Shown: one piece after another, positions 1 to 64,000 of the stretch
Numbering within the stretch: the first letter of the stretch is position 1
How the letters are laid out: the number at the start of each line of letters is the position of its first letter
Origin: Macrostomum hystrix
Taxonomy: Eukaryota; Animalia; Platyhelminthes
Length of the DNA: 64,000 bases
Direction: 5' to 3'
NCBI GenBank assembly: GCA_950097015.1
Contig: CATNEN010000001.1
Location: forward strand, 930,001 to 994,000
The notes under the pieces: generated by a model
What the model was told of the DNA's origin: nothing
Seen by the model: the letters and a program-made list of their open reading frames with translations, nothing else
Databases searched by the model: none
Program-made: the position numbers and the translations under genes

Positions 1-746
1 AGATGGCTGAAATTCCTAGCAATAATAAATGCTTGAAACAATAATTAACTTTGCAAAATAACTTTTCCTATGTTTCGTGAAGAAATGGCAGGAAAAAATC
101 TCATGAGTCTTTGTATTTATTTCGTCTTGTTTAATTAATTTCAGTGTCAACTTTGTTGATCGGTTTGAAATTCACACGTGCATTACATATCAGTTTAACG
201 GAGAAGTGAAAGTGAAAACGAAGGTTTGCAGTGCATTGCAGCTTAAAAAGTTATTTGCTCGAGCCAAAATAAACGTAATTCTCAAATTCTATGTCTGAAA
301 TATGTTTCTGATTTTCTAACTATTGCTGTGTGACTGGCTTTTTGAAGGGCAAAAACACTTTTTGACTGGCTGTTGTTAAGCCAAAGTGGCGTCAAGACTG
401 ACAATGCCGTAGGAAATTAGCGCTGTACACTGTGAAAGTTCTAACTACAACTATGTAATGCTGCTGCAATTACAATTAATTGTCACATTCTCAATCGCAA
501 TCTCAAAGAGAACGTCTCAGAGAACTTTAAGCCCGTCAGAACTTCAGAATAAAGCCGCCTGTCCACCTGTGTTGACAGTCATTTTTTAATTCACACGCTC
601 GCTGCAACGAGCTTTTTTGTGAACTCTAATTGTTGAGAGGTCCTCAAAGAATTGGTGATATTTCTTGTTTACTTATGAGGTTTGTTTTTAGAGATAAGGC
701 ACATTTGGGAGAATCTAGGCGGAACATGACAGCTAAAACTTCATTT

Positions 747-817
747 CACGAGTGAAGCGGGGATAGAGGAAACAGGAAGCCGGGGGTTGGCGGTGGGGGT
801 GTACTTATAAACTCGTG
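747..817 (+). promoter_or_regulatory. Putative core promoter of the HES-like gene: TATA box flanked by two N-box (CACGAG) sites
   Basis: TATAAA at about 806-811, roughly 80 bp upstream of ATG 891; CACGAG at 747-752 and its reverse complement CTCGTG at 812-817. HES proteins autoregulate through CACNAG N-boxes. Confidence 0.45.
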
Positions 818-890
818 CGGCGGCCGGTCGATGGCAAAATTTCGAGCTCCGAATTAAAAAAACAGACGAACCACACGCCCAGTAGAGTTG

Positions 891-1243
891 ATGGAGCATA
901 GGAGAATCAGCAAGCAGGTGATGGAGCGGCAGCGCAGAGCCAGAATTAATGCCAGCTTCGAAAAACTCATACAGCTGCTGAAGGCCAACAAGGTGATAAA
1001 ACCGTACCGGCTTCAGCGTCTAGAGAAGGCCGAAATCCTGGAGCTGAATGTCGAGCTGCTGCTGAATGGCGCAGCCAAGACTCAATCTGCGGCCATAAGC
1101 TTCTGCTGCAAGTCTTCGGCCTCATCAACGGTGTCGGCTTTGTCTACTGACGAAGAATCTAGCCAGTCGATAGACCAGCATCATCATCAGCAGCAGCAGC
1201 ATCAGCATCAGGATAAAGCCAGCCTGTGCGGCGTCCTTGGTAA
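891..1243 (+). pseudogene. HES/hairy/E(spl)-like bHLH repressor, intronless, frameshifted just before a degenerate WRPW terminus
   Basis: RRISKQVMERQRRARINASFEKL...RLEKAEILELNV matches the HES bHLH. A shifted frame at 1223-1243 reads PVRRPW* (canonical VWRPW*). As assembled the ORF runs on to 1343. Confidence 0.8.
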
Positions 1244-1471
1244 CCGGCCCCTGGAAACAGCATGCGGCATTACAAATCAACTTAGTGAACTTGTTTCGTT
1301 ATTTTTCGTTATTCAGTTGTGCTCAGTGCTCATGTGCTCATAAATATATGTGTGCTCGTATGCTCATAATTGTGTTCAGACCTGTAGACGCTGCACTTTT
1401 ACGGCCTTCCGGTTGGTCTTTCTTGACGTGCTTGGTGTCGTGGAGCTGCTGCTTTCTCTTCCTGGAGATTC

Positions 1472-1730
1472 TATGATGAGAATCTATGATGAAAACTAGG
1501 ATGAGAATCTAGGATGAGAATATAAAATGAGAATATAAAATGAGAATCCAGGATGAGAATCGTAAATACAATGCAACTCGGATACCTGCGAAATATAAGT
1601 CCTGCATCTCACTACCACACTTCCTCTCACTCTGCTGCATCTCACTACCACACTTCCTCTCACCCTACTGCATCTCACTACCACACTTCCTCTCACCCTA
1701 CTGATCTCCCTTTCACCCTACTGATCTCCC
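1472..1730. repeat. Two short tandem repeats: GATGAGAAT-based units, then about 33-bp CTGCATCTCACTACCACACTTCCTCTCACCCTA units
   Basis: Direct repeats visible in the sequence; they explain the repetitive ORFs at 1496-1780. Confidence 0.85.
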
Positions 1731-1786
1731 CCACAGAAACCTTCTTCAGATTTCAGTCGCTCCAGCACCGCCTGCTTTAGCTTATT

Positions 1787-3700
1787 TTATCCGGCAGACA
1801 AAAACGTAACCGGGTGCGACGTCAGCCACTCGCGACTGATCCGATTCAGTACAGTCGTGGGTATGGCAGCAAGAGTACGCGGCAAATGCCACGCCAAGCG
1901 GGTGCGCAACTCTAGCGTGATAGACAGTTGAAGTGCGCCTTGCATGCACTGCCGCTCCATCGACGTGTACAAGCTCTCTACGATGGCCTCAGGGCAGCCC
2001 TTGGCAAGGGCCCAATCTAAGAGCGCGCAAAGTGGCTTGCCTAGTTGTGTGTACAATTGGTCATCGTTGTACATGGCTTTTATAAACGCCTGTTCCTGTA
2101 CTTTGAGTTTAACAGGTCCTTGTCCGAAGTCAATCGCAAATTCATCCGATACTTCGGTTAACGCCAGTGTCAGCACTCGGTCGTCTGGCACAGTGTCACC
2201 GAAAAGCACTCGCCGACAGTGGGCCGAGGTGCTATCTTCACCCCAGACAATCTGCTTGAGCGTGTCGCGCCAGAGGGTGTGCAGATCAACTGGTTGCAAG
2301 TCGGCTGAATCGAATAGGTCGCGCAGACTGCGTCGTGAACGAGCGGCTTCAGCGGCCATGGTGAAAGCATTTCGACCATAGACCACAAAGTGCGCTTCGT
2401 GCCTCAAAAACACTGTGGCGCCGGATGACCCACGACGAAGACGACCGCACATAGCTCCAACAACCAGCAAGGCCAAACGCTGACGACAGAAGATTAATAA
2501 AACTCGGGATAGAGTGGGACGTTCGTACACTGAGACGGTCACCTAAGGCTGTCACTAACTCAACGCCTGCAGACAAGGCCCATTTAAGTGTGGATCTGAC
2601 GTTGCGACCAGCGTGCCTACTCTCCAATTCAGAATCCGACTCTGAGTCGCTGCTCGAGTCCTCACTGTCACTGATGTGACGGCACCTACGGTCCAAAATA
2701 CACTGAGGAACAGTAGTGGTCGTGGCCAAATCAACGTCGTGGTAGACACCCTTCTGTAGGTCGGTTATATTGGTTAACAGCAATGGCAGATACTGCCGGA
2801 GATCTTGATTTGCTGCAGTAGCTGACGCAAATGAATCCAGCTCTCCATCCATGTTCTGGAACTCGTGTAACTGGGATAAAGCGGCTTTTTTTGCTCCAGC
2901 TCCACAGACAGCCTCGAGATATCCTCGACCATGCTCCAGACAGGCAGCTGTAGGTCCTGGCAGCGTAGCATAGTTGCATAGAACGGTTTCATCACTTCGC
3001 TAAAGATCAGCAACTCAGTATTTATGTGCTTGTGTAATTTTATTGTTAATATTAAAAACTGAAGTAATGTCTACCGACTACCGGCACTAGCCTCCGATTA
3101 GTTATCATATATGGCTGCTTTCTCTCTTATTATTTATTTTTCGTTTAGCAGTGATAATTATACAATAAGTAAAAAAGTAAGTGACAGGCTTACTTCGCCA
3201 ATGCCGTTGCCTGGCCGCCCGAGAGACTGGCATCAGCACTGCTGTACACGTCAGGCGCACCAAGGCAATACGCCCTTCGCAGTCCATCTCCGTGAAACGC
3301 GCACTCCATTACAGCTTGGTTAGTCGTACGCGCTGGAGTGCTTTTGTCCATAGTAAGACAAAAAAAGGAGGCAGAGAAGTAGACGGCAGAGGATCTTCTA
3401 AATCTGCGGCCACGATACGCATGATAATGCGATCGGCTGTCTCCCATATGGAGTTACAAACCTTGCGGCCATGCTGCTTGTCTCCAATGTAAACGTTGTT
3501 GACATAACGCATTGCGTTAAATCCCTCTTATTGTGTGGCTCCAGTCCCAGAGAGCACGACCGACAAGCCGGAAGTTACCAGAGCCTTTGCTGCAGTCATG
3601 TGGCGATTAAGCTGCTCGGATTCACTTCCTAGCTCACCGAAAGCTCTGAAAGGTGAAAGAAGAGTAGCAGGTAAGCGTTCTGTGACGTTGTCACTTGTTG
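1787..3700 (-). mobile_element. Degenerate hAT-like DDE transposase remnant (several frameshifts)
   Basis: FFCLTMDKST resembles the first catalytic D motif of hAT transposases; LAKGCPEAIVESLYTSM...LELR resembles the hAT C-terminal dimerisation region; fragments lie in different frames. Confidence 0.5.
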
Positions 3701-3972
3701 CAGGCGCCCCTATGAATTAAATTTACGCGTTAATTTACGTAGCTAATTTACATGCGTACTAACTAGGGCCGTTTTACTGATGTCATTAGGCTATCATCCA
3801 TTTTTACAGTTTCGTGTGGTTAGTTGTAATTTTTAGTGTTACTGTGAGTAGGCGTTGATGCACATCGCGCTGCCCCAGCTTGTTTTTCGCTAGTGTCTCA
3901 ATGTCGTCTGCCCAGACCAGTGTACTTAAACGCTCATTGGCTGGGGCCAGATTCTAGATTTATCGATCGCCA

Positions 3973-4338
3973 TGTTCTGCAGTTTGTTAGTTTATTTAAC
4001 CAAGGGCTTTAGGCCCGCTCGCGCTCCACTTGGCCGTTCCTTACCGTGTCCTTGGCCGTTCCTTACCGTGTCTTTGCCGTGTCCATTCTCTCGCCGTGCC
4101 GTTCCGTTCCGTGCTGTCTCTGTTTCTTTCCGCGTACCGTTTCTGTTCTTTTCGCGCCCACTCTGTACTGCCACTCTGCTATCATCCGCTGTCTTCGTAT
4201 TCGCTGCAATCGTTGAGCTCCTGCACCTTTCCTTTAACCACATTGCTTGTCGTGCATCCCAGTGAAATAAACAAGAATAAAAGTGCTACTGATGTGGAGT
4301 GTACTACGGGAATCGAGTGGGAATGTGAGCCAGCAGAA
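3973..4338 (+). mobile_element. Possible solo LTR
   Basis: Starts TGTTCTGC and ends with near-inverted GCAGAA; two AATAAA signals at about 4266-4281; internal short repeats. No clear TSD. Confidence 0.25.
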
Positions 4339-4629
4339 TTTTTCGAATTTTTAGGAATTAATAATCGCGACCCAACTAGCAGCTGGCCACAAAAACAAGA
4401 TCATTAATCTTAGGGCCGGGTTTGGGGCGGCGGTGAATTAAGTAGCCGACAAATCCCCTCTCTCTGGATCTGTTCTAGACCCCCGTAGGAATGACTGATC
4501 GCGGGCCATAACTTTATTGTATGAGCTACACCTTTTTGCACTCAAATTCGTAATTTCTGCAATCAAGTTCAATAAAAACTGCATTCATATTCGGACAAAC
4601 TCTATGGCTATACTTGTGAACTGCAAGCA

Positions 4630-4830
4630 AATACGGCAAACTGCGTTTAAGTTCGGCAAAATGCATTAAAATTCGGCAAAATGCATTCAAAGTCGGCAAA
4701 ATGCATTCGAATTCGGCAAACTGCATTCAAATTCGGCACCAGCTCAACCAGATACAAAAATATCTATGGCACAAGCCCATCATATTGATCCAACTGCATT
4801 CAAATTCGCCAAACTGCAAGCAAATTCGGC
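4630..4830. repeat. Degenerate about 21-bp tandem repeat (TTCGGCAAAATGCATTCAAA-like)
   Basis: Direct repeats visible in the sequence. Confidence 0.75.
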
Positions 4831-5625
4831 AGCAGAAGTATGAGAAAAGGAATGGGGTGTATTGTGCTGTGACTAAGTACTGAATAAACCAATTTCTAAT
4901 GACAGACAGTAACAGTGCATATGTGAAACAATGAAAAGTACTTAAATAGGTCAATAAGAACCACAAACAAGATTTAAACCGGACAATTCAAAACATTTTG
5001 GTGAGCAATTAAAAAAAGTTCGAACAATGCGAAAATAATGGTCATTTGCCAGTTTCAGCGACTAGTCACCGAGAATTTCCTGCCGAGCAAGGTAGCGAGG
5101 CACGAATGAAAAACACGAAAAATGAAAATGAAGATAAGAAAATGATTTCATAAGAAAATGAAAAACATTGTACCACGCATTGCAGTTTGCTGGTGTAACG
5201 GTCATAACGGTGTTATCAGCGAATCGGCGCAGCTCGTCAAACCTAAATTGCACGAGACTTCTTCCGGCGCGGGCCTCTGCGGTCTAGGGTTTATAACTTT
5301 TCTCGGGTAAAAACAAGCTTAGCCATATTAGCAACTCCACCCCATTCCTTTTCTCATAAAACATAGATATAAGGACTTCCAGTCGAATTATGCGGGATGT
5401 TATTATTATATGGCGCTGTAACTTGGCGCTCTCCGGGATTTTATTTTGTAGCCGTGGCTGGGTTACAGCCATAGACGATATTAAGCAAACCCACTCAACG
5501 TCATTCAATAGCAGTGAGCGACAACCAGTAATGAAAAAACAAAAGTACAACGATATGAAGGGTGACAGGGAGATTTGCAAAACAGTCTTTGCGGCAGAGA
5601 AACACAGTTTCATACAGCGGATACT

Positions 5626-7015
5626 TCACACAGGCCCATCAGGAGACACTCCGACGTTCGTTGGCCCGATGTTCTGCACGACCGTGCAGTTATTGAAGAC
5701 GAACGTGTGTCCGCCGCATCGCGAATCACTTGCCACCTCCGGGACCACCTTGCCGTCGACCACCAGGCTTGACGTCTTGATCAGATTCATCGATGTCCGC
5801 TTGTACGCGCGCACGCCTTCTACGCTGCGGTGTCCCGTGCGCTCCATGATAATCTGCTCGTCCACTCCGGCTTGGTACAGGCGCGTCGCACATGTTGCCC
5901 TCAGGCTGTGGTTGGTCAGCTTGGGGACGCCAGAGTCGGTGGTTATGTCGGCCATCATCTTGCACAATTGGTTCTTGCCAATCGGTCTGGATGTGAACCA
6001 CACCGTGTTGCTCTCCCAGTTCTTAGCTGGCTGCAGGTAGAACCTCTACACACCTGATGGTCGCACCTTCAGAAACTTCTTGAACGCTGTCAGGTGGCAG
6101 ATGCGGTTGCCTAGATGGGACGTAGATGGGACGTATACCCGGTCCACTAGTTTGTGCCGTTTGTCATTGAGGCCACCTTGATTGGTCTTTGACGTTGCCT
6201 CCTTGTAAACAAGGCACTCTTCATTCTCGCGCACTGCAACCTGCAGCTGCGTCAGTAGCATACCCGCGTGCTCCACACCGCCACGCAGGGCAAAATGAAG
6301 TCCGTTGAGGAAGAAGAGTGTCTTCGTCAACCGGACGGGATCGTCCACGCCGAGAACTCCGGACTGCCAGATCTTCTCCTCGTCGGACACGCAGAGGATT
6401 CCAGCAGGCTTAGCGTTGAGAGACGAACCAGCTGCGGTTGACAATTTCATGGCCGCGTCCAGGGAGTCTCTGAATGGCCGCAGCTCCGCAGACTTGAACA
6501 GATCAACAGTCGGATTGGCCTCGCGAATGACCGCCTGAAGTCCAGCGGCGATTGACACGAGTGAACCGCCAGGATATCGGTCGCCATTCACTTTTCGCAC
6601 CTCATGGATGAAACGGCCCAGCGTCGTATCATCTCCTCGATGGTGAACTCCGTGATGGGCTTCACGGCGACGGTGCTACCACGCGCATTTATCCACTCTT
6701 GGAAGGTTCGCAGGGCCCACTTGTTGCGATTGACAGTGCCCCTCGGACGAACAGATTGGTTTAACACCCCAATTTCGCCGACTACAGCGAATCGCCTGCC
6801 ATCCGCCTCGCCGTTGTTCACCGCTCCGTCCGTGCCTTCCAGTTCTCTCAGCGCGCCTTCGATTGGCTCTACTCCTTCTAGATTTTCAAGCTCCAATTCT
6901 CGCTGTTCATTCATCGCAGCGGCCAGCCATTGATGTTCACGCATATCGCGATCAGGGTGTGACTCTACGGACGCTACGAACGCGGCTGGCAACACATTCG
7001 GGTCAAAGTTACCAA
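5626..7015 (-). pseudogene. Crypton-type tyrosine recombinase (DUF3504 / ZMYM-KCTD1-QRICH1-related), one frameshift and one in-frame stop
   Basis: Motifs EVRKVNGDRYP..SL, GLHFALRGG.EH, SKTNQGGL, RFYLQP, WF...PIGKN, TNHSLRAT, RTGHRS and AYKR give the R-K-HxxR-H-Y set. In-frame TAG at 6046-6048 separates two same-frame ORFs; frameshift near 6630. Confidence 0.88.
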
Positions 7016-7019
7016 CATA

Positions 7020-7760
7020 ATATGTATATGTTAAGGTATTTTCGCGAAAATACTGCTATGCTATTAAACAAAGGTAGTTGTCGGTATTTTTGCAAAAGTT
7101 ATTAAAGTAGGTTATATGCGTGGCTATATGTTAAGGTATTTTCGCGAAAATACTGCTATGCTATTAAACAAAGGTAGTTGGCGGTATTTTTGCAAAAGTT
7201 CTTGAAGTTGTGTGCGTGACTATATCTTAAGGTATTTTCGCGAAAATACTGCTATGCTATTAAACGCAGGTAGTAAAGGTAGTTTGTGGTATTTTTGCAA
7301 AAGTTATTAAAGTAGTGTGCATGGCTACATCTTAAGGTATTTTCGCGAAAATACTGCTATGCTATTAAACAAAGGTAGTTGGCGGTATTTTTGCATAAGT
7401 TATTAAATTAGGTTATATGCGTGGCTATATCTTAAGGTATTTTCGCGAAAATACTGCTATGCTATTAAACAAAGGTAGTTGGCGGTATTTTTGCAAAAGT
7501 TATTAAATTAGGTTATATGCGTGGCTATATGTTAAGGTATTTTCGCGAAAATACTGCTATGCTATTAAACAAAGGTAGTTGGCGGTATTTTTGCAAAAGT
7601 TCTTGAAGTTGTGTGCGTGGCTATATCTTAAGGTATTTTCGCGAAAATACATGCATATTATTAGACTAAGTATCTTGTACATTTTTAACCATAGACATAT
7701 TTAGTATTTCTGAAAATTGCCAAGAGTCATGAGTGCATTTTTTTCGCGAAAAGACTATAT
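7020..7760. repeat. Palindrome array 1: 7 units of about 100 bp, each with GTATTTTCGCGAAAATAC and TTTTGCAAAA
   Basis: Palindrome cores at about 7036, 7136, 7232, 7338, 7437, 7537 and 7633; spacer sequences are nearly identical. Confidence 0.95.
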
Positions 7761-8094
7761 ATTATCTATATATTGTATTGAATACCTGTGAATGAAAAAT
7801 AATGACAGTTTTTTTTGCAAAAATACTAACGATACGATGATGAACATATTTTTGCGAAAGAACATGTTCTAAAACAAATACAAACTGCGAAATTGCTTTG
7901 AGTACTAACATACAAACAATAATGCTTAACATAGTGCTGATGATTGTTGGTGATGGTATTTTCGCGAAAAGATTAGTGTATTTTCAATCATTTACAACAC
8001 AACACATATGTAGATATCAAATAGTATTGATAATCAGAAGCTTTATAAAATCACTGTAATTTATCATAGTGAATGTATTTTTTATAATATCATT

Positions 8095-8868
8095 TCAAAC
8101 TTGTGCCTCCTCAATTGCAATCGCTACTGCTGCTGACGCTTCCGCCTCTTCAGCTGCGGCATACAATAGGCAGTCGTCAGCTGGGTCAAATGTACAGCTA
8201 CTGGCTGTCATCGCTGCTGCTGACGCCTCTGCCTCTTCAGCTGCGGCATACAATAGGCAGTCGTCAGCTGGATCAAATAAACAGCTACTGGCTGCCATCG
8301 CTGCCGCTGCTGCTGACGCCTCTGCCTCTTCAGCTGCGGCATACAATAGGCAGTCGTCAGCTGGGTCAAATAAGCAGCTACTGGCTGCCATCGCTGCCGC
8401 TGCTGCTGACGCCTCTGCCTCTTCAGCTGCGGCATACAATAGGCAGTCGTCAGCTGGGTCAAATAAGCAGCTACTGGCTGCCATCGCTGCCGCTGCTGCT
8501 GACGCCTCCGCCTCTTCAGCTGCGGCATACAAAAGCTCGTCATCAGCTGGGTCAAATAAGCAGCTACTGGCTGCCATCGCTGCCGCTGCTGCTGACGCCT
8601 CCGCCTCTTCAGCTGCGGCATATAAAAGCTCGTCGTCAGCTGAGTCTAAGCAATTGGCTGCCATCGCCGCTTCGACCTCTTCAGCTACGGCGTATAACAA
8701 ATGGTCGTCTGCCAGGCCGAATACAAAACTGTATGTTGAATTGTATGTTTCATCATACCCGTAGTCATCATAGCCTGGCTCTTCATTCAGCTCAACGTCA
8801 TCGTCGTGACAGTTTGATGTCTCCGCATCGTTTAGAGTTGGCGCTGATGATGATGGTGATGCAGGCAT
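8095..8868 (-). CDS. Element gene 1: acidic Ala-rich protein with 7 tandem DDxLLYAAAEEAE motifs (93-bp unit)
   Basis: ATG-initiated 257-aa ORF; homolog at 45030-45839 keeps the start, the frame and the motif count, with only in-frame indels. Confidence 0.7.
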   Translation of the reverse strand: MPASPSSSAPTLNDAETSNCHDDDVELNEEPGYDDYGYDETYNSTYSFVFGLADDHLLYAVAEEVEAAMAANCLDSADDELLYAAAEEAEASAAAAAMAASSCLFDPADDELLYAAAEEAEASAAAAAMAASSCLFDPADDCLLYAAAEEAEASAAAAAMAASSCLFDPADDCLLYAAAEEAEASAAAAAMAASSCLFDPADDCLLYAAAEEAEASAAAMTASSCTFDPADDCLLYAAAEEAEASAAVAIAIEEAQV

Positions 8869-9105
8869 GGCGAGACAATGGGGGTAGTATTTAAAATGCT
8901 TAACTTGTTTAATTTACTTAATTAATTGTCCAAAGTTTAAACTGCATTGACTGCAGCATATTCTTAATAACATAAGATTATTAGCAAGCTGGTTACCATA
9001 GACTAGCGATCGGGTTTTTTAGTTATTTTCTTTACTAAGGTAAGTGGCGTAACTTATTTACACATTTTAGATTATTAATTATTGTTTCAAATAAAAAACT
9101 ACAAC

Positions 9106-9564
9106 ATGTCATCCCTGGGTGGGTGGCACAATGGCGGAGATCGAGATCGAGATATCGACAGAGAGGATCACAACTCTGGCAACGACAAACCGATCTCGTG
9201 CCCTACCGTCAGTAGCAGCACGGATGTCGTGATTGGCACTGAGCGGCGTCGACGAAGGCACAGTTCGGATAGTAGTTCAGACTCCGATTTTGCTATTCTG
9301 CCTTCACGTCAACGTGTTCAGTACGTATTGCATCGTCCAGGTGTCGTGCGCATTTACAATAAGAGATTTGGAATTGTGAACGCCAATCCGACACGTGATT
9401 TAGCCGGCCAATTGCAACTGCCGCAGCATGCGCAAGTGACCGATATACAGTCACCAATTATAAGCAGCAGCAGCAGCAACAGTAACAATGGCGGCACTGG
9501 CACTGAAAGAGAGCGCGGCGATGCCAATCGTGCTGCAAATAACCCAGATTTGAATGACATGTAG
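9106..9564 (+). CDS. Element gene 2: small protein with RRRRRH basic patch, unknown function
   Basis: ATG at 9106, divergent from gene 1; homologs at about 46070-46560 and 60146-60234. Confidence 0.5.
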   Translation: MSSLGGWHNGGDRDRDIDREDHNSGNDKPISCPTVSSSTDVVIGTERRRRRHSSDSSSDSDFAILPSRQRVQYVLHRPGVVRIYNKRFGIVNANPTRDLAGQLQLPQHAQVTDIQSPIISSSSSNSNNGGTGTERERGDANRAANNPDLNDM

Positions 9565-10089
9565 CAATTGTTTTGTTAAGCACTGTGTTAAGCACTGTTT
9601 CCATTGCTTATAATGAAATTAATTAACTGATTAATATAATTAGAAGTTTCATGTATTTGATTCATACATCAGAGTATTTAAAGTCGACAGTTCATGATGC
9701 CTGCAAATGTTTTAAAGTACTTTTATATACACTAGCTCTCGTTCACCTTCACGTGGTATATTCAAAGCATAAGAGTTTGCCGTCACTATTGACAATATAT
9801 TGTCGCGTTTACCATTAATCATAATCAGACGACTGATGAGATCAGTCAGTAATAAAATATTAATACGCGAACACAGATGTGTGCAGGTAGTCAACCGGTA
9901 ATTATTAATACGGTTTTTATTAAATTTCACCAATACATATAGAGTATAAATATATATAGAATTTCATTGGTTGAACAAATAATCGTGCCATTCTACAATT
10001 AGTCTGATTTGCAAAGTCGCGAGAGAAAAAATAAACGTGTAAACTATAATACATAAAATTCTGCATATAAATTCTGTATTTTACAGCAT

Positions 10090-10470
10090 TCATTGTTCGA
10101 TGTACCCGTAGCGAACTCCATGTACGATGAGCTGGAGTTCAGCTTGGGCGTCCTCAAAAAGCTCTAGCACTTCGATGATGTCTTGTGCTTCATCCTCTCT
10201 TATACCAGTCACGAACAAGACAGCCATATAGTCTTCTGCTGACCGGTGCTGTTGCAGCCATTGTTGAGTGCGCCGTAATAATAAGCATAACTCATTAGCG
10301 CTATACTCAGCATTTGGAACACCGCGCTGCAAACTAGGTAGCTGCTCGAAGCACCCTCGATGCGCTATGAACCGGCCAATGCAATCTATGCGACAGCTGA
10401 GAAAGAGTTGAAATATGTGCGGGTGAAGATACATTTGCACTAACTGCATCTGATGGGCAATGAATGACAT
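10090..10470 (-). CDS. Element gene 3: small predicted alpha-helical protein (this copy has a short C-terminal deletion)
   Basis: Close copies at 47042-47414 and 60630-61064; diverged paralog at 25608-26027 shares RG..EQL..LQR..P.AE, WL.QH, HG..Y and the IEQ* end. Confidence 0.7.
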   Translation of the reverse strand: MSFIAHQMQLVQMYLHPHIFQLFLSCRIDCIGRFIAHRGCFEQLPSLQRGVPNAEYSANELCLLLRRTQQWLQQHRSAEDYMAVLFVTGIREDEAQDIIEVLELFEDAQAELQLIVHGVRYGYIEQ

Positions 10471-10718
10471 GTTCAGTCAGTTAGTAAATCAAGCCAGCAT
10501 AAAGCTAAAAAAATAGTTAATTTAAAAATATTTTAAACTTTAATCAAAGCCCACATAGAGTATATTTTTTCGAACACAGATGAGTCAGTCCACAGACAAA
10601 TCCAATGAATACAGGCCAGCCAGGGTATTAAGAACAATAAATTTTTTATCGGCCAAGAAATCAGCCCACAACCAAACTTCGCAAGCAAAGCAGCAACAAC
10701 AGCACAACAACAGCAGCT

Positions 10719-11101
10719 ATGTCTACTTTCCCATTATTCCCGGCGGCGTTCCGGCACTACGTACTGGCGTCAGCCGCCGCCGAGTTAGAAGACGCAATGA
10801 GATCAACCATGGAGGTGGCAATGGAGGTAGCGGCGGCGGAAGCCTGGACGCCGGAACGGCGCCGGGCTGAAGAAAATATGACAGCCGCTATACGGCGGGT
10901 CCGGGCGGCCATGTTACGCATGGCCCGGGCCCGTCGTATAGCGGCAGGGCTGGATCCATATGTGAGTAGTAGATTTTGATTCCTTTCATTTGAATATTTA
11001 TGAACACATCTGCATTGTAACATCTAAGCTACTAAAGGAAACCTAACAAAATAAATGAAACCTAAAACCCATCTTTCATCCCGCAGCCGGGTGTCCTATG
11101 A
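10719..11101 (+). CDS. Element gene 4: about 85-aa helical Ala/Arg-rich protein, 2 exons (10719-10961, 11087-11101)
   Basis: Phase-0 donor TAT|GTGAGT and acceptor CGCAG|CCGGGTGTCCTATGA (PGVL*); the same intron position is kept in copies at 47.7-48.0 and 61.4-61.7 kb. Confidence 0.65.
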
Positions 11102-11479
11102 GAACCAGAGAACCTGGTTCAACACCAACAACACCAGCCGATCTGAGACATTCAATAGTTTCTCTTTGATAACTTTACCTCCTTTGTTATCTTACTGTCA
11201 ATACTGATTGGTCATACATCTCTGATACTGATACTGAAACGGATACATAAATACATCAAAACAATAAAACTGATTAAATGATTGAATGATTAAATTATTC
11301 ATGCTAATCTCGTCAATACGTGTTATGAATCGTTCTGTTATTTAATTACGTCTATTATTAACATTTGTGCGACAATAAGAACTCACTAACTGACAAGCAA
11401 AAAGAAACGAATTTTCGAGGTGCATTATTCCTTGTACATTATTGTACATTATTCAGCCATATAAGTTAGTTGGATAAGT

Positions 11480-11980
11480 TTGAAAAAGTAAAGTACAAAC
11501 GACGAATAAATTATTATACACTTTCGTATCGCTAGATATAAGATGTTACAAGATGCACTTTTAAAACGTGCAGACTATAGGTATGTAGTGCATTAAATTG
11601 TGCGTATTTTACCAAAGACATGTCTGCTTGGTACAGCTCGATTTTTCGCTATTTTTTATGTTCTTCGCATCCAAATTTTTCTTTCGAAAATACAGTTAGA
11701 TGTTTTTGGCCGTAGACACAAAAAACGGCTGCATATAATTCATATTGTATGCAGTATTTTTGCAAAAGTTCTTTAAGTAGCGTGGCCATATCTATGGTAT
11801 TTTCGCGAATATAGCCAGACATTTCATCTATAATTAGTATTTGCGCACTGCCAAAAACTTTTTCGCGAAAGTACATACGTATTCTTAAGTCAAAACGGCT
11901 ATGATCGTTGACTACTTGAGATCTGTGCATATTGTGCCAGTGGTAAAAAGGTAAGAAGGCTCTTGTGGAAGACAGTATCA
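11480..11980. repeat. Conserved non-coding block of the element family
   Basis: Aligns by eye with about 20150-20630 and 62030-62400, and partly with about 48600-48660; contains TTTTCGCGAA and TTTTGCAAAA sites. Confidence 0.8.
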
Positions 11981-11994
11981 TTAGCCATCGTTAC

Positions 11995-12066
11995 CATCGG
12001 GCCGTACGTTAGCCAGATTTCAGTTTTTTTCTGAAAGATTTCATCTGGCTAACGTACGGCCCGATG
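11995..12066. repeat. Perfect 24-bp inverted repeat hairpin (MITE-like insertion)
   Basis: CATCGGGCCGTACGTTAGCCAGAT ... ATCTGGCTAACGTACGGCCCGATG; absent from the homologous position near 20630. Confidence 0.8.
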
Positions 12067-12858
12067 ATAATGTGAGCATTAGCCAGCCCTGCTCTGCACC
12101 CGGACATCCCCGCGTTTCAAAATATAAATATACCGGACTGCTATGGTATTGTAGTGTATAGTGATTCGGTGTGACGGTTCAGTGGTTCACATACTGCGAC
12201 ATGTCACATACTGGTTGAACAGTATAATGTATTTTCGCGTCCTTCAACGGAAGCTGCTAAGATATCTGCTGGCTATGTGACATGTCGCAGTATGTGAACC
12301 ACGAACCGTCACATTGCTCTGCACCTGGTCACCCGTTTCAAAATATAAATAAATAATAAACAAAAATAATTTAGTGTTTGTAATTTGTTTAATTGTTAAT
12401 AGTACACAACTTCTTATCTTGTTTATTCTATCATTAAAATAATATGAACTGAACTGACTGGCGGTTATGCGGTTTACATTGGCGTTGAGACACTTATTAC
12501 AAGACCGACGTAATCGTAATCGATCAGTCTGAGATATTATGTTTGTATTTATATTGCGCAAAACCTGAGAATAATGAAGTATACTTAAAACTAAAATTGA
12601 TGTAAAAAAGAATAGACAGTAGTGGAATCAAATCGCTTAGAATCAAATCGCGTAAAAGTATATATTTTTTAGTTTATTATTATATCAACGTATATTAAAT
12701 CAATCGATTAAATCAAGTTCAGTCTGAATTTATTTACAAGTGAGTCGATTATTCAGTTAGCCAGCCAGCCAGCCAGTCAGTCAGCCAGCCAATCAGCCAG
12801 TAGACAGACAAAGCAGCCCAATCTGAGTTGCACGCCGAGCCAATTGAATTGAATGAAA

Positions 12859-14352
12859 TCAATTGCCGCACAGACATTGTCGCGTCTTGATCAATCGGCC
12901 GTGTCTTGACACTGTCGTAGTCAATATATTGTGTGTGCATATACAATACGAGCGTCTAGATGCATGCAAAGCATCAGTCGCAGGTATAGTCGATTGCGAT
13001 GACTGCACATCACTTATTGACATTGCGACATCGTCGTCAAGGTCGGCGGTCAGAACCAATTCTGCTGCGGCATCGGCATCTCCTTGCGGCACTGTCACAT
13101 CAGATAGCTGTTCATCAGAATCGTTGTTGACATCAGCAATGATGATCTCCATTGCGACATCAAACATGTCATCGATGTGACTTGCTTCGGAATGGGCAGC
13201 GAAATCCGATCCAGCAGCAGCAGCAACACAATCCGTATTGGTGGACAGAAATTGCATAGCGGCAGGTTGCATCAAGTCGAGCAGAATCTGCGCCATTTCA
13301 ATGTCATCACCGTGACCGGATGATGTACCAATACACACTGACTGCGTGCTGACATTGGCTTCGATGGAAACATCGGTCACACCGTTTTGTGCACTGACAC
13401 CAACTGTCGCTGTTGTTACTCTTGGCGCACAGACAGGAATAAAAACAGGTAGCGGCACCGGAACGAAATACGGCACCTCGACAGTTGGAATCGGCAACAT
13501 AGGCATCGCTGGTGATCCGATTGGCTCAATTTGCAACATTGGCATTGATGGCGATGGTACTGGCGAGTGATCCGATTGGATTGTTTCTGCTGCTGCTTCA
13601 ATCGCATTGTGATTAAGCGGAGTAGATGTACAAATTGGATGCCGTACTGATCCAATTGACACGCTGTCCGCTTGGCTCACATGTTCAGCAGGCTCGTCAG
13701 TACTTGTTGCATAGATGATGCCTGATTCAGCTGCGCTATCTTCTATGATGATAGTTTCTGCTGGCTGCTCTGCTGCTGACTGCTCTGCTGATGGCTGCTC
13801 TGCTGCTGGCTGCTCTGCTGCTGGCTGCTCTGCTACTGGCTGCTCTGCTACTGGCTGCTCTGCTGCTGGCTGCTCTGCTGCTGGCAGTCGACGGGCAATG
13901 TAGCGCTCGTGCATATAGTCGACAATCTCGCCGACCACAGCTGGTAGTGGATCCAGTTGTTCAAGCTGGACCACTTCGCCCATTGCCGCTGCTCCCGCCA
14001 CTGCCACTGGCTGAGCTGGTTGGCCACCGACGCGACGCTGCGGATTCCGCTTACATCTATATAGATGATGCAACATGTTGGACGTTATTTTGTTGCAATG
14101 CGAACACGCTAGCACACGTCCACCGGCAGCGACATCCACACCAGCCCGCTGTAGTTGCAGCATCTTCCAGACGGCACTTCCACGCTCCTTAACCGACGCG
14201 AATAGCGATGGCCTTTGACCAACAGGTAGGACTGTCCAGTCAAATTCGGCATGGACAGCTTTATGCGCCTCTATAAAATGTCTTCGCATCATATTGGCGC
14301 GGATTTGCTGGCCGCAGAAATGGCAGAAGCGGAGTCCGTTGTTGTCTTCCAT
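12859..14352 (-). CDS. Element gene 5: N-terminal double zinc finger (C2H2 plus C2HC) followed by a long acidic, disordered region with (AEQPA)n and a PV-rich motif
   Basis: 497-aa ATG ORF; CHFC-x11-H-x4-H and CSHC...H...CKRNP; VPYFVPVPLPVFIPV; near-identical copy at 23419-24708. Confidence 0.8.
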   Translation of the reverse strand: MEDNNGLRFCHFCGQQIRANMMRRHFIEAHKAVHAEFDWTVLPVGQRPSLFASVKERGSAVWKMLQLQRAGVDVAAGGRVLACSHCNKITSNMLHHLYRCKRNPQRRVGGQPAQPVAVAGAAAMGEVVQLEQLDPLPAVVGEIVDYMHERYIARRLPAAEQPAAEQPVAEQPVAEQPAAEQPAAEQPSAEQSAAEQPAETIIIEDSAAESGIIYATSTDEPAEHVSQADSVSIGSVRHPICTSTPLNHNAIEAAAETIQSDHSPVPSPSMPMLQIEPIGSPAMPMLPIPTVEVPYFVPVPLPVFIPVCAPRVTTATVGVSAQNGVTDVSIEANVSTQSVCIGTSSGHGDDIEMAQILLDLMQPAAMQFLSTNTDCVAAAAGSDFAAHSEASHIDDMFDVAMEIIIADVNNDSDEQLSDVTVPQGDADAAAELVLTADLDDDVAMSISDVQSSQSTIPATDALHASRRSYCICTHNILTTTVSRHGRLIKTRQCLCGN

Positions 14353-14539
14353 TGCAGCTTAAATATAGTCGTTCGCTGGCTAGCCTGCTGAATAATCGAC
14401 AGAGTGGTCGTTGTGGCTGAATTTTAATTATCGATTTGCGTGCGCGCGCGCATATATTTACCTAGCACTGCTCATATCCTGTACAGAGCAGCAGTCAGAC
14501 ACATAGACATAGACAGACATCGTCAACTATTTCCATATA

Positions 14540-15145
14540 TAGTATTTTCGCGAAAATACTGATATGCTCTATAAACAAAGGTAAGGGCAGTATTTTTGCA
14601 AAAGTTCTTAAAGTAGTATGCATGATTACATCTTTGGTATTTTCGCGAAAATACTGCTATGCTATTAAACAAAGGTAGTTGGCGGTATTTTTGCGAAAAT
14701 TCTTAATGTAGTGTGCATGGCTACATATTAAGGTATTTTCGCGAAAATACTGCTATGCTATTAAACAAAGGTAGTTGGCGGTATTTTTGCAAAAGTTCTT
14801 AAAGTAGTGTGCATGGCTACATCTTAAGGTATTTTCGCGAAAAGACTGCTATCCTATTAAACGCAGGTAGTAAAGGTAGTTTGCGGTATTTTTGCAAAAG
14901 TTATTAAAGTAGTGTGCATGGCTACATCTTAAGGTATTTTCGCGAAAAGACTGCTATGCTATTAAACAAAGGTAGTTGGCGGTATTTTTGCAAAAGTTCT
15001 TAAAGTAGTGTGCATGATTACATCTTTAGTATTTTCGCGAAAATACTGCTATGCTATTAAACAAAGGTAGTTGGCGGTATTTTTGCAAAAGTTATTAAAG
15101 TAAGTAGTGTGCATGGCTGCATATTATGGTATTTTCGCGAATTTA
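14540..15145. repeat. Palindrome array 2 (about 7 units of 96-105 bp)
   Basis: Same unit as array 1; lies between the 5' end of gene 5 and the 3' end of the recombinase gene. Confidence 0.95.
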
Positions 15146-15542
15146 GATACGTATTCTCAGACAAAGTGACTTGTACTTTTTTACCATCGACAAATTTGGT
15201 ATATTTCTGCTAATTGTCAATAATCACGAATGATTTTTTCGTGTATCTTCGGCTTTTAAGAAAACGAGAATAGTTTAATCTTAGTTTAATCAGATGATAA
15301 TCAAATGATTTCATTTGATAATTTATTTAATTACTAACGAAATAATCACAGTGTTGACAATCATTAGCATCTTAACAATATATAAGAGAGCAACAAACAG
15401 AACATATGAGATTCTCGGTTGTAAAGGGACGGGTATTAGTGGGGGTATCACAATTGACACAATTGATAATTGATAATAGTTTGGCAAATCAGACAATCAG
15501 CACATATAAAGTCAGATGACACGACTGGGACAATATGAGCAT

Positions 15543-18500
15543 TCAGATGTCCAGTCTAGTTCTCGAACTGATCAGGCGCCCAGATCGCGTCCTGTATTCC
15601 GTTCGACGAACCATGAGTAGCTCAGAATCCGAGCTGGTCTCATTGTCATTGCTGACGTGCTGTTGTTCACCATCATCACCTTCTTCGTCGATATCGTCGT
15701 GAACGTTGCCTTGTCCAGCCGATGCTCCAAACATCGGCGGTTGACTAAGACTGCGTCGTCTAGACGATGTAGACGAAATAGGCGATGGTGTTGCTGAATC
15801 GATGGCCGGCTTTGTCGACTCGGTGTTGTCCGTTGTTGAACATCTAGGACTAACCGTAGCGGGTCGCATTGTCGACATTCGAGGTCGCTTCTTGTCAGTG
15901 GCCTTGCAAATGGACGACCGTCGAACGCGTCGCTTGCGTGTGCGTTGACTATGTGGCATCACAATGTCATCAGCAGGTAGAGGAGATGCAGCCGATGAAT
16001 TGGTTGCGTCCAGATCAACGCTACAGGCGGCAGAGCGACGACGCTTCGTGTCGTTTTCGGCTGTTGGATGTCGTTGATGTCGACGATCAAGTGGCCGATT
16101 GTGACAGAATGTCTCGAAGCATCCTCTGACGTCGTCGGCGACCATCAGATTGGCCTGCTGTTTGGCCAGGCGTCCATACGCATTCACGACACAGTTGCGC
16201 GATGTGTCGTACAGAGGCACCAGCTGGTCTAGCTTGTCGGGATGCGCGTGCACATAGGCCGACAGTACATTTCGACGACCATCGCCCATGCGATAGGGCC
16301 GATCGATGACCAACTCGGCGCCCTGCTTGACAAGCGTGCTGAAACTTGTCGAGTCACGCTGCTTGCCACGATGCGTAGGAAACAGCAGACATTTGCCTGG
16401 CCTGACATGGATGTTGCACTCGGCGAAGTATGGCAATAGAAAGTTGTCTATCCATTGCAGTAGACATTCGCCGACTTTGCGTGGCGCAGTCCAGCTTGCA
16501 CCTTTACCACAACCGTCCTTTTTGTGTGCCACTTCGGTAGGCGGCAGGACTGTGACAATGGTGGAGGACGTTGATACGCCGCTATTGAGTGCAGCATCCA
16601 AATAGCAACGCCGAATCGCGACCCATGGACGTAGTCGATTGGCATGGACAATTGCTGCACAGAAGAAGGCCAGTTCACGCGTGATCGGCATAATAAATGT
16701 ATTCCATTTGCCGACGACGTTGGCCATTCGACGTGCACATTGTCCAATGCGACCCCAGTAGCCCTTCACGGGTAGATGAGACCACGAATGTTTGGCGACC
16801 ATATCAATCAGGCAGTCTAGCCGGTTGTGAATGATGCGCCATTCGTCAGCGGTCAGGAACTTATCCGTGTAGGACAGCTGGCGTTCGTCATCGCGCAGGT
16901 GATAGATATTCTCTTGCCGCTGACGAATCAATCCAATGCAAGCCTGTACATGTTAAAGGGTTATGAAAGAGAAAGTACATGCAGTAGCTTCTACAATTGT
17001 TCGTGATATATCAACTAACATAGTATACAATATGCGACACAACAACACTGCTCACCATGATTGATTCGATGCGGCTAGTCAACAGACCAGATACTGCAGT
17101 CTGATGATAGAGAATACCATCTTTGAGCGGGTCAGGACAGGCAGGCAATTCTGACGCGGCCTTGACAATGTCGGCATGCACGTTGGCAAACAATCCATCT
17201 GGTGGCGAGGTCAATTGGAACGCGTTCATAACACTAGGAGCACCGAAGTCGTTGTTGGCTGCTAGAAACTTCTTCGCGCCGCTCAATATGTTATGAAGCT
17301 CGTTCATTCGCTGTCCAACAGTCGATGGTTTCCAGATATGGCGCTTCACCATCTCGTCCAAATCGAATTGGATGCGCCCTGGATTGATGAACCACATCTC
17401 GACTGTGACATTGATTGCGTGTAGGAGACGACTAGTTGTAGCATGATAGTTCCGCTGGATTGCTTTCCTACGACTAACATGCGATGCGTTCTCTTCTACA
17501 CAGCAATGACCCTTGAACCAGATGTCGCCGACATTGTCTAGTTGCTTGTACATGTGTTCAGATGCAACGTGGTAGTCTGGGCCGTCGAAAACAACAAGCC
17601 GAGACTTCTTGTGCCTCCGTTGCAATACAAGCTCCTCTTCACTGACAGAATCATCAGTATTTTCCACGTCAGATTTAGAGGTCTGAGTCTCTGCTTGTCG
17701 CTGACTGACAGCATTGGTGACTCCGACCGGAACATAGTCTGACGTATACTGGAGAATTGCTTCTGTCAGATTGACCAGATTCTGCAAGCTAGTACACACG
17801 CGCGGATGCTCAGCGTTGTGGGCTTTCTGCAGAATCTCGTTGAGGCCGGCCGCATTCAGACGCAGTCCATTGATAAACTCTGTTTGACAGGAAAGTTATA
17901 AATATTTGTTGATTATTTTTTTGTCTTTATGTGTAAATTTAAAAATGTAAAGGCATGTACAACAATATTTTAGACCACTTACTGATCGCTGCCACATTGT
18001 CGTTGGCATTATCGAATTCTGGCATCGTACTCGTTTCGTTTTGCAGTCGCTCGATGTCGTGACTGACAATATCGGCCGTGTAAGATGGTCCGGCACGATC
18101 GAAACTAGCCAACACCGGTGCTACTAAAGTAGACGGTGTGACAGACGATGCACTGCTGATAATGCGTACAGCATTGGACTGTCCAGCAGAAGACGATCCC
18201 GCAGAAGACGCTAACACGACAATAGGCGGCTCAATGTTTGCACCCGCGTCTATCGAATCAGACGAAGAGTCGTCGCTGTCACTTGACGAACGGGTTGCAT
18301 TTGCTGCCTCTGTAATTGCCGGTTTACGCTTGCATGTCCTGGCAATGTGTTTACTGAGATGCTGAACACCTTTGCCACAGTATTGACAATAAGACAAAGA
18401 TGCATCGGATCCATCCCGACGTAACCGGATGATCTTCAATACGGTCTTTGCCTTGACGTCATACGATGCAGTCGCTGCGGGTCGTTGAACCTCCGGGATC

Positions 18501-18604
18501 GTGCTCCAATCGAAAGCCGAGACGAAGTCTGAATGATTTGTAAGAAAGTGCCTTACAACATTCGTCTTCCAAAATGAAGCTTTGCAGACTGGGCACGTAT
18601 CCAT
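15543..18604 (-). CDS. Element gene 6: zinc-finger plus divergent tyrosine recombinase, 3 exons (18604-17983, 17879-17056, 16943-15543), about 948 aa
   Basis: Donors GTAAGT and GTGAG and acceptors AACAG and TACAG join three ORFs in frame (phase 1, then phase 0). YR-like order: WKPSTV core-binding-like helix, NRLRP (R), AHK (K), LLFPTHRG, GDGRR, YDTS, NAY (Y). Confidence 0.75.
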
Positions 18605-19192
18605 TTCGCTGGTTAATATTTAATTTAGCTGTTCCAAAGTGCTTATGACAGAAGAACGTTTACACAGATTTGTAAGCGAGCGCGCTCGGCTTCTGACTTA
18701 AGCTGCTATCGTGACCCGTACGACAGTTTAATCACATAAACTATCATTCAAGGTTGGTCTATGGCGAAAAAGCATAATATCGAACTCATAATATATTTAA
18801 CGTTGCTATATTGTCTACTCATAGTAGAGTAGGTAGTTTCGAACAGAAAATGAACATAAACACGAATAATTATTTGATTTCTGAATGTCTATATGTTGAA
18901 AAGGCACTTAAATTATTGTTGATTATTCCAGAGGTATTTTCGCGAAAGTACATATATATTCTCAAACAAAGGTTAATGCAGTCTTTTTGCGAAAATACTT
19001 TTGTGTTAATATGATTACTCTTTCTAGTGGTATTTTCGCGAAAAGACATATGTGTCCCATATAAAAGTAAAGGCATAATCAAAAGAAGGTAAATGCCGTA
19101 AACGTTAATAATAATGGGGGTTCACAAAAAGTAGTTTGGTAGTAATTAGTAGTAAATTACTAGCATATTTTTTTAAATAGAGAAAAATGCGT

Positions 19193-19262
19193 AGTGCCGA
19201 CTGGGATTCGAACCCGAGCCACTGCTACTAAAAAGGAATGCTTTAGACCTGCATGCCAGATC
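19193..19262 (-). pseudogene. tRNA-derived sequence (tRNA pseudogene or SINE head)
   Basis: Minus strand has a degenerate A-box TGGCATGCAGG and a perfect T-arm/B-box CTCGGGTTCGAATCCCAG; the anticodon arm is not well formed. Confidence 0.5.
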
Positions 19263-21134
19263 ACTTGCAATTGAAATGTGTGTTATCTTGTTATTTATAT
19301 TGATTTTCTTTCGGATGTTGGATTTTTAATGATTTTTGTCTGCAAATAGTGGAATCTTGATCACGTTTTCAATATTTTCTAACAGAACAATAAGATTTAT
19401 TGAGAGAATATAGATAGTACTGCTGATTATTACTACTATTGTTAGTATTTTCGCGAAATACGGATACGTATTTAATGCTCACACCATCTACCATCTGTCA
19501 GTGTCTCCTCTGGTTCTGGTTCTGTTCCTTTATGCCGGTGCCAAGTCTATACCAGTGGCGGTAATAATGCCCTGTTAAGCATTAAAACTTCTGTCTTTAG
19601 TCAGTAGTCTGCAGCGTTTTGTGCAATTATTATTATTCATAATCTTCATAAACATGATAAAATTGCACGTATTGTTCAACCGTTTTCCTACAATTGATAA
19701 TCAGATTACTTAATTCCTGTTTACGTGTTGACATTCTCATCTTAAATTAACAACAATTCGTTTAAAATCACTGCCTAGCTTATGTCGAAAACTTTCTCTA
19801 AAAATATACAAATTTCAAAGGCGCTGAATGCCGCCATATGCAAAAGTAATTCTGACTGCCTGCCTATATTCTGCAGTTCAGTATGCTTTAAAATGTTAAA
19901 AATTCAAAACAGTTAATAAAAATTGGCCTTTTCTCTTCGTTTGTACATTTTTACTATTGCTTTTTTAAGCAAAATATACTACTTTTACTCAATGAGGGCT
20001 AATGCCCTCAAAAATAAATAAGAAAAAAAATAAGAAAAATGACGGAGAACTCGGAGAACTTAAAAAATGTAAATGAAAAATGACAAATAAATTATTATAC
20101 GCTTGTGCCAAGATAAAGAAAGTTAAGTTTATACGAAGTTGCTCATGTAAAAAACATTAATAAAAACGGATTAGTTTTGAAAAAGTAAAGTACAAACGAC
20201 AAAAAATTATTACACACTTTCGTATCGCTATAAGATATTCCAAGATGCACTATTAAAACGTGCAGACTATAGGTATGTAGTGCATTAAATTGTGTGTATT
20301 TTAACATAGACATATCTGCTTGGTACAGCTCGATTTTTCGCGATTTTTTTATTCGTATCCACATTTTTTCTTTCGAAAATACGGTCAGACGTTGTTGGCC
20401 ATAGACACAAAAACGACTGCATATAATTCATATTGTATGCAGTATTTTTGCAAAAGTTCTTTAAGTAGCGTGGCTATACCTATGGTATTTTCGCGAATAT
20501 AGCCAGACATTTCATCTATAATTAGTATTTGCGCACTGCCAAACGAAACGAAAACAAGTTGACTACTTGAGATCTGTGCATAATGTGGCAGTGGTAAAAA
20601 GGTAAGAAGGCTCTTATGGAAGACAGCATCGTCACACCGGACTGCTATACAGTATAGCAGTATACAGTATACACTAGCATTTGTAGTGTAGTGAGTGGGA
20701 GTTACTGTGACATGGTTCACATACTGCGACATGTCACATAATGGTTAATATCAATTTGCAATTTAACGTTGTACATCGCATAGCTGCTCGTGCCAATGTT
20801 AGATTGACGTTGTACGTCTGGTTAAATTCGCGCATTTTGCGCAACGCAAAATACAGCAGTACTTTGCATAGACGTACAATGTCAATCTAACATTGCCCAT
20901 GCAAGTCTCAACCTCATGAGTGTTTCCTGGTATGTCCTCATTCTCCCACTGTCTTTCGACTATCTTTTGTATTTTTAAATGTTTCATACAGTTTTTGTAT
21001 GCCAATTTTATAAAAACGACTGCGACCAAGTGACTGTCCTTTCAAGCGCAGCTACAGTACATGTCAAATTAGCATTAATAAATAAATAATAAATATAAAT
21101 AATTTAGTGTTTGTTATTTGTATAATCATTAATA

Positions 21135-22820
21135 TTGGTTTTGACAATCAATATGAGAAGATGGACAATCAAAATGAAGACAGCCATAGATCTGAATGCA
21201 GCAGCTCAGCACAGCTTCGCAGCAGCTGCGGCTTAGGCCATAGACTTTTGACGATCGAAATGAGAATTGGACAATCAAACTGGCAACGGGAGCAGTATGC
21301 ATGTTTATTTGAACGAAAATTTAACATTAAAATGTATAAATTTAAAAAAGTTAAAATTTAACAATAGAAACGAGAAATCAACAACAGAAATGGCAACACA
21401 GCCTCTAACAGTCAGAAAAAAGATGGAAACACAGCAGTCCAGCAGCATGGGTTCAAAACTCATGCCCAGCAAGGCAGCGTCCAAGCTGACGGAAGCAGCG
21501 CGATTCCCACGCAGCTGCCTTATCCGGAGTCACGGCTTCAGGCAGTGACTCACGCGCCACTCTCTCCAGCAGCATGTAACGCCACTCTTCCTGGTTCACG
21601 CCTTCTGGGGCAACTGCCTCTTCATCAACGATGTCAGGCTGCGCCAGTCTGCTTTTGATCTTTGCCTTGAGGCAACTGTTGGCGAATTCCGAAGGGTTCA
21701 GAAAAGGTAAATATCCCGGAAGAATGCGGATGGACACAGCGTACTGCAGATGTTGCGGAATGCGCGCTGCTCGATGGAAATGCGGACCGTCCATCACGAC
21801 AAGCCACGAAGCCGCAGCATCAAGACGGTGGCATTCCTCGCTCAGTTCGTCGATGAAGATCTGAAATCTGGCGTTCGTCTGGCCTCCTCGGAACACCGAC
21901 GAATGCACGAGGCCAAACTCAGCGGCTATCGCCATGCAAACAGTCACATTTGGTCCGCGCTGCGTTGTGACCCTTCGCCTGACCTCTTCACCTTTTAGGC
22001 TGCGACCCTGCGATCTTCTGGTCCACAAATTGAATCCCGTTTCATCAAGAAACACCAACCGTACTGCAGGGGTCCAAGTTCAGCACGAACTCTGCGTACT
22101 CTCGCCGAGCCTCAATGTTCTCCTGGCTGTTCGTTCTCGAGCGCACATCCGTGCCCTTGGTGGCCAGCTTAACTGTGTACATCAGTCCCTGTAGAATTCT
22201 GTCCACAGTTCTGTACGAGATGTCCAGTTTGTCGGGGAAATGGTTGTTGACCCGCTGTGCCATCTCGCTCAGGGTGAGGAACGGGTTGCGGTTCACCTCT
22301 GCTTCCAGAAATTCACGAATCTTCTCATCCACCTTGCACCTTGCTTCTTTTCGGCCTCCACGAGGCATAACGTCCATCCTTCCCTCATTCCTGTACAGCC
22401 TCACGATGCGATGAGCAGTTGAACTTGACAGCTGAAGGATTATTGCTGCGTCCTTGACCGGTGTGCCTCGATTCATTGCCTCGATGAGCCGACGTCGGTC
22501 AACTGGACTCACAGGTGGTGCTATCACCAGCAAACTGGAGAGATGGCTGGCAGAATGAATCTTTTGCTCAAAGCCTTACATGCGGTTTCCACTGGCATTA
22601 AAAGGGAAAAGTGAAGTCCATTCTATTCTTTCCTTCATGGTGCTGTCTCGCTACACTAACCAAGCGTTGCCATTTTGATTGTCCAATTCTCATTTCGATC
22701 GTCAAAAAAGTCTATGGCCTAAGCCGCAGCTGCTGCGAAGCTGAGCTGAGCTGCTGCATGCAGATCTATGGCTCTCTTCATTTTGATTGTCCATTTTCTC
22801 ATATTGATTGTCAAAACCAA
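21135..22820 (-). mobile_element. IS630/Tc1/mariner DNA transposon with about 155-bp TIRs and TA target-site duplication
   Basis: TIRs at 21135-21288 and 22664-22820; TA on both flanks; the empty site TTAA-TA-GTACACAAC is present in the paralogous copy near 12397-12410. Confidence 0.95.
21453..22533 (-). pseudogene. Tc1/IS630-like transposase (HTH plus DDE), one frameshift near 22060
   Basis: FLDETGFNL, VMDGPHFH and PFLNPSE motifs (D-x33-E by my count); N-terminal HTH lies in the adjacent frame. Confidence 0.9.
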
Positions 22821-23418
22821 TAGTACACAACTTCTTATCTTGTTTATTCTATCATTAAAATAATATGAACTGAACTGACTGGCGGTTATGCGGTGTACAT
22901 TGGCGTTGAGACTTATTACAAGACCGACGTAATCGTAATCGATCAGTCTGAGATATTATTTTTGTATTTATATTGCGCAAAACCTGAGAATAATGAAGTA
23001 GACTTAAAACTAATATTGATGTAATAAGAATAGACAGTAGTGGAATCAAATCGCTTAGAATCAAATCGCGTAAAAGTTTACCTTTCTTAGTTTTTTCTTA
23101 TATCTACGTATATTAAATCAATCGATTAAATCAAGTTCAGTCTGAATTTATTATAAGTGAGTCAGTCGATTATTCAGCCAGCCAGCCAGCCAATCAGCCA
23201 GTAGACAGACAAAGCAGCCCAATCTGAGTTGCACGCCGAGCCAATTGAATTGAATGAAATCAATTGCCGCACAGACATTGTCGCGTCTTGATCAATCGGC
23301 CGTGTCTTGACACTGTCGTAGTCAATATATTGTGTGTGCATATACAATGCGAGCGTCTAGATGCATGCAAAGCATCAGTCGCAGGTATAGTAGATTGCGA
23401 TGACTGCACATCACTTAT

Positions 23419-24708
23419 TTAACTTGCGACATCGTCTTTAAGGTCGGCGGTCAGAACCAATTCTGCTGCGGCATCGGCATCTCCTTGCGGCACTGTCACA
23501 TCAGATAGCTGTTCATCAGAATCGTTGTTGACATCAGCAATGATGATCTCCATTGCGACATCAAACATGTCATCGATGTGACTTGCTTCGGAATGGGCAG
23601 CGAAATCCGATCCAGCAGCAGCAGCAACACAATCCGTATTGGTAGACAGAAATTGCATAGCGGCAGGTTGCATCAAGTCCAGCAGAATCTGCGCCATTTC
23701 AATGTCATCACCGTGACCGGATGATGTACCAATACACACCGACTGCGTGCTGACATTGGCCTCGATTGAAACATCGGTCACACCGTTTTGTGCACTGACA
23801 CCAACTGTCGCTGTTGTTACTCTTGGCGCACAGACAGGAATAAAAACAGGTAGCGGCACCGGAACGAAATACGGCACCTCGACAGTTGGAATCGGCAACA
23901 TAGGCATCGCTGGTGATCCGATTGGCTCAATTTGCAAAATTGGCATTGATGGCGATGGTACTGGCGAGTGATCCGATTGGATTGTTTCTGCTGCTGCTTC
24001 AATCGCATTGTGATTAAGCGGAGTAGATGTACAAATTGGATGCCGTACTGATCCAATTGACACGCTGTCCGCTTGGCTCACATGTTCAGCAGGCTCGTCA
24101 GTACTTGTTGCATAGATGATGCCTGATTCAGCTGCGCTATCTTCTATGATGATAGTTTCTGCTGGCTGCTCTGCTGCTGACTGCTCTGCTGATGGCTGCT
24201 CTGCTGCTGGCTGCTCTGCTGCTGGCTGCTCTGCTGCTGGCAGTCGACGGGCAATGTAGCGCTCGTGCATATAGTCGACAATCTCGCCGACCACAGCTGG
24301 TAGTGGATCCAGTTGTTCAAGCTGGACCACTTCGCCCATTGCCGCTGCTCCCGCCACTGCCACTGGCTGAGCTGGTTGGCCACCGACGCGACGCTGCGGA
24401 TTCCGCTTACATCTATATAGATGATGCAACATGTTGGACGTTATTTTGTTGCAATGCGGACACGCTAGCACACGTCCACCGGCAGCGACATCTACACCAG
24501 CCCGCTGTAGTTGCAGCATCTTCCAGACGGCACTTCCACGCTCCTTAACCGACGCGAATAGCGATGGCCTTTGACCAACAGGTAGGACTGTCCAGTCAAA
24601 TTCGGCATGGACAGCTTTATGCGCCTCTATAAAATGTCTTCGCATCATATTGGCGCGGATTTGCTGGCCGCAGAAATGGCAGAAGCGGAGTCCGTTGTTG
24701 TCTTCCAT
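23419..24708 (-). CDS. Second copy of gene 5 (double zinc-finger acidic protein), C-terminally truncated by a new stop
   Basis: Almost identical to 12859-14352, with two fewer AEQP repeats and TAA at 23419; homology continues downstream to about 22823. Confidence 0.75.
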   Translation of the reverse strand: MEDNNGLRFCHFCGQQIRANMMRRHFIEAHKAVHAEFDWTVLPVGQRPSLFASVKERGSAVWKMLQLQRAGVDVAAGGRVLACPHCNKITSNMLHHLYRCKRNPQRRVGGQPAQPVAVAGAAAMGEVVQLEQLDPLPAVVGEIVDYMHERYIARRLPAAEQPAAEQPAAEQPSAEQSAAEQPAETIIIEDSAAESGIIYATSTDEPAEHVSQADSVSIGSVRHPICTSTPLNHNAIEAAAETIQSDHSPVPSPSMPILQIEPIGSPAMPMLPIPTVEVPYFVPVPLPVFIPVCAPRVTTATVGVSAQNGVTDVSIEANVSTQSVCIGTSSGHGDDIEMAQILLDLMQPAAMQFLSTNTDCVAAAAGSDFAAHSEASHIDDMFDVAMEIIIADVNNDSDEQLSDVTVPQGDADAAAELVLTADLKDDVAS

Positions 24709-24904
24709 TGCAGCTTAAATATAGTCGTTCGCTGGCTAGCCTGCTGAATAATCGACAGAGTGGTCGTTGTGGCTGACTTTTAATTATCGATTTGCGTGCG
24801 CGCGCGCATATATTTACCTAGCACTGCTCATATCCTGTACAGATGAGCAGTCAGACACATAGACATAGACAGACATCGTCAACTGGGTCTAAGCTATTTC
24901 CATA

Positions 24905-25320
24905 TATAGTATTTTCGCGAAAATACTGATATGCTCTATAAACAAAGGTAAGGGCAGTATTTTTGCAAAAGTTATTAAAGTAGTGTGCATGGCTACATCT
25001 TATGGTATTTTCGCGAAAATACTGTTATGCTATTAAAAAAGGTAGTTGGCGGTATTTTGGCAAAAGTTCTTAAAGTAGTGTGCATGGCTACATCTTATGG
25101 TATTTTCGCGAAAATACTGATATGCTATTAAACAAAGGTAGTTGGCGGTATTTTTGCAAATGTTATTAAAGTAGGTAGTGTGCATGGCTACATCTTATGG
25201 TATTTTCGCGAAAATACTGATATGCTATTAAACAAAGGTAGTTGGCGGTATTTTTGCAAAAGTTCTTAAAGTAGTGTGCATGGCTACATCTTATGGTATT
25301 GTCGCGAATGCAGATACGCG
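24905..25320. repeat. Palindrome array 3 (about 5 units)
   Basis: Same GTATTTTCGCGAAAATAC / TTTTGCAAAA unit, upstream of the second gene 5 copy. Confidence 0.93.
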
Positions 25321-25607
25321 GCGGTTGAAGACAATAAGACGACAATATTTTTGCGAAAGTACTTTAAGTATTCATGATGACTATATCTAATGGTAATCAA
25401 TAACTAAATATGACTTGACTTCATTATATTTTATTATTATTCATTCCGCGAATACAATTTGCAACAGGTTCACTCATGTATTTTTGCTTGAGCGAATTAA
25501 TTGGGTTAAATAAATAGCTGGCATTAATTAAACGGCGAACAGGAAACTACAATTAGCTGTATTAAGTCTACCTAAAACTAGTGCTGCTACTGCTGCTGCT
25601 GCTGCTG

Positions 25608-26027
25608 TTACTGCTCAATTCGATATCGGCGGCTCCGGAGCAACTCTCGCAGTCTAGCCCTTTGCTGTACACCGCGCCAGTAGTCCAGGCCGTGTAGAAT
25701 GTGCTGCAGCTCCAAACATGTGTCCTCCAGCAGGCCTAGCAGCTCGGCCAAGTCGAAGGCCTCGTTCTCTGTTAGGCAGGTCACCTCCAGGATGGTCTCG
25801 TAGCCCGCAGCTGTATTGTGTTGTAGCAGCCAGTCCAGGAGGCTCTTCATCAGGGTGTGCAGCTGGGTGACGTTCAGCTCAGCAGTCGGGCAGTGGCGCT
25901 GCAGGCAGGTTAGCTGCTCCAATCGTCCTCGGTACGCCAGGAACGGGGCCAGACAGGCGATGTCGCATCTGGCCAGGAGTGCCACGGTGGCCGGCGAGCC
26001 GAACAGCGCCACAGGATGCGCATTCAT
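25608..26027 (-). CDS. Diverged, intact paralog of element gene 3 (139 aa)
   Basis: Colinear protein similarity to 10090-10470 and 60630-60926, including the full QQR.RLRE.LR...IEQ* tail, despite low DNA similarity. Confidence 0.72.
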   Translation of the reverse strand: MNAHPVALFGSPATVALLARCDIACLAPFLAYRGRLEQLTCLQRHCPTAELNVTQLHTLMKSLLDWLLQHNTAAGYETILEVTCLTENEAFDLAELLGLLEDTCLELQHILHGLDYWRGVQQRARLRELLRSRRYRIEQ

Positions 26028-26129
26028 CGTGAGTTCTACACAACCAACAATGTCGTGAGTGCAACAGCAGCGCGTCTAACACTAGCAGAAGTAGAATTAG
26101 AATAGGAAGCAGAGTTCTAAATGGAAAGT

Positions 26130-26570
26130 AAATACAGTATTTTCGCGAAGGTAAGGGCAGTATTTTTGCAAAAGTAGCGTGACTACATCTTATGGTATTT
26201 TCGCAAATGCAGATACGTATTCTCAGACAAAGTGACTTTTTACCATAGACAAATTTAGTGTATTTCTGTAAATTGCCAAAACTCACGAATGAGTTTTTTC
26301 GCGAAAAGACAATATGTACTATATTGAATACTTGCAAATGAAAAATAGTGTCTGTTTTTGCGAAAATACTGCTATGCTATTAAACAAAGGTAGTTGGCGG
26401 TATTTTTGCAAAAGTTATTAAAGTAGGTAGTGTGCGTGGCTACATCGTATGGTATTTTCGCGAAAATACTGCGATGCTATTAAACAAAGGTAGTTGGCGG
26501 TATTTTTGTAAAAGTTCTCAAAGTAGGTGTGTGCATGGCTATATATTATGGTATTTTCGCGAATGTAGAT
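26130..26570. repeat. Palindrome array 4 (degenerate units)
   Basis: Same unit; followed by 26560-26880, which matches 15130-15460. Confidence 0.88.
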
Positions 26571-27057
26571 ACGTATTCTCAGACAAAGTGACTTGTACTT
26601 TTTTACCATCGACAAATTTAGTATATTTCTGCTAATTGTCAATAATCACGAATGATTTTTTCGTGTATCTTCGGCTTTTAAGAAAACGAGAATAGTTTAA
26701 TCTTAGTTTAATCAGATGATAATCAAATGATTTCATTTGTTAATTAATTTATTTACTAACGAAATAATCACAGTGTTGACAATCATTAGCATCTTAACAA
26801 TATGTAAGAGAGCAACAAAGAGAACATATGAGATTCTCGGTTGTAAAGGGACGGGTATTAGTGGGGGTATCACAATTGACAAAATTTGCATCGGACGTTT
26901 TGGCAAGCAGACCCCAACTATCGGAAGTTTAGTCCAGTGGACCCCAGCTTAGACTGTGGATTCCCCTATGTACAAGTGGCCAAAAGTTGGAAATCCGCTA
27001 CTCAAGGCCGCACTCTAGACCCAACCGTCTATGGCACTAGCATATGTATGCTATAGA

Positions 27058-27183
27058 GCCAAAACGTCCACTGCCAGAACGTCCACTGCCAAAACGTCCA
27101 CTGCCAAAACGTCCACTGCCAAAACGTCCACTGCCAAAACGTCCACTGCCAAAACGTCCACTGCCAGAACGTCCACTGCCAAA
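27058..27183. repeat. 15-bp tandem repeat GCCAAAACGTCCACT, about 8 copies
   Basis: Direct repeats visible in the sequence. Confidence 0.95.
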
Positions 27184-27617
27184 TCTCCCTATGGCTACTA
27201 GGCTACTACTAACAGTAGGCATGCGTCGCGCAAAAAGACTGAATGACCTTTTTTTGATCTCCCTAGTGTATTTCTAAAAATAGAACACCATAGGTGGTCA
27301 TTTCGCGAAAATACTGACGCGCATATACGAAATGACATTTTTTGATCTCCGTAATGTATTTCTATTATTAGAACAACTAAGCTTATGTCTTTTTGCAATC
27401 GGGCACTTCGGAGCATGTAGTCATGTTTGCGAAAGTACTAATGTATATCACTTTGTCCTTCATGCACCATTTCATTGTGCTTTCGCGAATGCACCGAGTT
27501 TGCATGGACGGACTAACTTATTACCGCATATTGTATACTATGTTAGTTGATATATCATGAACAATTGTAGAAGCTACTGCATGTACTTTCTCTTTCATAA
27601 CCCTTTAACATGTACAG

Positions 27618-29012
27618 GCTTGCATTGGATTGATTCGTCAGCGGCAAGAGAATATTTATCACCTGCGCGATGACGAACGCCAGCTGTCCTACACGGATAA
27701 GTTCCTGACCGCTGACGAATGGCGCATCATTCACAACCGGCTAGACTGCCTGATTTATATGGTCGCCAAACATTCGTGGTCTCATCTACCCGTGAAGGGC
27801 TACTGGGGTCGCATTGGACAATGTGCACGTCGAATGGCCAACGTCGTCGGCAAATGGAATACATTTATTATGCCGATCACTCGTGAACTGGCCTTCTTCT
27901 GTGCAGCAATTGTACATGCCAACCGACTACGTCCATGGGTCGCGATTCGGCGTTGCTATTTGGATGCTGCACTCAATAGCGGCGTATCAACGTCCTCCAC
28001 CATTGTCACAGTCCTGCCGCCTACCGAAGTGGCACACAAAAAGGGCGGTCGTGGTAAAGGTGCAAGCTGGACTGCGCCACGCAAAGTCGGCGAATGTCTA
28101 CTGCAATGGATAGACAACTTTCTATTGCCATACTTCGCCGAGTGCAACATCCATGTCAGGCCAGGCAAATGTCTGCTGTTTCCTACGCATCGTGGCAAGC
28201 AGCGTGACTCGACAAGTTTCAGCACGCTTGTCAAGCAGGGCGCCGAGTTGGTCATCGATCGGCCCTATCGCATGGGCGATGGTCGTCGAAATGTACTGTC
28301 GGCCTATGTGCACGCGCATCCCGACAAGCTAGACCAGCTGGTGCCTCTGTACGACATATCGCGCAACTGTGTCGTCAATGCGTATGGACGCCTGGCCAAA
28401 CAGCAGGCCAATCTGATGGTCGCCGACGACGTCAGAGGATGTTTCGAGACATTCTGTCACAATCGGCCTCTTGATCGTCGACATCAACGACATCCAACAG
28501 CCGAAAACGACACGAAGCGGCGTCGCTCTGCCTGTAGCGTTGATCTGGACGCAACCAATTCATCGGCTGCATCTCCTCTACCTGCTGATGACATTGTGAT
28601 GCCACATAGTCAACGCACACGCAAGCGACGCGTTCGACGGTCGTCCATTTGCAAGGCCACTGACAAGAAGCGACCTCGAATGTCGACAATGCGACCCGCT
28701 ACGGTTAGTCCTAGATGTTCAACAACGGACAACACCGAGTCGACAAAGCCGGCCATCGATTCAGCAACACCATCGCCTATTTCGTCTACATCGTCTAGAC
28801 GACGCAGTCTTAGTCAACCGCCGATGCTTGGAGCATCGGCTGGACAAGGCAACGTTCACGACGATATCGACGAAGGTGATGATGGTGAACAACAGCACGT
28901 CAGCAATGACAATGAGACCAGCTCGGATTCTGAGCTACTCATGGTTCGTCGAACGGAATACAGGACGCGATCTGGGCGCCTGATCAGTTCGAGAACTAGA
29001 CTGGACATCTGA
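27618..29012 (+). pseudogene. Inverted partial copy of gene 6: intron 2 remnant plus the complete recombinase exon 3
   Basis: About 27527-29091 is the reverse complement of about 15460-17035; protein nearly identical; exons 1-2 absent upstream. Confidence 0.85.
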
Positions 29013-29389
29013 ATGCTCATATTGTCCCAGTCGTGTCATCTGACTTAATATGTGCTGATTGTCTGATTTGCCAAACTATTATCAATTGTGTACTTAAATA
29101 ATTGCGTAATAAACTAACGATTAATTACAGAGAATGAAATTGTGTATATTTTTTCTGTAGAACTAATTGTTCCCATTGCAATTGATAAAAATATAACTGA
29201 ACTGAGAACTAGCTTTTGGTTATCGAGACAAAAAACAAAATGGCATATTTGATATTTGATATAATCGTAGCGGCCTGTATCATGAAGTTTATAGGAAGTG
29301 ATAGGAAGGGAGTAAATAAAACTTAGGAAGTGCAAATTTCAATTAGATCTTACTCGATGATTTCAAATTCCCATTTGTGTCAGTCAGAT

Positions 29390-30540
29390 TTAATTCCGAG
29401 AGTAGCGTCATTTTCTACTCGTATCATTGCTGGCCAGCAAGGATAGGTTTTAAACTTCGCCCAAACGATGTCACCTTCGATCATATCGTTTGATGCCACA
29501 TGGATCTTTATTTTTCGTACCACTGAGGCTGCTGCGCTTTCAATGCATTCCTTTGAGTCTTATTTGCTTCTTCATCGCTCCGCATCTCTCCCGGCCCTTA
29601 GAATTTCTTTCCTGGCGGACTCTGCATCACTTCTGGCGGACTCTGCATCACTCTTGACGGGCTTTGCATATCTCCTACCTCCCTTTGCTTCTCCTCCGTT
29701 AGATGTGCCTCGTCATACAGCTTCTCTGTAATGAACCTTCCAACCTTGGCCATCGTTGAAGTTGTCGCCATATAGCTTTGCAGAGCTACTTCTTTTGTGC
29801 GCAGCATCCGCTTGCTTGTTCAGCAGAATTTGTTCTTTTTCTGGAAGTCCTTCACGACTATTTGTAGCAAAGAAGTTACGAAATGTTCGGACGTCAAATC
29901 GGTTGAGTTGGCTTCGAGTATTTTTTCTTGCAGTTTCGCGGGAAAGTGGAAAAAGAGTGGTCCTTAATATTTTAACCGTAACCGAACAAATAATCGTTAG
30001 GTGCGGCCCCAATTTGCATGCGGTAATCACCGTGAGCAATGAGGATATACCTTATCTCTGTCAGGGATACCATCACCGCACCTTGTTTTATAGTCTTGTT
30101 GTTTTCCACTTCAAACATTGCTTCAGGGTCGTTTTGCAGATCAGTTTCCCAGTAGTACATTCTACTATTTTGGCATTTGATACAGCATCAGCTCGATGAC
30201 AATTGCCCTTACTGAAAACGAAGTGAAGCTCAATGAATAGAAAGGATACTTCGGATTCAACAGGCTCGTCAAATAGGGACTTGCGAAGCTCATTTAGCAT
30301 CTTACTAACAACTTGAAGGTCTTCTGTAAAGAGGCAGTTTTTGTGAAGCTTTTGGCGACGCGCGGCCTCTGCTTCTTTTTTGTCTTGCAACCTCGAACGT
30401 CCGTAATTGCTGCAAGTGTAGAGGATTGAGTCTGGCTCGTTCATTGCTTTAATCTGCTTAATAAGGCTCGAAAATGTGCTTTTCAAGTACACATCATTTA
30501 GTATTCTTACTAAGCTAGCTAAACAAGCTACTAACATTAT
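29390..30540 (-). pseudogene. Unrelated degenerate tyrosine recombinase with a C-terminal PWWP domain
   Basis: Fragments in shifting frames: NCHRADAV (R), NNKT (K), YLFG, VRTFRNFFAT, ML(R)TKEVALQSY (Y), then EGDIVWAKFKTYPCWPAMI at about 29425-29480. Confidence 0.7.
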
Positions 30541-31169
30541 TTGCTCTTGCTATTGTTCAAATATAGCTGTACCAATACTTTATATTAAAATCTGAAGCAA
30601 ACATGTTTTTATATATCAATATCTATATCATGATTATGGTAAAAATGCCTAAATCAAGTGTTTATACGTTTTTTTGCTATAAAATTATTTAATAATAAAC
30701 CGAAGGTTCCCTTTATATTTATATCCTTTATATCTATTATATTTTACAATTTTGCGGAATTGTAAATATAAGTAGCTAAGTGTCTGTCCTATATATATAA
30801 TACTCGTACATATAATATTTTATTATCATAATTATATGAAAAAATGTGACATTTCTATATTGACTATAAAATAATTGTTATATAATACTTCAATGGCCTT
30901 GCTTATGTCCCTCGTAGGAAAAATAGAATCCCTATTAGAAAATTGCAATTACGAGCTTGGCAATTGGCATAGCTAGCTATATATTATAACTATATAATAA
31001 AGAAGCAAAAAAAATTGTTGTTATTAACCATGTCACGAAAAGATAATTAAATTCGCTTTTATGAAGTTCACTTTCAATAGCAGCTATATTTATAAAAAAG
31101 CACAGTTTTGGAACTGTATATACTCGTAGTTAATTTAAAAGCTAGGTAATCTACTTAAGTTGCTCTAAT

Positions 31170-31700
31170 GGTTGCGTGACACAGTTTGCTCTTGAAAGTC
31201 CAAACTCATCTTGCATGTCCAATAGTGCATCGGCAATGAGCCAGTTTGCTGGTGAAGCTAGATAAATGCAACACATTTTTTCAGTAGCAATTTTCCGATT
31301 GTCCCAGTAGCGCAGACATAGTGACAGTCGCTCAGTGCGCGCTGCATCACATGTTTCATCTGCAATTTTCGCATAGTATTCTTAGAATCACCGTGCCAAT
31401 GCAGTCAACAATGCGATTTTGTCTGCAGGTATTTCAGACGGCCAGCTGCTTCATGGTGCCCTCGTATGGCCTGATTGGTTCGACCAAGATATTCAATGTC
31501 ATGCAATACTGCTTCAAGAATGTAGCGGTTGTTCTTGACTTCAACTGATGCCTGTGTATGTAGATACTTAGAAATACCTACACTTGGAGCATCAATTCTA
31601 GATTGCCTTCTTAATTCAAGAAGGCAAGTGACGGCATAACAGTGAAACTTGCAAGATGACAGATGTAGACCCATCTTGACCATACATATTTTTAAACGAT
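31170..31700 (-). mobile_element. hAT (ZMYM1/DUF4371-like) transposase fragment
   Basis: NNRYILEAVLHDIEYLGRTNQAIRGH and IADETCDAARTERLSLCLRY motifs. Confidence 0.8.
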
Positions 31701-32849
31701 GTTAGTGGTTTCACTACATGTGAGCCCCACAGAAGCAGCTAATGTGACCCAAGGAAGAGCTTCGTCGTGGGTTATCAACAACTGGATCTCTCAGCTGCTA
31801 CCGAGCTAGCACTTTATTTAGTCAGTCAAGCCTCGAGCATAAAGAGAGCATCAGAACACATTAACGGCGCGCACACAGGAACGACTGCTGGGAAAGAGAT
31901 AGAATAAGACATAGACATAAGTGTGGACTTGAAATAAGCAATGGGAGAGGCTCTGCCAAACCATCGAAGTAAGACAATAATATGTAGTACAAAACGGTTA
32001 TGGGACGAGGCTTGTGTGCATGAGACGCACAACATGCACGTGATATCGTGAAGGTATCGTGAAACAACACGCGAAAACAACAGTTGCAATGTCCGTTGTC
32101 TCTAAATTCGAATCTTATCATGTGGGCACTATGAACTGAACCTCTCTGGTTGCCGACGAATCCGTGAACTTCTGCGAAGCTGCGTCTCTTGCGACTGTTG
32201 CTGCTTCTCGGACATCGGGACCTCTGCCTCCTCCTCATCATCAGCGTCCGGGAGCCGAACAGATTGGGGTGCCAGCTGATTGGTGCTGGCCAACTGTAGC
32301 CGATCGTCCGTGAGCACCCAAGCAGTGTTTCTTTCTGCAGTCATCACAAATGTAGCCGAGGTGCCAGGAGACGCATTCTGCTTGAAGTGAACTGTCTCGC
32401 CCTGGACAAAGGGCGAGACAATAGGCACACGCAGCCGTCTCCCAAAAATCAGTTCAGCTGGGCTCTTGCCGCGAGACATCGCTGAATTGCGGTGGTGAAA
32501 GAGTACTTTCTGAAGGAACGGAAGAAAGTCCATATGAGTGACACGCTCTGTCCATCTTTTAGGGCTGTCTTGACGGTACAAACTGCACGCTCCGCCGATC
32601 CATTTGCCTGCGGATAGTATGGCGGTGACTCCAACTTCCGGACACCGTTTGCACGCAAAAATGACGACAGTGGGTCCCCAGTGAATTCAGGTGCATTGTC
32701 AGAAACCAGAACTTCCGGGACACCAAATCGAGAAAAAACTGTGACCAGCGACCGCACGACACTATCACTGGACCTATCGCGGGACGGGAACGCTTCGATC
32801 CATCCGGAAAAGGTGTCCACCACAATCAAGATGTTCCCAGCATCCTTTA

Positions 32850-35800
32850 CATTTGGGTCAGCGGAATGAGTCCAAATTTCCGCGGAACTCTGTGTGAAAG
32901 CGTCCCCTGCTTGCTCTTCTCGGATTGGTGGGTGTCGGGCCAATAAACCGAGGGGAGAGGTTTTCGATGTCACTTGGGATTCCCCATCCTTGCACGCAGC
33001 AATTAATTTTCTACCTGGAATCTAGTGCTTGCACCTGGACAGCAATCGAAATAATTTTGAAAATTGATGAGAACAGCTTCGCCATAAACACGATTAGTTA
33101 GAATAAGAGAAAATGAGCCGCCGCTCATCAAGACAACCGACCATTTGGTTGCTAGGACTTTTTGACGCAGATGGTCTAGTAGATTCTATTGAATTTAAGC
33201 AGGCAGTGCCTAAAGTTGGAGAGCGAATAAACATAAACTACTATGGAGACGAACAGCTTGTCGGAGTCTCAGCGAGGTGCGCAACTGTCACATCAAAAGT
33301 GCTGCTACTGCAAAATGCGATCCTAACTCATTCCTGTGCATGGTTTATTCAAGCGCATAACATTGGCGAAAATGATTGCCAGCGTAGTACATGTAATGCT
33401 TCCAATGAGTAATGACCCTCCTTTCTCCCAGGGAGGAAGGGTTTCTTATTTTATGTAATTGAAAGCGTGTCAAATGTTTTCGGACTAACTTTTGCCTCTC
33501 GCCTAAAGTATCGCGAATTCCAGAAATGGGTAACCGGAATTTAATTTCGTAATCCTAAAGTCCGATTCCAACTACGTTTTAAATCCCAGTGCTTTTTAAA
33601 AATCCAACTCACAGCCTATCTAAAAATCCAACTGCCTATCTAGAAATGGGATTGAGGGAGTTTTGAAAGAAGGCTTTGTTCTGTCTTTGGGGTTCAGCTC
33701 TAACGGCTTGAGTCATAAACACACTGAATCTTCGAAACCGGCTAAATCAATAATTCTTCTTGTCTCTAGGGTTCCTCGAACTATTCAATCCTTCTACCCC
33801 CAACTCTCGCTTTCCATCATTCCTTTCCCACAGCACGAACCCTAGCACCACCCTTCTACCCCTTTGCTTCACGTATGCTTCATGCAAAATATAAATATAA
33901 TGGCATTATTGCATTTTATTCACAGTTCAGGAAATCAAACTCATCTTGTCACATGGTTAAGCGAAAGTGATTTTAATTTGCGATCATAACTAGAGAAAGG
34001 AAGTAATTGTCAGATGAAAATGAGCATAAAACGCAGCTATGAGTATATTGGTTCAGTCAATGCAAAAAAGCAATGCCCATGCATGTAAGGGCATTGCATA
34101 GCTGTAAGTGTCCAATTAAAAGCCAGATGGGAGGCCGAGGCCAAGGGCAACAGCAGGAAGCACGGTGTGGACGTGGTCGATAAAACGATTGCACTTTTCG
34201 GCTGTCACAGTCGACCAGAATTCGTGAATGCCTTTTACCAGGTCTTCCTGTGTTCGCGGCTTGACATTCTTGTCCAAGTAGGATTTCATGTGGCTCCACA
34301 TGTTCTGCAAGTAACCACATACATGTATATGTAGTATGTACTAAGTTAGAAAGTTTTAACACATAGGCCTTTAGCATGCTGGCCAATTGGAACCCCACTT
34401 CCATTGTTCCTTGGGTCGGAAAGTGTTAACACAAATCTGTGTCCCTTAGCTGCTGGTCTTTGCCCAAGCTCCACTAAGATCCGCTAAGCCTGACTCGCTG
34501 TGCTCCACTGTGAGTGTCGCGGGAAAAATCGATAACTGGTGGGTAGTGGGTAGAGCATTGACTGAGTTCAGCTCTTTCTCGTGGCTGCGTGCCGCCTCAT
34601 GAGTCAGCCCCGATAGAGAAAATTCTTCAAGTTTTCCCTCCCTCTTTTACGATTCTTAAAATCTATTTATTTAAGATTAAATAACAGCTTACCTCAACTG
34701 GTGACATGAGGTCAGGTGATTCAGCGGGAGTCCTGCACCAGTTGATCCCGCTTTGTTTGATGAACTCCAAGGAGCGACGGCTGGTGTGCTTCGGATCATT
34801 GTCCTGTATAAGCCATGCATGTGCAACTAGATTTCAATGCTTCAGGCTTTCTGCAATCATTATTCTCACACTTAATTCTGATCTCGTTCGACCCCTTCTT
34901 CTTTCAACCCTTTCTCTCTTCAATTCACTTTTTTATCATTCATTCCTTCCAAGGACCATAATTGTCTACTTGTCTTGAAAGTCCTTGACTCACTATTGTT
35001 TCTCTTTCCCACTCCTTGCTTCACCATTTATCTGGAACACCTTGATCAGAAAGAAAAAATGATGCAGCGGCTTACCGCAAACAGTCTGTGTCCATCAGGA
35101 AACATGCGTCGGATGGTAGGGAGCAGAGTTTTGCTGAGAATTTCTTCAACGTAGAATTCTGCAGTCATGCACCCTCTGAAGACAAGAAGCTCGGTAGCTT
35201 CTCTGCGGCTGATTCCAGCCCAAACATGGACCTGGAAATTAAGTTTAGAAAGTTGTCTTACTAAATATAGCTATCAGCAATGCTAACTTGCAATCAATTT
35301 GCTGTTTGAAGTGTTGAATGATGTTACGATAGATTTGATAAAAAGAACAGCTTACCTTCAGGGGATGCTTTGGTTGACAACATTTCGGCCTGGGGGCATT
35401 CAAGCGCCTGAAGGCAATCTGATGTGTCTTTCTGGACATGGCAACTGAACACTCATCAGTGAAAATGGCGTCATGAAACTGATCACCGGTTTCAAGCATC
35501 GCCAAGCTCCACAGGCATCTGACAGCCTGATTCTTGGCCTTGATTAGCTGGCAATACTGAGTGGTCGTCTTGACCCACCCCAGAATGCGCCGAATCTTCT
35601 TCACTGTGGAGAGGCTGAGACTCAGGTTAAATTTCACCTTCACTTGGTTGCGGAGATCTCGAGCCGAAATTTTTCCTTCAGTCTGTTGGATCATGTTGTC
35701 AATGAACACCGCATGCCGCAGCGCCCAAAGTCGGCAAGGCTTTCTTAGATTGTCAGCCTTCCGCAAGCAACTGAAAAGCACTCTCTTGACTGTTTTTGGC

Positions 35801-36172
35801 AAAATGCTTAATGCTTCCGAAATGGACTTCACACTCTGCTTCCTCTCAAAATAGAGCTTTAAAATTTCTGCCTTCTGACTATCTGTGACATGGCAGCCTC
35901 TTTTCATAGCTAGAGTTACAATAAAAGACTATTTAATAATGCAGCAATTACACTTGGAAAGTTAAATAGGGATATCGGTTTCTGGTTATAGTGAGCATTC
36001 ACTATATACATGTAGCTCAAAGCAAAGAGAGTAGTATGCTGATGACATTTTGAGGGCAACCCTCAAAAGTTTCCCCCGTGGGCTCAGCCAATAGGAACAC
36101 ATTTCACACAATTTTCCACGGAATTCCGCGGCCATTCCGCGGAAATTTGGACTCATTCCGTTGACCCAACTG
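32850..36172 (-). mobile_element. Tc1-like DNA transposon, 3.3 kb, about 38-bp TIRs, TA duplication
   Basis: TIR CA(G/T)TTGGGTCA(A/G)CGGAATGAGTCCAAATTTCCGCGGAA at both ends; TA at 32848-49 and 36173-74; removing the element restores the Gypsy integrase frame. Confidence 0.95.
34116..35907 (-). CDS. Apparently intact 4-exon Tc1-like transposase, about 335 aa (exons 35907-35356, 35231-35076, 34803-34693, 34304-34116)
   Basis: Three phase-0 GTAAG...CAG introns; spliced product reads IFTDEC...KHPLK|VHVWAGIS...LFA|DNDPKH...ESPDLMSPVE|NMWSHMK with no stops. Confidence 0.88.
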
Positions 36173-37439
36173 TACATGTACCCAATCCACGCGGACTCTT
36201 TGAAAGGGAAATTGAGGTGTTGGCCAAGTATATCTGTCTTTCGAAAAACGTGGCCTTAGTTGACTGCATCCCGCACACTGGCTAACAAAGCTTTCGACAT
36301 CGTGCCGCATTCCGGGCCACCAACACGAAGAAGCCAACAGCTTCATGACGCAAACGGGGGGGATGAAGACACACCGTTGCTTGAAGAGGAGACCATCTTC
36401 CATTGTAAGGCACTCGTCGACCTTCTTGAATGCGGATTCTGCCTGAGAACAATTCGACCAGTCGCCGGAACGTACGCGGTGAATGATTCTTTGCATGAAC
36501 GGATCAGATTCCATCTCCATGTTAATGCGGCGGGGATCAATAGTCGGAGTTTCAAATGAAACGCAATTGATGTCGTCAAACGTCTCCGCGGGATCCATGG
36601 TGGAATCGTCAAAGCGCAGCCGGGAAAGTGCGTCAGCATGAGGTATCTCGGAGCCACGTACGTACTGGATGTCGAAGTCGTACTGCATGAGCGAGAGCAC
36701 CCAGCGACCGATTCTTGCAGACGTGTTGTTGGGGATGCTACCACCAAACAGGCGTACCAGTGGCTGATGGTCAGTCCGAATGACGAATTTCTTTCCAAGC
36801 AGATTGTGTTTTAGACGGCTTACTGCCCAGAATACGGCAAGAGCCTCTCGCTCAATGTTTGAGTAGTTTTCTTCAGCCTTGGATAGAGTGCGAGAAACAA
36901 AGATCACAGGATGGCCATCTTGCGTCAGAACGCCAGCAATGGCGTCTTTTGAAGCATCCGTTGTCAATGTGACTTCTTTGTCCAGGCTAAATGGCTGAAC
37001 AATCGGAGCAGAACTGATCTCCTTCTTGAGATTGTTGAATGCTTTAGAGCAGCTCGAGTCCCATAGGAATGCTCTATGGTCTATTTAATATGCTCTTCCT
37101 ATGTAAGTTTGCATAAAAATAGAACGAAAAATATCGAAAACAATTATTTCTCTTATGAGTACGAACGAATGCAGGAAATGTTACAGTTGCATGATAAATG
37201 TAGCCACTTTCATTCTTTTTAAATAGTATTAATTTTTTTGCAAGAACAGCGAAACTACCCTAGAGGCAAACCCTAGGAGTGTTTGTACAATTGTGGTTTA
37301 GCCCAGCTTCCATGTGCCCTGAAAAGCTGCTTCTAAGGGCTAATTGGTAATTGAAAGCAGAAGTCCGAATTATGCCGAATCCGAAATATTTTACTTCTTT
37401 CTTACAGTTTTGAAACTATTTTTACCGCATAGATAACAA

Positions 37440-38065
37440 CGCCATAACTTTAAGGACTACCATGGTACATATGCATACTAACATCTGCCGCCATGCTGTT
37501 TCGCCGTTAGTTGTACATAGCTGAACGCCATGCTATATAGAATAGCAGGGTTCTGATAGGAACATTTTACGCCATGTTGTTTCTAATTACAGCGCCAAGC
37601 TGTTTCTAATAAAGTGCGCTATGCTGTTTCTGATAACAGCGCCATGCTCTAAGGAACCATGGTACATATGCATACCAACATTCGTCGCCATGCTGTTTCT
37701 GATAACAGCGCCATACTCTAAGGAACCATGGTACATATGCATACCAATACTCATCGCCATGCTGTTTCTGATTACAGTGCCATGCTCTAAGGAATACCAT
37801 GGTACATATGCATACCAATACTCGTCGCCATGCTGTTTCTGATTACAGTGCCATGCTCTAAGGAATACCATGGTACATATGCATACCAACATTCGTCGCC
37901 ATGCTGTTTCTTATTACAGTACCACGCTCTAAGGAATACCATGGTACATATGCATACCAACACTCGTCGCCATGCTGTTTCTGATTACAGTGCCATGCTC
38001 TAAGGAATACCATGGTACATATGCATACCAACATTCGTCGCCATGCTGTTTCTGATTACAGCGCC
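37440..38065. repeat. About 60-bp minisatellite (CCATGGTACATATGCATACC core)
   Basis: About 7 contiguous units from 37620 plus degenerate upstream units. Confidence 0.93.
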
Positions 38066-40884
38066 GAATTTAGAGGATCGGAAAGCTGGCTCTAAATTAC
38101 AGAATATAGCGTTGCTTTGGACAGAGCGACATCTATGCAAAAGCAGTTAATCAACATCATAGGATTTCTTGAATTCAACAGCCAGGTGAAATTTTCAGAT
38201 AAGCTGTGACGAACCGTACAATGTTACGAGTCTGCCGCCGACAACCGTAAGTGTCTCGTATTTATCCTACTATATTAATCCTAAAAGTACTGGTAAACAT
38301 CGGCATTACGTACTGTTTGAGTAATTTACGGGACTTGGCCTGTAAGTAATTTTTACACTTTAATTGTTTAAGGGGTGCTACGTACTGCTGGAGACTGCTG
38401 TCTTATATGTCACAGAAGACAGCGAGTTCAGGCAGGAAAATTTAGAGTGATTGTGCTAAAGCATATTGGAATATGCCGCCGCCCCAGTCCATACATGTAC
38501 AATTGGCTCGTACCAAACCAACCTCGCAATTGAACTTTAAGTCAAAGCGGGCTCTCGAGACCATGCAGCCAGCGTCTTAGCTGTCAACTTCAACTCACGA
38601 CCATTTAAGTCTCAACTCAAAGGATTCTGCTGGTGGGATATTAGATCTAGGGATTAGATAGGTGTATTAGACTTTTGATGTTGGGTTCTTGCATCGGAGA
38701 CTGATTTAAATAGACTTAGTAAGTCAAGTAGATTTATGCAACTCCTACTATACATGTACCCCTGTATATTGTGATACCCCTGATCGAATTAGCTGAGAAT
38801 GTCACACTTGTAATGGTTTTCGAGCCTAACGAGATTTTATTAGTTTTTAATTCTCTTAAGGGCAGCGTGCGGTTAGGTTGTCGTCTACGGGAAAATAATG
38901 CACTGAATTCAACTTGGATTACGTAAATTTCCGGTCAATTGTAATGAGCCGATATTCTCGTCTCTTTTGTGCGAATAGCGCGCGCTTTATTATTTACATC
39001 GCTTACATTTGAAATGCAATGTATATATGTATACATTATTTATTTTCGAAGCAAAAAATATACGCGCCCATAGCGCCAAATCATGTGTTATAGCAATGTT
39101 GTCTTCATTGCTTTTATGTTGTTGTACTAGGTTATGTTACTACAATGTTGACTCCATGTTGCAATGGCAATATATATTTCTTACCGCATCATGCTTATCA
39201 TCCTACTGATAGTAGATCAGATGGAATTCTAAATTTGACTATGTCGATAAAAATATTGATGAAAGTGTGTGTGCTATATAATAATATAATATAATATAAT
39301 ATTCTAAAAAGTTAAGGATGTGGTATGCTAAATTAATAATTTTACCAATGTAATATACAAATGATGGAATGAACGTAATTATTAAAATCATTCAACTTTG
39401 CCTAGGTCCGTTTGCCTAGCCTATCGTAATCTCGGTAAGATCATTCACTTATTCCGATGTATTTCGAAATACATCAGAATAGGTGTACTTGAATTATTTT
39501 TTAAGTATCCTGCCAAATTCAGTTGTTAGGGGTCTATGAGTTTGACTAGCCACTTTCGCAAAGTCACTAGGAACAAATGAAAAATGCCAATCACATGTGA
39601 CATTGATTTCGGACAAACGCACGTCGATAGAGCATGTCTAGAGCCTTCTAACGACACCAAGATCGTCGAGAAATACCCACCAGAAGGCTGTCAGATGATG
39701 TCGTGTCCAATCGGCGCTCGCTGATTGGGTGTAAACACCCACCCCAGGCACCCACCCCTCCGCTTTTAGCTGGGTTGTATTTCAGCCGGCACCCGCGTGC
39801 TGCCCAGCCTTGTCTTTTCGCGCTGCGTGGTGTGAAATTTTTTAATTGTTCCTTGCTTCCTTTTTTTCTTGCTTTTGCCTTTTTGCGTGCATTTTGAATA
39901 CTTCCTTTGAAACAATTTATCTGCAAATATATCGTATGTGGGCCATAGACGGTGCCCTTCCCTCGTTCGCTCTCTGCTGTGTCGCATCTGCTGTCTCTGT
40001 CTGCATTCGTGCCTGGGAGTGTGGTGTTTATAGAGTGTGGTGTGTCAGAGGTAACTCCCAATGGATGGCGCTATGACGCTTTACTAGACCGGCTGCCAGC
40101 AGACAATGACTGCAGATCTATCGACGGAATCAACGACATCCGACGCGCCATTTATTGGCCTACCAGACGACCTCAGTCTCATCTCTCTAGATAAAGCGGT
40201 TCTCAAATGGGGTCCGCTCAAAGTCGGTACACCCCTGCCTGGCGTGACTATAGTCTTTTTGATGGGGGTACCACTGACAAAAGTAATTTCGGGATGCCCC
40301 TTAATTTTGATGGATCTCGATGGGATTTCATGTCCTGTACTCTGGGATAGAAGTAGAAGAGATCCCCGTCGAAAATCGGAGTCTAAAAGACAGCCTGCGG
40401 CGTCAGAATGTCACCCAGTGTAAATTGTATCTCCCCTGTGTATTTCGTCAAATTTTCTAGGTGACTTTCCAGGTTAATAAGTTCGAGGAGAAATCATTTG
40501 TAATCATAAAACTAACTCAGTCGTGTAGGAAATTGTTTCTAGATTGATTTCCAATCGAATCCGACTCGATAAACTGTGCTCAAATCTTTTGGGACACCGA
40601 CGACAGCCATATACTACTGACAGTAGTCAAAGTCGATAAAATTACAAAAAATTTGTAAGAAAATTGTCATAACTTTTTTTCTTCAAAAGATATTGAGCTC
40701 GGACCGCCTAGAATGAATTTCCCGTCCGAAAATAGTTTAGAAAACACAGTACCTAATAGTATGGAAGCAGTAGCTAGCAATCGGCTAGCTATTGCGTGGC
40801 TCATCTAAGTCTACGTACGGCTGTTTCATCCATGGAAAGTGTTAATTTAGCCTTGCTGAAGGGCAAAAATAGTTCTAAGAGATT

Positions 40885-41002
40885 ATGAAGACAGAATCAT
40901 CGCTGAAGACAGCGCCAGCCTTAAAGACAGCGCCAGCCCTGAAGACAGCGCAGCCCTGAAGACAGCGCCTTCCTCGAAGACAGCACCTTCCTCGAAGACA
41001 GT
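40885..41002. repeat. About 18-bp degenerate tandem repeat (GAAGACAGCGC)
   Basis: Direct repeats visible in the sequence. Confidence 0.75.
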
Positions 41003-41304
41003 GCATGCATCGAAATCCAAGTGCATGTACCTTTTAATTTCAAAAAAGAGAAGAAGCAAATAACAAGACAAGCAGCACTATACCACTGAAAATGAATAAC
41101 AAGTAACAAATGGGACGAAGAAAACAGTAACAAAAATTATTTATCAAAAAAAATGTCATCATTTCTCTTTAAACAGTGAGATGGAAAACACGTATTGCAC
41201 ACGTGTAACTGGATGGTTGTATCATATTTGCAACAAAACACAAAAAATAGAAATGAAATCAGACGCTTCGTATTAACTCTTGTACAAACTGGCGTATTAT
41301 ATAT

Positions 41305-41420
41305 TAGCGGGGTGCTATCACAAGCTCGAAATTTCACAACACCGAAAAGCAATTTTTCATTAGGTCGAAACTTTAGTTTTCGACGTTGTGAAATTTCGAG
41401 CTTGTGAAACCCCCCTTATT
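41305..41420. mobile_element. Small MITE-like hairpin
   Basis: TCACAAGCTCGAAATTTCACAAC ... GTTGTGAAATTTCGAGCTTGTGA perfect 23-bp arms; a hAT-type end CAGGGGTCGGCAAAC follows at 41437. Confidence 0.65.
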
Positions 41421-43109
41421 AGCAATCGGCCTAAATCAGGGGTCGGCAAACTTATATGGCTCGAGGGTCACAGAGAGTACAAGAGACGACAGCGGGCCGT
41501 GCTGATAGAGGTGACTTCATATACAGGTGACTACTTTCAAAGATCACTTCATTATCACTTCATCTTAATATTTATCGCGGCTTCAATGAAGACGTACAGG
41601 AGTATAAGAAACGGCAACCTTCCGGCCGAAATTGACGCCAGCCGACCCGCCAGCACCAGTCGATGACGCAGAAATTCTGACGCTGTTAGCCGACACCGTA
41701 CTACTGGACTGGTCAACAATGATCGGTGGTAGGTCGGCAAAAGTTTTTTTTCAAAGAAAATAGACTCCTTTTTTACCATATAGCGGCTAAGTCCTTTTTG
41801 CACAGCCGCTGCGGGTGACAGTCTTGCCGAATACCGGTTGGCCAATTAATCCACCGACCAAAGCGGGTGTGATTGGAGTACTGGAGCTGTCGGTTTTTAA
41901 TAACCTTCGCTGCAAGGAAAAAGTAAAAACGCGAGTATGTTTCAAGAAGCAGCGCTGGCCGGTATATTGGTACCTGCTCATGAATTCAAGACAATGCTTT
42001 TGACGAACTAACAGAAAAATACGAGTACTTACAAAAATCTTTTTGCAAAAGCTCGCTAACCGCGACACGAAGACCAGCAGCGGTAGTGAGGCCACCACTA
42101 TCAGTATTTGCCAGAGCAGATTGAAGAGCCTAAAAATAAGATTCCCAGGGCTACAACGGTGTGGCCACATTCAATAACATACTCGTAGAATTGCGCCGGA
42201 TCCAAAACAACATAATAATACAACATAATAATAATCATTCTCTTTCCTAAATCCACAAAAAATTTTATACGAGCTACTATCTTACCAAAGCAATATTTCG
42301 CTTTTCGCAAAACCCTGTCACGTCTTCCGACTCGAAGACGCTGGTTTCACCGCCGCTTTTTGAATGAAGCAGTACGATGGCATGTAGACCAGCTGAGTCA
42401 GCAGAATCAATCTGAAATTCTATATACCCACGTTGAGTTACATTGACTTAACGAGAGTAAGTAACATCCGAAGCCTACTTAAAAACGTTTGAATAAAACG
42501 GCTAAATATTCCTGAATAAGTAAATTGCATTTTTTCTTACTTACAAGCTTACTAGCAGCCTTTCGAAGCTTCCGTTTGGTTACATCTATGCTACTTTTCC
42601 GTTGATCAGCAGCATTTCTCAACAAAATGCGCTCCGCGTCTCCTAAGTTTGCGTACGATGCTCGCTAACTTTCCATCTGGTCTGAAAGGCGGAAAAGGGA
42701 TTAGTTTGAATTTTGACACCGAGCTAAATAGCAGTAAAAAGAGAAAGTGATCGAAAGAAGCTCATACAATTTAGCTACCTAAAGACAAGAAAATTGTCAT
42801 GGTTACAATGTCAGGCGAATCCTCGAGTCAAGACGATAAAGATATAACAACAACGTGAAGAAGATTGATTAAAAACTACTCATTTCTACTACTACTCCAT
42901 ACGAAGCATCACTCACGAGTAATACTAACACCCGGAGTGCAGTTTCGGCGGCAATGCTCCTTCCAATTCCAGAACATTCTGAAAGCACAAAAACGTTGAA
43001 AAATATAAAATAACAACCTCTAACCACAAAAAAAGAAAATACACCCAACAGTATAAGAAAGGAAGGACCTAAAGGTCCGAGAGGGTGGAGGGGGTAAAAT
43101 AGAGGTTAG

Positions 43110-43880
43110 GACGGCAGGGAGGGTGGGACAGCAGGTAGGGCTAGCAGGGAGGGCAGCACAGCAGGGAGGGTGGGACAGCAGGTAGGGCTAGCAGGGATGG
43201 CAGCACAGCAGGGAGGGTGGGACAGCAGGTAGGGCTAGCAGGGAGGGCAGCACAGCAGGGAGGGTGGGACAGCAGGTAGGGCTAGCAGGGAGGGCAGCAC
43301 AGCAGGGAGGGTGGGACAGCAGGTAGGGCTAGCAGGGAGGGCAGCACAGCAGGGAGGGAGGGTGGGACAACAGGGAAGGTGGGACAGCAGGGAGGGTGGG
43401 ACAGCAGGTAGGGCTAGCAGGGAGGGCAGCACAGCAGGGAGGGTGGGACAGCAGGTAGGGCTAGCAGGGAGGGCAGCACAGCAGGGAGGGTGGGACAGCA
43501 GGTAGGGCTAGCAGGGAGGGCAGCACAGCAGGGAGGGTGGGACAGCAGGTAGGGCTAGCAGGGAGGGCAGCACAGCAGGGAGGGTGGGACAGCAGGTAGG
43601 GCTAGCAGGGAGGGCAGCACAGCAGGGAGGGTGGGACAGCAGGTAGGGCTAGCAGGGAGGGCAGCACAGCAGGGTGGGAGGGTGGGACAACAGGGAAGGT
43701 GGGACAGCAGGGAGGGTGGGACAGCAGGTAGGGCTAGCAGGGAGGGCAGGACAGCAGGGAGGGCCAGTAGGAAATGCGGGATAGTAGGGAGGGAGAGTGG
43801 GGCAGTAAGGAGGGTAGGACAGTAGGGAGGATAGGGCAGCAGGGAATGTAGGACAGCAAGAAGGGCCAACAGAGAGGATA
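43110..43880. repeat. 47-bp G-rich minisatellite
   Basis: Unit GCAGGGAGGGTGGGACAGCAGGTAGGGCTAGCAGGGAGGGCAGCACA repeated more than 10 times, with a higher-order variant. Confidence 0.95.
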
Positions 43881-43904
43881 GGATAGCAGTAAACTAGGAT
43901 AGCT

Positions 43905-44066
43905 GTTGTTCAGAGGGACATCAAGGCTACATATGGCTGTTCAGTCCATGAACTAGGAGGCCACCATACCCATAATCACTTACCCTAGGTAATGCTGGTA
44001 AACCCTCAAATCAAACCCTTAACCTTTAAGTCATGAGTCCAATGCTCTAACCACTAGGCTACAACC
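43905..44066 (-). mobile_element. tRNA-derived SINE remnant
   Basis: Minus strand TGTAGCCTAGTGGTTAGAGCATTGGACTCATGA contains an A-box and a CAT-like anticodon loop; B-box is decayed. Confidence 0.5.
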
Positions 44067-45029
44067 CCTAGCAGTAGGTATGTTGTAGGTATACAAGCTA
44101 TATTAAAAAGATCATATTTAAACCAACAATACAAATTTATACTCGTATTTACACTGAAACAAATAGCAAATTTATATTAGGTCTAGAGTAGTGTCAATGA
44201 AAAAAAGATTTAAATATCAAGCAATTCATATAGTATTAGGCAATTAGCCATTCTAAAGTCAGTATGAATTATACTGTTTATACCATTTCAGCATCTAAAA
44301 GCTACAATTTTTAGCTTGCTTTGCTTGCTATATAACTGGTAACATATAGCATAGATAATATATATGTTATATATTACTATATATACTAATATATTTCCTG
44401 TTCGCTCAGATAGCATTAGCCTAGCTACCTGCTACCATACAGATAATAGTAAGAAAAAAATATTAGCCTAGCTGAATAGACCACAATGATTAGACAGGTC
44501 AATTATATATAATAATATTAATTATATTAGCTATTACTATAAGACTAGGCCAAGTATGCGAATCTCCATGCTAAAAGTGAAAAAAAAACTAAATACACTG
44601 TGAAAATGGAGAAAAGTAGAGCCTAGAGCTAGCACAGTAAATATCAGTTAAATTACATAGCTAACCAAAGAAATACCGAGCTGTGTACAGTAAACCGAAA
44701 GACATTTGAAATCGCGCGGAATAGATATGCATTTTACATTATGATACCGTGCTACGATATCATATATCATGATATGTTAGCCAAAACTGGCCCGTTTTTG
44801 CATGGTATATACGGTCAAAAGTGTATATACGGCTGGTTCTAAAACGAATACAAAATGCTGTATTTGTGTGAAAGTACTTTGAGTACTAAAATACAAACAA
44901 GATTGTTGATGATAGTGCTGATGATTGTTGGTGATGGTATTTTCGCGAGAATATACACTAGTGTATTTTCAATCATTTACAACACAACACCAATATGTAC
45001 ATATCAAATAGTATTGATAATCAGAAGCT

Positions 45030-45839
45030 TTATAAAATTGCAATTGCAATTGCAATCGCTACTGCTGCTGACACTTCCGCCTCTTCAGCTGCGGCATACA
45101 ATAGGCAGTCGTCAGCTGGGTCAAATGTACAGCTACTGGCTGCCATCGCTGCTAATGCTGTTGACGCCTCTGCCTCTTCAGCTGCGGCATACAATAGGTC
45201 GTCGTCAGCTGGGTCAAATGTACAGCTACTGGCTGTCATCGCTGCTGCTGCTGCTGCTGCTGACGCCTCTGCCTCTTCAGCTGCGGCATACAATAGGTCG
45301 TCGTCAGCTGGGTCAAATGTACAGCTACTGGCTGTCATCGCTGCTGCTGCTGCTGCTGCTGACGCCTCCGCCTCTTCAGCTGCGGCATACAATAGGTCGT
45401 CGTCAGCTGGGTCAAATGTACAGCTACTGGCTGTCATCGCTGCTGCTGCTGCTGCTGCTGACGCCTCCGCCTCTTCAGCTGCGGCATACAATAGGTCGTC
45501 GTCAGCTGGGTCAAATAAACAGCTACTGGCTGCCATCGCTGCTGCTGCTGCTGCTGCTGCTGACGACTCTGCCTCTTCAGCTGCGGCATACAAAAGCTCG
45601 TCGTCAGCTGGGTCTAAGCAATTGACTGCCATCGCCGCTTCGACCTCTTCAGCTACGGCGTATAACATATGGTCATCTGCCAGGCCGAATACAAAACTAT
45701 ATGATGAATTGTATGTTTCATCATACCCGTAATCATTATAGCCTGGCTCTTCGTTCAGCCCAATGTTCTCGTCGTGACAGTTGGATGTTTTCGCATCGTT
45801 TAGAGTTGGCGCTGATGATGATGATCGTGTTGCAGGCAT
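45030..45839 (-). CDS. Element gene 1, second copy (7 DD[DE]LLYAAAEEAE-type motifs)
   Basis: Homologous to 8095-8868; flanking 44836-48330 is colinear with about 7866-11420. Confidence 0.7.
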   Translation of the reverse strand: MPATRSSSSAPTLNDAKTSNCHDENIGLNEEPGYNDYGYDETYNSSYSFVFGLADDHMLYAVAEEVEAAMAVNCLDPADDELLYAAAEEAESSAAAAAAAAMAASSCLFDPADDDLLYAAAEEAEASAAAAAAAMTASSCTFDPADDDLLYAAAEEAEASAAAAAAAMTASSCTFDPADDDLLYAAAEEAEASAAAAAAAMTASSCTFDPADDDLLYAAAEEAEASTALAAMAASSCTFDPADDCLLYAAAEEAEVSAAVAIAIAIAIL

Positions 45840-46069
45840 GGCGAGACAATGGGGGCAGTATTAAAAATTTTCTGCTTGTTTAATTTACTTAATTAATTGT
45901 CCAAAGTTTAAACTGCATTGATTGCAGCATATTCTTAATAGCATAAGATTATCAGCAAGCTGGTTACCATAGACTAGCAATCGTGTTTTTTAGTTATTTA
46001 CTTTACTCAGTTAAGTGGCGTAACTTATTTACACATTTTAGATGATAAATTATTGTTTCAAATAAAAAA

Positions 46070-46560
46070 CGACGTCATCCCTGGGTGGGCGGCACAATGG
46101 CGGAGATCGAGATATCGACAACTCTGGTAACGACAAACCGATCTCGTGCCCTACCGTCAGTAGCAGCACGGATGTCGTGATTGGCACTGAGCGACGTCGA
46201 CGAAGGCACAGCTCGGATAGTAGTTCAGACTCTGATTTTGCTATTCTGCCTTCACGTCAACGTGTTCAGTACGTATGGTATCGTCCAGGTGTCGTGCGCA
46301 TTTACAATCAGAGATTTTCTATTGTGAACGCCAATCCGACACGTGATTTAGCCGGCCAATTGCAACTGCCGCAGCATGCGCAAGTGACCGATATACAGTC
46401 ACCAATTATAAGTAGTAGCAGCAGCAACAGCAACAATGGCGGCACTGGCACTGAAAGAGAGCGCGGTAATGCCAATCGTGCTGCTAATAACCTAGATTTG
46501 AATGACGTTGCAATTCTTTTGTTAAGCACTGTTGCCATTAGTTATAATAAAATTAATTAA
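46070..46560 (+). pseudogene. Element gene 2 copy, start ATG changed to ACG
   Basis: Colinear with 9106-9564. Confidence 0.55.
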
Positions 46561-47041
46561 CTGATTAATATAATTAAAATTTGGTAGTTAATTAACACAT
46601 CTGAGTATTCAAAGTCGACACTTAATGATGCCTGCAAATGTTTTAAACTACTTTTGCATACACTAGCTCTCGTTCAACTTCACGTGGTATATTCAAAAGC
46701 ATAAGACAGTTTGCCGTCACTATTGACAATATATTGTCGCGTTTACCATTAATCATAATCAGATGACTGATGAGATCAGTCAGTAATAAAATATTAATAC
46801 GCGAACACAGATGTGTGCAGCTAGTCAACCGGTTATAATTAATACGGTTATTATTAATACGGTTTTTTATTAAATTTCACCAGTATATATATAGAGTATA
46901 AATTTATATAGAATTTCATTGATTGAACAAATAATCGTGCTATTCTACAATTAGTCTGATTTGCACAGTCGCGAGAGCAAAAATAAACGTGTAAACTCTA
47001 ATACATAAAATTCTGTATATAAATTCTGTATTTTACAGCAT

Positions 47042-47414
47042 TCATTGTTCGATGTACCAGTAGCGAACTCCATGAGCTGGAGTTCAGCTTGGGCGTCCTC
47101 AAGAAGCTCTAGCACTTCGATGATGTCTTGTGCTCCATCCTCTCTTATACCAGTCACGAACAAGACAGCCTTATAGTCTTCTGCTGACCGGTGCTGTTGC
47201 AGCCATTCTTGAGTGCGCCGTAATAATAAGCATAACTCATTAGCGCTATACTCAGCATTTGGAACACCGCGCTCCAAACTAGGTAGCTGCTCGAAGCACC
47301 CTCGATGCGCTATGAACCGGCAATGCAATCTATGCGACAGCTGAGAAAGAGTTGAAATACGTGCGGGTGAAGATACATTTGCGCAAACTGCATCTGATGG
47401 GCAATGAACGACAT
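47042..47414 (-). pseudogene. Element gene 3 copy with frameshifts
   Basis: Colinear with 10090-10470; small deletions near 47073 and 47320. Confidence 0.7.
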
Positions 47415-47658
47415 GTTCAGTCAGTTAGTAAATCAAGTAGAGCAAAAAATAGTTTTGTTAAAAAAAATCTAAAATTTAATCAAAGCCCCCATAGAGTATA
47501 TTTTATCGAACACAGGTGAGTCGGTCCACAGATAAATCAAATGAATACAAGGCCAGTCTGGGTATTAAGAACTAGAAATCTTTCTCGGCCAAGAAATCAG
47601 CCCACAACCAAGCACTTCGCAAGCGTGATTAACTAAGATTAACCTAGAGTGATTAACA

Positions 47659-48023
47659 ATGTCAACTTTCCCATTGTTCCCGGTTCAGTTCCGGCACTTC
47701 GTCCTGGCTTCCGCCGCCAAGAATCTCGAGAATGCGATGAAGGAGGCTTTGGAGGCGGCCATGGATGTGGCGGTGGCGGAAGCATGGACGCCGAGACGGC
47801 GCCGGGCGGATGACGACATGGCTGCAGCTATGCGGCGGGTCCGGGCGGCCATGGTCCGCATGGCCCGGGCCCGCCGCATAGCGGCAGCGCTCGATCCTTA
47901 TGTGAGTAGTAGATTTCGATTCCTTTCATTTGAATATTTTTGAACACATCTGGTAACATCTGAGCTAACAAACTAAATGAAACCTAAAACCCATCTTTCA
48001 TCCCGCAGCCGGGTGTCCTATGA
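47659..48023 (+). CDS. Element gene 4 copy, 2 exons (47659-47901, 48009-48023)
   Basis: MSTFPLFP...AEAWTP.RRRA...RMARARRIAA.LDPY|PGVL* conserved with mostly conservative substitutions. Confidence 0.65.
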
Positions 48024-48850
48024 CCAAGAGCCGTCTGCATTGACCAGAAGACCAAGAAGCGAGTGCATGATTCCTGATGACAATATGCGTGGATGACATT
48101 GATGACAGGCAGTGCATGATGACATCAATCTGAAAAGTACATGCTTATTGTTTGTTTGTTTGTTGTTTGCCCGACGGGCTAAGGTGCTTTATGAGAATAC
48201 GTAATGCTTTATGTCATATATCAAATAAATAAATGCGTCCATTGATTACATTATCATAATGATAAAATTGTTCTGTTATTTTATTATGTCTATTATATTA
48301 ACATTTGTGCGACAATAACAACTCACTATAACTGACAAACAAAAAGGGACGTATTTTCAGGCGAAGTGTCTTGCCTTTTTACTGCCGTACTTATGAAAAT
48401 AAACCTGAGATTGTGCGGCTACATCAGCCGGTATAATGGGTATATATATTCGCGAAAGTACAAATGTGTCTTCAAACAATTTAAAATGCATAGTTGCGCA
48501 ATAGTACTTGAAGTAGTGCTGCTTGCACCTGAAGTAGTAAAGTATAATGCGAAAGTAATTGAATTAACATGGCAAGACTATCTACTTGTGATAGATTAGA
48601 TGGTATTTTCGCGAAATAGACATAGACATTTCAACGATTAGTATTTGCGCAGGGGCAAAAATGTTTTTGCTGAATAATATTCATAAATGAATTTTCGCGA
48701 AAAAGTTTGGTCTATAGCGAAACCTAGAACTACAGTCGAGTACAGTCGCAAAAGTGAGCTATCTGGTTAATGCGATAGCCTCTGGTTATTGCCGCCCAAT
48801 CAATTGGTGGCGCCGGCGACCATACTGATCGCAGAGAGTCTACGCCTATA

Positions 48851-50972
48851 GTGTTCTCATTGGAAGATGACTCAGCTAAGGACACGGACGATTTGCTAGC
48901 TGATGACGTAAAGCTGGAGATTGTGGACGAGTGGACGAGCACTACAGACAATGTAGAGTCGAATACTGCCCCTGTTTTGACGGCTTCTAATAGTTCAGAC
49001 TTGTCATCGCAGCTAGTCGATGATAAGTACAAAACAGAGGTGGCAGAATTATTGCGCGTAAATGGCGAGTCGACTATTCCTAAAAATAGTGCCGCACTTG
49101 GTGCCTGTCCGACTTTGCCAGATTATGCGCCTCGCTCTACACCGGCAATGTCTGTCATCGAGAATGTGACAACATCCGATGATGATGAACCAGCTCTCAC
49201 AGTATTTTCTCCAGCGTATGTCGACGCTTCTGAATCAACAGCGCAACAGTCGGGACGACTGCAGCAATCGCAGCAGCAGCATCAACAGCGAGATCAACAA
49301 CCGCAGCAGCGGCAACAGCAGCAGCAGCAAGTTGGTGGCGTGGCATTTGCTCCGATAGCCGATGAATATGCGTTGTGTCGTTCGACATCACCACTTCTAC
49401 GGCTATGTCCTCGAGCTCCAATTACCGACTACGCCTCTTTAACAGCAGAGGGCAGGTCGGTTCTCGCGACTAGAAGGACGCTCCATCTTATAGAGATTGC
49501 ATTTATATCTAGAGATGTGGAATCCTTCAAGGCGTTTCTAGAACATGAATTGGTAGCTCCATGTGCACAGTTTGCCATCGGCGCAACAGCAAATGTTCAC
49601 CTTGACATGCTGATCAGCGACGAAATCCGAGGACGCCGTCGGCAGAAATACAATATGTCAATGCGAGAATATCTAGGAACTCCGAATCATCCCAATGGTT
49701 TGCTGATGTTCCTGAACCTGCGCCTACCAGAAGATGGTTACACTGTTTGCTGCGGACTGCATGCCCTTTTGATGGAATCTGCGGAAGCTTCGGCCTACCT
49801 GCATCCTACAATGGGTAGAATGACAGTGTCTAGTGTACGCAGTGCGTCAAGTGCAATTAAGCTAGTTACCAGTACGGACGAGTTTCCAGCTCTTTTCCGC
49901 GTTTCTACTCAAGAGTGCAGCTTGCTGACCAAGGCCTTTTGCTGGGTTGCTGCTCATGAGACGTCATCTACTGAGCCTTTGCTAGATAGTGGCTTCATGT
50001 TCGAACACTTTCGTGTCAGACAAGAGCTCAGCGATTACTTAAAGGTGACTCAGATGAAACGCGTAATAGCAACAGAGGTGCTAGCTGGTTGCCAAAACTG
50101 TCGCCCTACTGCCGCTGCCGCCGCCGCCGCTGCTGATGGTGCTGCAACAGCCGACTATGCGAGTACGACCTTGCCTACTCAGCTGGAGGTATGCAAAATA
50201 TTATAAGACATGTCATTTTTAGCAGACGTATGAGTATTGATCATTGAAGTTTTGCTGTTGTTTTAATTTAATTCAATTATTACTTTTCGACAATTAATTA
50301 ATTGTATGCGAACCTACCTACACAACACCATCAAACAGGTCTCTGCTGCTGCAGGAATCTGCTGCTACTGCTGTTCATGTTCCTGATGCCGCCGTCGCTC
50401 GTGTTCCCCGGCTGATCGCCGCCGCTACCAACGTGTGCCCAACTGTAAAGGCTGTGTGCAGCGCGTTGCAATTGCCAACTGGTGTCGTCTATCTATACGG
50501 CCCGTCTGGCGTTGGGAAGACCCACTCTGTGCAAAGCCATATCGGTTCTACGAAAGTGCTGAATATCCATGTGCAGAAGCGGTCTAACACGTTTATGTTT
50601 GACAAGCTCTGCGAGACAATACATACTGCAATGTTTATTGACGAGCTACGCCCGCAACTGTTTGATGAGACATCTGAAGTCATGTGCACACTACTTCGTT
50701 TGGTCAATAGAGACACTTTTGAAGTCAATGCTAAATACAAGGCCATTCGACACGTCTCTTGGCTCAATCGACTGCTAGTGCTTGCTGGGCATGCTCCGGT
50801 CAGTGCGTATTCGATGGACTTTCAGCGCCGATTAGAACCGACACCTGATGGGCACAAGCGTCCGGTAGTTGCCATCTTCATTGGTAATTCTCTCCGTACT
50901 GACTACCAATGTGATGGACAATGCCACCCAATACGCAATGTTTTTGGCGATCACCCGGACGTGCAAATATGA
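48851..50972 (+). CDS. Element gene 7: Rep/NS1-like protein with C-terminal SF3 helicase, exons about 48851-50188 and 50355-50972 (true start uncertain)
   Basis: Phase-0 GAG|GTATGC ... TGCAG|GAA joins both ORFs in frame. Walker A GPSGVGKT, Walker B MFIDE, motif B' FEVNAKYK, motif C-like LVLAGH, Arg finger FQRR. Upstream VHLDMLI and SAIKLVTSTDEFP resemble decayed HUH motifs II and III. Confidence 0.75.
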
Positions 50973-51289
50973 GCGATTTGATGCCTGCCGGTGCTGCTTT
51001 CTTTACACGTTAACTTTAACGTTTTTTTAAACCAAAACTGCTGTCATTTTATCAGCAATTTTTTATATTTAATCGGTCAGTCAGTCCGTCTTTCAACTAA
51101 TGTTTTTTTAGTTTTTAATGCTAATTATACCGTTTTTGTATGCAAATTTTAAGAAATTTAAAAATATAAGCGAGTTTTTTAGCTCTTAGCTTGATTACTG
51201 TTGTGATTACTATTTCTCTTTAAAAAATCTGGTTTTCTTGCTAATTTGAGTCACTTGATATATAATAAAATGTATGTAACGTTTTCAGA

Positions 51290-51580
51290 CATAAAAATAC
51301 AAACAATAATGCTGTAACATAGTACGTCGTTGATTATTGTTGATGATTGTATTTTCGCGAAAAGACTACTGTATTTTCAATCATTTACAACACAACACCA
51401 ATATGTATATCAAATAGTTATGATAATCAGTAGCTTTATATAATAACTGCATAATGAATCATATAGTGATTGTATTATTTTACATATATAATCTGTATTT
51501 TAAATTCTGACGTATGACGCCTCTGTCTCTTCAGCTGCGGCATACAGAAGCTCGTCGTCAACTGCATGGGTCTATGCAAT
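51290..51580 (-). pseudogene. Third, fragmentary copy of the gene 1 3' end and downstream flank
   Basis: Matches about 7905-8180, including GACGCCTCTG.CTCTTCAGCTGCGGCATAC. Confidence 0.75.
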
Positions 51581-52289
51581 TTCTATATATAGTGTGACGA
51601 TGTCATTTATTTTGTAGTCGTATTTTGTCGTTATATTTATAGTTTCTATGTGAGTTGCATCTTTGTATTTCTAGTAAAGTATATTAATGTATAATTTCTC
51701 CTATTTATCTATATTAAGTCTATAATAGTACATATATTATTCATTATTAATGCAGCATTGAGAGTCCGTCTATCATATACTATATTCCATATATCTGCGC
51801 GCCGTGTTTAAAATCTGAATCGCTGCGTATTTCACGCCTCGGCTTGGCCGGTTACCAGTGGTGTTGGGCGCATAGTGGGCACTAGAGCTTAATTAAGACC
51901 TTTCTACTAAGACAAGACAATCTAAATAAACTCGCAGGTTAGGACCGACATTTTAATAAATAACTAGACAGTCCATCTCCGCTACACCAATCTAACGTCA
52001 TAAGAAGCTGTTAATAATTTTTGTTAAGCAGACTACTAAATACAATAGTCCATATTCGGAGTCCTCGAGTGTTACAATAGTAATACGCATTCAATCGAAT
52101 GTATATCCAAAGTGTCAAAGTATTGATGAATACTATTCATGAAGGTATTTTCAGAAAAAAATATAACGTATTCTAAATGGAAAGTAAATTTAATATTTCT
52201 GCGAAAAGATTGATATGTTCTTAAACGAAGGTAACGGCAGTATTTTTGCAAAACTTCTTGAAGTACAAACGACTAATAAATTATTATTA

Positions 52290-55200
52290 GTGTATTGACT
52301 TTAAGGCAAAATAACTGAGGGTTAATAGTAAGAGTTTTATGGCTCTGAACGAGGCACGTTAAGAGGGCGTGCGTGCCCTTTAGGCCGAGAGTCAATAATA
52401 TATTTACCGAGAGATGAAAGGGACGGGGGGTGAAGAAAGAGCGATGACCTGCGAGCCAATCAGAGACGAGGGTGAAGGGCCGACAGAGGGAGAGAGAAGA
52501 AAGTACAGTAAGGGTGCGCGCGAGCGAAAACAAAATAGAAATGATTAGCATTTAACAATAACAAAATAATAACACTCCCCCCCAAAAAATACGAAGTTTT
52601 TTTTTTCTTCGAGACAATCGATAAACCGAAGAGTGCGAAAAAATGATAGTTGCAGAGCAAGAAAAAAGGGAACGAGCAACCAATTACCAAAAGTTAAATA
52701 AAGGAAAAAAACTGACTTCTAGCAAAGGAACCAGCACCATACAGTATGAGCGAATTTAAATTAAATTAAGAAGGCCGTAACCAAAAGGCAAAAAAAAACA
52801 AACGCGAAGAACTGATTTGAAAAAAAACTGCGACAAAGAATTTCAGATTTAAATGTCCATGAAAGGAGTTAACAAATCGTTAGTCGGAGATCGAAAACTC
52901 CAAGGGAAAGAGAGCCTGAAAGGGTCTTCGAATGCACTCTGCCCTCCGAGCGTCTTGAGAACAGGCCAGACGGACCAAGGCAGAGCGACAGGAGCCATCA
53001 CGACCCCGAGAAACTGCTTCGACAGTACCAAGCTTCCAAAGAAGACGCGACTGATATTTTTCACCCTCAATAAGAACGACTTCACCTACCCTAGGTTCAC
53101 GAGTACCTCGGGTGCTACCAGTCGATCTTTCTCGCAGAGAGCGGATGTAGTCGGTGCTCCAGGTATGCCAAAATCTGGCTAATGCAGACCTGAGCAAGCT
53201 GAGGTGGTTTGGAAGTGAGAGCAAGGAGAGATCGGCAGTGGATGAGACAGGTTCTTGAGTGAGCCGACGCAGCGTAAGAAAATGGGACGGAGTTAAGATC
53301 TCGTCCAGCTCGTCAGAAGAAACATAAAGTAGCGGGCGGCTATTGATGACGGATTCAACTTCGATAATTAACGTTGATAGCTGGTCAAACGAGAGCAGAG
53401 AACGGCCCAAAAATTTTCGAAGAGCATTCTTTATGGACCTAACAAGACGCTCCCAAAAGCCTCCCCACCATGGGGCTTTGGCTGGAATAAACGACCAAGA
53501 AATTCCTTTCGAAGCACAAAAACTCTGAACGTCTTGCGTAATGTTGGCTTTAGGAGTTTTGCCGCTGAAGTGAAGGTTCTGGCGTTGTTACTAATGATTG
53601 ACGGAATTCCACGTCGAGCGACAAAACGTCGAAGCCCATTGATGAATTGAGCTGTAGTTAAGTCAGAAACAGTTTCTAAATGAACAGCGCGGGTGGATGC
53701 GCATGTGAAGAGGAGAATGTACGCTTTGTTGTCAGTATTGTGAATGACAGACCGGTAAAGAAGTGGTCCGGCATAGTCGATTCCTACGGTTTGGAATGGA
53801 CGAATGTCTGACAGACGAAATTCCGGCAAAGGCGGTACAGTTGATACTGCGAATGGCCGACCCTGGACTCTTTTGCAAGTCACACATCGACTCAAGGCTT
53901 GCTTGACTCTCTGACGTCCTTTCAGGAGCCAGTATTTTTCTCGAAGTTTGCAGAGTGTATCTGCAACACCGCCATGAAAAACTAGCTTTTGGCAATGATC
54001 GATGATAAGTCGTTCCATATGGCCATGTCGAGGCAAGAGGATCGGATTATTCACTTCAAACTGAGAAGTATTTGATAGCCGACCCCGGCATCGAATTAGT
54101 CCAAATTCATCCAAGTGAAGACTAAGGTTGCGACTTAACTGAGTTGCAGGACCTTTGTAGTGCAGGTGATTCAACTCCAAAGGAAAGTTGTTTCTCTGAT
54201 ATGATTGAATCCAAAGTTGTTCGCACTCAGTTAGCTCTTGAGCAGTGATCCGAGGTTTGCTTTGCTCCCCCCGTGAGTTGCGCTTTGATGTTACTGAATC
54301 GTCGGATCCATGCAGTAGTGCGTATTAGTTTTATCCAGCTGGAGAATTTCGTTACGTCGATAATCGAAGAGATGTCAGAATGTTCAGATTTTGTAACTAC
54401 TGTATATGTGCTCGTAGTAACTACAGTACGTGAATCTGCAGGTGAGATCAAGAGCGAAACATCAGAGTTTATTTTTTCACTTGAGAACTCAGTTTCGGCG
54501 AGGTTAGCTGAATGGGAAGCTGACTTCTGGTCAAATTTTCCTTCCCCTGAATGTATTTGTGCAATCGCTGCTGATGGTAAATTAATGGTTGTATCAATTG
54601 GTGTTTCAGCCGACAGAAACGAAGGGCCATGTAGCCACATTTCGTTGTTAATTAGCTTCTCAAGTAGGCAGCCACGAGAAGGTAAATCGGCAGGGTTCGA
54701 ATCTCCCGATACGTGAAACCATTCCGATGGTGAGGAGAGACGACGGATTTCATTGACACGATTCTGCACAAAGAGCTTTCTTTGTTTTGATTCGTTTTTT
54801 ATCCACTGCCAAGCGTTCATGCTGTCAGTGTAAAACCTTCGAGGAAGTGAGGACAAGTTCTGTGAGGTCGCGTGCATTAGTCGGATCAAGATCAGTGCTG
54901 CCAATAGCTCTAGTCGAGAAATCGAAAGCTGTGCGATAGGTGCTACTCTCGATTTTGAAATCAACAGATTTGAGGACCGTGAGCCATCGGGATAGGTCGC
55001 AGCCACATAGATGCATGCAGCGAACGCTTTTTCACTAGCGTAACAAAAGCCGTATAGGATGGCTTCGGATGGTTGAGAAATGAATAGGAAGCGGGGTATG
55101 TCCAATTTAAAAGTTTGGACTGATTGAAGCCATTGGCTCCAGATTTGACCAATGTCGGCGGGGATCTCAGCATCCCATGTCACTTTCCGAATGCATAATT

Positions 55201-55345
55201 GTTGTAGTAGACATTTAGCAACTGTGAGCAGAGGTGAAAGTAGACCGAGAGGGTCATAAATTCTAGCGAGAAACGCGAGGATTGAACGCTTTGTTGGAAT
55301 TTGTGAGGAAGCTGTTTCAGCTTGATGACGGAAGTCTAAACTTAA
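52290..55345 (-). mobile_element. BEL/Pao LTR retrotransposon 3' half (RNase H/peptidase A17, integrase, DUF5641-like region, PPT and partial 3' LTR), degenerate
   Basis: ARIYDPLGLLSP, SKSRVAP..SISRLELLAA, FVQNRV, NPADLPSRG, GIDYAGP, TRAVHLE, INSRPL, LTPSHFL; poly-G PPT at about 52575-52583 followed by TGTT at 52574. Confidence 0.93.
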
Positions 55346-55347
55346 AC

Positions 55348-58300
55348 TTAGCCCATAGTGATGGCCACCTTCTCTGCTCCAGCTGTGAACCCGGCAACTG
55401 GGGATTCGGCTCCGCTCACCTGACCCCGTTTGGAGCTGTCCTTACCGGCTCCCTCACAGGAACCTCGGACACCCGGGCCACCGAACTCCTCTGTACCGGG
55501 TGCCTCATCGTCAACTCACTCCACGGCTTGACAGAGCAACCTGTCCCGGACAACCTGTCCCATCTGGAGCTACTTGTAGATAGGATGACCAGTCTCGAGA
55601 TCCTCGGTCTGGGTCAAAACACAGAACGGACCACGCAAAGCGAAGATCTCCAGACCAAGCGCCTTCTGGATTCTGCCACTCGGGAACCCGATGGCCGTTT
55701 CTCAGTCGCTCTCCCCTTCAAGCCAGGAGCCGAGCAGCTTCCTTCGAATTTCGGCCAAGACTGGCCGTGCTCGCGCAGTTCACAACCGCCTGGATCTCTT
55801 GCAACTCATGAAGTACTACGCTGAGTTCGAGAAACGTAAAACCGAGGGCGTACTCGAGATCGTCGACAGTCGGTCGCCACCTGGACCGATCGTTCACGTC
55901 CTACCTCACTTCCCGGTGATAAAGGAGTCAAGTAACACAACAAAAATACGACCCGTCGTTGACGCCTCCGCTCCGACATCCCTTGGAGGCAGCTGCTTGA
56001 ATGACCTCCTAGAGACTGGACCAAACCTCCTAACCGACCTTCTCCAGGTCCAGCTCCGTCTACGAGTCTACGAATACGCCTGCGTCAGCGACATCCAGTC
56101 TGCATTCTATCAGATAATGGTACACCCCGGGTGTCGAGACGCTCTACGCATCATCCTGCCGAGAGACATCGCCAAGCCGCTCGACCAAGACAACATGCAG
56201 CTTTGGCGCTTCACGCGGATCGTAATGGGCGCCAGCCCATCACCCTGGATCCTTCTCACGGTGATCCACAAACTCTGCGCCGACGCCCTCGCCGGTGGAA
56301 CCCACCGTTTCGGACTCCACAAGGGCGAGGTTGAATCTATCCCTTCTGGGCTCTACATGGATAACCTCGTGCAAGGCTACGATTGCAAGACCGAGGGCCC
56401 TCGTTTCGTCGCTGGACTGCGGGCTCTATTCCACTCGGGGCAGTTCCACCTCCGGGAGTTCGCAGCAAACGACTCACAGGCTCTTCAGGGCCTCCCGGAG
56501 GAATATCGCGTTGAGAACCCAGTCGTCAGAAACCTCGGTATCGTCTGGGACACCGTCAATGACACCATCCGACTCGCCAAGCCTACGATTTCATGCGGCA
56601 TCACGCTTACTCACGCCAGCTTACTGAGCGTCATCTCCCGCCCCTACGATCCATTTGGATACGTTGCCCCCCTCGTTCTGGCGGGCTGACTTCTCTACAG
56701 GGCGGCATTCAAGCCTAACGATGCCTGGGACACTCTGGCCGATCCTGCCACCGTTGACGCTTGGTCCAGGCTCCGTTCAGACTTCGTTGACATCGACCGC
56801 ATTGTCATACCTCGTCGCTGCGCCACGAAGCGCACTGTTCCCAGTCGCCTGGTCATCTTCAGTGATGGTTCACCACAGGCGTATGGCTTCACCGTCTATC
56901 TGCACCACACTCACGACGGTCGAGTGACCACCACCCTGCGAGAGCACGTCTCGTCCCAACTGGAAAGAAAGGCCTACTAATCACCGTTCCGCGCATCGAA
57001 CTCTGGGCCGCTCTTATCGCTACCCGCGCGACCCTTCTCTTACGAGATATCCTTACTCCAATGCTAGAGATCAGCGGTATCACCCACTTTATCGACAGCC
57101 AGATTGTCCTTTACTGGCTCATGGACGGTGCCAAGCTCCGTCCCTACGAGTGCCACCGCGTCCAGGAGATACGCAACTCCAGGTTGACAGAGGACCGCCG
57201 CTACGTTCCCACTGCAGAGAACCCGGCCGAACCATTGTACCAGGCCCCTAACACTGACCCAGCTTATCGCGTCGAACTTCTACACCGGTCCCGAGTTTAT
57301 TCAACGGCCTTACCATACGTGGACCTCCTGGCCGCTCCCCGGTCAGTCCGTCAACCCACCAGAGGAAACTCGGCGTAAAGATAAGCCGTCTATTCGCTTC
57401 TGCACGCTACCAAAGGCGTTGCTGAGCCCCCACCTGGAGACATGAATATCACTCGTTTCGGATGCCTCAACACCCTGCTCAGTGCAACCGCATATGTCGT
57501 CCGCTTCGTCACGAGGGACAGGACCCGCGGAGTCCCAGGCTTAAACGCGCGCAACGCCGCCCTCCTTCTCTGGGTCCGGTACACACAGCGTTTACATTAC
57601 CTGAAGGACATGATCGCTCTTCAATCGGGCAACCCTGGGAATTGTCGGCTGGTGAATCAGCTTGCCTTGTATCTTGATACCGACGGTTTCGTCCGCTTGA
57701 GCTCACGCATGGCCAACGCCAATTTGGACGCTGATGCACTGCACCCGTTGCTCCTGCCCTCGAGGAGTCACCTCAGTTATCTATTGATCCGACATATCCA
57801 CGAGCAGGAGGTACACGCGACTGCCTCCACAGTTCTTAGTCGACTGAGGGAGCACTTCTGGATTGTCCGTGGCCTTGCCACTGTGCGCAACGCTCTACGT
57901 GGCTGCCTTGTTTGCCGCGCCTCCAAAGCGCCACCCATGACTCGCCCACATCATGGTCAGCTGCCACCAGAACGTTTGGACTTCACGCAGCCCGCTTTCC
58001 GCTCAATTCTCATCGATCAGTTAGGACCGATATACACATGGGCGTCCACGACAAGGACGTCAGCCAAGCGATGGGTCCTCATCCTCTCCTGCGCGACCAG
58101 CCGTGCTGTGCACCTAGAACCTCTGACGGACTCCTCCGCGGACGCGGTGCTCCACGCGTTTGAGAGATTTTGGGCCCGGCGAGGCCTCACGGAAGGTACA
58201 ATCTTCCGCGATCAGGCGACAGCATTCCAGGCCACCGCCAAGCTGGTAGATACCCTCCTGGCGCCGACGTTCCAGCACAAGATCTTCACGGATCTTCAAC

Positions 58301-59170
58301 CTTTTGCCACCACCCGTAGACTCCGTTTCAAGTTCGCACCGGTCCGTTCCCCTTGGCACCAGGGTGCGGTGGAAAGGCTTGTCGCTCTTACCAAAGCCAG
58401 CCTACGGCCGGCACTCTGGCGTCATCGGATCGATGACGATGAACTGCGGACTCTACTCTGCAGGGTTGAAGCCGTGCTCAACACACGCCCCCTCACGGCT
58501 CTCAGCAACGACCCAAGGGATATGCGCCCACTGACACCGGCACATCTTATTGCCCCAAACGTCTGCCTCGACCTGCCAGCCGCTTGTCTCCTACCACCGG
58601 CAGACTCGTCAACCGGCAACGTACTACGGGCGCTCTACTACCGCAGGGAACAGATTATCGACGCCTTTTGGGATCGCTGGCGCCGCGAATACCTCCAGCA
58701 TCTGCGATCAATCCATCTGGCAGACCGACGACGCAATCCAGGGGTTACCCAGCAGCCTCGTCAGGATCAACTCTGCCTTCTCGTTGAGAGCATACCCCGT
58801 GCCAGTTGGAAGACTTGTCGCATCCTAGCCCTGCACCCGGACGCACAAGGCGTCGTGCGCTACGTCACAATCCGCACCAGTGCCGGTTACGAATCCCGGC
58901 GTCCTGTCGAGCATCTCGTCCCGCTGGAGGCCGAAGTTGTGGAGCCGGATCCAGAAATCGGCGCCGGGGCGAAGACCCAGGACAGCTCACCGCAGTCGCC
59001 AACGGCAGCTAATGTCACGGCTGTACCAACTTCGGCCCGCTCTCTTCGCGCCCGTAAGCGGCAGGGAGTCCGAGACGCCCTGTTTGACATGCCCTGATTG
59101 TTACTTCGTGCACTATGAACCTAGAGTTTATCTCAAAAAGACTAAAACTGATGTTCTATCTTCCGCTTCC
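55348..59170 (+). mobile_element. Second, distinct BEL/Pao LTR retrotransposon (RT, RNase H, integrase), truncated and frameshifted
   Basis: LPHFPV...KIRPVVDAS, LNDLLETGP, SDIQSAFYQI, YMDN, YDPFG, IDQLGP, SRAVHLE, SPWHQGAVER, LNTRPL, FWDRWRREYL; integrase ORF 57442-59097 is open. Confidence 0.95.
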
Positions 59171-59221
59171 TAATTTCCTACGCCGTATCCTAGCCATCCT
59201 AGAAAGTCTGCATCCTGATCA

Positions 59222-60145
59222 ACTACCGCGTCGTCGCCACGCATGCCCAACATACTGGGAGACTTTCTACGGTCTTCCAGAATGAAATCCTTGCCATCAG
59301 CTCCTGTGCCGCAGAGCTGAATGCCAGGAATACGAGAGGAGAGACTATCATCATCCACTCTGACAGCCAAGCGGCCTTACAAGCCCTTTGCCGCACCACC
59401 ACGTGCTCCCGGACAGTCGCTGACTGTGCCCGGCAACTCAACCTCCTGGCCCGTAACAACACGGTCAGGCTGAGCTGGATCCCAGGGCATGCGGGCTTCC
59501 CAGGGAACGAGCTAGCGGATACCCTTGCAAAGCAAGGTGGCTCTGGCTCTCTCCTGGGTCCTGCTCCCCTGGTCCCGATCCCCATCACGGTCATCAACCG
59601 CCTCATTGATGACTGGGCTGAGTCCCTCCACAGGGACAGATGGGCGGGCACCCAGAACTGTCGGCAATCTCGTGCCGCAGTTCCGCGCCCGTCTCGCAGG
59701 CTTAGGAATATCCTTTTGAACCAAAACCGGAAGGATATCCGCGCCCTCGCCATGACCCTCACGGGCCACGGCTACCTCGCTAGGCACTGTTTCCTCCGGG
59801 GCGACCTTGAGAGTGAACTCTGCCCATTCTGTGAGTACGACAACGAAGATGCTGAGCACTTTGTGTGTCACTGCCCTTTCTTTAACAGAGACCGGCTACG
59901 CTACCTCGGGCCCAACCCGTCTATGGACGAGATCTGCCAGCCCGACAGCATACCACGGCTCGTCCAGTTCCTCCGGGCAACAAGACGAGCCACGTTCTTC
60001 ACTACGGAAGACGACGCTGCAGGACGGACCGGCGGACCACCCTGACTGTCTGCCTGTCTGCGGGCCTACAGGGGTTAGCGGTATGGGCGATCCTCGCCTC
60101 CCCGCTGCGTCCATGGACCACCCTGCAGCTAAGTCAAAGTAAGTC
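59222..60145 (+). mobile_element. 5'-truncated non-LTR retrotransposon (I/Loa-like) 3' end: RNase H, CCHC finger and AAGTC-repeat tail
   Basis: TVFQNEILAI, HSDSQAAL, WIPGHAGFPGNELADTLAK, LTGHG, CPFC..EDAEHFVCHC; ends TAAGTCAAAGTAAGTC. Confidence 0.9.
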
Positions 60146-60629
60146 AACAGCAGCAACAATGGCGGCACTGGCACTGAAAGCGAGCGCGACAATGCCAATC
60201 GTGCTGCCAATAACCCAGATTTGAATGACATGTAGCAATTCTTTTGTTGCCATTAGTTATAATGAAATTAATGAACTGATTAATATAATTAAAAGTTGTT
60301 ATTTAATACACATCTGAGTATTCAAAGTCGACAGTGAATGATGCCTGAAAATGTTTTAAACTACTTTTACATACACTAGCTCTCAATAACAAATATTAAT
60401 ACGCGAACACAGATGTGTGAAGCTAGTCAATCGGTTATTATTAAATCGGTTATTATTAAATTTCACCAATATATTTATACTCCATACATATATATATATA
60501 CAATTTCATTATTTGAACAAATAATCGTGTTATTCTTCAATTAGTCTGATTTGCAATGTCGCAAGAGCAAAAATAAACGTGTAAACTATATTACATAACA
60601 TTTTGTATAAATTCTGTATTTTACAGCAT

Positions 60630-61064
60630 TCATTGTTCGATCAAATTTTGCCGTTCCCGAAGCCTCTCTCTTAGACGTTCCCTTTGTTGGATAGCCATCC
60701 AGTAGCGAACTCCATGTATGATGAGCTGGAGTTCAGCTTGGGCGTCCTCAAAAAGCTCTAGCACTTCGATAATGTCTTGTGCTTCATCCTCTCTTATACC
60801 AGTCACGAACAAGACAGCCTTATAGTCTTCTGCTGACCGGTGCTGTTGCAGCCATTCTTGAGTGCGCCGTAATAATAAGCATAACTCATTAGCGCTATAC
60901 TCAGCATTTGGAAAACCGCGCTGCAAACTAGGTAGCTGCTCGAAGCACCCTCGATGCGCAATGAACCGGCCAATGCAATCTATGCGACAGCTGAGAAAGA
61001 GTTAAAATACGTGAGGGTGAAGATACATTTGCGCGAACTGCATCTGATGGGCAATGAACGACAT
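60630..61064 (-). pseudogene. Element gene 3 copy with full C-terminus but an early nonsense codon
   Basis: ATG at 61064; CAA changed to TAA near 61003; remainder open to WMAIQQRERLRERLRERQNLIEQ*. Confidence 0.7.
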
Positions 61065-61360
61065 GTTCAGTCAGGAAATGTAAATCAAGCCAGCCTAAAC
61101 ATTAGAAAAATAGTTAAGTTATAAAAAAATTAAACTTTAATTAAAGTCCCCATTGAGTATACTTTAGCAAACACAGGTGAGTTAGTCCACAGACAAATCA
61201 AATGAATACAGGCCAGTCTGGGTATTAAGAACAAGAAATCTTTCTCGGCCAAGAAATCAGCCCACAATCAACGCCACAGCAGCAGCAGCAGCAGAAGTAT
61301 TTCAACAAATAATATTATCAGTTTTATTAGCAAAGAAAATTTCTAGTAGCAAAGAAAATT

Positions 61361-61664
61361 ATGAACAGCAGCAGCAACTTTCCCTCACATCCCGCCGTGT
61401 TCCGGGAACACGTACTGGAAGCGCTATTCGGGCAGCGAGTGATGCAGCTACAGCAGTGGCGGCAGCGGAGGCTGGGACGCCGGGAAGTCGCGGGAAGGAG
61501 GCAGTTCTCGCCGTGCATAGCTGCGGGGCTGGATACTTATGTGAGTAGTAACTTTGACTTTTATTTTCATTTAAATATTTATTAACTTATATGATAACAT
61601 CTAAGCTAACAAACTAAATAAAACCTAAAACCTATCTTTCATACTGCAGCAGGGTGTATTATGA
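61361..61664 (+). pseudogene. Degenerate element gene 4 copy
   Basis: FP.HPAVFREHVL and IAAGLDTY|GTGAGT donor retained; exon 2 reads QGVL*; middle is frameshifted or deleted. Confidence 0.55.
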
Positions 61665-62889
61665 GCCGGTGTCCTGTCTCGTGATATTTGGATGGATTCG
61701 GAATTGCTGATGTGCGATGATATCACGATGATCTGCGATGATATCACGTCCTATGAGCCGGTGTCCTATGAGCCTATAATTTACATTGATAACATAATTC
61801 TCGATAATTAATAATTAATAAAATAAATAAATCTACAGCGCAAGTTTAATCGTTATCTTGTTATCTAAATACATAAGTTCTTATCTTGGTTATCTATTTC
61901 ATCATTTAAATAATATGAACTGACTGGCGGTTATGTGGTGTACATTGGCGATGACGCTTACTACAATAGTGACGTAATCGTAATCGATCAGTCTGATATA
62001 TAATTTCAAGTAAAGTTTATACAAGTTTCTCATGTAAAAAATCATAATTAAAAACGGATTCGTTTAAAAAAGTAAAGTACGCACGACTAATAAATTATTA
62101 TACGCTTACGTCTTGCTAGATATGCCAAGATAAACAATTAAAACATGCAAACTGGGTATGTAGTGCATAAAATCGTGCGTATTTTAACATAGACATATCT
62201 GCTTGGTACAGCTCGATTTTTCGCGATTTTTTTCTTCGTATCGAAATTTTTCCTTTTGAAAATACAGTCAGACGTTTTTGGTCATAGACACAAAAAAACG
62301 TCTGCCTATAAATTATATTGTATGCAGTATTTTTGCAAAAGTTCTTTAAGTAGCGTGGCTATATCTTATGTTATTTTCGCGAATGCAGATACGTATTCTC
62401 ATAAAAAGTGGCTTGTACTTTTTTTAACATGGACACATTTAGTTCCTAAAATGTTGAAAGGGGGGGTCTGGTCCAGCCAAGCCCCAGCCAAGGCCCCAGC
62501 AAGACCAAAACGGACCTCTGTTGTACGTGTATTCTAAATCGGTGCGAGTTTTCCCCAGAGACGACGACCCTAATTGGGATAGCCTATATAAAATGTTCTA
62601 TATTTAGAAATACACTACGGAGATCAAAAAAAGGTCATTCGGCTTTTTGCGCGCTACTATTTACAGCCATAGACGTGTGCAAGAAATACACTAAGGAGAT
62701 AAAAAATGTATTTTCAGCTACGCATGCGCCTGCTGTAAGTAGTAGCTATAGCAGTGCAGAAACTGGCTAGTCAGTGAGTTGCAGCTAGAAGAAGCTGCAA
62801 ATTTGGATTTCGGCTTTGGTTTTTGGCTTTGGATGCTTCAGTTTCTTCGAACTGATCTCAACTGAAAAGCACTCTGGTACCATTCATTG

Positions 62890-63372
62890 ACATGTTACTT
62901 TCGCGAAAACATAATTGGAGGATAGTGAAATCGAGGGAGAGTGAAGAGAGGATCAGATCGAAGGAATAGGAAGATAGGGAGGGAGGGGAGGAAAGCGAAG
63001 GTAGGGGAGGAAGCTAGGACAGAGTGAAGGGAGGATATGAGAGTGAGACACCACCACCTACCCAACCACCTGCACTCTGCATCCACCCACCCAAATTCGT
63101 ACGACTGATTCATTGTACTGATGTGTTACTTTTGCGAAAACATATTTGGAGGATAGTACAGGAGGAAATTGATAGAGAGGGAGAGTGAATAGAGGATCAG
63201 GGTAGATCGAAGAAAGGAAGAGGAGGAAAGCGAAGGTAGGGGAGGAAGCTAGGACAGAGTGAAGGGAGGATATGAGAGTGAGACAACATGCACCACCTAC
63301 CCAACCTGCACCTGCACTCTGCATCCACCCACCCAACACCACACACCACACCACACCACACCACACCACACC
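62890..63372. repeat. About 235-bp purine-rich tandem duplication followed by (CACCA)n
   Basis: 62891-63090 recurs at about 63123-63335. Confidence 0.85.
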
Positions 63373-63494
63373 CTAGCTGCAGCACTCCAATTATAAGAGT
63401 TTATGGACTTAGAGAATTTATAAACGTAAATTCTCGACCGTCCCAAGGCTTAAATAGTGTAGCGGGATCGGGGCGGGATAGAGGGAGCCAGTTA

Positions 63495-63888
63495 GTATAT
63501 ACTCTAAAGAAAGGTGCGCGCTGTACACTTTCGCTGGAGGCAATATGACGGAGATTATATCTAGATCGGGCTTGATGACGACTAATAATTACTAGATGAC
63601 CGAAAATGCATGGTGTTTCTATTTTTAGCCTAAGGCGCACCTTTCTTAAGAGTATATACTGACTGACTGGCTTGCGTGCCCCATAGACTTCAATAGGCTG
63701 CCATTTAAATACACACGAGCCAGCTTGTATATACTCTTAAGAAAGGTGCGCCTTAAGCTAAAAATAGAATCGAATCGCCCGGGGTTCAGCCAGCCCGGCT
63801 ATACTAGCCCCCATATGCAGACGACGTCGAGTAGCGAAGTCGAGTAGCGAAAAAACAGCTCGCGCACCTTTCTTTAGAGTATATATAT
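63495..63888. repeat. Four alternating-orientation copies of GTATATACTCT(A/T)AAGAAAGGTGCGC
   Basis: Forward at 63495 and 63727, reverse ending at 63659 and about 63886; inner pair forms a near-perfect 43-bp inverted repeat. Confidence 0.88.
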
Positions 63889-63972
63889 ACCTGCCTGTAT
63901 AGCATTTACTACTCCACCAGCCACACCAACTAAAAGCTCTGGGGACGGTCGAAAATTTTATCACTGACTTTA

Positions 63973-64000
63973 TGCTGATGTTCCTGAACCTGCGCCAACC
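63973..64000 (+). other. Start of another copy or fragment of the Rep-like gene 7
   Basis: 27 of 28 nt identical to 49701-49728. Confidence 0.6.

Follow-up and report, generated by a model that had tools for sequence, protein, structure and literature searches.

A candidate multicopy, capsid-less, plasmid-like element with a probable tyrosine recombinase and an SF3 helicase in Macrostomum hystrix

The window, the whole stretch of 64,000 nucleotides analysed here, contains four rearranged blocks of related DNA, for which we see an even chance that they are copies of one multicopy family, a capsid-less integrative plasmid-like element of ~14-15 kb. The first-pass annotation had proposed a virus-like family of mobile DNA that carries an SF3 helicase and is present in several copies, and the repeated modules, the contig depth and the links between flanks bear this out. 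The element would excise and integrate by means of a predicted tyrosine recombinase (gene 6), which may recombine at short sites, and its replication is proposed to use the SF3 helicase of gene 7, possibly loaded at the palindrome arrays, on a double-stranded circular form. Host polymerases would be used, since no polymerase or primase is seen, and movement in the manner of an integrating plasmid is likely because no virus coat is recognisable. The arrays may be bound by a zinc-finger domain common to genes 5 and 6, gene 5 being a putative non-catalytic regulator. The composite order would be array, genes 1-4, non-coding (NC) block, gene 7, gene 5, array and gene 6, and the clustering of copies in the same orientation could have arisen by repeated integration beside earlier copies. 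Young copies are also present in a second species, Macrostomum lignano. Only tentatively can the element be regarded as an intron-bearing, capsid-less integrative episome of animals that combines a zinc-finger tyrosine recombinase with a papillomavirus-style initiator, replicates from its arrays and is still active in Macrostomum; it is a possibility of the same order that such an episome would bridge Cryptons, CRESS viruses and polinton-like viruses (PLVs).

Block layout and palindrome arrays

The TTTTCGCGAAAA-bearing element DNA lies at 7.0-21.1, 22.8-29.1, 44.8-52.3 and 60.1-64 kb, and the four blocks have in common the small genes 1-4, the NC block, gene 5 and an 18-bp palindrome. Identity is 86.5% between 7866-11101 and 44836-48023, 84% between 9855-10707 and 60391-61296, 94% between 12398-14946 and 22819-25308, and 98.7% between 15468-17036 and the inverted 29087-27525. 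The modules had been described as recurring three times in conserved order; the recurrence stands (matches of 84-98.7%), while the blocks are four and the order is only partly kept. In A1 it runs array, genes 1-4, NC block, gene 5, array, gene 6; in A2, NC block, gene 5, array, diverged gene 3, array, inverted gene-6 piece; in block B, genes 1-4, end of the NC block, gene 7, and the gene-1 end again; and in block C, genes 2-4, gene-5 flank, NC block and, where the window ends, 28 bp from gene 7. The features are the following, with the strand in brackets where one applies.

7025..7670: palindrome array 1, ~6.3 units of 96-105 bp; left edge of the cluster, next to a truncated Crypton ORF
8095..8868 (-): gene 1, copy A1; acidic, 31-aa repeats, no family
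9106..9564 (+): gene 2, copy A1; small, Ser/Arg-rich, no family
10090..10470 (-): gene 3, copy A1; small protein, no homologue found beyond the window
10719..11101 (+): gene 4, copy A1; small, Ala/Arg-rich, GT-AG intron at 10962-11086
11472..11979: NC block, palindrome variant at its end; the end matches DNA upstream of gene 7
12859..14352 (-): gene 5; zinc-finger-like domain at the N-terminus, followed by an extended low-complexity tail
14542..15141: palindrome array 2, ~6 units, upstream of gene 5 and 194 bp from its start
15543..16943 (-): gene 6 exon 3; probable tyrosine-recombinase catalytic domain and low-complexity tail
17056..17879 (-): gene 6 exon 2; conserved middle region, by its position likely the core DNA-binding domain
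17983..18604 (-): gene 6 exon 1; zinc-finger-like domain
18934..19460: cluster of decayed palindromes lying upstream of gene 6
20120..21134: block A2; NC block, post-gene-7-like DNA (20951-21015) and gene-5 flank, without gene 7
23419..24708 (-): gene 5, second copy, with an earlier stop than the first
24905..25308: palindrome array 3
25608..26027 (-): diverged gene-3 paralogue, 43% identity to copy A1
26355..26886: palindrome array 4 and gene-6 3' flank
27525..29087 (+): inverted gene-6 fragment; part of intron 2 and exon 3, without exons 1-2, 98.7% identity
44836..48023: block B genes 1-4, order and orientation as in A1; gene 3 copy seemingly disrupted
48445..48700: palindrome variants plus the end of the NC block, preceding gene 7
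48779..50188 (+): gene 7 exon 1; acidic/Gln-rich part, then an ordered ~210-aa domain, HUH not supported
50339..50972 (+): gene 7 exon 2 (predicted); SF3 helicase motifs
51294..51564: repeat of the gene-1 end region, matching 7907-8183 and 44888-45038; block B is back at its own start
52171..52287: decayed array unit and NC-block start, interrupted by a BEL/Pao retrotransposon
60145..61664: block C, left part; gene 2 end, gene 3, diverged gene 4
61870..62443: block C, right part; gene-5 3' flank, then NC block
63973..64000 (+): internal gene 7 fragment, matching 49701-49728 and running off the window

A Crypton at 5.6-7.0 kb and a recombinase-PWWP fragment at 29.4-30.5 kb are palindrome-free and were treated as separate elements. 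No Rfam family and no tRNA was found.

The confinement of the motifs to element DNA, claimed previously against the intervening transposable elements, was confirmed. TTTTCGCGAAAA occurs 24 times in the window (mean of the Markov null, 0.03) and TTTTGCAAAA 20 times (null, 0.8); 24 of 24 and 19 of 20 copies, respectively, fall inside the 31.7 kb of element DNA, the sole outside copy of TTTTGCAAAA, at 42041, corresponding to chance expectation. The underlying motif is a perfect 18-bp palindrome, GTATTTTCGCGAAAATAC, present in 16 exact copies and in 29 with at most two mismatches (0.01 expected), mostly within four arrays with units of 95-105 bp. Copies also precede four genes (5, 6, 7 and the paralogue of gene 3), at upstream distances of 77-334 bp. 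Its TTTTCGCG core we speculatively liken to cell-cycle (E2F/SCB-type) sites. A role of the arrays as hairpin origins gained no clear support: one of seven array units folded clearly better than its shuffles (z -5.0), the other six giving weak or no signal (z -0.07 to -2.4). The typical layout of recombinase sites, with arms of 11-13 bp and a spacer of 6-8 bp, is absent from the arrays.

Coding capacity

Genes 2, 5 and 6 are under purifying selection, with dN/dS values of 0.26 (gene 2, A1 vs copy B), 0.21 (gene 5, first vs second copy) and 0.20 (gene 6, exon-3 copy vs inverted fragment). The value for gene 1 is 0.47 (A1 vs copy B), and the gene 3 copies A, B and C, at 0.56, 1.33 and 0.72, are devoid of clear constraint; no homologue of gene 3 was found outside the window among 7999 candidates. 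The GT-AG intron of gene 4 occupies an identical position in copies A, B and C. The N-terminal zinc-finger-like domains of genes 5 and 6 are 31% identical over 96 aa (E 1e-15).

The expectation that the genes are spliced was borne out by gene 6, in which two GT-AG introns (103 and 112 nt) join the exons into one open frame of 948 aa kept under purifying selection. Its C-terminal part is probably a tyrosine recombinase of very divergent sequence, an assignment with moderate support from sequence comparison. Five of 30 matches in the Atlas comparison carry integrase families, with scores of 0.92-0.93; gene 6 and its matches have 139-140 of 256 features in common, the same-family norm being 170. 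Profile alignment with phage integrases is in register across the LFP, RH-type and Tyr motifs, and its score was reached by 0/25 and 0/40 shuffles in two settings; in two others 8/60 and 13/30 shuffles reached it, which is not significant. The catalytic residues R, K, R and Y are present in gene 6 of the window, with both His positions replaced. Among its relatives K, the second R and Y are kept in every row that covers them, and the first Arg position is occupied by Leu in M. lignano and by Gln in P0003. Replacement of this Arg in the M. lignano and Logan relatives makes recombinase activity uncertain. Of the zinc-finger tyrosine recombinase originally announced, the zinc-finger-like part holds, the recombinase is probable and its activity is in doubt.

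The PDB sequence searches, taken together, yielded weak ATPase P-loop matches and nothing else. Gene 6 had no match in Pfam, PHROGs, NCBIfam or PDB. It matches neither PF12012 nor PF00589, both of which are carried by the adjacent Crypton, and a Crypton-type recombinase was rejected, the Crypton and gene-6 profiles aligning at shuffle level (7/15 shuffles). The single-sequence AlphaFold model of the catalytic part has a pLDDT of 33.7, too low for fold comparison. The recombinase family has four matches among 1.84 billion proteins, and similar elements may hide among unclassified invertebrate repeats because it is nearly invisible to standard profiles.

The C-terminus of gene 7 has good support, from its sequence, as a CRESS-Rep-like SF3 helicase. 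Comparison with 89 CRESS Rep helicase domains gave a probability of 92.6 (E 4.5e-7) and a profile score of 41 against a shuffle maximum of 16, with PF00910 below cut-off (E 0.0015). The SF3 motifs comprise Walker A GPSGVGKT, Walker B MFIDE, B', C and an Arg-finger-like RR. The gene had been called Rep-like, and of that description the helicase half stands and the HUH nickase half is not supported: the local HUH alignment, which falls on motif II (H-L-D), scores 12.0 against a shuffle mean of 12.1, 39/40 shuffles reach the global score, and the region has no Pfam match. The middle domain (single-sequence AlphaFold pLDDT 33.1) might presumably be a nickase-dead origin-binding domain such as those of papillomavirus E1 and polyomavirus large T, which is speculative. 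The N-terminal part has no homologue among 7988 candidates of 190-608 aa, its Atlas matches (0.89-0.90, DUF3626), with recognition below threshold, being treated as noise; a second overlapping frame was looked for in exon 1 without success. Searches of IMG/VR with a Rep motif returned 0 and 1 loci, the one a chance match in a tailed phage. Two of 12 Walker-A loci, themselves selected by motif, are Rep-like, with weak alignment over the whole SF3 domain.

Copies, relatives and the linkage of genes 6 and 7

Close relatives were found only in M. lignano, and none in IMG/VR, JGI metagenomes, phages or plasmids. Gene 6 is represented there by seven near-identical entries with ~43% identity to the window gene, mislabelled as Ras-GEF, C2H2 or GPCR protein; one of the M. 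lignano proteins, P0008, aligns to all three exons (exon 1, 34%, E 3e-24; exon 2, 34%). The gene 7 relative is 47% identical.

In the matching DNA run X1, single contigs have a depth of 816 over gene 6 and 844 over gene 7, compared with 72 and 72.6 in the two window-identical contigs. Since contig depth is not copy number and other locus-like X1 contigs reach 100-220, ~4-12 copies are estimated. A Tc1 end lies inside gene 6 of another copy in this run (joint 16218-21133), and therefore further distinct copies exist; the gene-5 flank/NC junction of block C also recurs there as a joint. Contigs of run X4 end at exon boundaries predicted for genes 6 and 7, while those of X1 continue through. Majority gene-7 contigs depart from the window sequence at 48770 and 50976, and the flanks of block B may therefore be unrepresentative of the family. 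Short pieces of gene 6 occur in the small-share runs X9 and X10, which were set aside as evidence of expression or habitat.

As noted earlier, genes 6 and 7 lie in different copies, and no contiguous copy or contig with both was found in the window or among the run contigs. Element ends, a target site, an empty site and a circle junction were likewise not encountered. Their linkage had been proposed from shared flanking modules, and the new comparisons fit one element: the NC-block end matches DNA upstream of gene 7 (score 88, shuffle maximum 37), DNA that follows gene 7 reappears between the NC block and gene 5 in A2 (score 70, shuffle maximum 55), and the depths are nearly equal. The common flanks place both genes in one order of ~14.5 kb. 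A divergent promoter common to the two genes was rejected, the 20-bp match scoring 32 against a shuffle maximum of 33.

The missing contiguous copy would also be expected if there were two separate or cooperating replicons, as in a two-segment element, namely a helicase unit of 6.5 kb (genes 1-4 and 7), copied head to tail, and a recombinase unit of 12 kb (genes 1-6), with genes 1-4, NC block and palindrome common to both. Block B has the form of such a 6.5-kb unit, in which gene 7 is followed by the gene-1 end without genes 5 and 6; segments at 1:1 would be equally compatible with equal depth, and the flatworm element PEVE is described, in excerpts of PMC3198968, with a 'small segment'. We nevertheless consider this arrangement unlikely, given the post-gene-7 DNA in A2, which fits a deletion from one longer unit, and the co-occurrence of gene-5 flank, NC block and gene-7 piece in block C.

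Comparison with known elements

The self-replicating integrative DNA known from animals consists mainly of Mavericks/Polintons and Helitrons. The element DNA contains no ORF for pPolB or RVE integrase, and no long inverted repeat bounds the blocks; no Pif1 or Helitron family match was obtained, the gene-7 helicase being SF3-like; and RT-associated domains, as in DIRS/Ngaro, are confined to nested retrotransposons that lie apart from the motif-bearing DNA. The yeast 2-micron plasmid, with its REP proteins and STB array, resembles the proposed element as a eukaryotic selfish circle with a tyrosine recombinase (FLP), small accessory genes and a repeat array, but is fungal, is not known to have a helicase of its own and is normally unintegrated.

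Cryptons are animal DNA elements with a tyrosine recombinase, no long terminal repeats seen and a proposed circular intermediate (PMC3212892, in excerpt). Their recombinase is the sole or principal gene, and 4-6-bp direct repeats mark their termini. The present element differs in its seven genes, SF3 helicase and palindrome arrays, gene 6 matching neither DUF3504 nor the neighbouring Crypton recombinase; the word helicase is absent from the Crypton paper (PMC3212892). CRESS Rep elements have a Rep-type SF3 helicase, and flatworms harbour virus-like elements, the planarian PEVE and PIVE, one extrachromosomal and one integrated, described in parts of PMC3198968 and PMC6186406 as parvovirus NS1- or papillomavirus E1-like; in contrast, here the HUH nickase is not supported, a probable recombinase is present and no capsid is seen. 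Transpovirons and other capsid-less modules also carry replication and integration genes without a morphogenetic module, but rely either on pPolB together with a DDE transposase or on AEP-SF3 by itself, and are bound to giant viruses or protists (10.64898/2026.10.13.758929, in excerpt).

The pairing of recombinase and SF3 helicase had been presented as novel, which was overstated: it is not new in itself because it is known from PLVs, which often swap pPolB and RVE for helicase fusions and tyrosine recombinases (excerpts of 10.64898/2026.06.19.733378 and 10.64898/2026.10.13.758929). PLVs and virophages (Polisuviricotina) resemble the element, in the same excerpts, in this pairing, a size of ~15 kb, tandem integration, small repeat arrays and mosaic copies, from which it differs by its spliceosomal introns, CRESS-Rep-like helicase and animal host. 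The blocks could accordingly be decayed endogenous polinton-like or related DNA viruses whose capsid and packaging genes were deleted or are too divergent; the ~14.5 kb composite is close to the 15 kb of small PLVs (10.64898/2026.06.19.733378, in part), and animal meldviruses with recombinase and primase-helicase exist. We judge this quite unlikely. Searches of window ORFs, in decayed copies and with Pfam, PHROGs and NCBIfam, libraries devoid of PLV-specific profiles, gave no major (double jelly-roll) or minor capsid and no A32-like ATPase; genes 1-7 likewise lack protease, pPolB, PolA and AEP matches, the N-terminal part of gene 7 giving no family match to pPolB or a PolA/AEP helicase fusion in single-sequence searches. 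Genes 1, 2, 4 and 5 are short or low-complexity, and no relatives were found in IMG/VR.

In the literature outside subscription journals, Repbase Reports and preprint supplements, no description of a capsid-less spliced animal recombinase-SF3 family was found, and the family is apparently undescribed. If the plasmid-like reading is true, it would provide a real case, and one in an animal, of the stand-alone modules for replication and integration that recent polisuvirus work has proposed; M. lignano is a transgenic laboratory model, in which circles, target sites and enzyme activity are directly testable.

It is very unlikely that the cluster is instead a host locus that arose from such an element by domestication and tandem amplification, its copies spread by segmental duplication and gene 6 acting as a non-catalytic DNA-binding protein like the DUF3504 genes. 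Introns, purifying selection, RNA-like contigs, the replacement of the first catalytic Arg among relatives and the precedent of domesticated Crypton recombinases agree with it, but gene 6 keeps the catalytic Tyr and second Arg, both lost in all DUF3504 genes (PMC3212892, in excerpt); gene 3 and the gene-7 middle domain have no cellular homologue among 7999 and 7988 candidates, respectively; and two species whose proteins differ by 57% each contain near-identical copies, which points to independent recent amplification.

Element blocks and palindrome arrays

Self-comparison of the window, with nested transposons taken out, revealed four blocks with common modules:

7025 to about 19460: block A1
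about 20050-29087: block A2, split by a Tc1-like element at 21130-22825
44836-52287: block B
60145-64000: block C

The first-pass annotation had claimed a conserved module order; only part of it is kept across the blocks, a segment at about 26.9-29.1 kb being inverted. The inverted part of A2 (27202-27375) and block C (62594-62746) have a stretch in common, in opposite orientation, which may represent an additional non-coding module. A hairy/E(spl)-type HLH gene piece, spliceosomal introns and numerous retro- and DNA transposons identify the window as animal DNA.

TTTTCGCGAAAA occurs 24 times in the window against a null mean of 0.03, and TTTTGCAAAA 20 times against 0.8. The motif had been said to be restricted to the element, and this holds, all 24 copies of the first and 19 of the 20 of the second lying within 31.7 kb of element DNA. 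Complete, the motif forms a perfect palindrome of 18 bp, with 16 copies exact and 29 near-exact. It is organised in arrays with a unit length of 95-105 bp, whose units hold additional inverted half-sites; lone copies precede gene 5, gene 6, gene 7 and a gene-3 paralogue, at 77-334 bp upstream. Single-strand hairpin folding of the array units is inconsistent (z of -5.0 in one unit and -0.07 to -2.4 in six), hence the arrays would be better read as double-strand binding arrays. Immediately ahead of the gene 7 fragment lies a small palindromic element (63485-63885) in which a 24-35-bp motif is repeated four times, its orientation alternating.

Genes of the element

The C-terminal exon of gene 7 contains Walker A, Walker B, B' and C motifs and an Arg-finger-like motif. 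Its match to PF00910 is sub-threshold (E 0.0015), and a profile built from 89 helicase domains of CRESS Reps is matched with probability 92.6 and E 4.5e-7, at a score of 41 versus a maximum of 16 over 25 shuffles, which gives good support to the SF3 helicase proposed initially. The 210-aa domain ahead of the helicase is protein-coding: 9 of 15 differences from the majority contig fall at third positions (P 0.03, counted on differences listed in 40 of 290 rows), an excess absent from the low-complexity part of the gene among the differences listed. No family, homologue or usable structure model was obtained for this domain in the searches. A Rep-like HUH nickase was not supported: the local alignment scored at shuffle level, though landing on motif II, and the global one was negative. 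By eye, motif II of the domain reads H-L-D, and a Tyr is missing from the place expected for motif III; it would fit a nickase-dead origin-binding domain, which we take only as a lead. The window copy of gene 7 shows about 4% divergence plus gaps relative to the majority contig. One candidate splice acceptor leads to an open frame, whereas the acceptor indicated by contig edges reaches a stop, so this copy may be broken.

Gene 6 has three exons separated by GT-AG introns:

18604-17983: exon 1
17879-17056: exon 2
16943-15543: exon 3

Spliced, they form a single open frame of 948 aa. The model is independently supported, because P0008, a 1084-aa Macrostomum lignano relative, aligns to exons 1, 2 and 3 at 34%, 34% and 43% identity. 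Exon 3 gave four matches among 1.84 billion representative proteins: two M. lignano clusters (seven near-identical entries), one Logan protein and one JGI protein. All named relatives of the element proteins are from M. lignano, at 34-47% identity, which makes another macrostomid flatworm the probable host; that of gene 7, the one found among 316 longer candidates, is a chimeric gene model (47%). The M. lignano entries P0001, P0002 and P0005-P0010 bear wrong labels (Ras-GEF, C2H2 or GPCR protein), and P0010 is a helicase piece fused to a receptor fragment. Exon 1 of gene 6 encodes a zinc-finger-like domain that is also present in gene 5 (31% over 96 aa, E 1e-15). A similar tail, S-R/G-R-L-I, closes each of the two proteins.

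The C-terminal half of gene 6 was compared with profiles of 55-58 phage integrases, with shuffles as the null. The alignment keeps the LFP, RH-type and terminal Tyr motifs in register; its score exceeded every shuffle in two settings (0/25 and 0/40 reached it) and was matched by shuffles in two others (8/60 and 13/30). Alignment rows covering K141, the second Arg and the Tyr retain these residues, both catalytic His positions are replaced, and the first-position Arg (NRLR) is replaced in M. lignano and in another relative, P0003. In the Atlas protein resource, 25 of 30 matches lacked a common family (best 0.96), and the other five, at 0.92-0.93, belonged to integrase families, the number of shared features being low (139-140 of 256). 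Pfam, PHROGs, NCBIfam and PDB gave no match, and structure prediction no usable fold. The tyrosine recombinase annotated at first finds support in two profile settings, the Atlas families and the retained residues, and none in the other two settings or the family libraries. In our judgement, gene 6 very probably has the tyrosine-recombinase fold, and its catalytic activity is somewhat favoured.

Genes 1-5 are each small or low-complexity and had no match of weight in the family profile libraries; general profiles, as distinct from PLV-specific ones, detected no capsid-, packaging ATPase- or polymerase-like gene among them. The gene 4 intron is at an identical place in three copies. Eight comparisons between copies gave dN/dS values of 0.20 for gene 6 (8 synonymous and 5 non-synonymous changes), 0.21 for gene 5, 0.26 for gene 2, 0.47 for gene 1 and 0.56, 1.33 and 0.72 among gene 3 copies, all on small counts, and 0.18 for gene 3 against a distant paralogue, where dS is saturated.

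Linkage, copies and possible transcripts

Genes 6 and 7 are each tied to genes 1-4 and the non-coding (NC) block. The end of NC has a counterpart in the DNA upstream of gene 7 (score 88 versus a shuffle maximum of 37), the AT-rich DNA after gene 7 recurs in A2, where NC lies on one side of it and the gene-5 flank on the other (70 versus 55), and A1 holds gene 5, array and gene 6 in one unbroken stretch. From these matches we infer a composite order of about 14.5 kb: array, genes 1-4, NC, gene 7, gene 5, array, gene 6. Against it, block B resumes at the gene-1 end straight after gene 7, majority gene 7 contigs depart from the window's flanks, and no contig among those examined spans both genes. 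The single element claimed earlier is favoured by the shared flanks and opposed by block B and the contigs; two cooperating replicons are an unlikely alternative.

Gene 6 is present in 11 sequencing runs of five studies, eight with at least half its words, and contigs were analysed in six of the 11. Run X1 includes contigs identical to the window and may come from the source strain. In it, one contig has a depth of 816 over 16744-18205 (gene 6) and one of 844 over 49421-50957 (gene 7), against 72 and 72.6 for two contigs identical to locus-specific DNA; most joints between separate window positions have depths of 63-100, and other locus-like contigs reach 100-220. Contig depth not being copy number, these values loosely point to some 4-12 homogeneous copies and a ratio of gene 6 to gene 7 close to 1:1. 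Other copies, revealed by joints, carry differing deletions and, within gene 6, the end of a Tc1.

In run X4, whose library label 'DNA?' is a guess, contigs end at predicted exon edges of gene 6 (16944, 17055 and 17983) and gene 7 (50190 and 50337), and the gene 7 intron contig has a depth of 10 versus 28-33. Both features hint at spliced transcripts. In X5, from a second study, depth also falls over the gene 7 intron, beside a skipped repeat. No splice joint was among those listed for the runs examined. An unrelated repeat at 51593-52076 in block B is also found inside a 9.8-kb X4 contig.

Relation to known systems and neighbouring elements

The most likely reading, at even chances, is a single capsid-less mobile element that gene 6 would integrate and excise and that would be replicated in circular form. 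Gene 7 would open the palindrome arrays, the zinc finger that gene 5 has in common with gene 6 being their obvious candidate binder, and host polymerases would then copy a double-stranded circle. The same-orientation cluster could have arisen by tandem integration, with deletion, inversion and invasion by transposons afterwards.

In the accessible text of 10.64898/2026.06.19.733378, the definition of polinton-like viruses (PLVs) rests on capsid and ATPase genes, and they often swap pPolB and RVE for helicase fusions and recombinases. The accessible text of 10.64898/2026.10.13.758929 correlates recombinases with PolA or AEP replicases, describes circovirus-Rep-like nickases in one virophage group and proposes capsid-less replication-integration modules. 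A decayed PLV would share such swaps, with the capsid genes gone, and is somewhat less likely than the paired replicons. A domesticated tandem locus is the least probable. The single element would work like a PLV replication-integration module minus the virus coat, its membership in any named family not being established. Cryptons combine a recombinase with short direct repeats, and a helicase is absent (accessible text of PMC3212892); flatworm PEVE and PIVE are parvo- or E1-like, with recombinases unmentioned in the accessible text of PMC3198968. The main text of a Macrostomum transposon paper contains neither Crypton nor tyrosine recombinase, and the literature searched, outside Repbase, Dfam and subscription journals, held no description of a gene 6/gene 7 family. 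The mobile-element family announced initially is real and apparently undescribed; a new class is doubtful.

A genuine Crypton, unlike gene 6, adjoins the cluster. Its 5' side is cut precisely at the start of palindrome array 1, and one of the two elements is inserted into the other. The neighbouring features are:

858-1343, + strand: fragment of a hairy/E(spl)-like HLH gene, separated from the cluster by 5.7 kb
1787-2999, - strand: two overlapping ORFs without Pfam match, resembling a decayed transposase-type gene
5626-7055, - strand: the Crypton-type recombinase, frameshifted, with DUF3504, QRICH1 and Phage_integrase matches and catalytic motifs present
11991-12070, 12170-12313, 20794-20895 and 41310-41415: short inverted-repeat (MITE-like) insertions
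21130-22825: Tc1/mariner-type element inserted in A2, carrying a DDE_3 transposase and inverted repeats of 160 bp (95%); other copies also have its end joined to exon 3 of gene 6
29380-30549, - strand: second recombinase-like gene, frameshifted, then a PWWP domain (PF00855, E 6e-7)
32100-37100: Gypsy-like pieces with a nested Tc1 ORF at 35245-35928
37570-38065 and 43100-43890: tandem repeats of 71 bp and 47/94 bp, with no relation to the element
52850-55450 and 55590-59100: two BEL/Pao elements (DUF5641) in opposite orientation
59203-60045: non-LTR RNase H end, cutting gene 2 of block C

The gene at 29380-30549 shows recombinase motifs by eye, with a profile test that is not significant (3/15 shuffles); it is a putative recombinase-chromatin-reader fusion, different from both the Crypton and gene 6.

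Follow-up and report, generated by a model that had tools for sequence, protein, structure and literature searches.

Gene 1 of the Macrostomum hystrix stretch analysed here (64,000 nucleotides, hereafter the window) is a minus-strand open reading frame of 257 aa (8095..8868) whose seven acidic motifs resemble the RPA70N-binding motif of ETAA1. We put at about 0.5 the probability that it encodes a multivalent RPA70N decoy, a protein whose main function would be RPA70N binding. The preliminary description had proposed a multivalent recruiter or sponge for RPA; of the two, we favour the decoy and find a recruiter less likely, because no DNA-binding or catalytic part can be recognised in the predicted protein, which has almost no basic residues (0 K/R in copy A and 2 in copy B).

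Architecture of gene 1 and its copies

A second copy of gene 1 (copy B, 269 aa) lies at 45030..45839 on the minus strand; both copies were placed by ORF and motif positions, and each carries seven motifs, as had been noticed earlier at 8.1 and 45 kb. In both, the motifs follow an N-terminal leader of ~50 aa that is acidic and Tyr-rich. A remnant with one motif and no N-terminal part is found at about 51515..51581, also on the minus strand. Tandem Repeats Finder (TRF) detected the arrays as units of 93 bp in copy A and 99 bp in copy B.

In copy A, the divergent motif 1 occupies 8671..8709 and motifs 2–7 occupy 8599–8637, 8506–8544, 8413–8451, 8320–8358, 8227–8265, and 8140–8178 (all minus strand). 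Successive motifs are spaced by 24, 31, 31, 31, 31, and 29 aa in copy A and by 24, 34, 33, 33, 33, and 31 aa in copy B, which differs from copy A in its longer Ala linkers and its C-terminal tail. When 11 of the 14 units are aligned, A-D-D, L-Y-A, A-E-E, and the final E are invariant, and in four of the seven copy-A motifs the third acidic site is taken by Cys. The consensus given at the outset describes the array except for repeat 1, which carries H in the variable position, V in place of Ala twice, and, in copy B, M for L. Likewise, Ala linkers separate the motifs in general (motifs 2–7 of copy A are joined through them), with none preceding repeat 1. Acidic residues make up 57 of the 257 positions of copy A, aromatics are spaced along it, and basic NLS-like residues are absent from the protein.

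Comparison with known RPA70N-binding motifs

As described in PMC10479964, the ETAA1 motif binds RPA70N with a KD of about 3.9 uM; D606 and D607 contact RPA70N residues R31, R43, and R91, and W600, L609, L610, Y611, and A613 pack into the RPA70N groove. The form of this motif given in the preliminary description agrees with PDB 8jzv_B and with these contacts. Gene 1 resembles ETAA1 RPA-binding motif 1 (599–622, PDB 8JZV) in its D-D-x-L-L-Y-x-A core and trailing acidic residues, all in register, so that six of the seven named contacts are kept in the repeat. The six core residues (D606, D607, L609, L610, Y611, and A613) are present in 12 of the 14 motifs, among them motifs 2–7 of copy A, and in the remnant; the repeat-1 motifs keep five of them in copy A and four in copy B. 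The exception is W600, whose equivalent is mostly absent: a Phe stands there in repeat 1 only, and repeats 3–7 have Cys, with a Phe two places later.

The same spacing, D-D-x-x-hydrophobic pair, is found in PrimPol RBM-A, with D518, D519, F522, and L523 (PMC5457501); further RBM-like motifs are presented in Supplementary Fig. 7 of that paper and may bear on how frequent the pattern is. Because different RPA70N motifs are described as having little sequence in common (PMC10479964), identity to one of them is neither required for binding nor proof of it.

We quantified how readily such a motif arises. When the residues of the 31-aa unit were shuffled 2,000,000 times, strict DDxLLYxA appeared in 63 cases; shuffling the bases of the 93-nt unit and reading all six frames gave it once in 200,000, and it did not occur in 672,556 residues from unrelated loci. 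These nulls concern one motif picked post hoc, and its seven copies are not independent. In viral contigs, the motif pattern occurred in 24 stretches, nine with the L-L form, always singly and never in tandem. A copy-B repeat compared with 177,635 PDB sequences had the ETAA1 peptide 8jzv_B as its sole match, at a non-significant E of 0.38. ETAA1 was not returned from the PDB at E ≤ 10 by three single copy-A repeats or by an 11-row profile; two of these four queries gave no match and two gave a TSC22-family chain (1dip_A). The whole gene 1 protein returned only three chance matches from the PDB. Ubiquitin-binding motifs were also considered and dismissed on inspection by eye, since neither the conserved Ser of the UIM nor the Ala/Leu order of the MIU fits.

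The TSC22 matches raise a different reading, in which gene 1 is a mimic or derivative of the TSC22 box, or else a beta-hairpin repeat, and is unrelated to RPA. Repeat 1 indeed fits TSC22 better than ETAA1, having 9 of 11 residues in common with the 1dip_A stretch and matching Pfam TSC22 at E 0.0025, below the Pfam cutoff, in 2 of 11 rows. Proteins of the TSC22/DIP/bun family have a TSC box followed by a leucine zipper; in gene 1, the 11-residue match is confined to repeat 1 of each copy and no zipper follows, and the TSC22 stretch itself is missing the invariant DD, so we rejected membership of this family. The beta-hairpin version draws on the unnamed protein P0003, the single match to gene 1 among 1.84 billion representatives (29% identity over 185 aa), which was rejected as a homologue since it does not have the acidic pair and aligns through its Ala/Pro composition. 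We consider this reading, in either version, very improbable. The match of repeat 1 to an unrelated TSC22 box does imply that short matches of such strength arise by chance.

Evidence for and against coding by gene 1

An open frame alone cannot fix the strand of gene 1, since array A is open in three of the six frames, two of them on the plus strand, and one plus-strand frame is open across array B. Nor do the whole-codon changes in linker length, which are real, say anything on the matter, because the linker consists of GCA/CAG triplets and would slip in threes in any case. Both features would suit an untranslated, stop-free minisatellite of 93–99-bp units, in which the ETAA1 likeness is a chance pick among many repeats and motifs, and the TSC22 match shows that chance matches occur.

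The database searches also lean towards a minisatellite. No homologue of gene 1 was found at E ≤ 0.01 among 5.8 billion proteins (7,993 scored candidates of 141–450 aa), an exact match was not found, no relatives occurred on viral contigs, and the one match among the 1.84 billion representatives was the spurious P0003. Matches in the Atlas reached at most 0.78, with a low recognition score of 782. When the two copies were compared pairwise over codons 7–92, 7 synonymous and 12 non-synonymous differences gave a pN/pS of 0.47, which is not significant (p 0.096), and divergence between the gene 1 copies (19/258 bases) is about that of the flanks (17/227 and 14/183).

The pattern of variation within the motifs points the other way. 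Across the 45 motif bases, the 15 copies together hold 23 distinct alleles that arose by substitution, of which 12 are synonymous in the minus frame against an expected share of 0.23–0.30 (p 0.002, 0.008, and 0.024 at kappa 1, 2, and 4), with the qualifications that homogenisation of the array leaves its alleles non-independent and that the test at kappa 4 fails six-frame correction. The other five frames have no synonymous excess (p ≥ 0.17). Constraint appears concentrated at the codons for the six ETAA1 contacts, where 7/9 alleles are synonymous (p 0.0006–0.008) and the remaining two, both in repeat 1, are conservative (L to M and A to V); in the nine other motif codons, 5 of 14 alleles are synonymous (Fisher p 0.06 for the contrast). 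These alleles suggest purifying selection in the minus frame, which the pairwise comparison of copies A and B alone does not establish.

Three further observations argue against a minisatellite, a reading that we regard as unlikely. The ATG context and an open, non-repetitive leader of 50 codons are kept in copies A and B; the spacing change that lies outside the linkers (24 vs 31–34 aa) is in frame too; and two further genes of the element that are present in duplicate have pN/pS values of 0.26 (p 0.028) and 0.20 (p 0.005), so that the element family has experienced coding selection. Two small module genes gave 0.66 and 0.46 and did not reach significance. Taken from the sequence, gene 1 is likely protein-coding.

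Predicted complex with RPA70N

Modelling with the RPA1 N-terminal OB fold, as suggested in the preliminary description, was carried out with stand-ins for the host RPA1, namely N-terminal domains from metagenome contigs, three of which were confirmed as Pfam Rep-A_N. In three runs, the complex of gene 1 residues 99–130 with one such domain (L062, Pfam Rep-A_N E 7e-31) reached a score of 0.40, against 0.02 for the best of three controls, a weak pass by the predictor's own grading. The runs agree in at least 80% of contacts, with a pLDDT of 62 for the partner. In calibration, 51 of 78 solved pairs and 2 of 108 mismatched pairs attained the pass mark, but scores ≤ 0.60 included just 5 of the 78 solved pairs and all four passing mismatches (of 180). 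Peptides lie outside this calibration, and the prediction made no use of our alignment and came with no interface output. Because a like complex has already been solved (8JZV), the pass may reflect memory or likeness only.

The controls were unrelated proteins and not other acidic-helix receptors, which leaves room for a more general interpretation: gene 1 may encode generic acidic amphipathic helices, activation-domain-like or mimicking ssDNA, that engage some other basic-cleft partner (PC4, a coactivator, or a different OB fold) and bind RPA only incidentally. The high acidic content and spaced aromatics of the protein are in keeping with it, and the synonymous excess does not identify a partner. 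There is also precedent for such overlap, as p53 TAD2 binds the OB folds of both RPA and BRCA2, and the activation domains of VP16 and GAL4 are cited as binding RPA (PMC3561959). On the other hand, the constrained codons coincide with the contacts named from the ETAA1 structure, and gene 1 has no DNA-binding domain to direct an activation domain. On balance, we hold a generic helix to be possible though rather doubtful.

A modular element surrounds gene 1

Gene 1 opens a repeated four-ORF module of ~3.2 kb. Module A (7866..11101) contains gene 1 and small ORFs at 9082–9564 (+), 10090–10470 (−), and from 10719 (+); module B (44836..48023) is its second copy, 86.5% identical, and a partial third copy lies at 60.1–61.7 kb. 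A diverged direct copy of the left end of module B (51294..51581; 82% identity over 157 bp) is found ~6.4 kb downstream, so that direct repeats bound a ~6.4-kb unit enclosing gene 1 copy B and a helicase gene. The ORF at 10090–10470 belongs to a family of small helical ORFs with four members, the others at 25608–26027 (−), ~47045–47414 (−), and ~60700–61064 (−); one paralogue has 41% identity, a frameshift disrupts the copy at 47 kb and an internal stop the copy at 61 kb, and the four gave no family match. About 1 kb to the left of module B, a satellite of 47-bp units (43081–43889) is strongly purine-rich (GC skew 0.47, AT skew 0.50).

The helicase gene, 3 kb from copy B, is a predicted spliced gene of 651 aa on the plus strand (48851..50972; exons 48851–50188 and 50355–50972). 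An SF3 helicase domain is indicated by its second exon, which can be aligned with a CRESS-type Rep (L123, 25% identity) at Walker A, Walker B, and segments like B' and an arginine finger, and by a Pfam RNA_helicase match in the helicase exon at E 9e-4, just under the Pfam cutoff. Of 461 candidates, only Macrostomum lignano PAA62424 proved related to the helicase exon (44%, E 7.5e-31); its N-terminus also shows a weak match (E 0.013) to the end of exon 1, in agreement with the predicted splice. Taken alone, this one relative would suggest a Macrostomum-like host. The N-terminal part of the gene contains one H-x-D and one Y-x-K ~145 aa apart, and an HUH endonuclease domain finds no support in Pfam, PHROG, NCBIfam, or the Atlas. 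AlphaFold2 single-sequence models were unusable (pLDDT 30.5 for the N-terminal part and 35.8 for the SF3 exon). The acidic N-terminus (48851–48930, +) includes a D-D-L-L stretch loosely like RPA70N motifs.

The suggestion that gene 1 belongs to a Rep/SF3 replicon therefore stands in part: an SF3-like helicase exon is present, beside copy B only, and the Rep side is without database support for the HUH domain. Compared with CRESS-DNA virus Rep, which it resembles in the four helicase segments, the neighbouring gene differs in its predicted intron, in a long unrelated N-terminus without demonstrable HUH, and in motif C, and no capsid gene was recognised by family match among the ORFs scanned.

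Copy A has no adjoining helicase gene, and module A is followed instead by Cys/His-rich genes and a predicted gene of 948 aa. The first is an acidic, Cys/His-rich ORF, zinc-finger-like by eye (12859..14352, minus strand; second copy at 23419–24708), tied to module A through its position and common palindromes; acidic-hydrophobic patches similar to those of the helicase N-terminus occur near its C-terminus. The predicted 948-aa gene has three exons on the minus strand (15543..18604) and a Cys/His N-terminus as in 12859–14352 (31% identity). Its C-terminal region looks tyrosine-recombinase-like by eye only, with no Pfam or NCBIfam match to that region and no homologue of the exon. The last exon of this gene is duplicated in inverted orientation at 27525–29087 (pN/pS 0.20), and a second recombinase-like gene, again by eye and without Pfam or NCBIfam support, lies in fragments at 29713–30537 (−).

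Palindromes recur through the same region. Just downstream of gene 1, an array of ~100-bp units carries an 18-bp perfect palindrome (7025..7650); further arrays lie at 14542–15141, 24905–25308, and about 26350–26570, and single palindromes near 7956, 11797, 18934–19445, 20485, 27297, 44937, 48444–48689, 51349, and 62374–62900, with single copies sitting at module edges. The units measure 96–100 bp and also carry a second, related, imperfect palindrome. The 10-base palindrome core occurs 60 times on the two strands combined, where 0.21 occurrences would be expected, and the 18-bp palindrome is absent from viral contigs. We take these arrays to be reminiscent of baculovirus hr origins/enhancers, E2F-type sites, or recombinase sites.

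Several other genes are interspersed. A gene in pieces with DUF3504 and phage-integrase domains, presumably Crypton-like, abuts the palindrome array at 7025 (5626–6995, −). A Tc1/IS630-type DDE transposon (DDE_3) with inverted ends of ~160 bp is inserted between element modules (21130–22825). A bHLH ORF (888–1343, +; Pfam HLH E 9e-8, Hes-like by eye) is followed by unclassified ORFs at 1787–2852 (−), and retrotransposon-like ORFs are visible by eye in the window. Judging by the Tc1/DDE_3, DUF3504-integrase, and bHLH matches, the window is eukaryotic. An Rfam scan gave 0 matches. Modular in build, the element could not be assigned to any described family, and we found no precedent in open-licence papers for a Macrostomum element with an SF3 helicase and a recombinase. 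Of the papers listed for Macrostomum endogenous viral elements, none concerned the present element, judging by title and start of abstract.

Proposed mechanism

If gene 1 is an RPA70N decoy, each motif would fold as a short amphipathic helix inside the RPA70N basic cleft, so that the protein would plug this cleft on RPA-coated ssDNA. Seven weak sites would give avidity only where RPA trimers are clustered. The protein would then compete with ATRIP, ETAA1, RAD9, MRE11, BLM/RMI1, and similar partners and deliver no enzyme; we favour competition over enzyme delivery because gene 1 has no other domain. RPA would remain on the ssDNA made by the helicase of the element, recruitment of checkpoint and repair factors would be dampened, and an element whose helicase makes ssDNA would benefit. 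These steps reach beyond the sequence match and are inferred. In a less likely variant, the N-terminal 50 aa would bridge RPA to an element protein.

More tentatively, and with less confidence than in the decoy itself, the window may hold a previously undescribed, modular, intron-containing, virus-like family of flatworm elements in which a seven-valent RPA70N mimic silences the ATR checkpoint on the element's own ssDNA intermediates. Such an element would combine the SF3 helicase, recombinase-like, and zinc-finger genes with palindrome arrays acting as origins or recombination sites, and gene 1 would be the anti-checkpoint protein of a selfish element, arisen by tandem amplification of an ETAA1-like motif.

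Relation to known RPA binders and implications

RPA70N motifs, their multivalent use, and viral RPA binders are already known. PrimPol (RBM-A and RBM-B) and the BLM-RMI1 (BTR) complex have several RPA70N motifs per protein or complex, which are proposed to engage several RPA trimers (PMC5457501, PMC7838300), and avidity toward RPA clustered on ssDNA has been put forward for the three-motif BTR complex (PMC7838300) and for multivalent partners generally (PMC10479964). The putative motifs of gene 1 share this multiplicity and differ in arrangement: PrimPol and BTR carry two or three divergent motifs on an enzyme, whereas seven near-identical motifs make up nearly the whole gene 1 protein. ETAA1 is a host gene with one such motif; gene 1 has seven in tandem, is carried by a repeated element, and has no recognised ATR-activation domain or RPA32C motif.

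Viral proteins that bind RPA include the VP16 activation domain (PMC3561959) and geminivirus Rep, which binds RPA32 (PMC1807949). In these, as described, the RPA-binding parts belong to a transactivator or an initiator, unlike the stand-alone tandem array of gene 1. No precedent was found in the open-licence literature for a stand-alone seven-copy RPA70N-motif array in a mobile element, and the open-licence papers found on viral RPA70N mimicry, RPA70 sequestration, or transposon RPA-binding motifs offered none of relevance among the matches listed, the viral ones being judged by title.

RPA70N is described as the hub for recruiting ATR activators and repair helicases to ssDNA, and multi-motif avidity has been proposed to let cells tell stalled from normal forks (PMC7838300, PMC10479964). 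The surrounding element, almost without database relatives apart from one M. lignano protein, merits a description of its own. If the decoy reading is true, a natural protein made entirely of motifs would offer a direct test of the avidity model and gene 1 would be a ready, genetically encoded RPA70N blocker, and a mobile element of this flatworm would be mimicking the motif to manage the checkpoint of its host.

Follow-up and report, generated by a model that had tools for sequence, protein, structure and literature searches.

Most known tyrosine-recombinase elements of animals are Cryptons, DIRS/Ngaro retroelements or viral genes, detected with Pfam-type profiles. Three open reading frames on the minus strand of a 64,000-nucleotide stretch of the Macrostomum hystrix genome (contig CATNEN010000001.1, positions 930,001 to 994,000; this whole stretch is called the window) raise the question of whether a recombinase gene of another kind is encoded there, whether its product could still act with several of the usual catalytic residues replaced, and what sort of element, if any, it would serve.

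Gene model and splicing

The original prediction had joined the open reading frames 17939-18604, 17011-17799 and 15543-16931 in frame, and translation of the splice model agrees, giving one 948-aa frame with a single stop, at its end. Exon 1 (17983..18604, minus strand as for the whole gene, 622 nt, aa 1-207) encodes two Cys/His clusters (CxxC..H..H and CxxC..H..C), for which the C2H2-type Pfam matches are weak and under the cut-off, and then a low-complexity linker. Exon 2 (17056..17879, 824 nt, aa 208-482) contains a conserved stretch at about aa 301-481, which from its position is likely to be the core-binding domain. Exon 3 (15543..16943, 1401 nt including the stop, aa 483-948) encodes the predicted catalytic domain followed by a C-terminal tail, low-complexity and basic/acidic from about aa 770. 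An NHR2 Pfam match (E 0.0025, under the cut-off) was treated as chance. Intron 1 (17880..17982, 103 nt, phase 1, GTAAGT..CAG) and intron 2 (16944..17055, 112 nt, phase 0, GTGAGC..CAG) have GC contents of 24% and 36%, respectively, compared with 49-54% for the exons.

Only 2 of 18 GT/AG combinations near the junctions leave the frame open, namely the 948-aa model and a 951-aa variant with a donor 9 nt downstream. The former is preferred because its junctions match those of Logan contigs from the runs X3 and X4, which lack 103 nt and 112 nt, bounded by CT..AC, at the two introns. These two runs come from one study under one organism code, the kind of run (RNA or DNA) not being on record, and they are the only two of four runs with contigs that skip both introns; X1 and X2 yield only fragments, with small shares (0.15 and 0.07) that carry no information on habitat. 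One contig comprises exon 1 and the whole of exon 2 and another nearly the whole of exon 2 with exon 3, with none among the matches listed covering all three exons. Contig cover in X3 and X4 tracks the gene and is thin or missing in most flanking bins, and this confinement fits RNA; intron 2 is retained in one X4 contig of low depth. The junctions 17983/17879 and 17056/16943, which the original prediction had singled out for checking, are thus joined in public contigs, which speaks against separate transcription of the three frames. The gene model with two introns is well supported.

Homologs and family

A HMMER scan over 1.84 billion representatives gave four matches at E values up to 0.001, and an alignment-based search added one further protein. 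Two of the four are Macrostomum lignano clusters, with six members and one member. The M. lignano protein P0008 (1084 aa) matches all three exons in order, with 34% identity over 151 aa for exon 1, 35% over 182 aa (E 6e-32) for exon 2 and 43% over 278 aa (E 8e-76) for exon 3, and this colinearity is support for the gene model that does not depend on the contigs. An in-frame stretch of 10 residues, located exactly at the exon 2/3 junction of the window gene, distinguishes the M. lignano models from one another, as expected of an intron at the same place, and the M. lignano homologs therefore probably share the position of intron 2. The seven M. lignano entries comprise five distinct sequences over a common 164-aa stretch, with 0-5 differences. 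The M. lignano genome is duplicated, and the copy number may reflect this in part or may come from redundant gene models. The remaining proteins (P0003, P0004, and P0010) are partial and 24-36% identical. Judged by these alignments the family is real, though known from very few sequences.

The recombinase domain is not recognized by Pfam, NCBIfam or PHROGs, and the M. lignano entries are annotated just as "C2H2-type" or "Ras-GEF domain-containing", never as recombinases; for these two reasons the lineage may have been overlooked. A profile of the family run against Escherichia coli K-12 did not detect XerC or XerD, so the family is strongly diverged. Word-indexed homolog searches with the window protein gave no match, which means little because relatives at 40% identity exist. 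Metagenome contigs and phage records held no relatives of the recombinase, and viral contigs held none of the recombinase, the helicase or the repeat pattern described below.

Predicted fold of the catalytic domain

A model of the catalytic region from the single sequence reached a pLDDT of only 33.7, and an 8-row alignment was used instead. The best of five models, for residues 504-765 (16095..16880), has a pLDDT of 76.8 and a pTM of 0.73, with the other four at pLDDT 43-60; within the best model the final 70 residues, which include R705, T729, and Y738, reach only about 57-63. In an unbiased structure search of 48,161 chains, independent of Foldseek, the first 31 of the 50 rows listed are all recombinases, topoisomerases IB, telomere resolvases or proteins derived from these. 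XerA (5hxy; rmsd 4.2 over 179 aligned residues) and XerH (5jjv) score Z 12.2-12.5, followed by a staphylococcal integrase (11.5), an integron integrase (10.6), Cre (10.5) and MrpR (10.2), then TopIB (up to 8.6), TelK (6.7), TelA (5.6), Ndc10 (5.0), a QRICH1-containing entry (4.5) and ResT (4.4), compared with 4.3 for the best unrelated chain. The original prediction would have fallen had no lambda-integrase fold been predicted; with Z 12.2 for XerA and XerH against 4.3 for unrelated chains, such a fold is predicted. In the Foldseek comparison that it had proposed, recombinases and topoisomerases IB fill all 32 of the PDB rows listed, each however at E > 0.001. Among Foldseek matches to viral models, again each at E > 0.001, integrases make up most of those listed, and nudivirus integrase and VLF-1 stand at ranks 14, 23, 31, and 47 with phage integrases as high or higher. 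Atlas features place the window protein and P0008 with PF00589/PF13009 clusters, a single source that is weak by its own measures, and sequence searches of the PDB gave no real match. Folding of the exon 3 region as a tyrosine-recombinase catalytic domain is well supported by these models. Solved regulators with a recombinase fold (MrpR/YopR, represented by MrpR above) score nearly as high as the recombinases themselves.

Active-site residues

The residue register comes from an alignment of the family with a 68-sequence profile of XerD-like domains (E 0.005), which places G702 on XerD H244, R705 on R247, YDTS on LGHS and Y738 on Y279; R585 falls on XerD R148 in both global and relaxed alignments. 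In the R..K..xxxR..Y register the Tyr lies 9 residues past the His/Trp site, as in Xer and Cre. In the 68 controls R, H, R, H, and Y are present in every sequence and E and K in 67. On this register R585 (codon 16637-16635, counted from the L586 codon; all codons on the minus strand), R705 (16277-16275) and Y738 (16178-16176) are predicted to be the two catalytic Args and the catalytic Tyr, in that order. K623 (16523-16521), which is invariant in the 7 rows that cover it and is flanked by two predicted strands, is likely to be the catalytic Lys on account of its invariance and loop position and is the least certain of the four. An alternative reading of DGRR as the HxxR box, with Asp703 in place of the His and Arg706 as the catalytic residue, was rejected since the profile alignment sets R705 on XerD R247.

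All of the motifs first noted (NRLRP, AHK, LFPT..G, GDGRR, YDTS, and NAY) are present in the translation. The altered HxxR (GDGRR) and GH/W (YDTS) sites were read correctly, as Gly702 (16286-16284) at HisII and Thr729 (16205-16203) at His/TrpIII, whereas a third, Pro588 at Glu/AspI, had been missed. D703, R705, R706, S730, and Y738 are found in 5 of 5 rows, down to 24% identity, and R585 in 6 of 6; the Pro at the Glu/AspI position occurs in all 6 covering rows and T729 in 4 of 5, missing only from the second window copy, while position 702 varies (G, G, S, M, and T). These rows span 24-43% identity and represent at most five independent sources, because both copies from the window and three sequences from M. 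lignano are among them. Since the residue pattern is common to the relatives, it is a family trait and not decay.

Precedents for the individual changes exist. According to the excerpts of the Cre mutagenesis study drawn on here (PMC2943603), Tyr and Lys alone are strictly required, with a single change tolerated at each Arg. Activity is moderate for H289G, strong for H289M and very weak for E176P, and the Trp315 changes that those excerpts name as active do not include Thr. The same source describes a big hydrophobic residue two positions before His/TrpIII, or four past ArgII, as able to support the tyrosine helix; the window protein has Tyr727 two residues before Thr729 (Leu in distant relatives) and Leu709 four after Arg705. 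The sections consulted of further reports describe natural integrases in which HisII is Ala (pTN3) or His/TrpIII is Ala or Val (SNJ2 family) (PMC5861418), Starship clades with YxxR in place of HxxR (PMC11162782) and bacterial subgroups with a variable first His (PMC8138268); those of PMC8371274 give only a general catalytic tetrad. Each of the three changes thus has precedent, and the triple combination is without tested precedent in the literature examined. As the altered sites vary in known active enzymes, the protein is less canonical, yet its case for working like a tyrosine recombinase is not lowered. That it may still be active, as originally proposed, is reasonable: it retains the four residues at which Cre bears change worst, and its three altered positions are those where Cre accepts several substitutions. 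By this analogy the protein is likely to be catalytically active.

The second copy and selection

An inverted partial copy at 27525..29087 (plus strand) is limited to exon 3 plus the greater part of intron 2 and is 98.7% identical to its counterpart at 15468-17036, with two in-frame 3-nt deletions. It keeps GDGRR but reads YDIS, with Ile at residue 729, the His/Trp position; the claim that both copies carry the same substitutions fails at this residue. Because the copies are 98.7% identical, their shared residues are not an independent sign of constraint, and the argument from two copies falls away. Between the copies 8 of 13 changed codons are synonymous (25% expected, p 0.006, dN/dS about 0.21). 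Between the window and the contigs the proportion is 8 of 25, close to neutral, for 29 of the 40 rows listed, with 45 further rows outside the count; these changes count against strong constraint.

Genomic setting

The window is eukaryotic and transposon-rich, with CryptonA-like, Tc1, Gypsy- and BEL-type pieces. Next to the recombinase gene lies a zinc-finger paralog (12859..14349, minus strand). Its N-terminal zinc-finger pair is the only part shared with the recombinase (31% over 96 aa, E 3e-15), its R.GRLI tail resembles that of the recombinase, and it is without the recombinase domain. A duplicate of this paralog is found at about 23263-24705. Between the two genes is an array of 95-105 bp units (14538..15151), each with a TTTCGCGAAA palindrome, and three further TTTCGCGAAA palindromes (18938..19458; at 18938, 19034, and 19449) lie upstream of the recombinase start codon. 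There are 30 matches to TTTCGCGAAA in the window compared with 0.12 expected, a count that reflects duplication because they lie largely in tandem 95-105 bp units. The palindrome is found upstream of the recombinase, zinc-finger paralog and helicase genes, and none of 38 TTCGCGAA cores falls within the four recognizable RT/DDE segments (11.9 kb in total). The arrays could also be host satellite or an unrelated non-autonomous element. One of them abuts the CryptonA element.

An SF3-like helicase gene, probably of two exons (48779..50972, plus strand), has a 166-nt GT-AG intron and ends in the helicase domain (PF00910, E 0.0015, under the cut-off). Its N-terminal part has no match in searches, and its resemblance to HUH proteins is tentative at most. 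The gene starts about 750 bp past a duplicated cassette of orphan open reading frames; the originals are at 8095-8913, 9079-9564, 10090-10476, and 10641-10979, and they recur at around 45-48 kb and, in part, at around 60-61 kb. The helicase gene lies 30 kb from the recombinase and is linked to it only through shared flanking sequence; it possibly belongs to the same element. No terminal repeats, target-site duplication or empty site were identified from the window, and a search for a simple Crypton bounded by terminal repeats found none. A block from 11472 is apparently duplicated in tandem from 20168, with a Tc1 insertion, and the repeat 11472-11979 / 20168-20630, considered as a pair of element ends, looks instead like the start of this duplication unit. 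The open reading frames scanned from 7 to 30 kb include no RT or RNase H; the closest matches to integrase/RNase H are Gypsy/BEL-type pieces from 32 kb on.

Proposed mechanism and alternative explanations

On balance, and with restrained confidence, we favor a spliced 948-residue protein whose exon 3 encodes a predicted tyrosine-recombinase catalytic domain and which is likely a still-functional integrase of an invertebrate multi-gene mobile element. In such a protein the exon 2 domain and the catalytic domain would clamp the DNA site, Arg585 and Arg705 would hold the scissile phosphate, Tyr738 would form a 3'-phosphotyrosine and Lys623, in the beta2-beta3 loop, would activate the leaving group. 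The tyrosine helix could be propped by Tyr727 (or the Leu of distant relatives) or by Leu709, in replacement of HisII, His/TrpIII, and Glu/AspI, and two rounds of exchange, passing through a Holliday junction, would release the element in circular form for reinsertion. The N-terminal zinc-finger pair may read accessory sites, at which the finger-only paralog may act as a competitor or a regulator; candidates for these sites are the TTTCGCGAAA arrays, the weakest step of the proposal. A multi-gene element is possible. It is a tentative and rather doubtful extension that the locus belongs to an unrecognized class of large intron-containing animal DNA elements, with an R-K-R-Y recombinase, a zinc-finger partner, an SF3-helicase replication protein, small orphans and palindrome arrays, as the animal equivalent of Starships or as an integrating replicon without a capsid.

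The protein might instead be a DNA-binding regulator that has kept the recombinase fold and no longer recombines, in the manner of a domesticated DUF3504 protein or of MrpR/YopR, its fingers and clamp binding DNA and its tails recruiting partners. Non-canonical residues at three of seven active-site positions, a gene with introns and spliced contigs, the adjoining finger-only paralog, the Z score of MrpR and the failure to find element ends in the window all agree with such a role, which we nevertheless regard as unlikely. The Tyr and the second Arg are kept in 5 of 5 rows of the family, and domesticated animal DUF3504 genes have lost both in the portions of the reports used here (PMC3212892, PMC13465315); moreover, a mobile element better accounts for several near-identical copies (in M. 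lignano, and two in the window) and for a setting rich in orphan genes and transposons.

Descent from an endogenous DNA virus (Polinton-like, nudivirus-like or of unknown type) appears quite unlikely. On that reading the protein would be the viral integrase or a VLF-1-like product, the helicase and small orphans would be further genes of the virus, and the palindromic arrays would correspond to origin- or enhancer-like repeats. In Polinton-like viruses a tyrosine recombinase is often accompanied by an SF1/SF3 helicase, as stated in the parts consulted of bioRxiv 10.64898/2026.06.19.733378 and PMC11131425, one Atlas match set (at 0.94) is 80% viral with Preplasmiviricota commonest, and nudivirus integrase and VLF-1 appear among the viral fold matches; against this, those matches rank no higher than phage integrases, the recombinase and helicase genes have spliceosomal introns, the viral contigs hold no relatives, and no capsid, packaging ATPase or polymerase families were found by Pfam, which may miss divergent ones, among 79 open reading frames of the window, itself partial and rearranged. 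A single-site nicking-closing or resolving enzyme of TopIB or telomere-resolvase style, acting on replication intermediates of an element and not as a two-site recombinase, is very unlikely, for although TopIB has no equivalent of Cre His289 or Glu176, two of the three altered positions (PMC2943603, excerpts), one Atlas match set is ResT-TelK (0.92) and the palindromic arrays could serve as substrates, recombinases score Z 12.2 against 8.6 for TopIB and 6.7, 5.6, and 4.4 for TelK, TelA, and ResT, box II is in register with XerD, and TopIB, in the same excerpts, keeps a His at the position of Thr729.

The family is also a natural test of the minimum set of catalytic residues for a recombinase. 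Three positions are lost together here, and Cre tolerates each loss singly in the excerpts cited (PMC2943603). Should the neighboring genes travel with the recombinase, they would form a cargo-carrying type of element not found for animals in the literature searched.

Comparison with known systems

The literature searched, which left aside Repbase Reports, subscription journals and supplements, held no account of the window family. The nearby Crypton at about 5626-7055 matches PF12012 (DUF3504, E 3.6e-13) and PF00589 and keeps TNHSLRAT/GHRS, whereas the recombinase matches neither profile and has no similarity to it, bearing out the original prediction that it is unlike this Crypton. By this sequence comparison, made with the CryptonA element of the window and not with other Repbase lineages, the recombinase is not a CryptonA/DUF3504 member; the lineages described in the parts consulted are CryptonA, F, I, and S (Kojima and Jurka 2011, PMC3212892) and CryptonV and others (PMC8869645, PMC4157794). 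Like Cryptons, it is eukaryotic, occurs in animals and has no linked reverse transcriptase, and no terminal repeats were found, as is reported for animal Cryptons in the portion of PMC3212892 used. Unlike them, the family lacks the HxxR and GH histidines throughout, and the window gene has an N-terminal zinc-finger pair, a long C-terminal tail and a multi-gene setting. DIRS/Ngaro/VIPER elements differ in having a linked RT/RNase H within split or inverted repeats, and no such RT or RNase H was found among the open reading frames scanned around the window recombinase.

Polinton-like viruses, nudivirus integrase and VLF-1 resemble the locus in the pairing of a recombinase with an SF3 helicase and in nearby repeat arrays, and differ in that the window genes have introns, no virion genes were detected in the window and no sequence relatives occur in viral contigs. 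Telomere resolvases and TopIB score below the recombinases, with no Pfam match, a lower score that is compatible with similar chemistry. Starship captains are likewise eukaryotic recombinases with associated extra genes and, in some clades, a changed HxxR box, in the sections consulted of PMC11162782; captains are fungal and carry DUF3435, for which the window protein has no match. With Xer, Cre, and phage integrases (XerA 5hxy, XerH 5jjv, Cre) the protein shares the predicted catalytic-domain fold (Z 10-12.5), at about 10-14% identity, and it is set apart from Xer and Cre by an inserted helical segment (about 35 residues) ahead of box I, by its spliced eukaryotic gene and by Pro, Gly, and Thr at the Glu-Asp, His, and His-Trp sites. 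Its closest counterparts are the homologs of the M. lignano UniRef A0A1I8G604 cluster (P0001, P0002, and P0005-P0009), which have the same domain order and residue pattern at 34-43% identity.

Genes and repeats around the recombinase gene

The probable two-exon gene at 48779-50972 (+), interrupted by a 166-nt GT-AG intron at 50189-50354, encodes an SF3-like helicase domain at its C-terminal end, while the N-terminal region matched no known family. The palindromes upstream of this gene are the same as those upstream of the recombinase gene, and its product may be one of the replication proteins of that gene's element. At 7025-7670, 14538-15151, 24900-25310, and 26290-26600, units of 95-105 bp with TTTTCGCGAAAA and TTTTTGCAAAA palindromes are repeated in tandem; these arrays could represent origins, binding sites or a host satellite. 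Upstream of the recombinase gene, segment 19486-19824 is covered by contigs of runs X3 and X4 at about the gene's own depth, a possible 5' exon or separate transcript.

A zinc-finger-only paralog of the recombinase is present in two copies (12859-14349 and about 23263-24705, both -), the second with an earlier stop; the paralog contains a 15-bp repeat (EQPAA) and a C-terminal R.GRLI motif similar to that of the recombinase. A cassette of four small orphan ORFs, none with a Pfam match at cut-off, occurs in two to three copies (8095-10979, 45030-47916, and 60145-61271). One of these ORFs carries 31-33-aa acidic repeats, and one has a 41% identical paralog at 25608-26075. The Tc1/mariner-type element at 21130-22825, with 120-bp inverted ends, is inserted in the duplicated block. 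Two overlapping orphan ORFs of 251 and 216 aa at 1787-2999 (-) matched nothing in Pfam, and a single-ORF bHLH gene (PF00010) resembling Hairy/E(spl) proteins lies at 858-1343 (+).

The CryptonA-like element at 5626-7055 (-), with DUF3504 and PF00589 matches, is broken across three ORFs and keeps the canonical TNHSLRAT/GHRS motifs; a palindrome array directly adjoins it. The Macrostomum lignano homologs P0001, P0002, P0005-P0007, and P0009 are labeled 'Ras-GEF domain-containing' in UniRef, and the two of them that were scanned gave no match to the Ras-GEF Pfam domain. These proteins are fragments of the same recombinase family as the 948-aa protein of the window.
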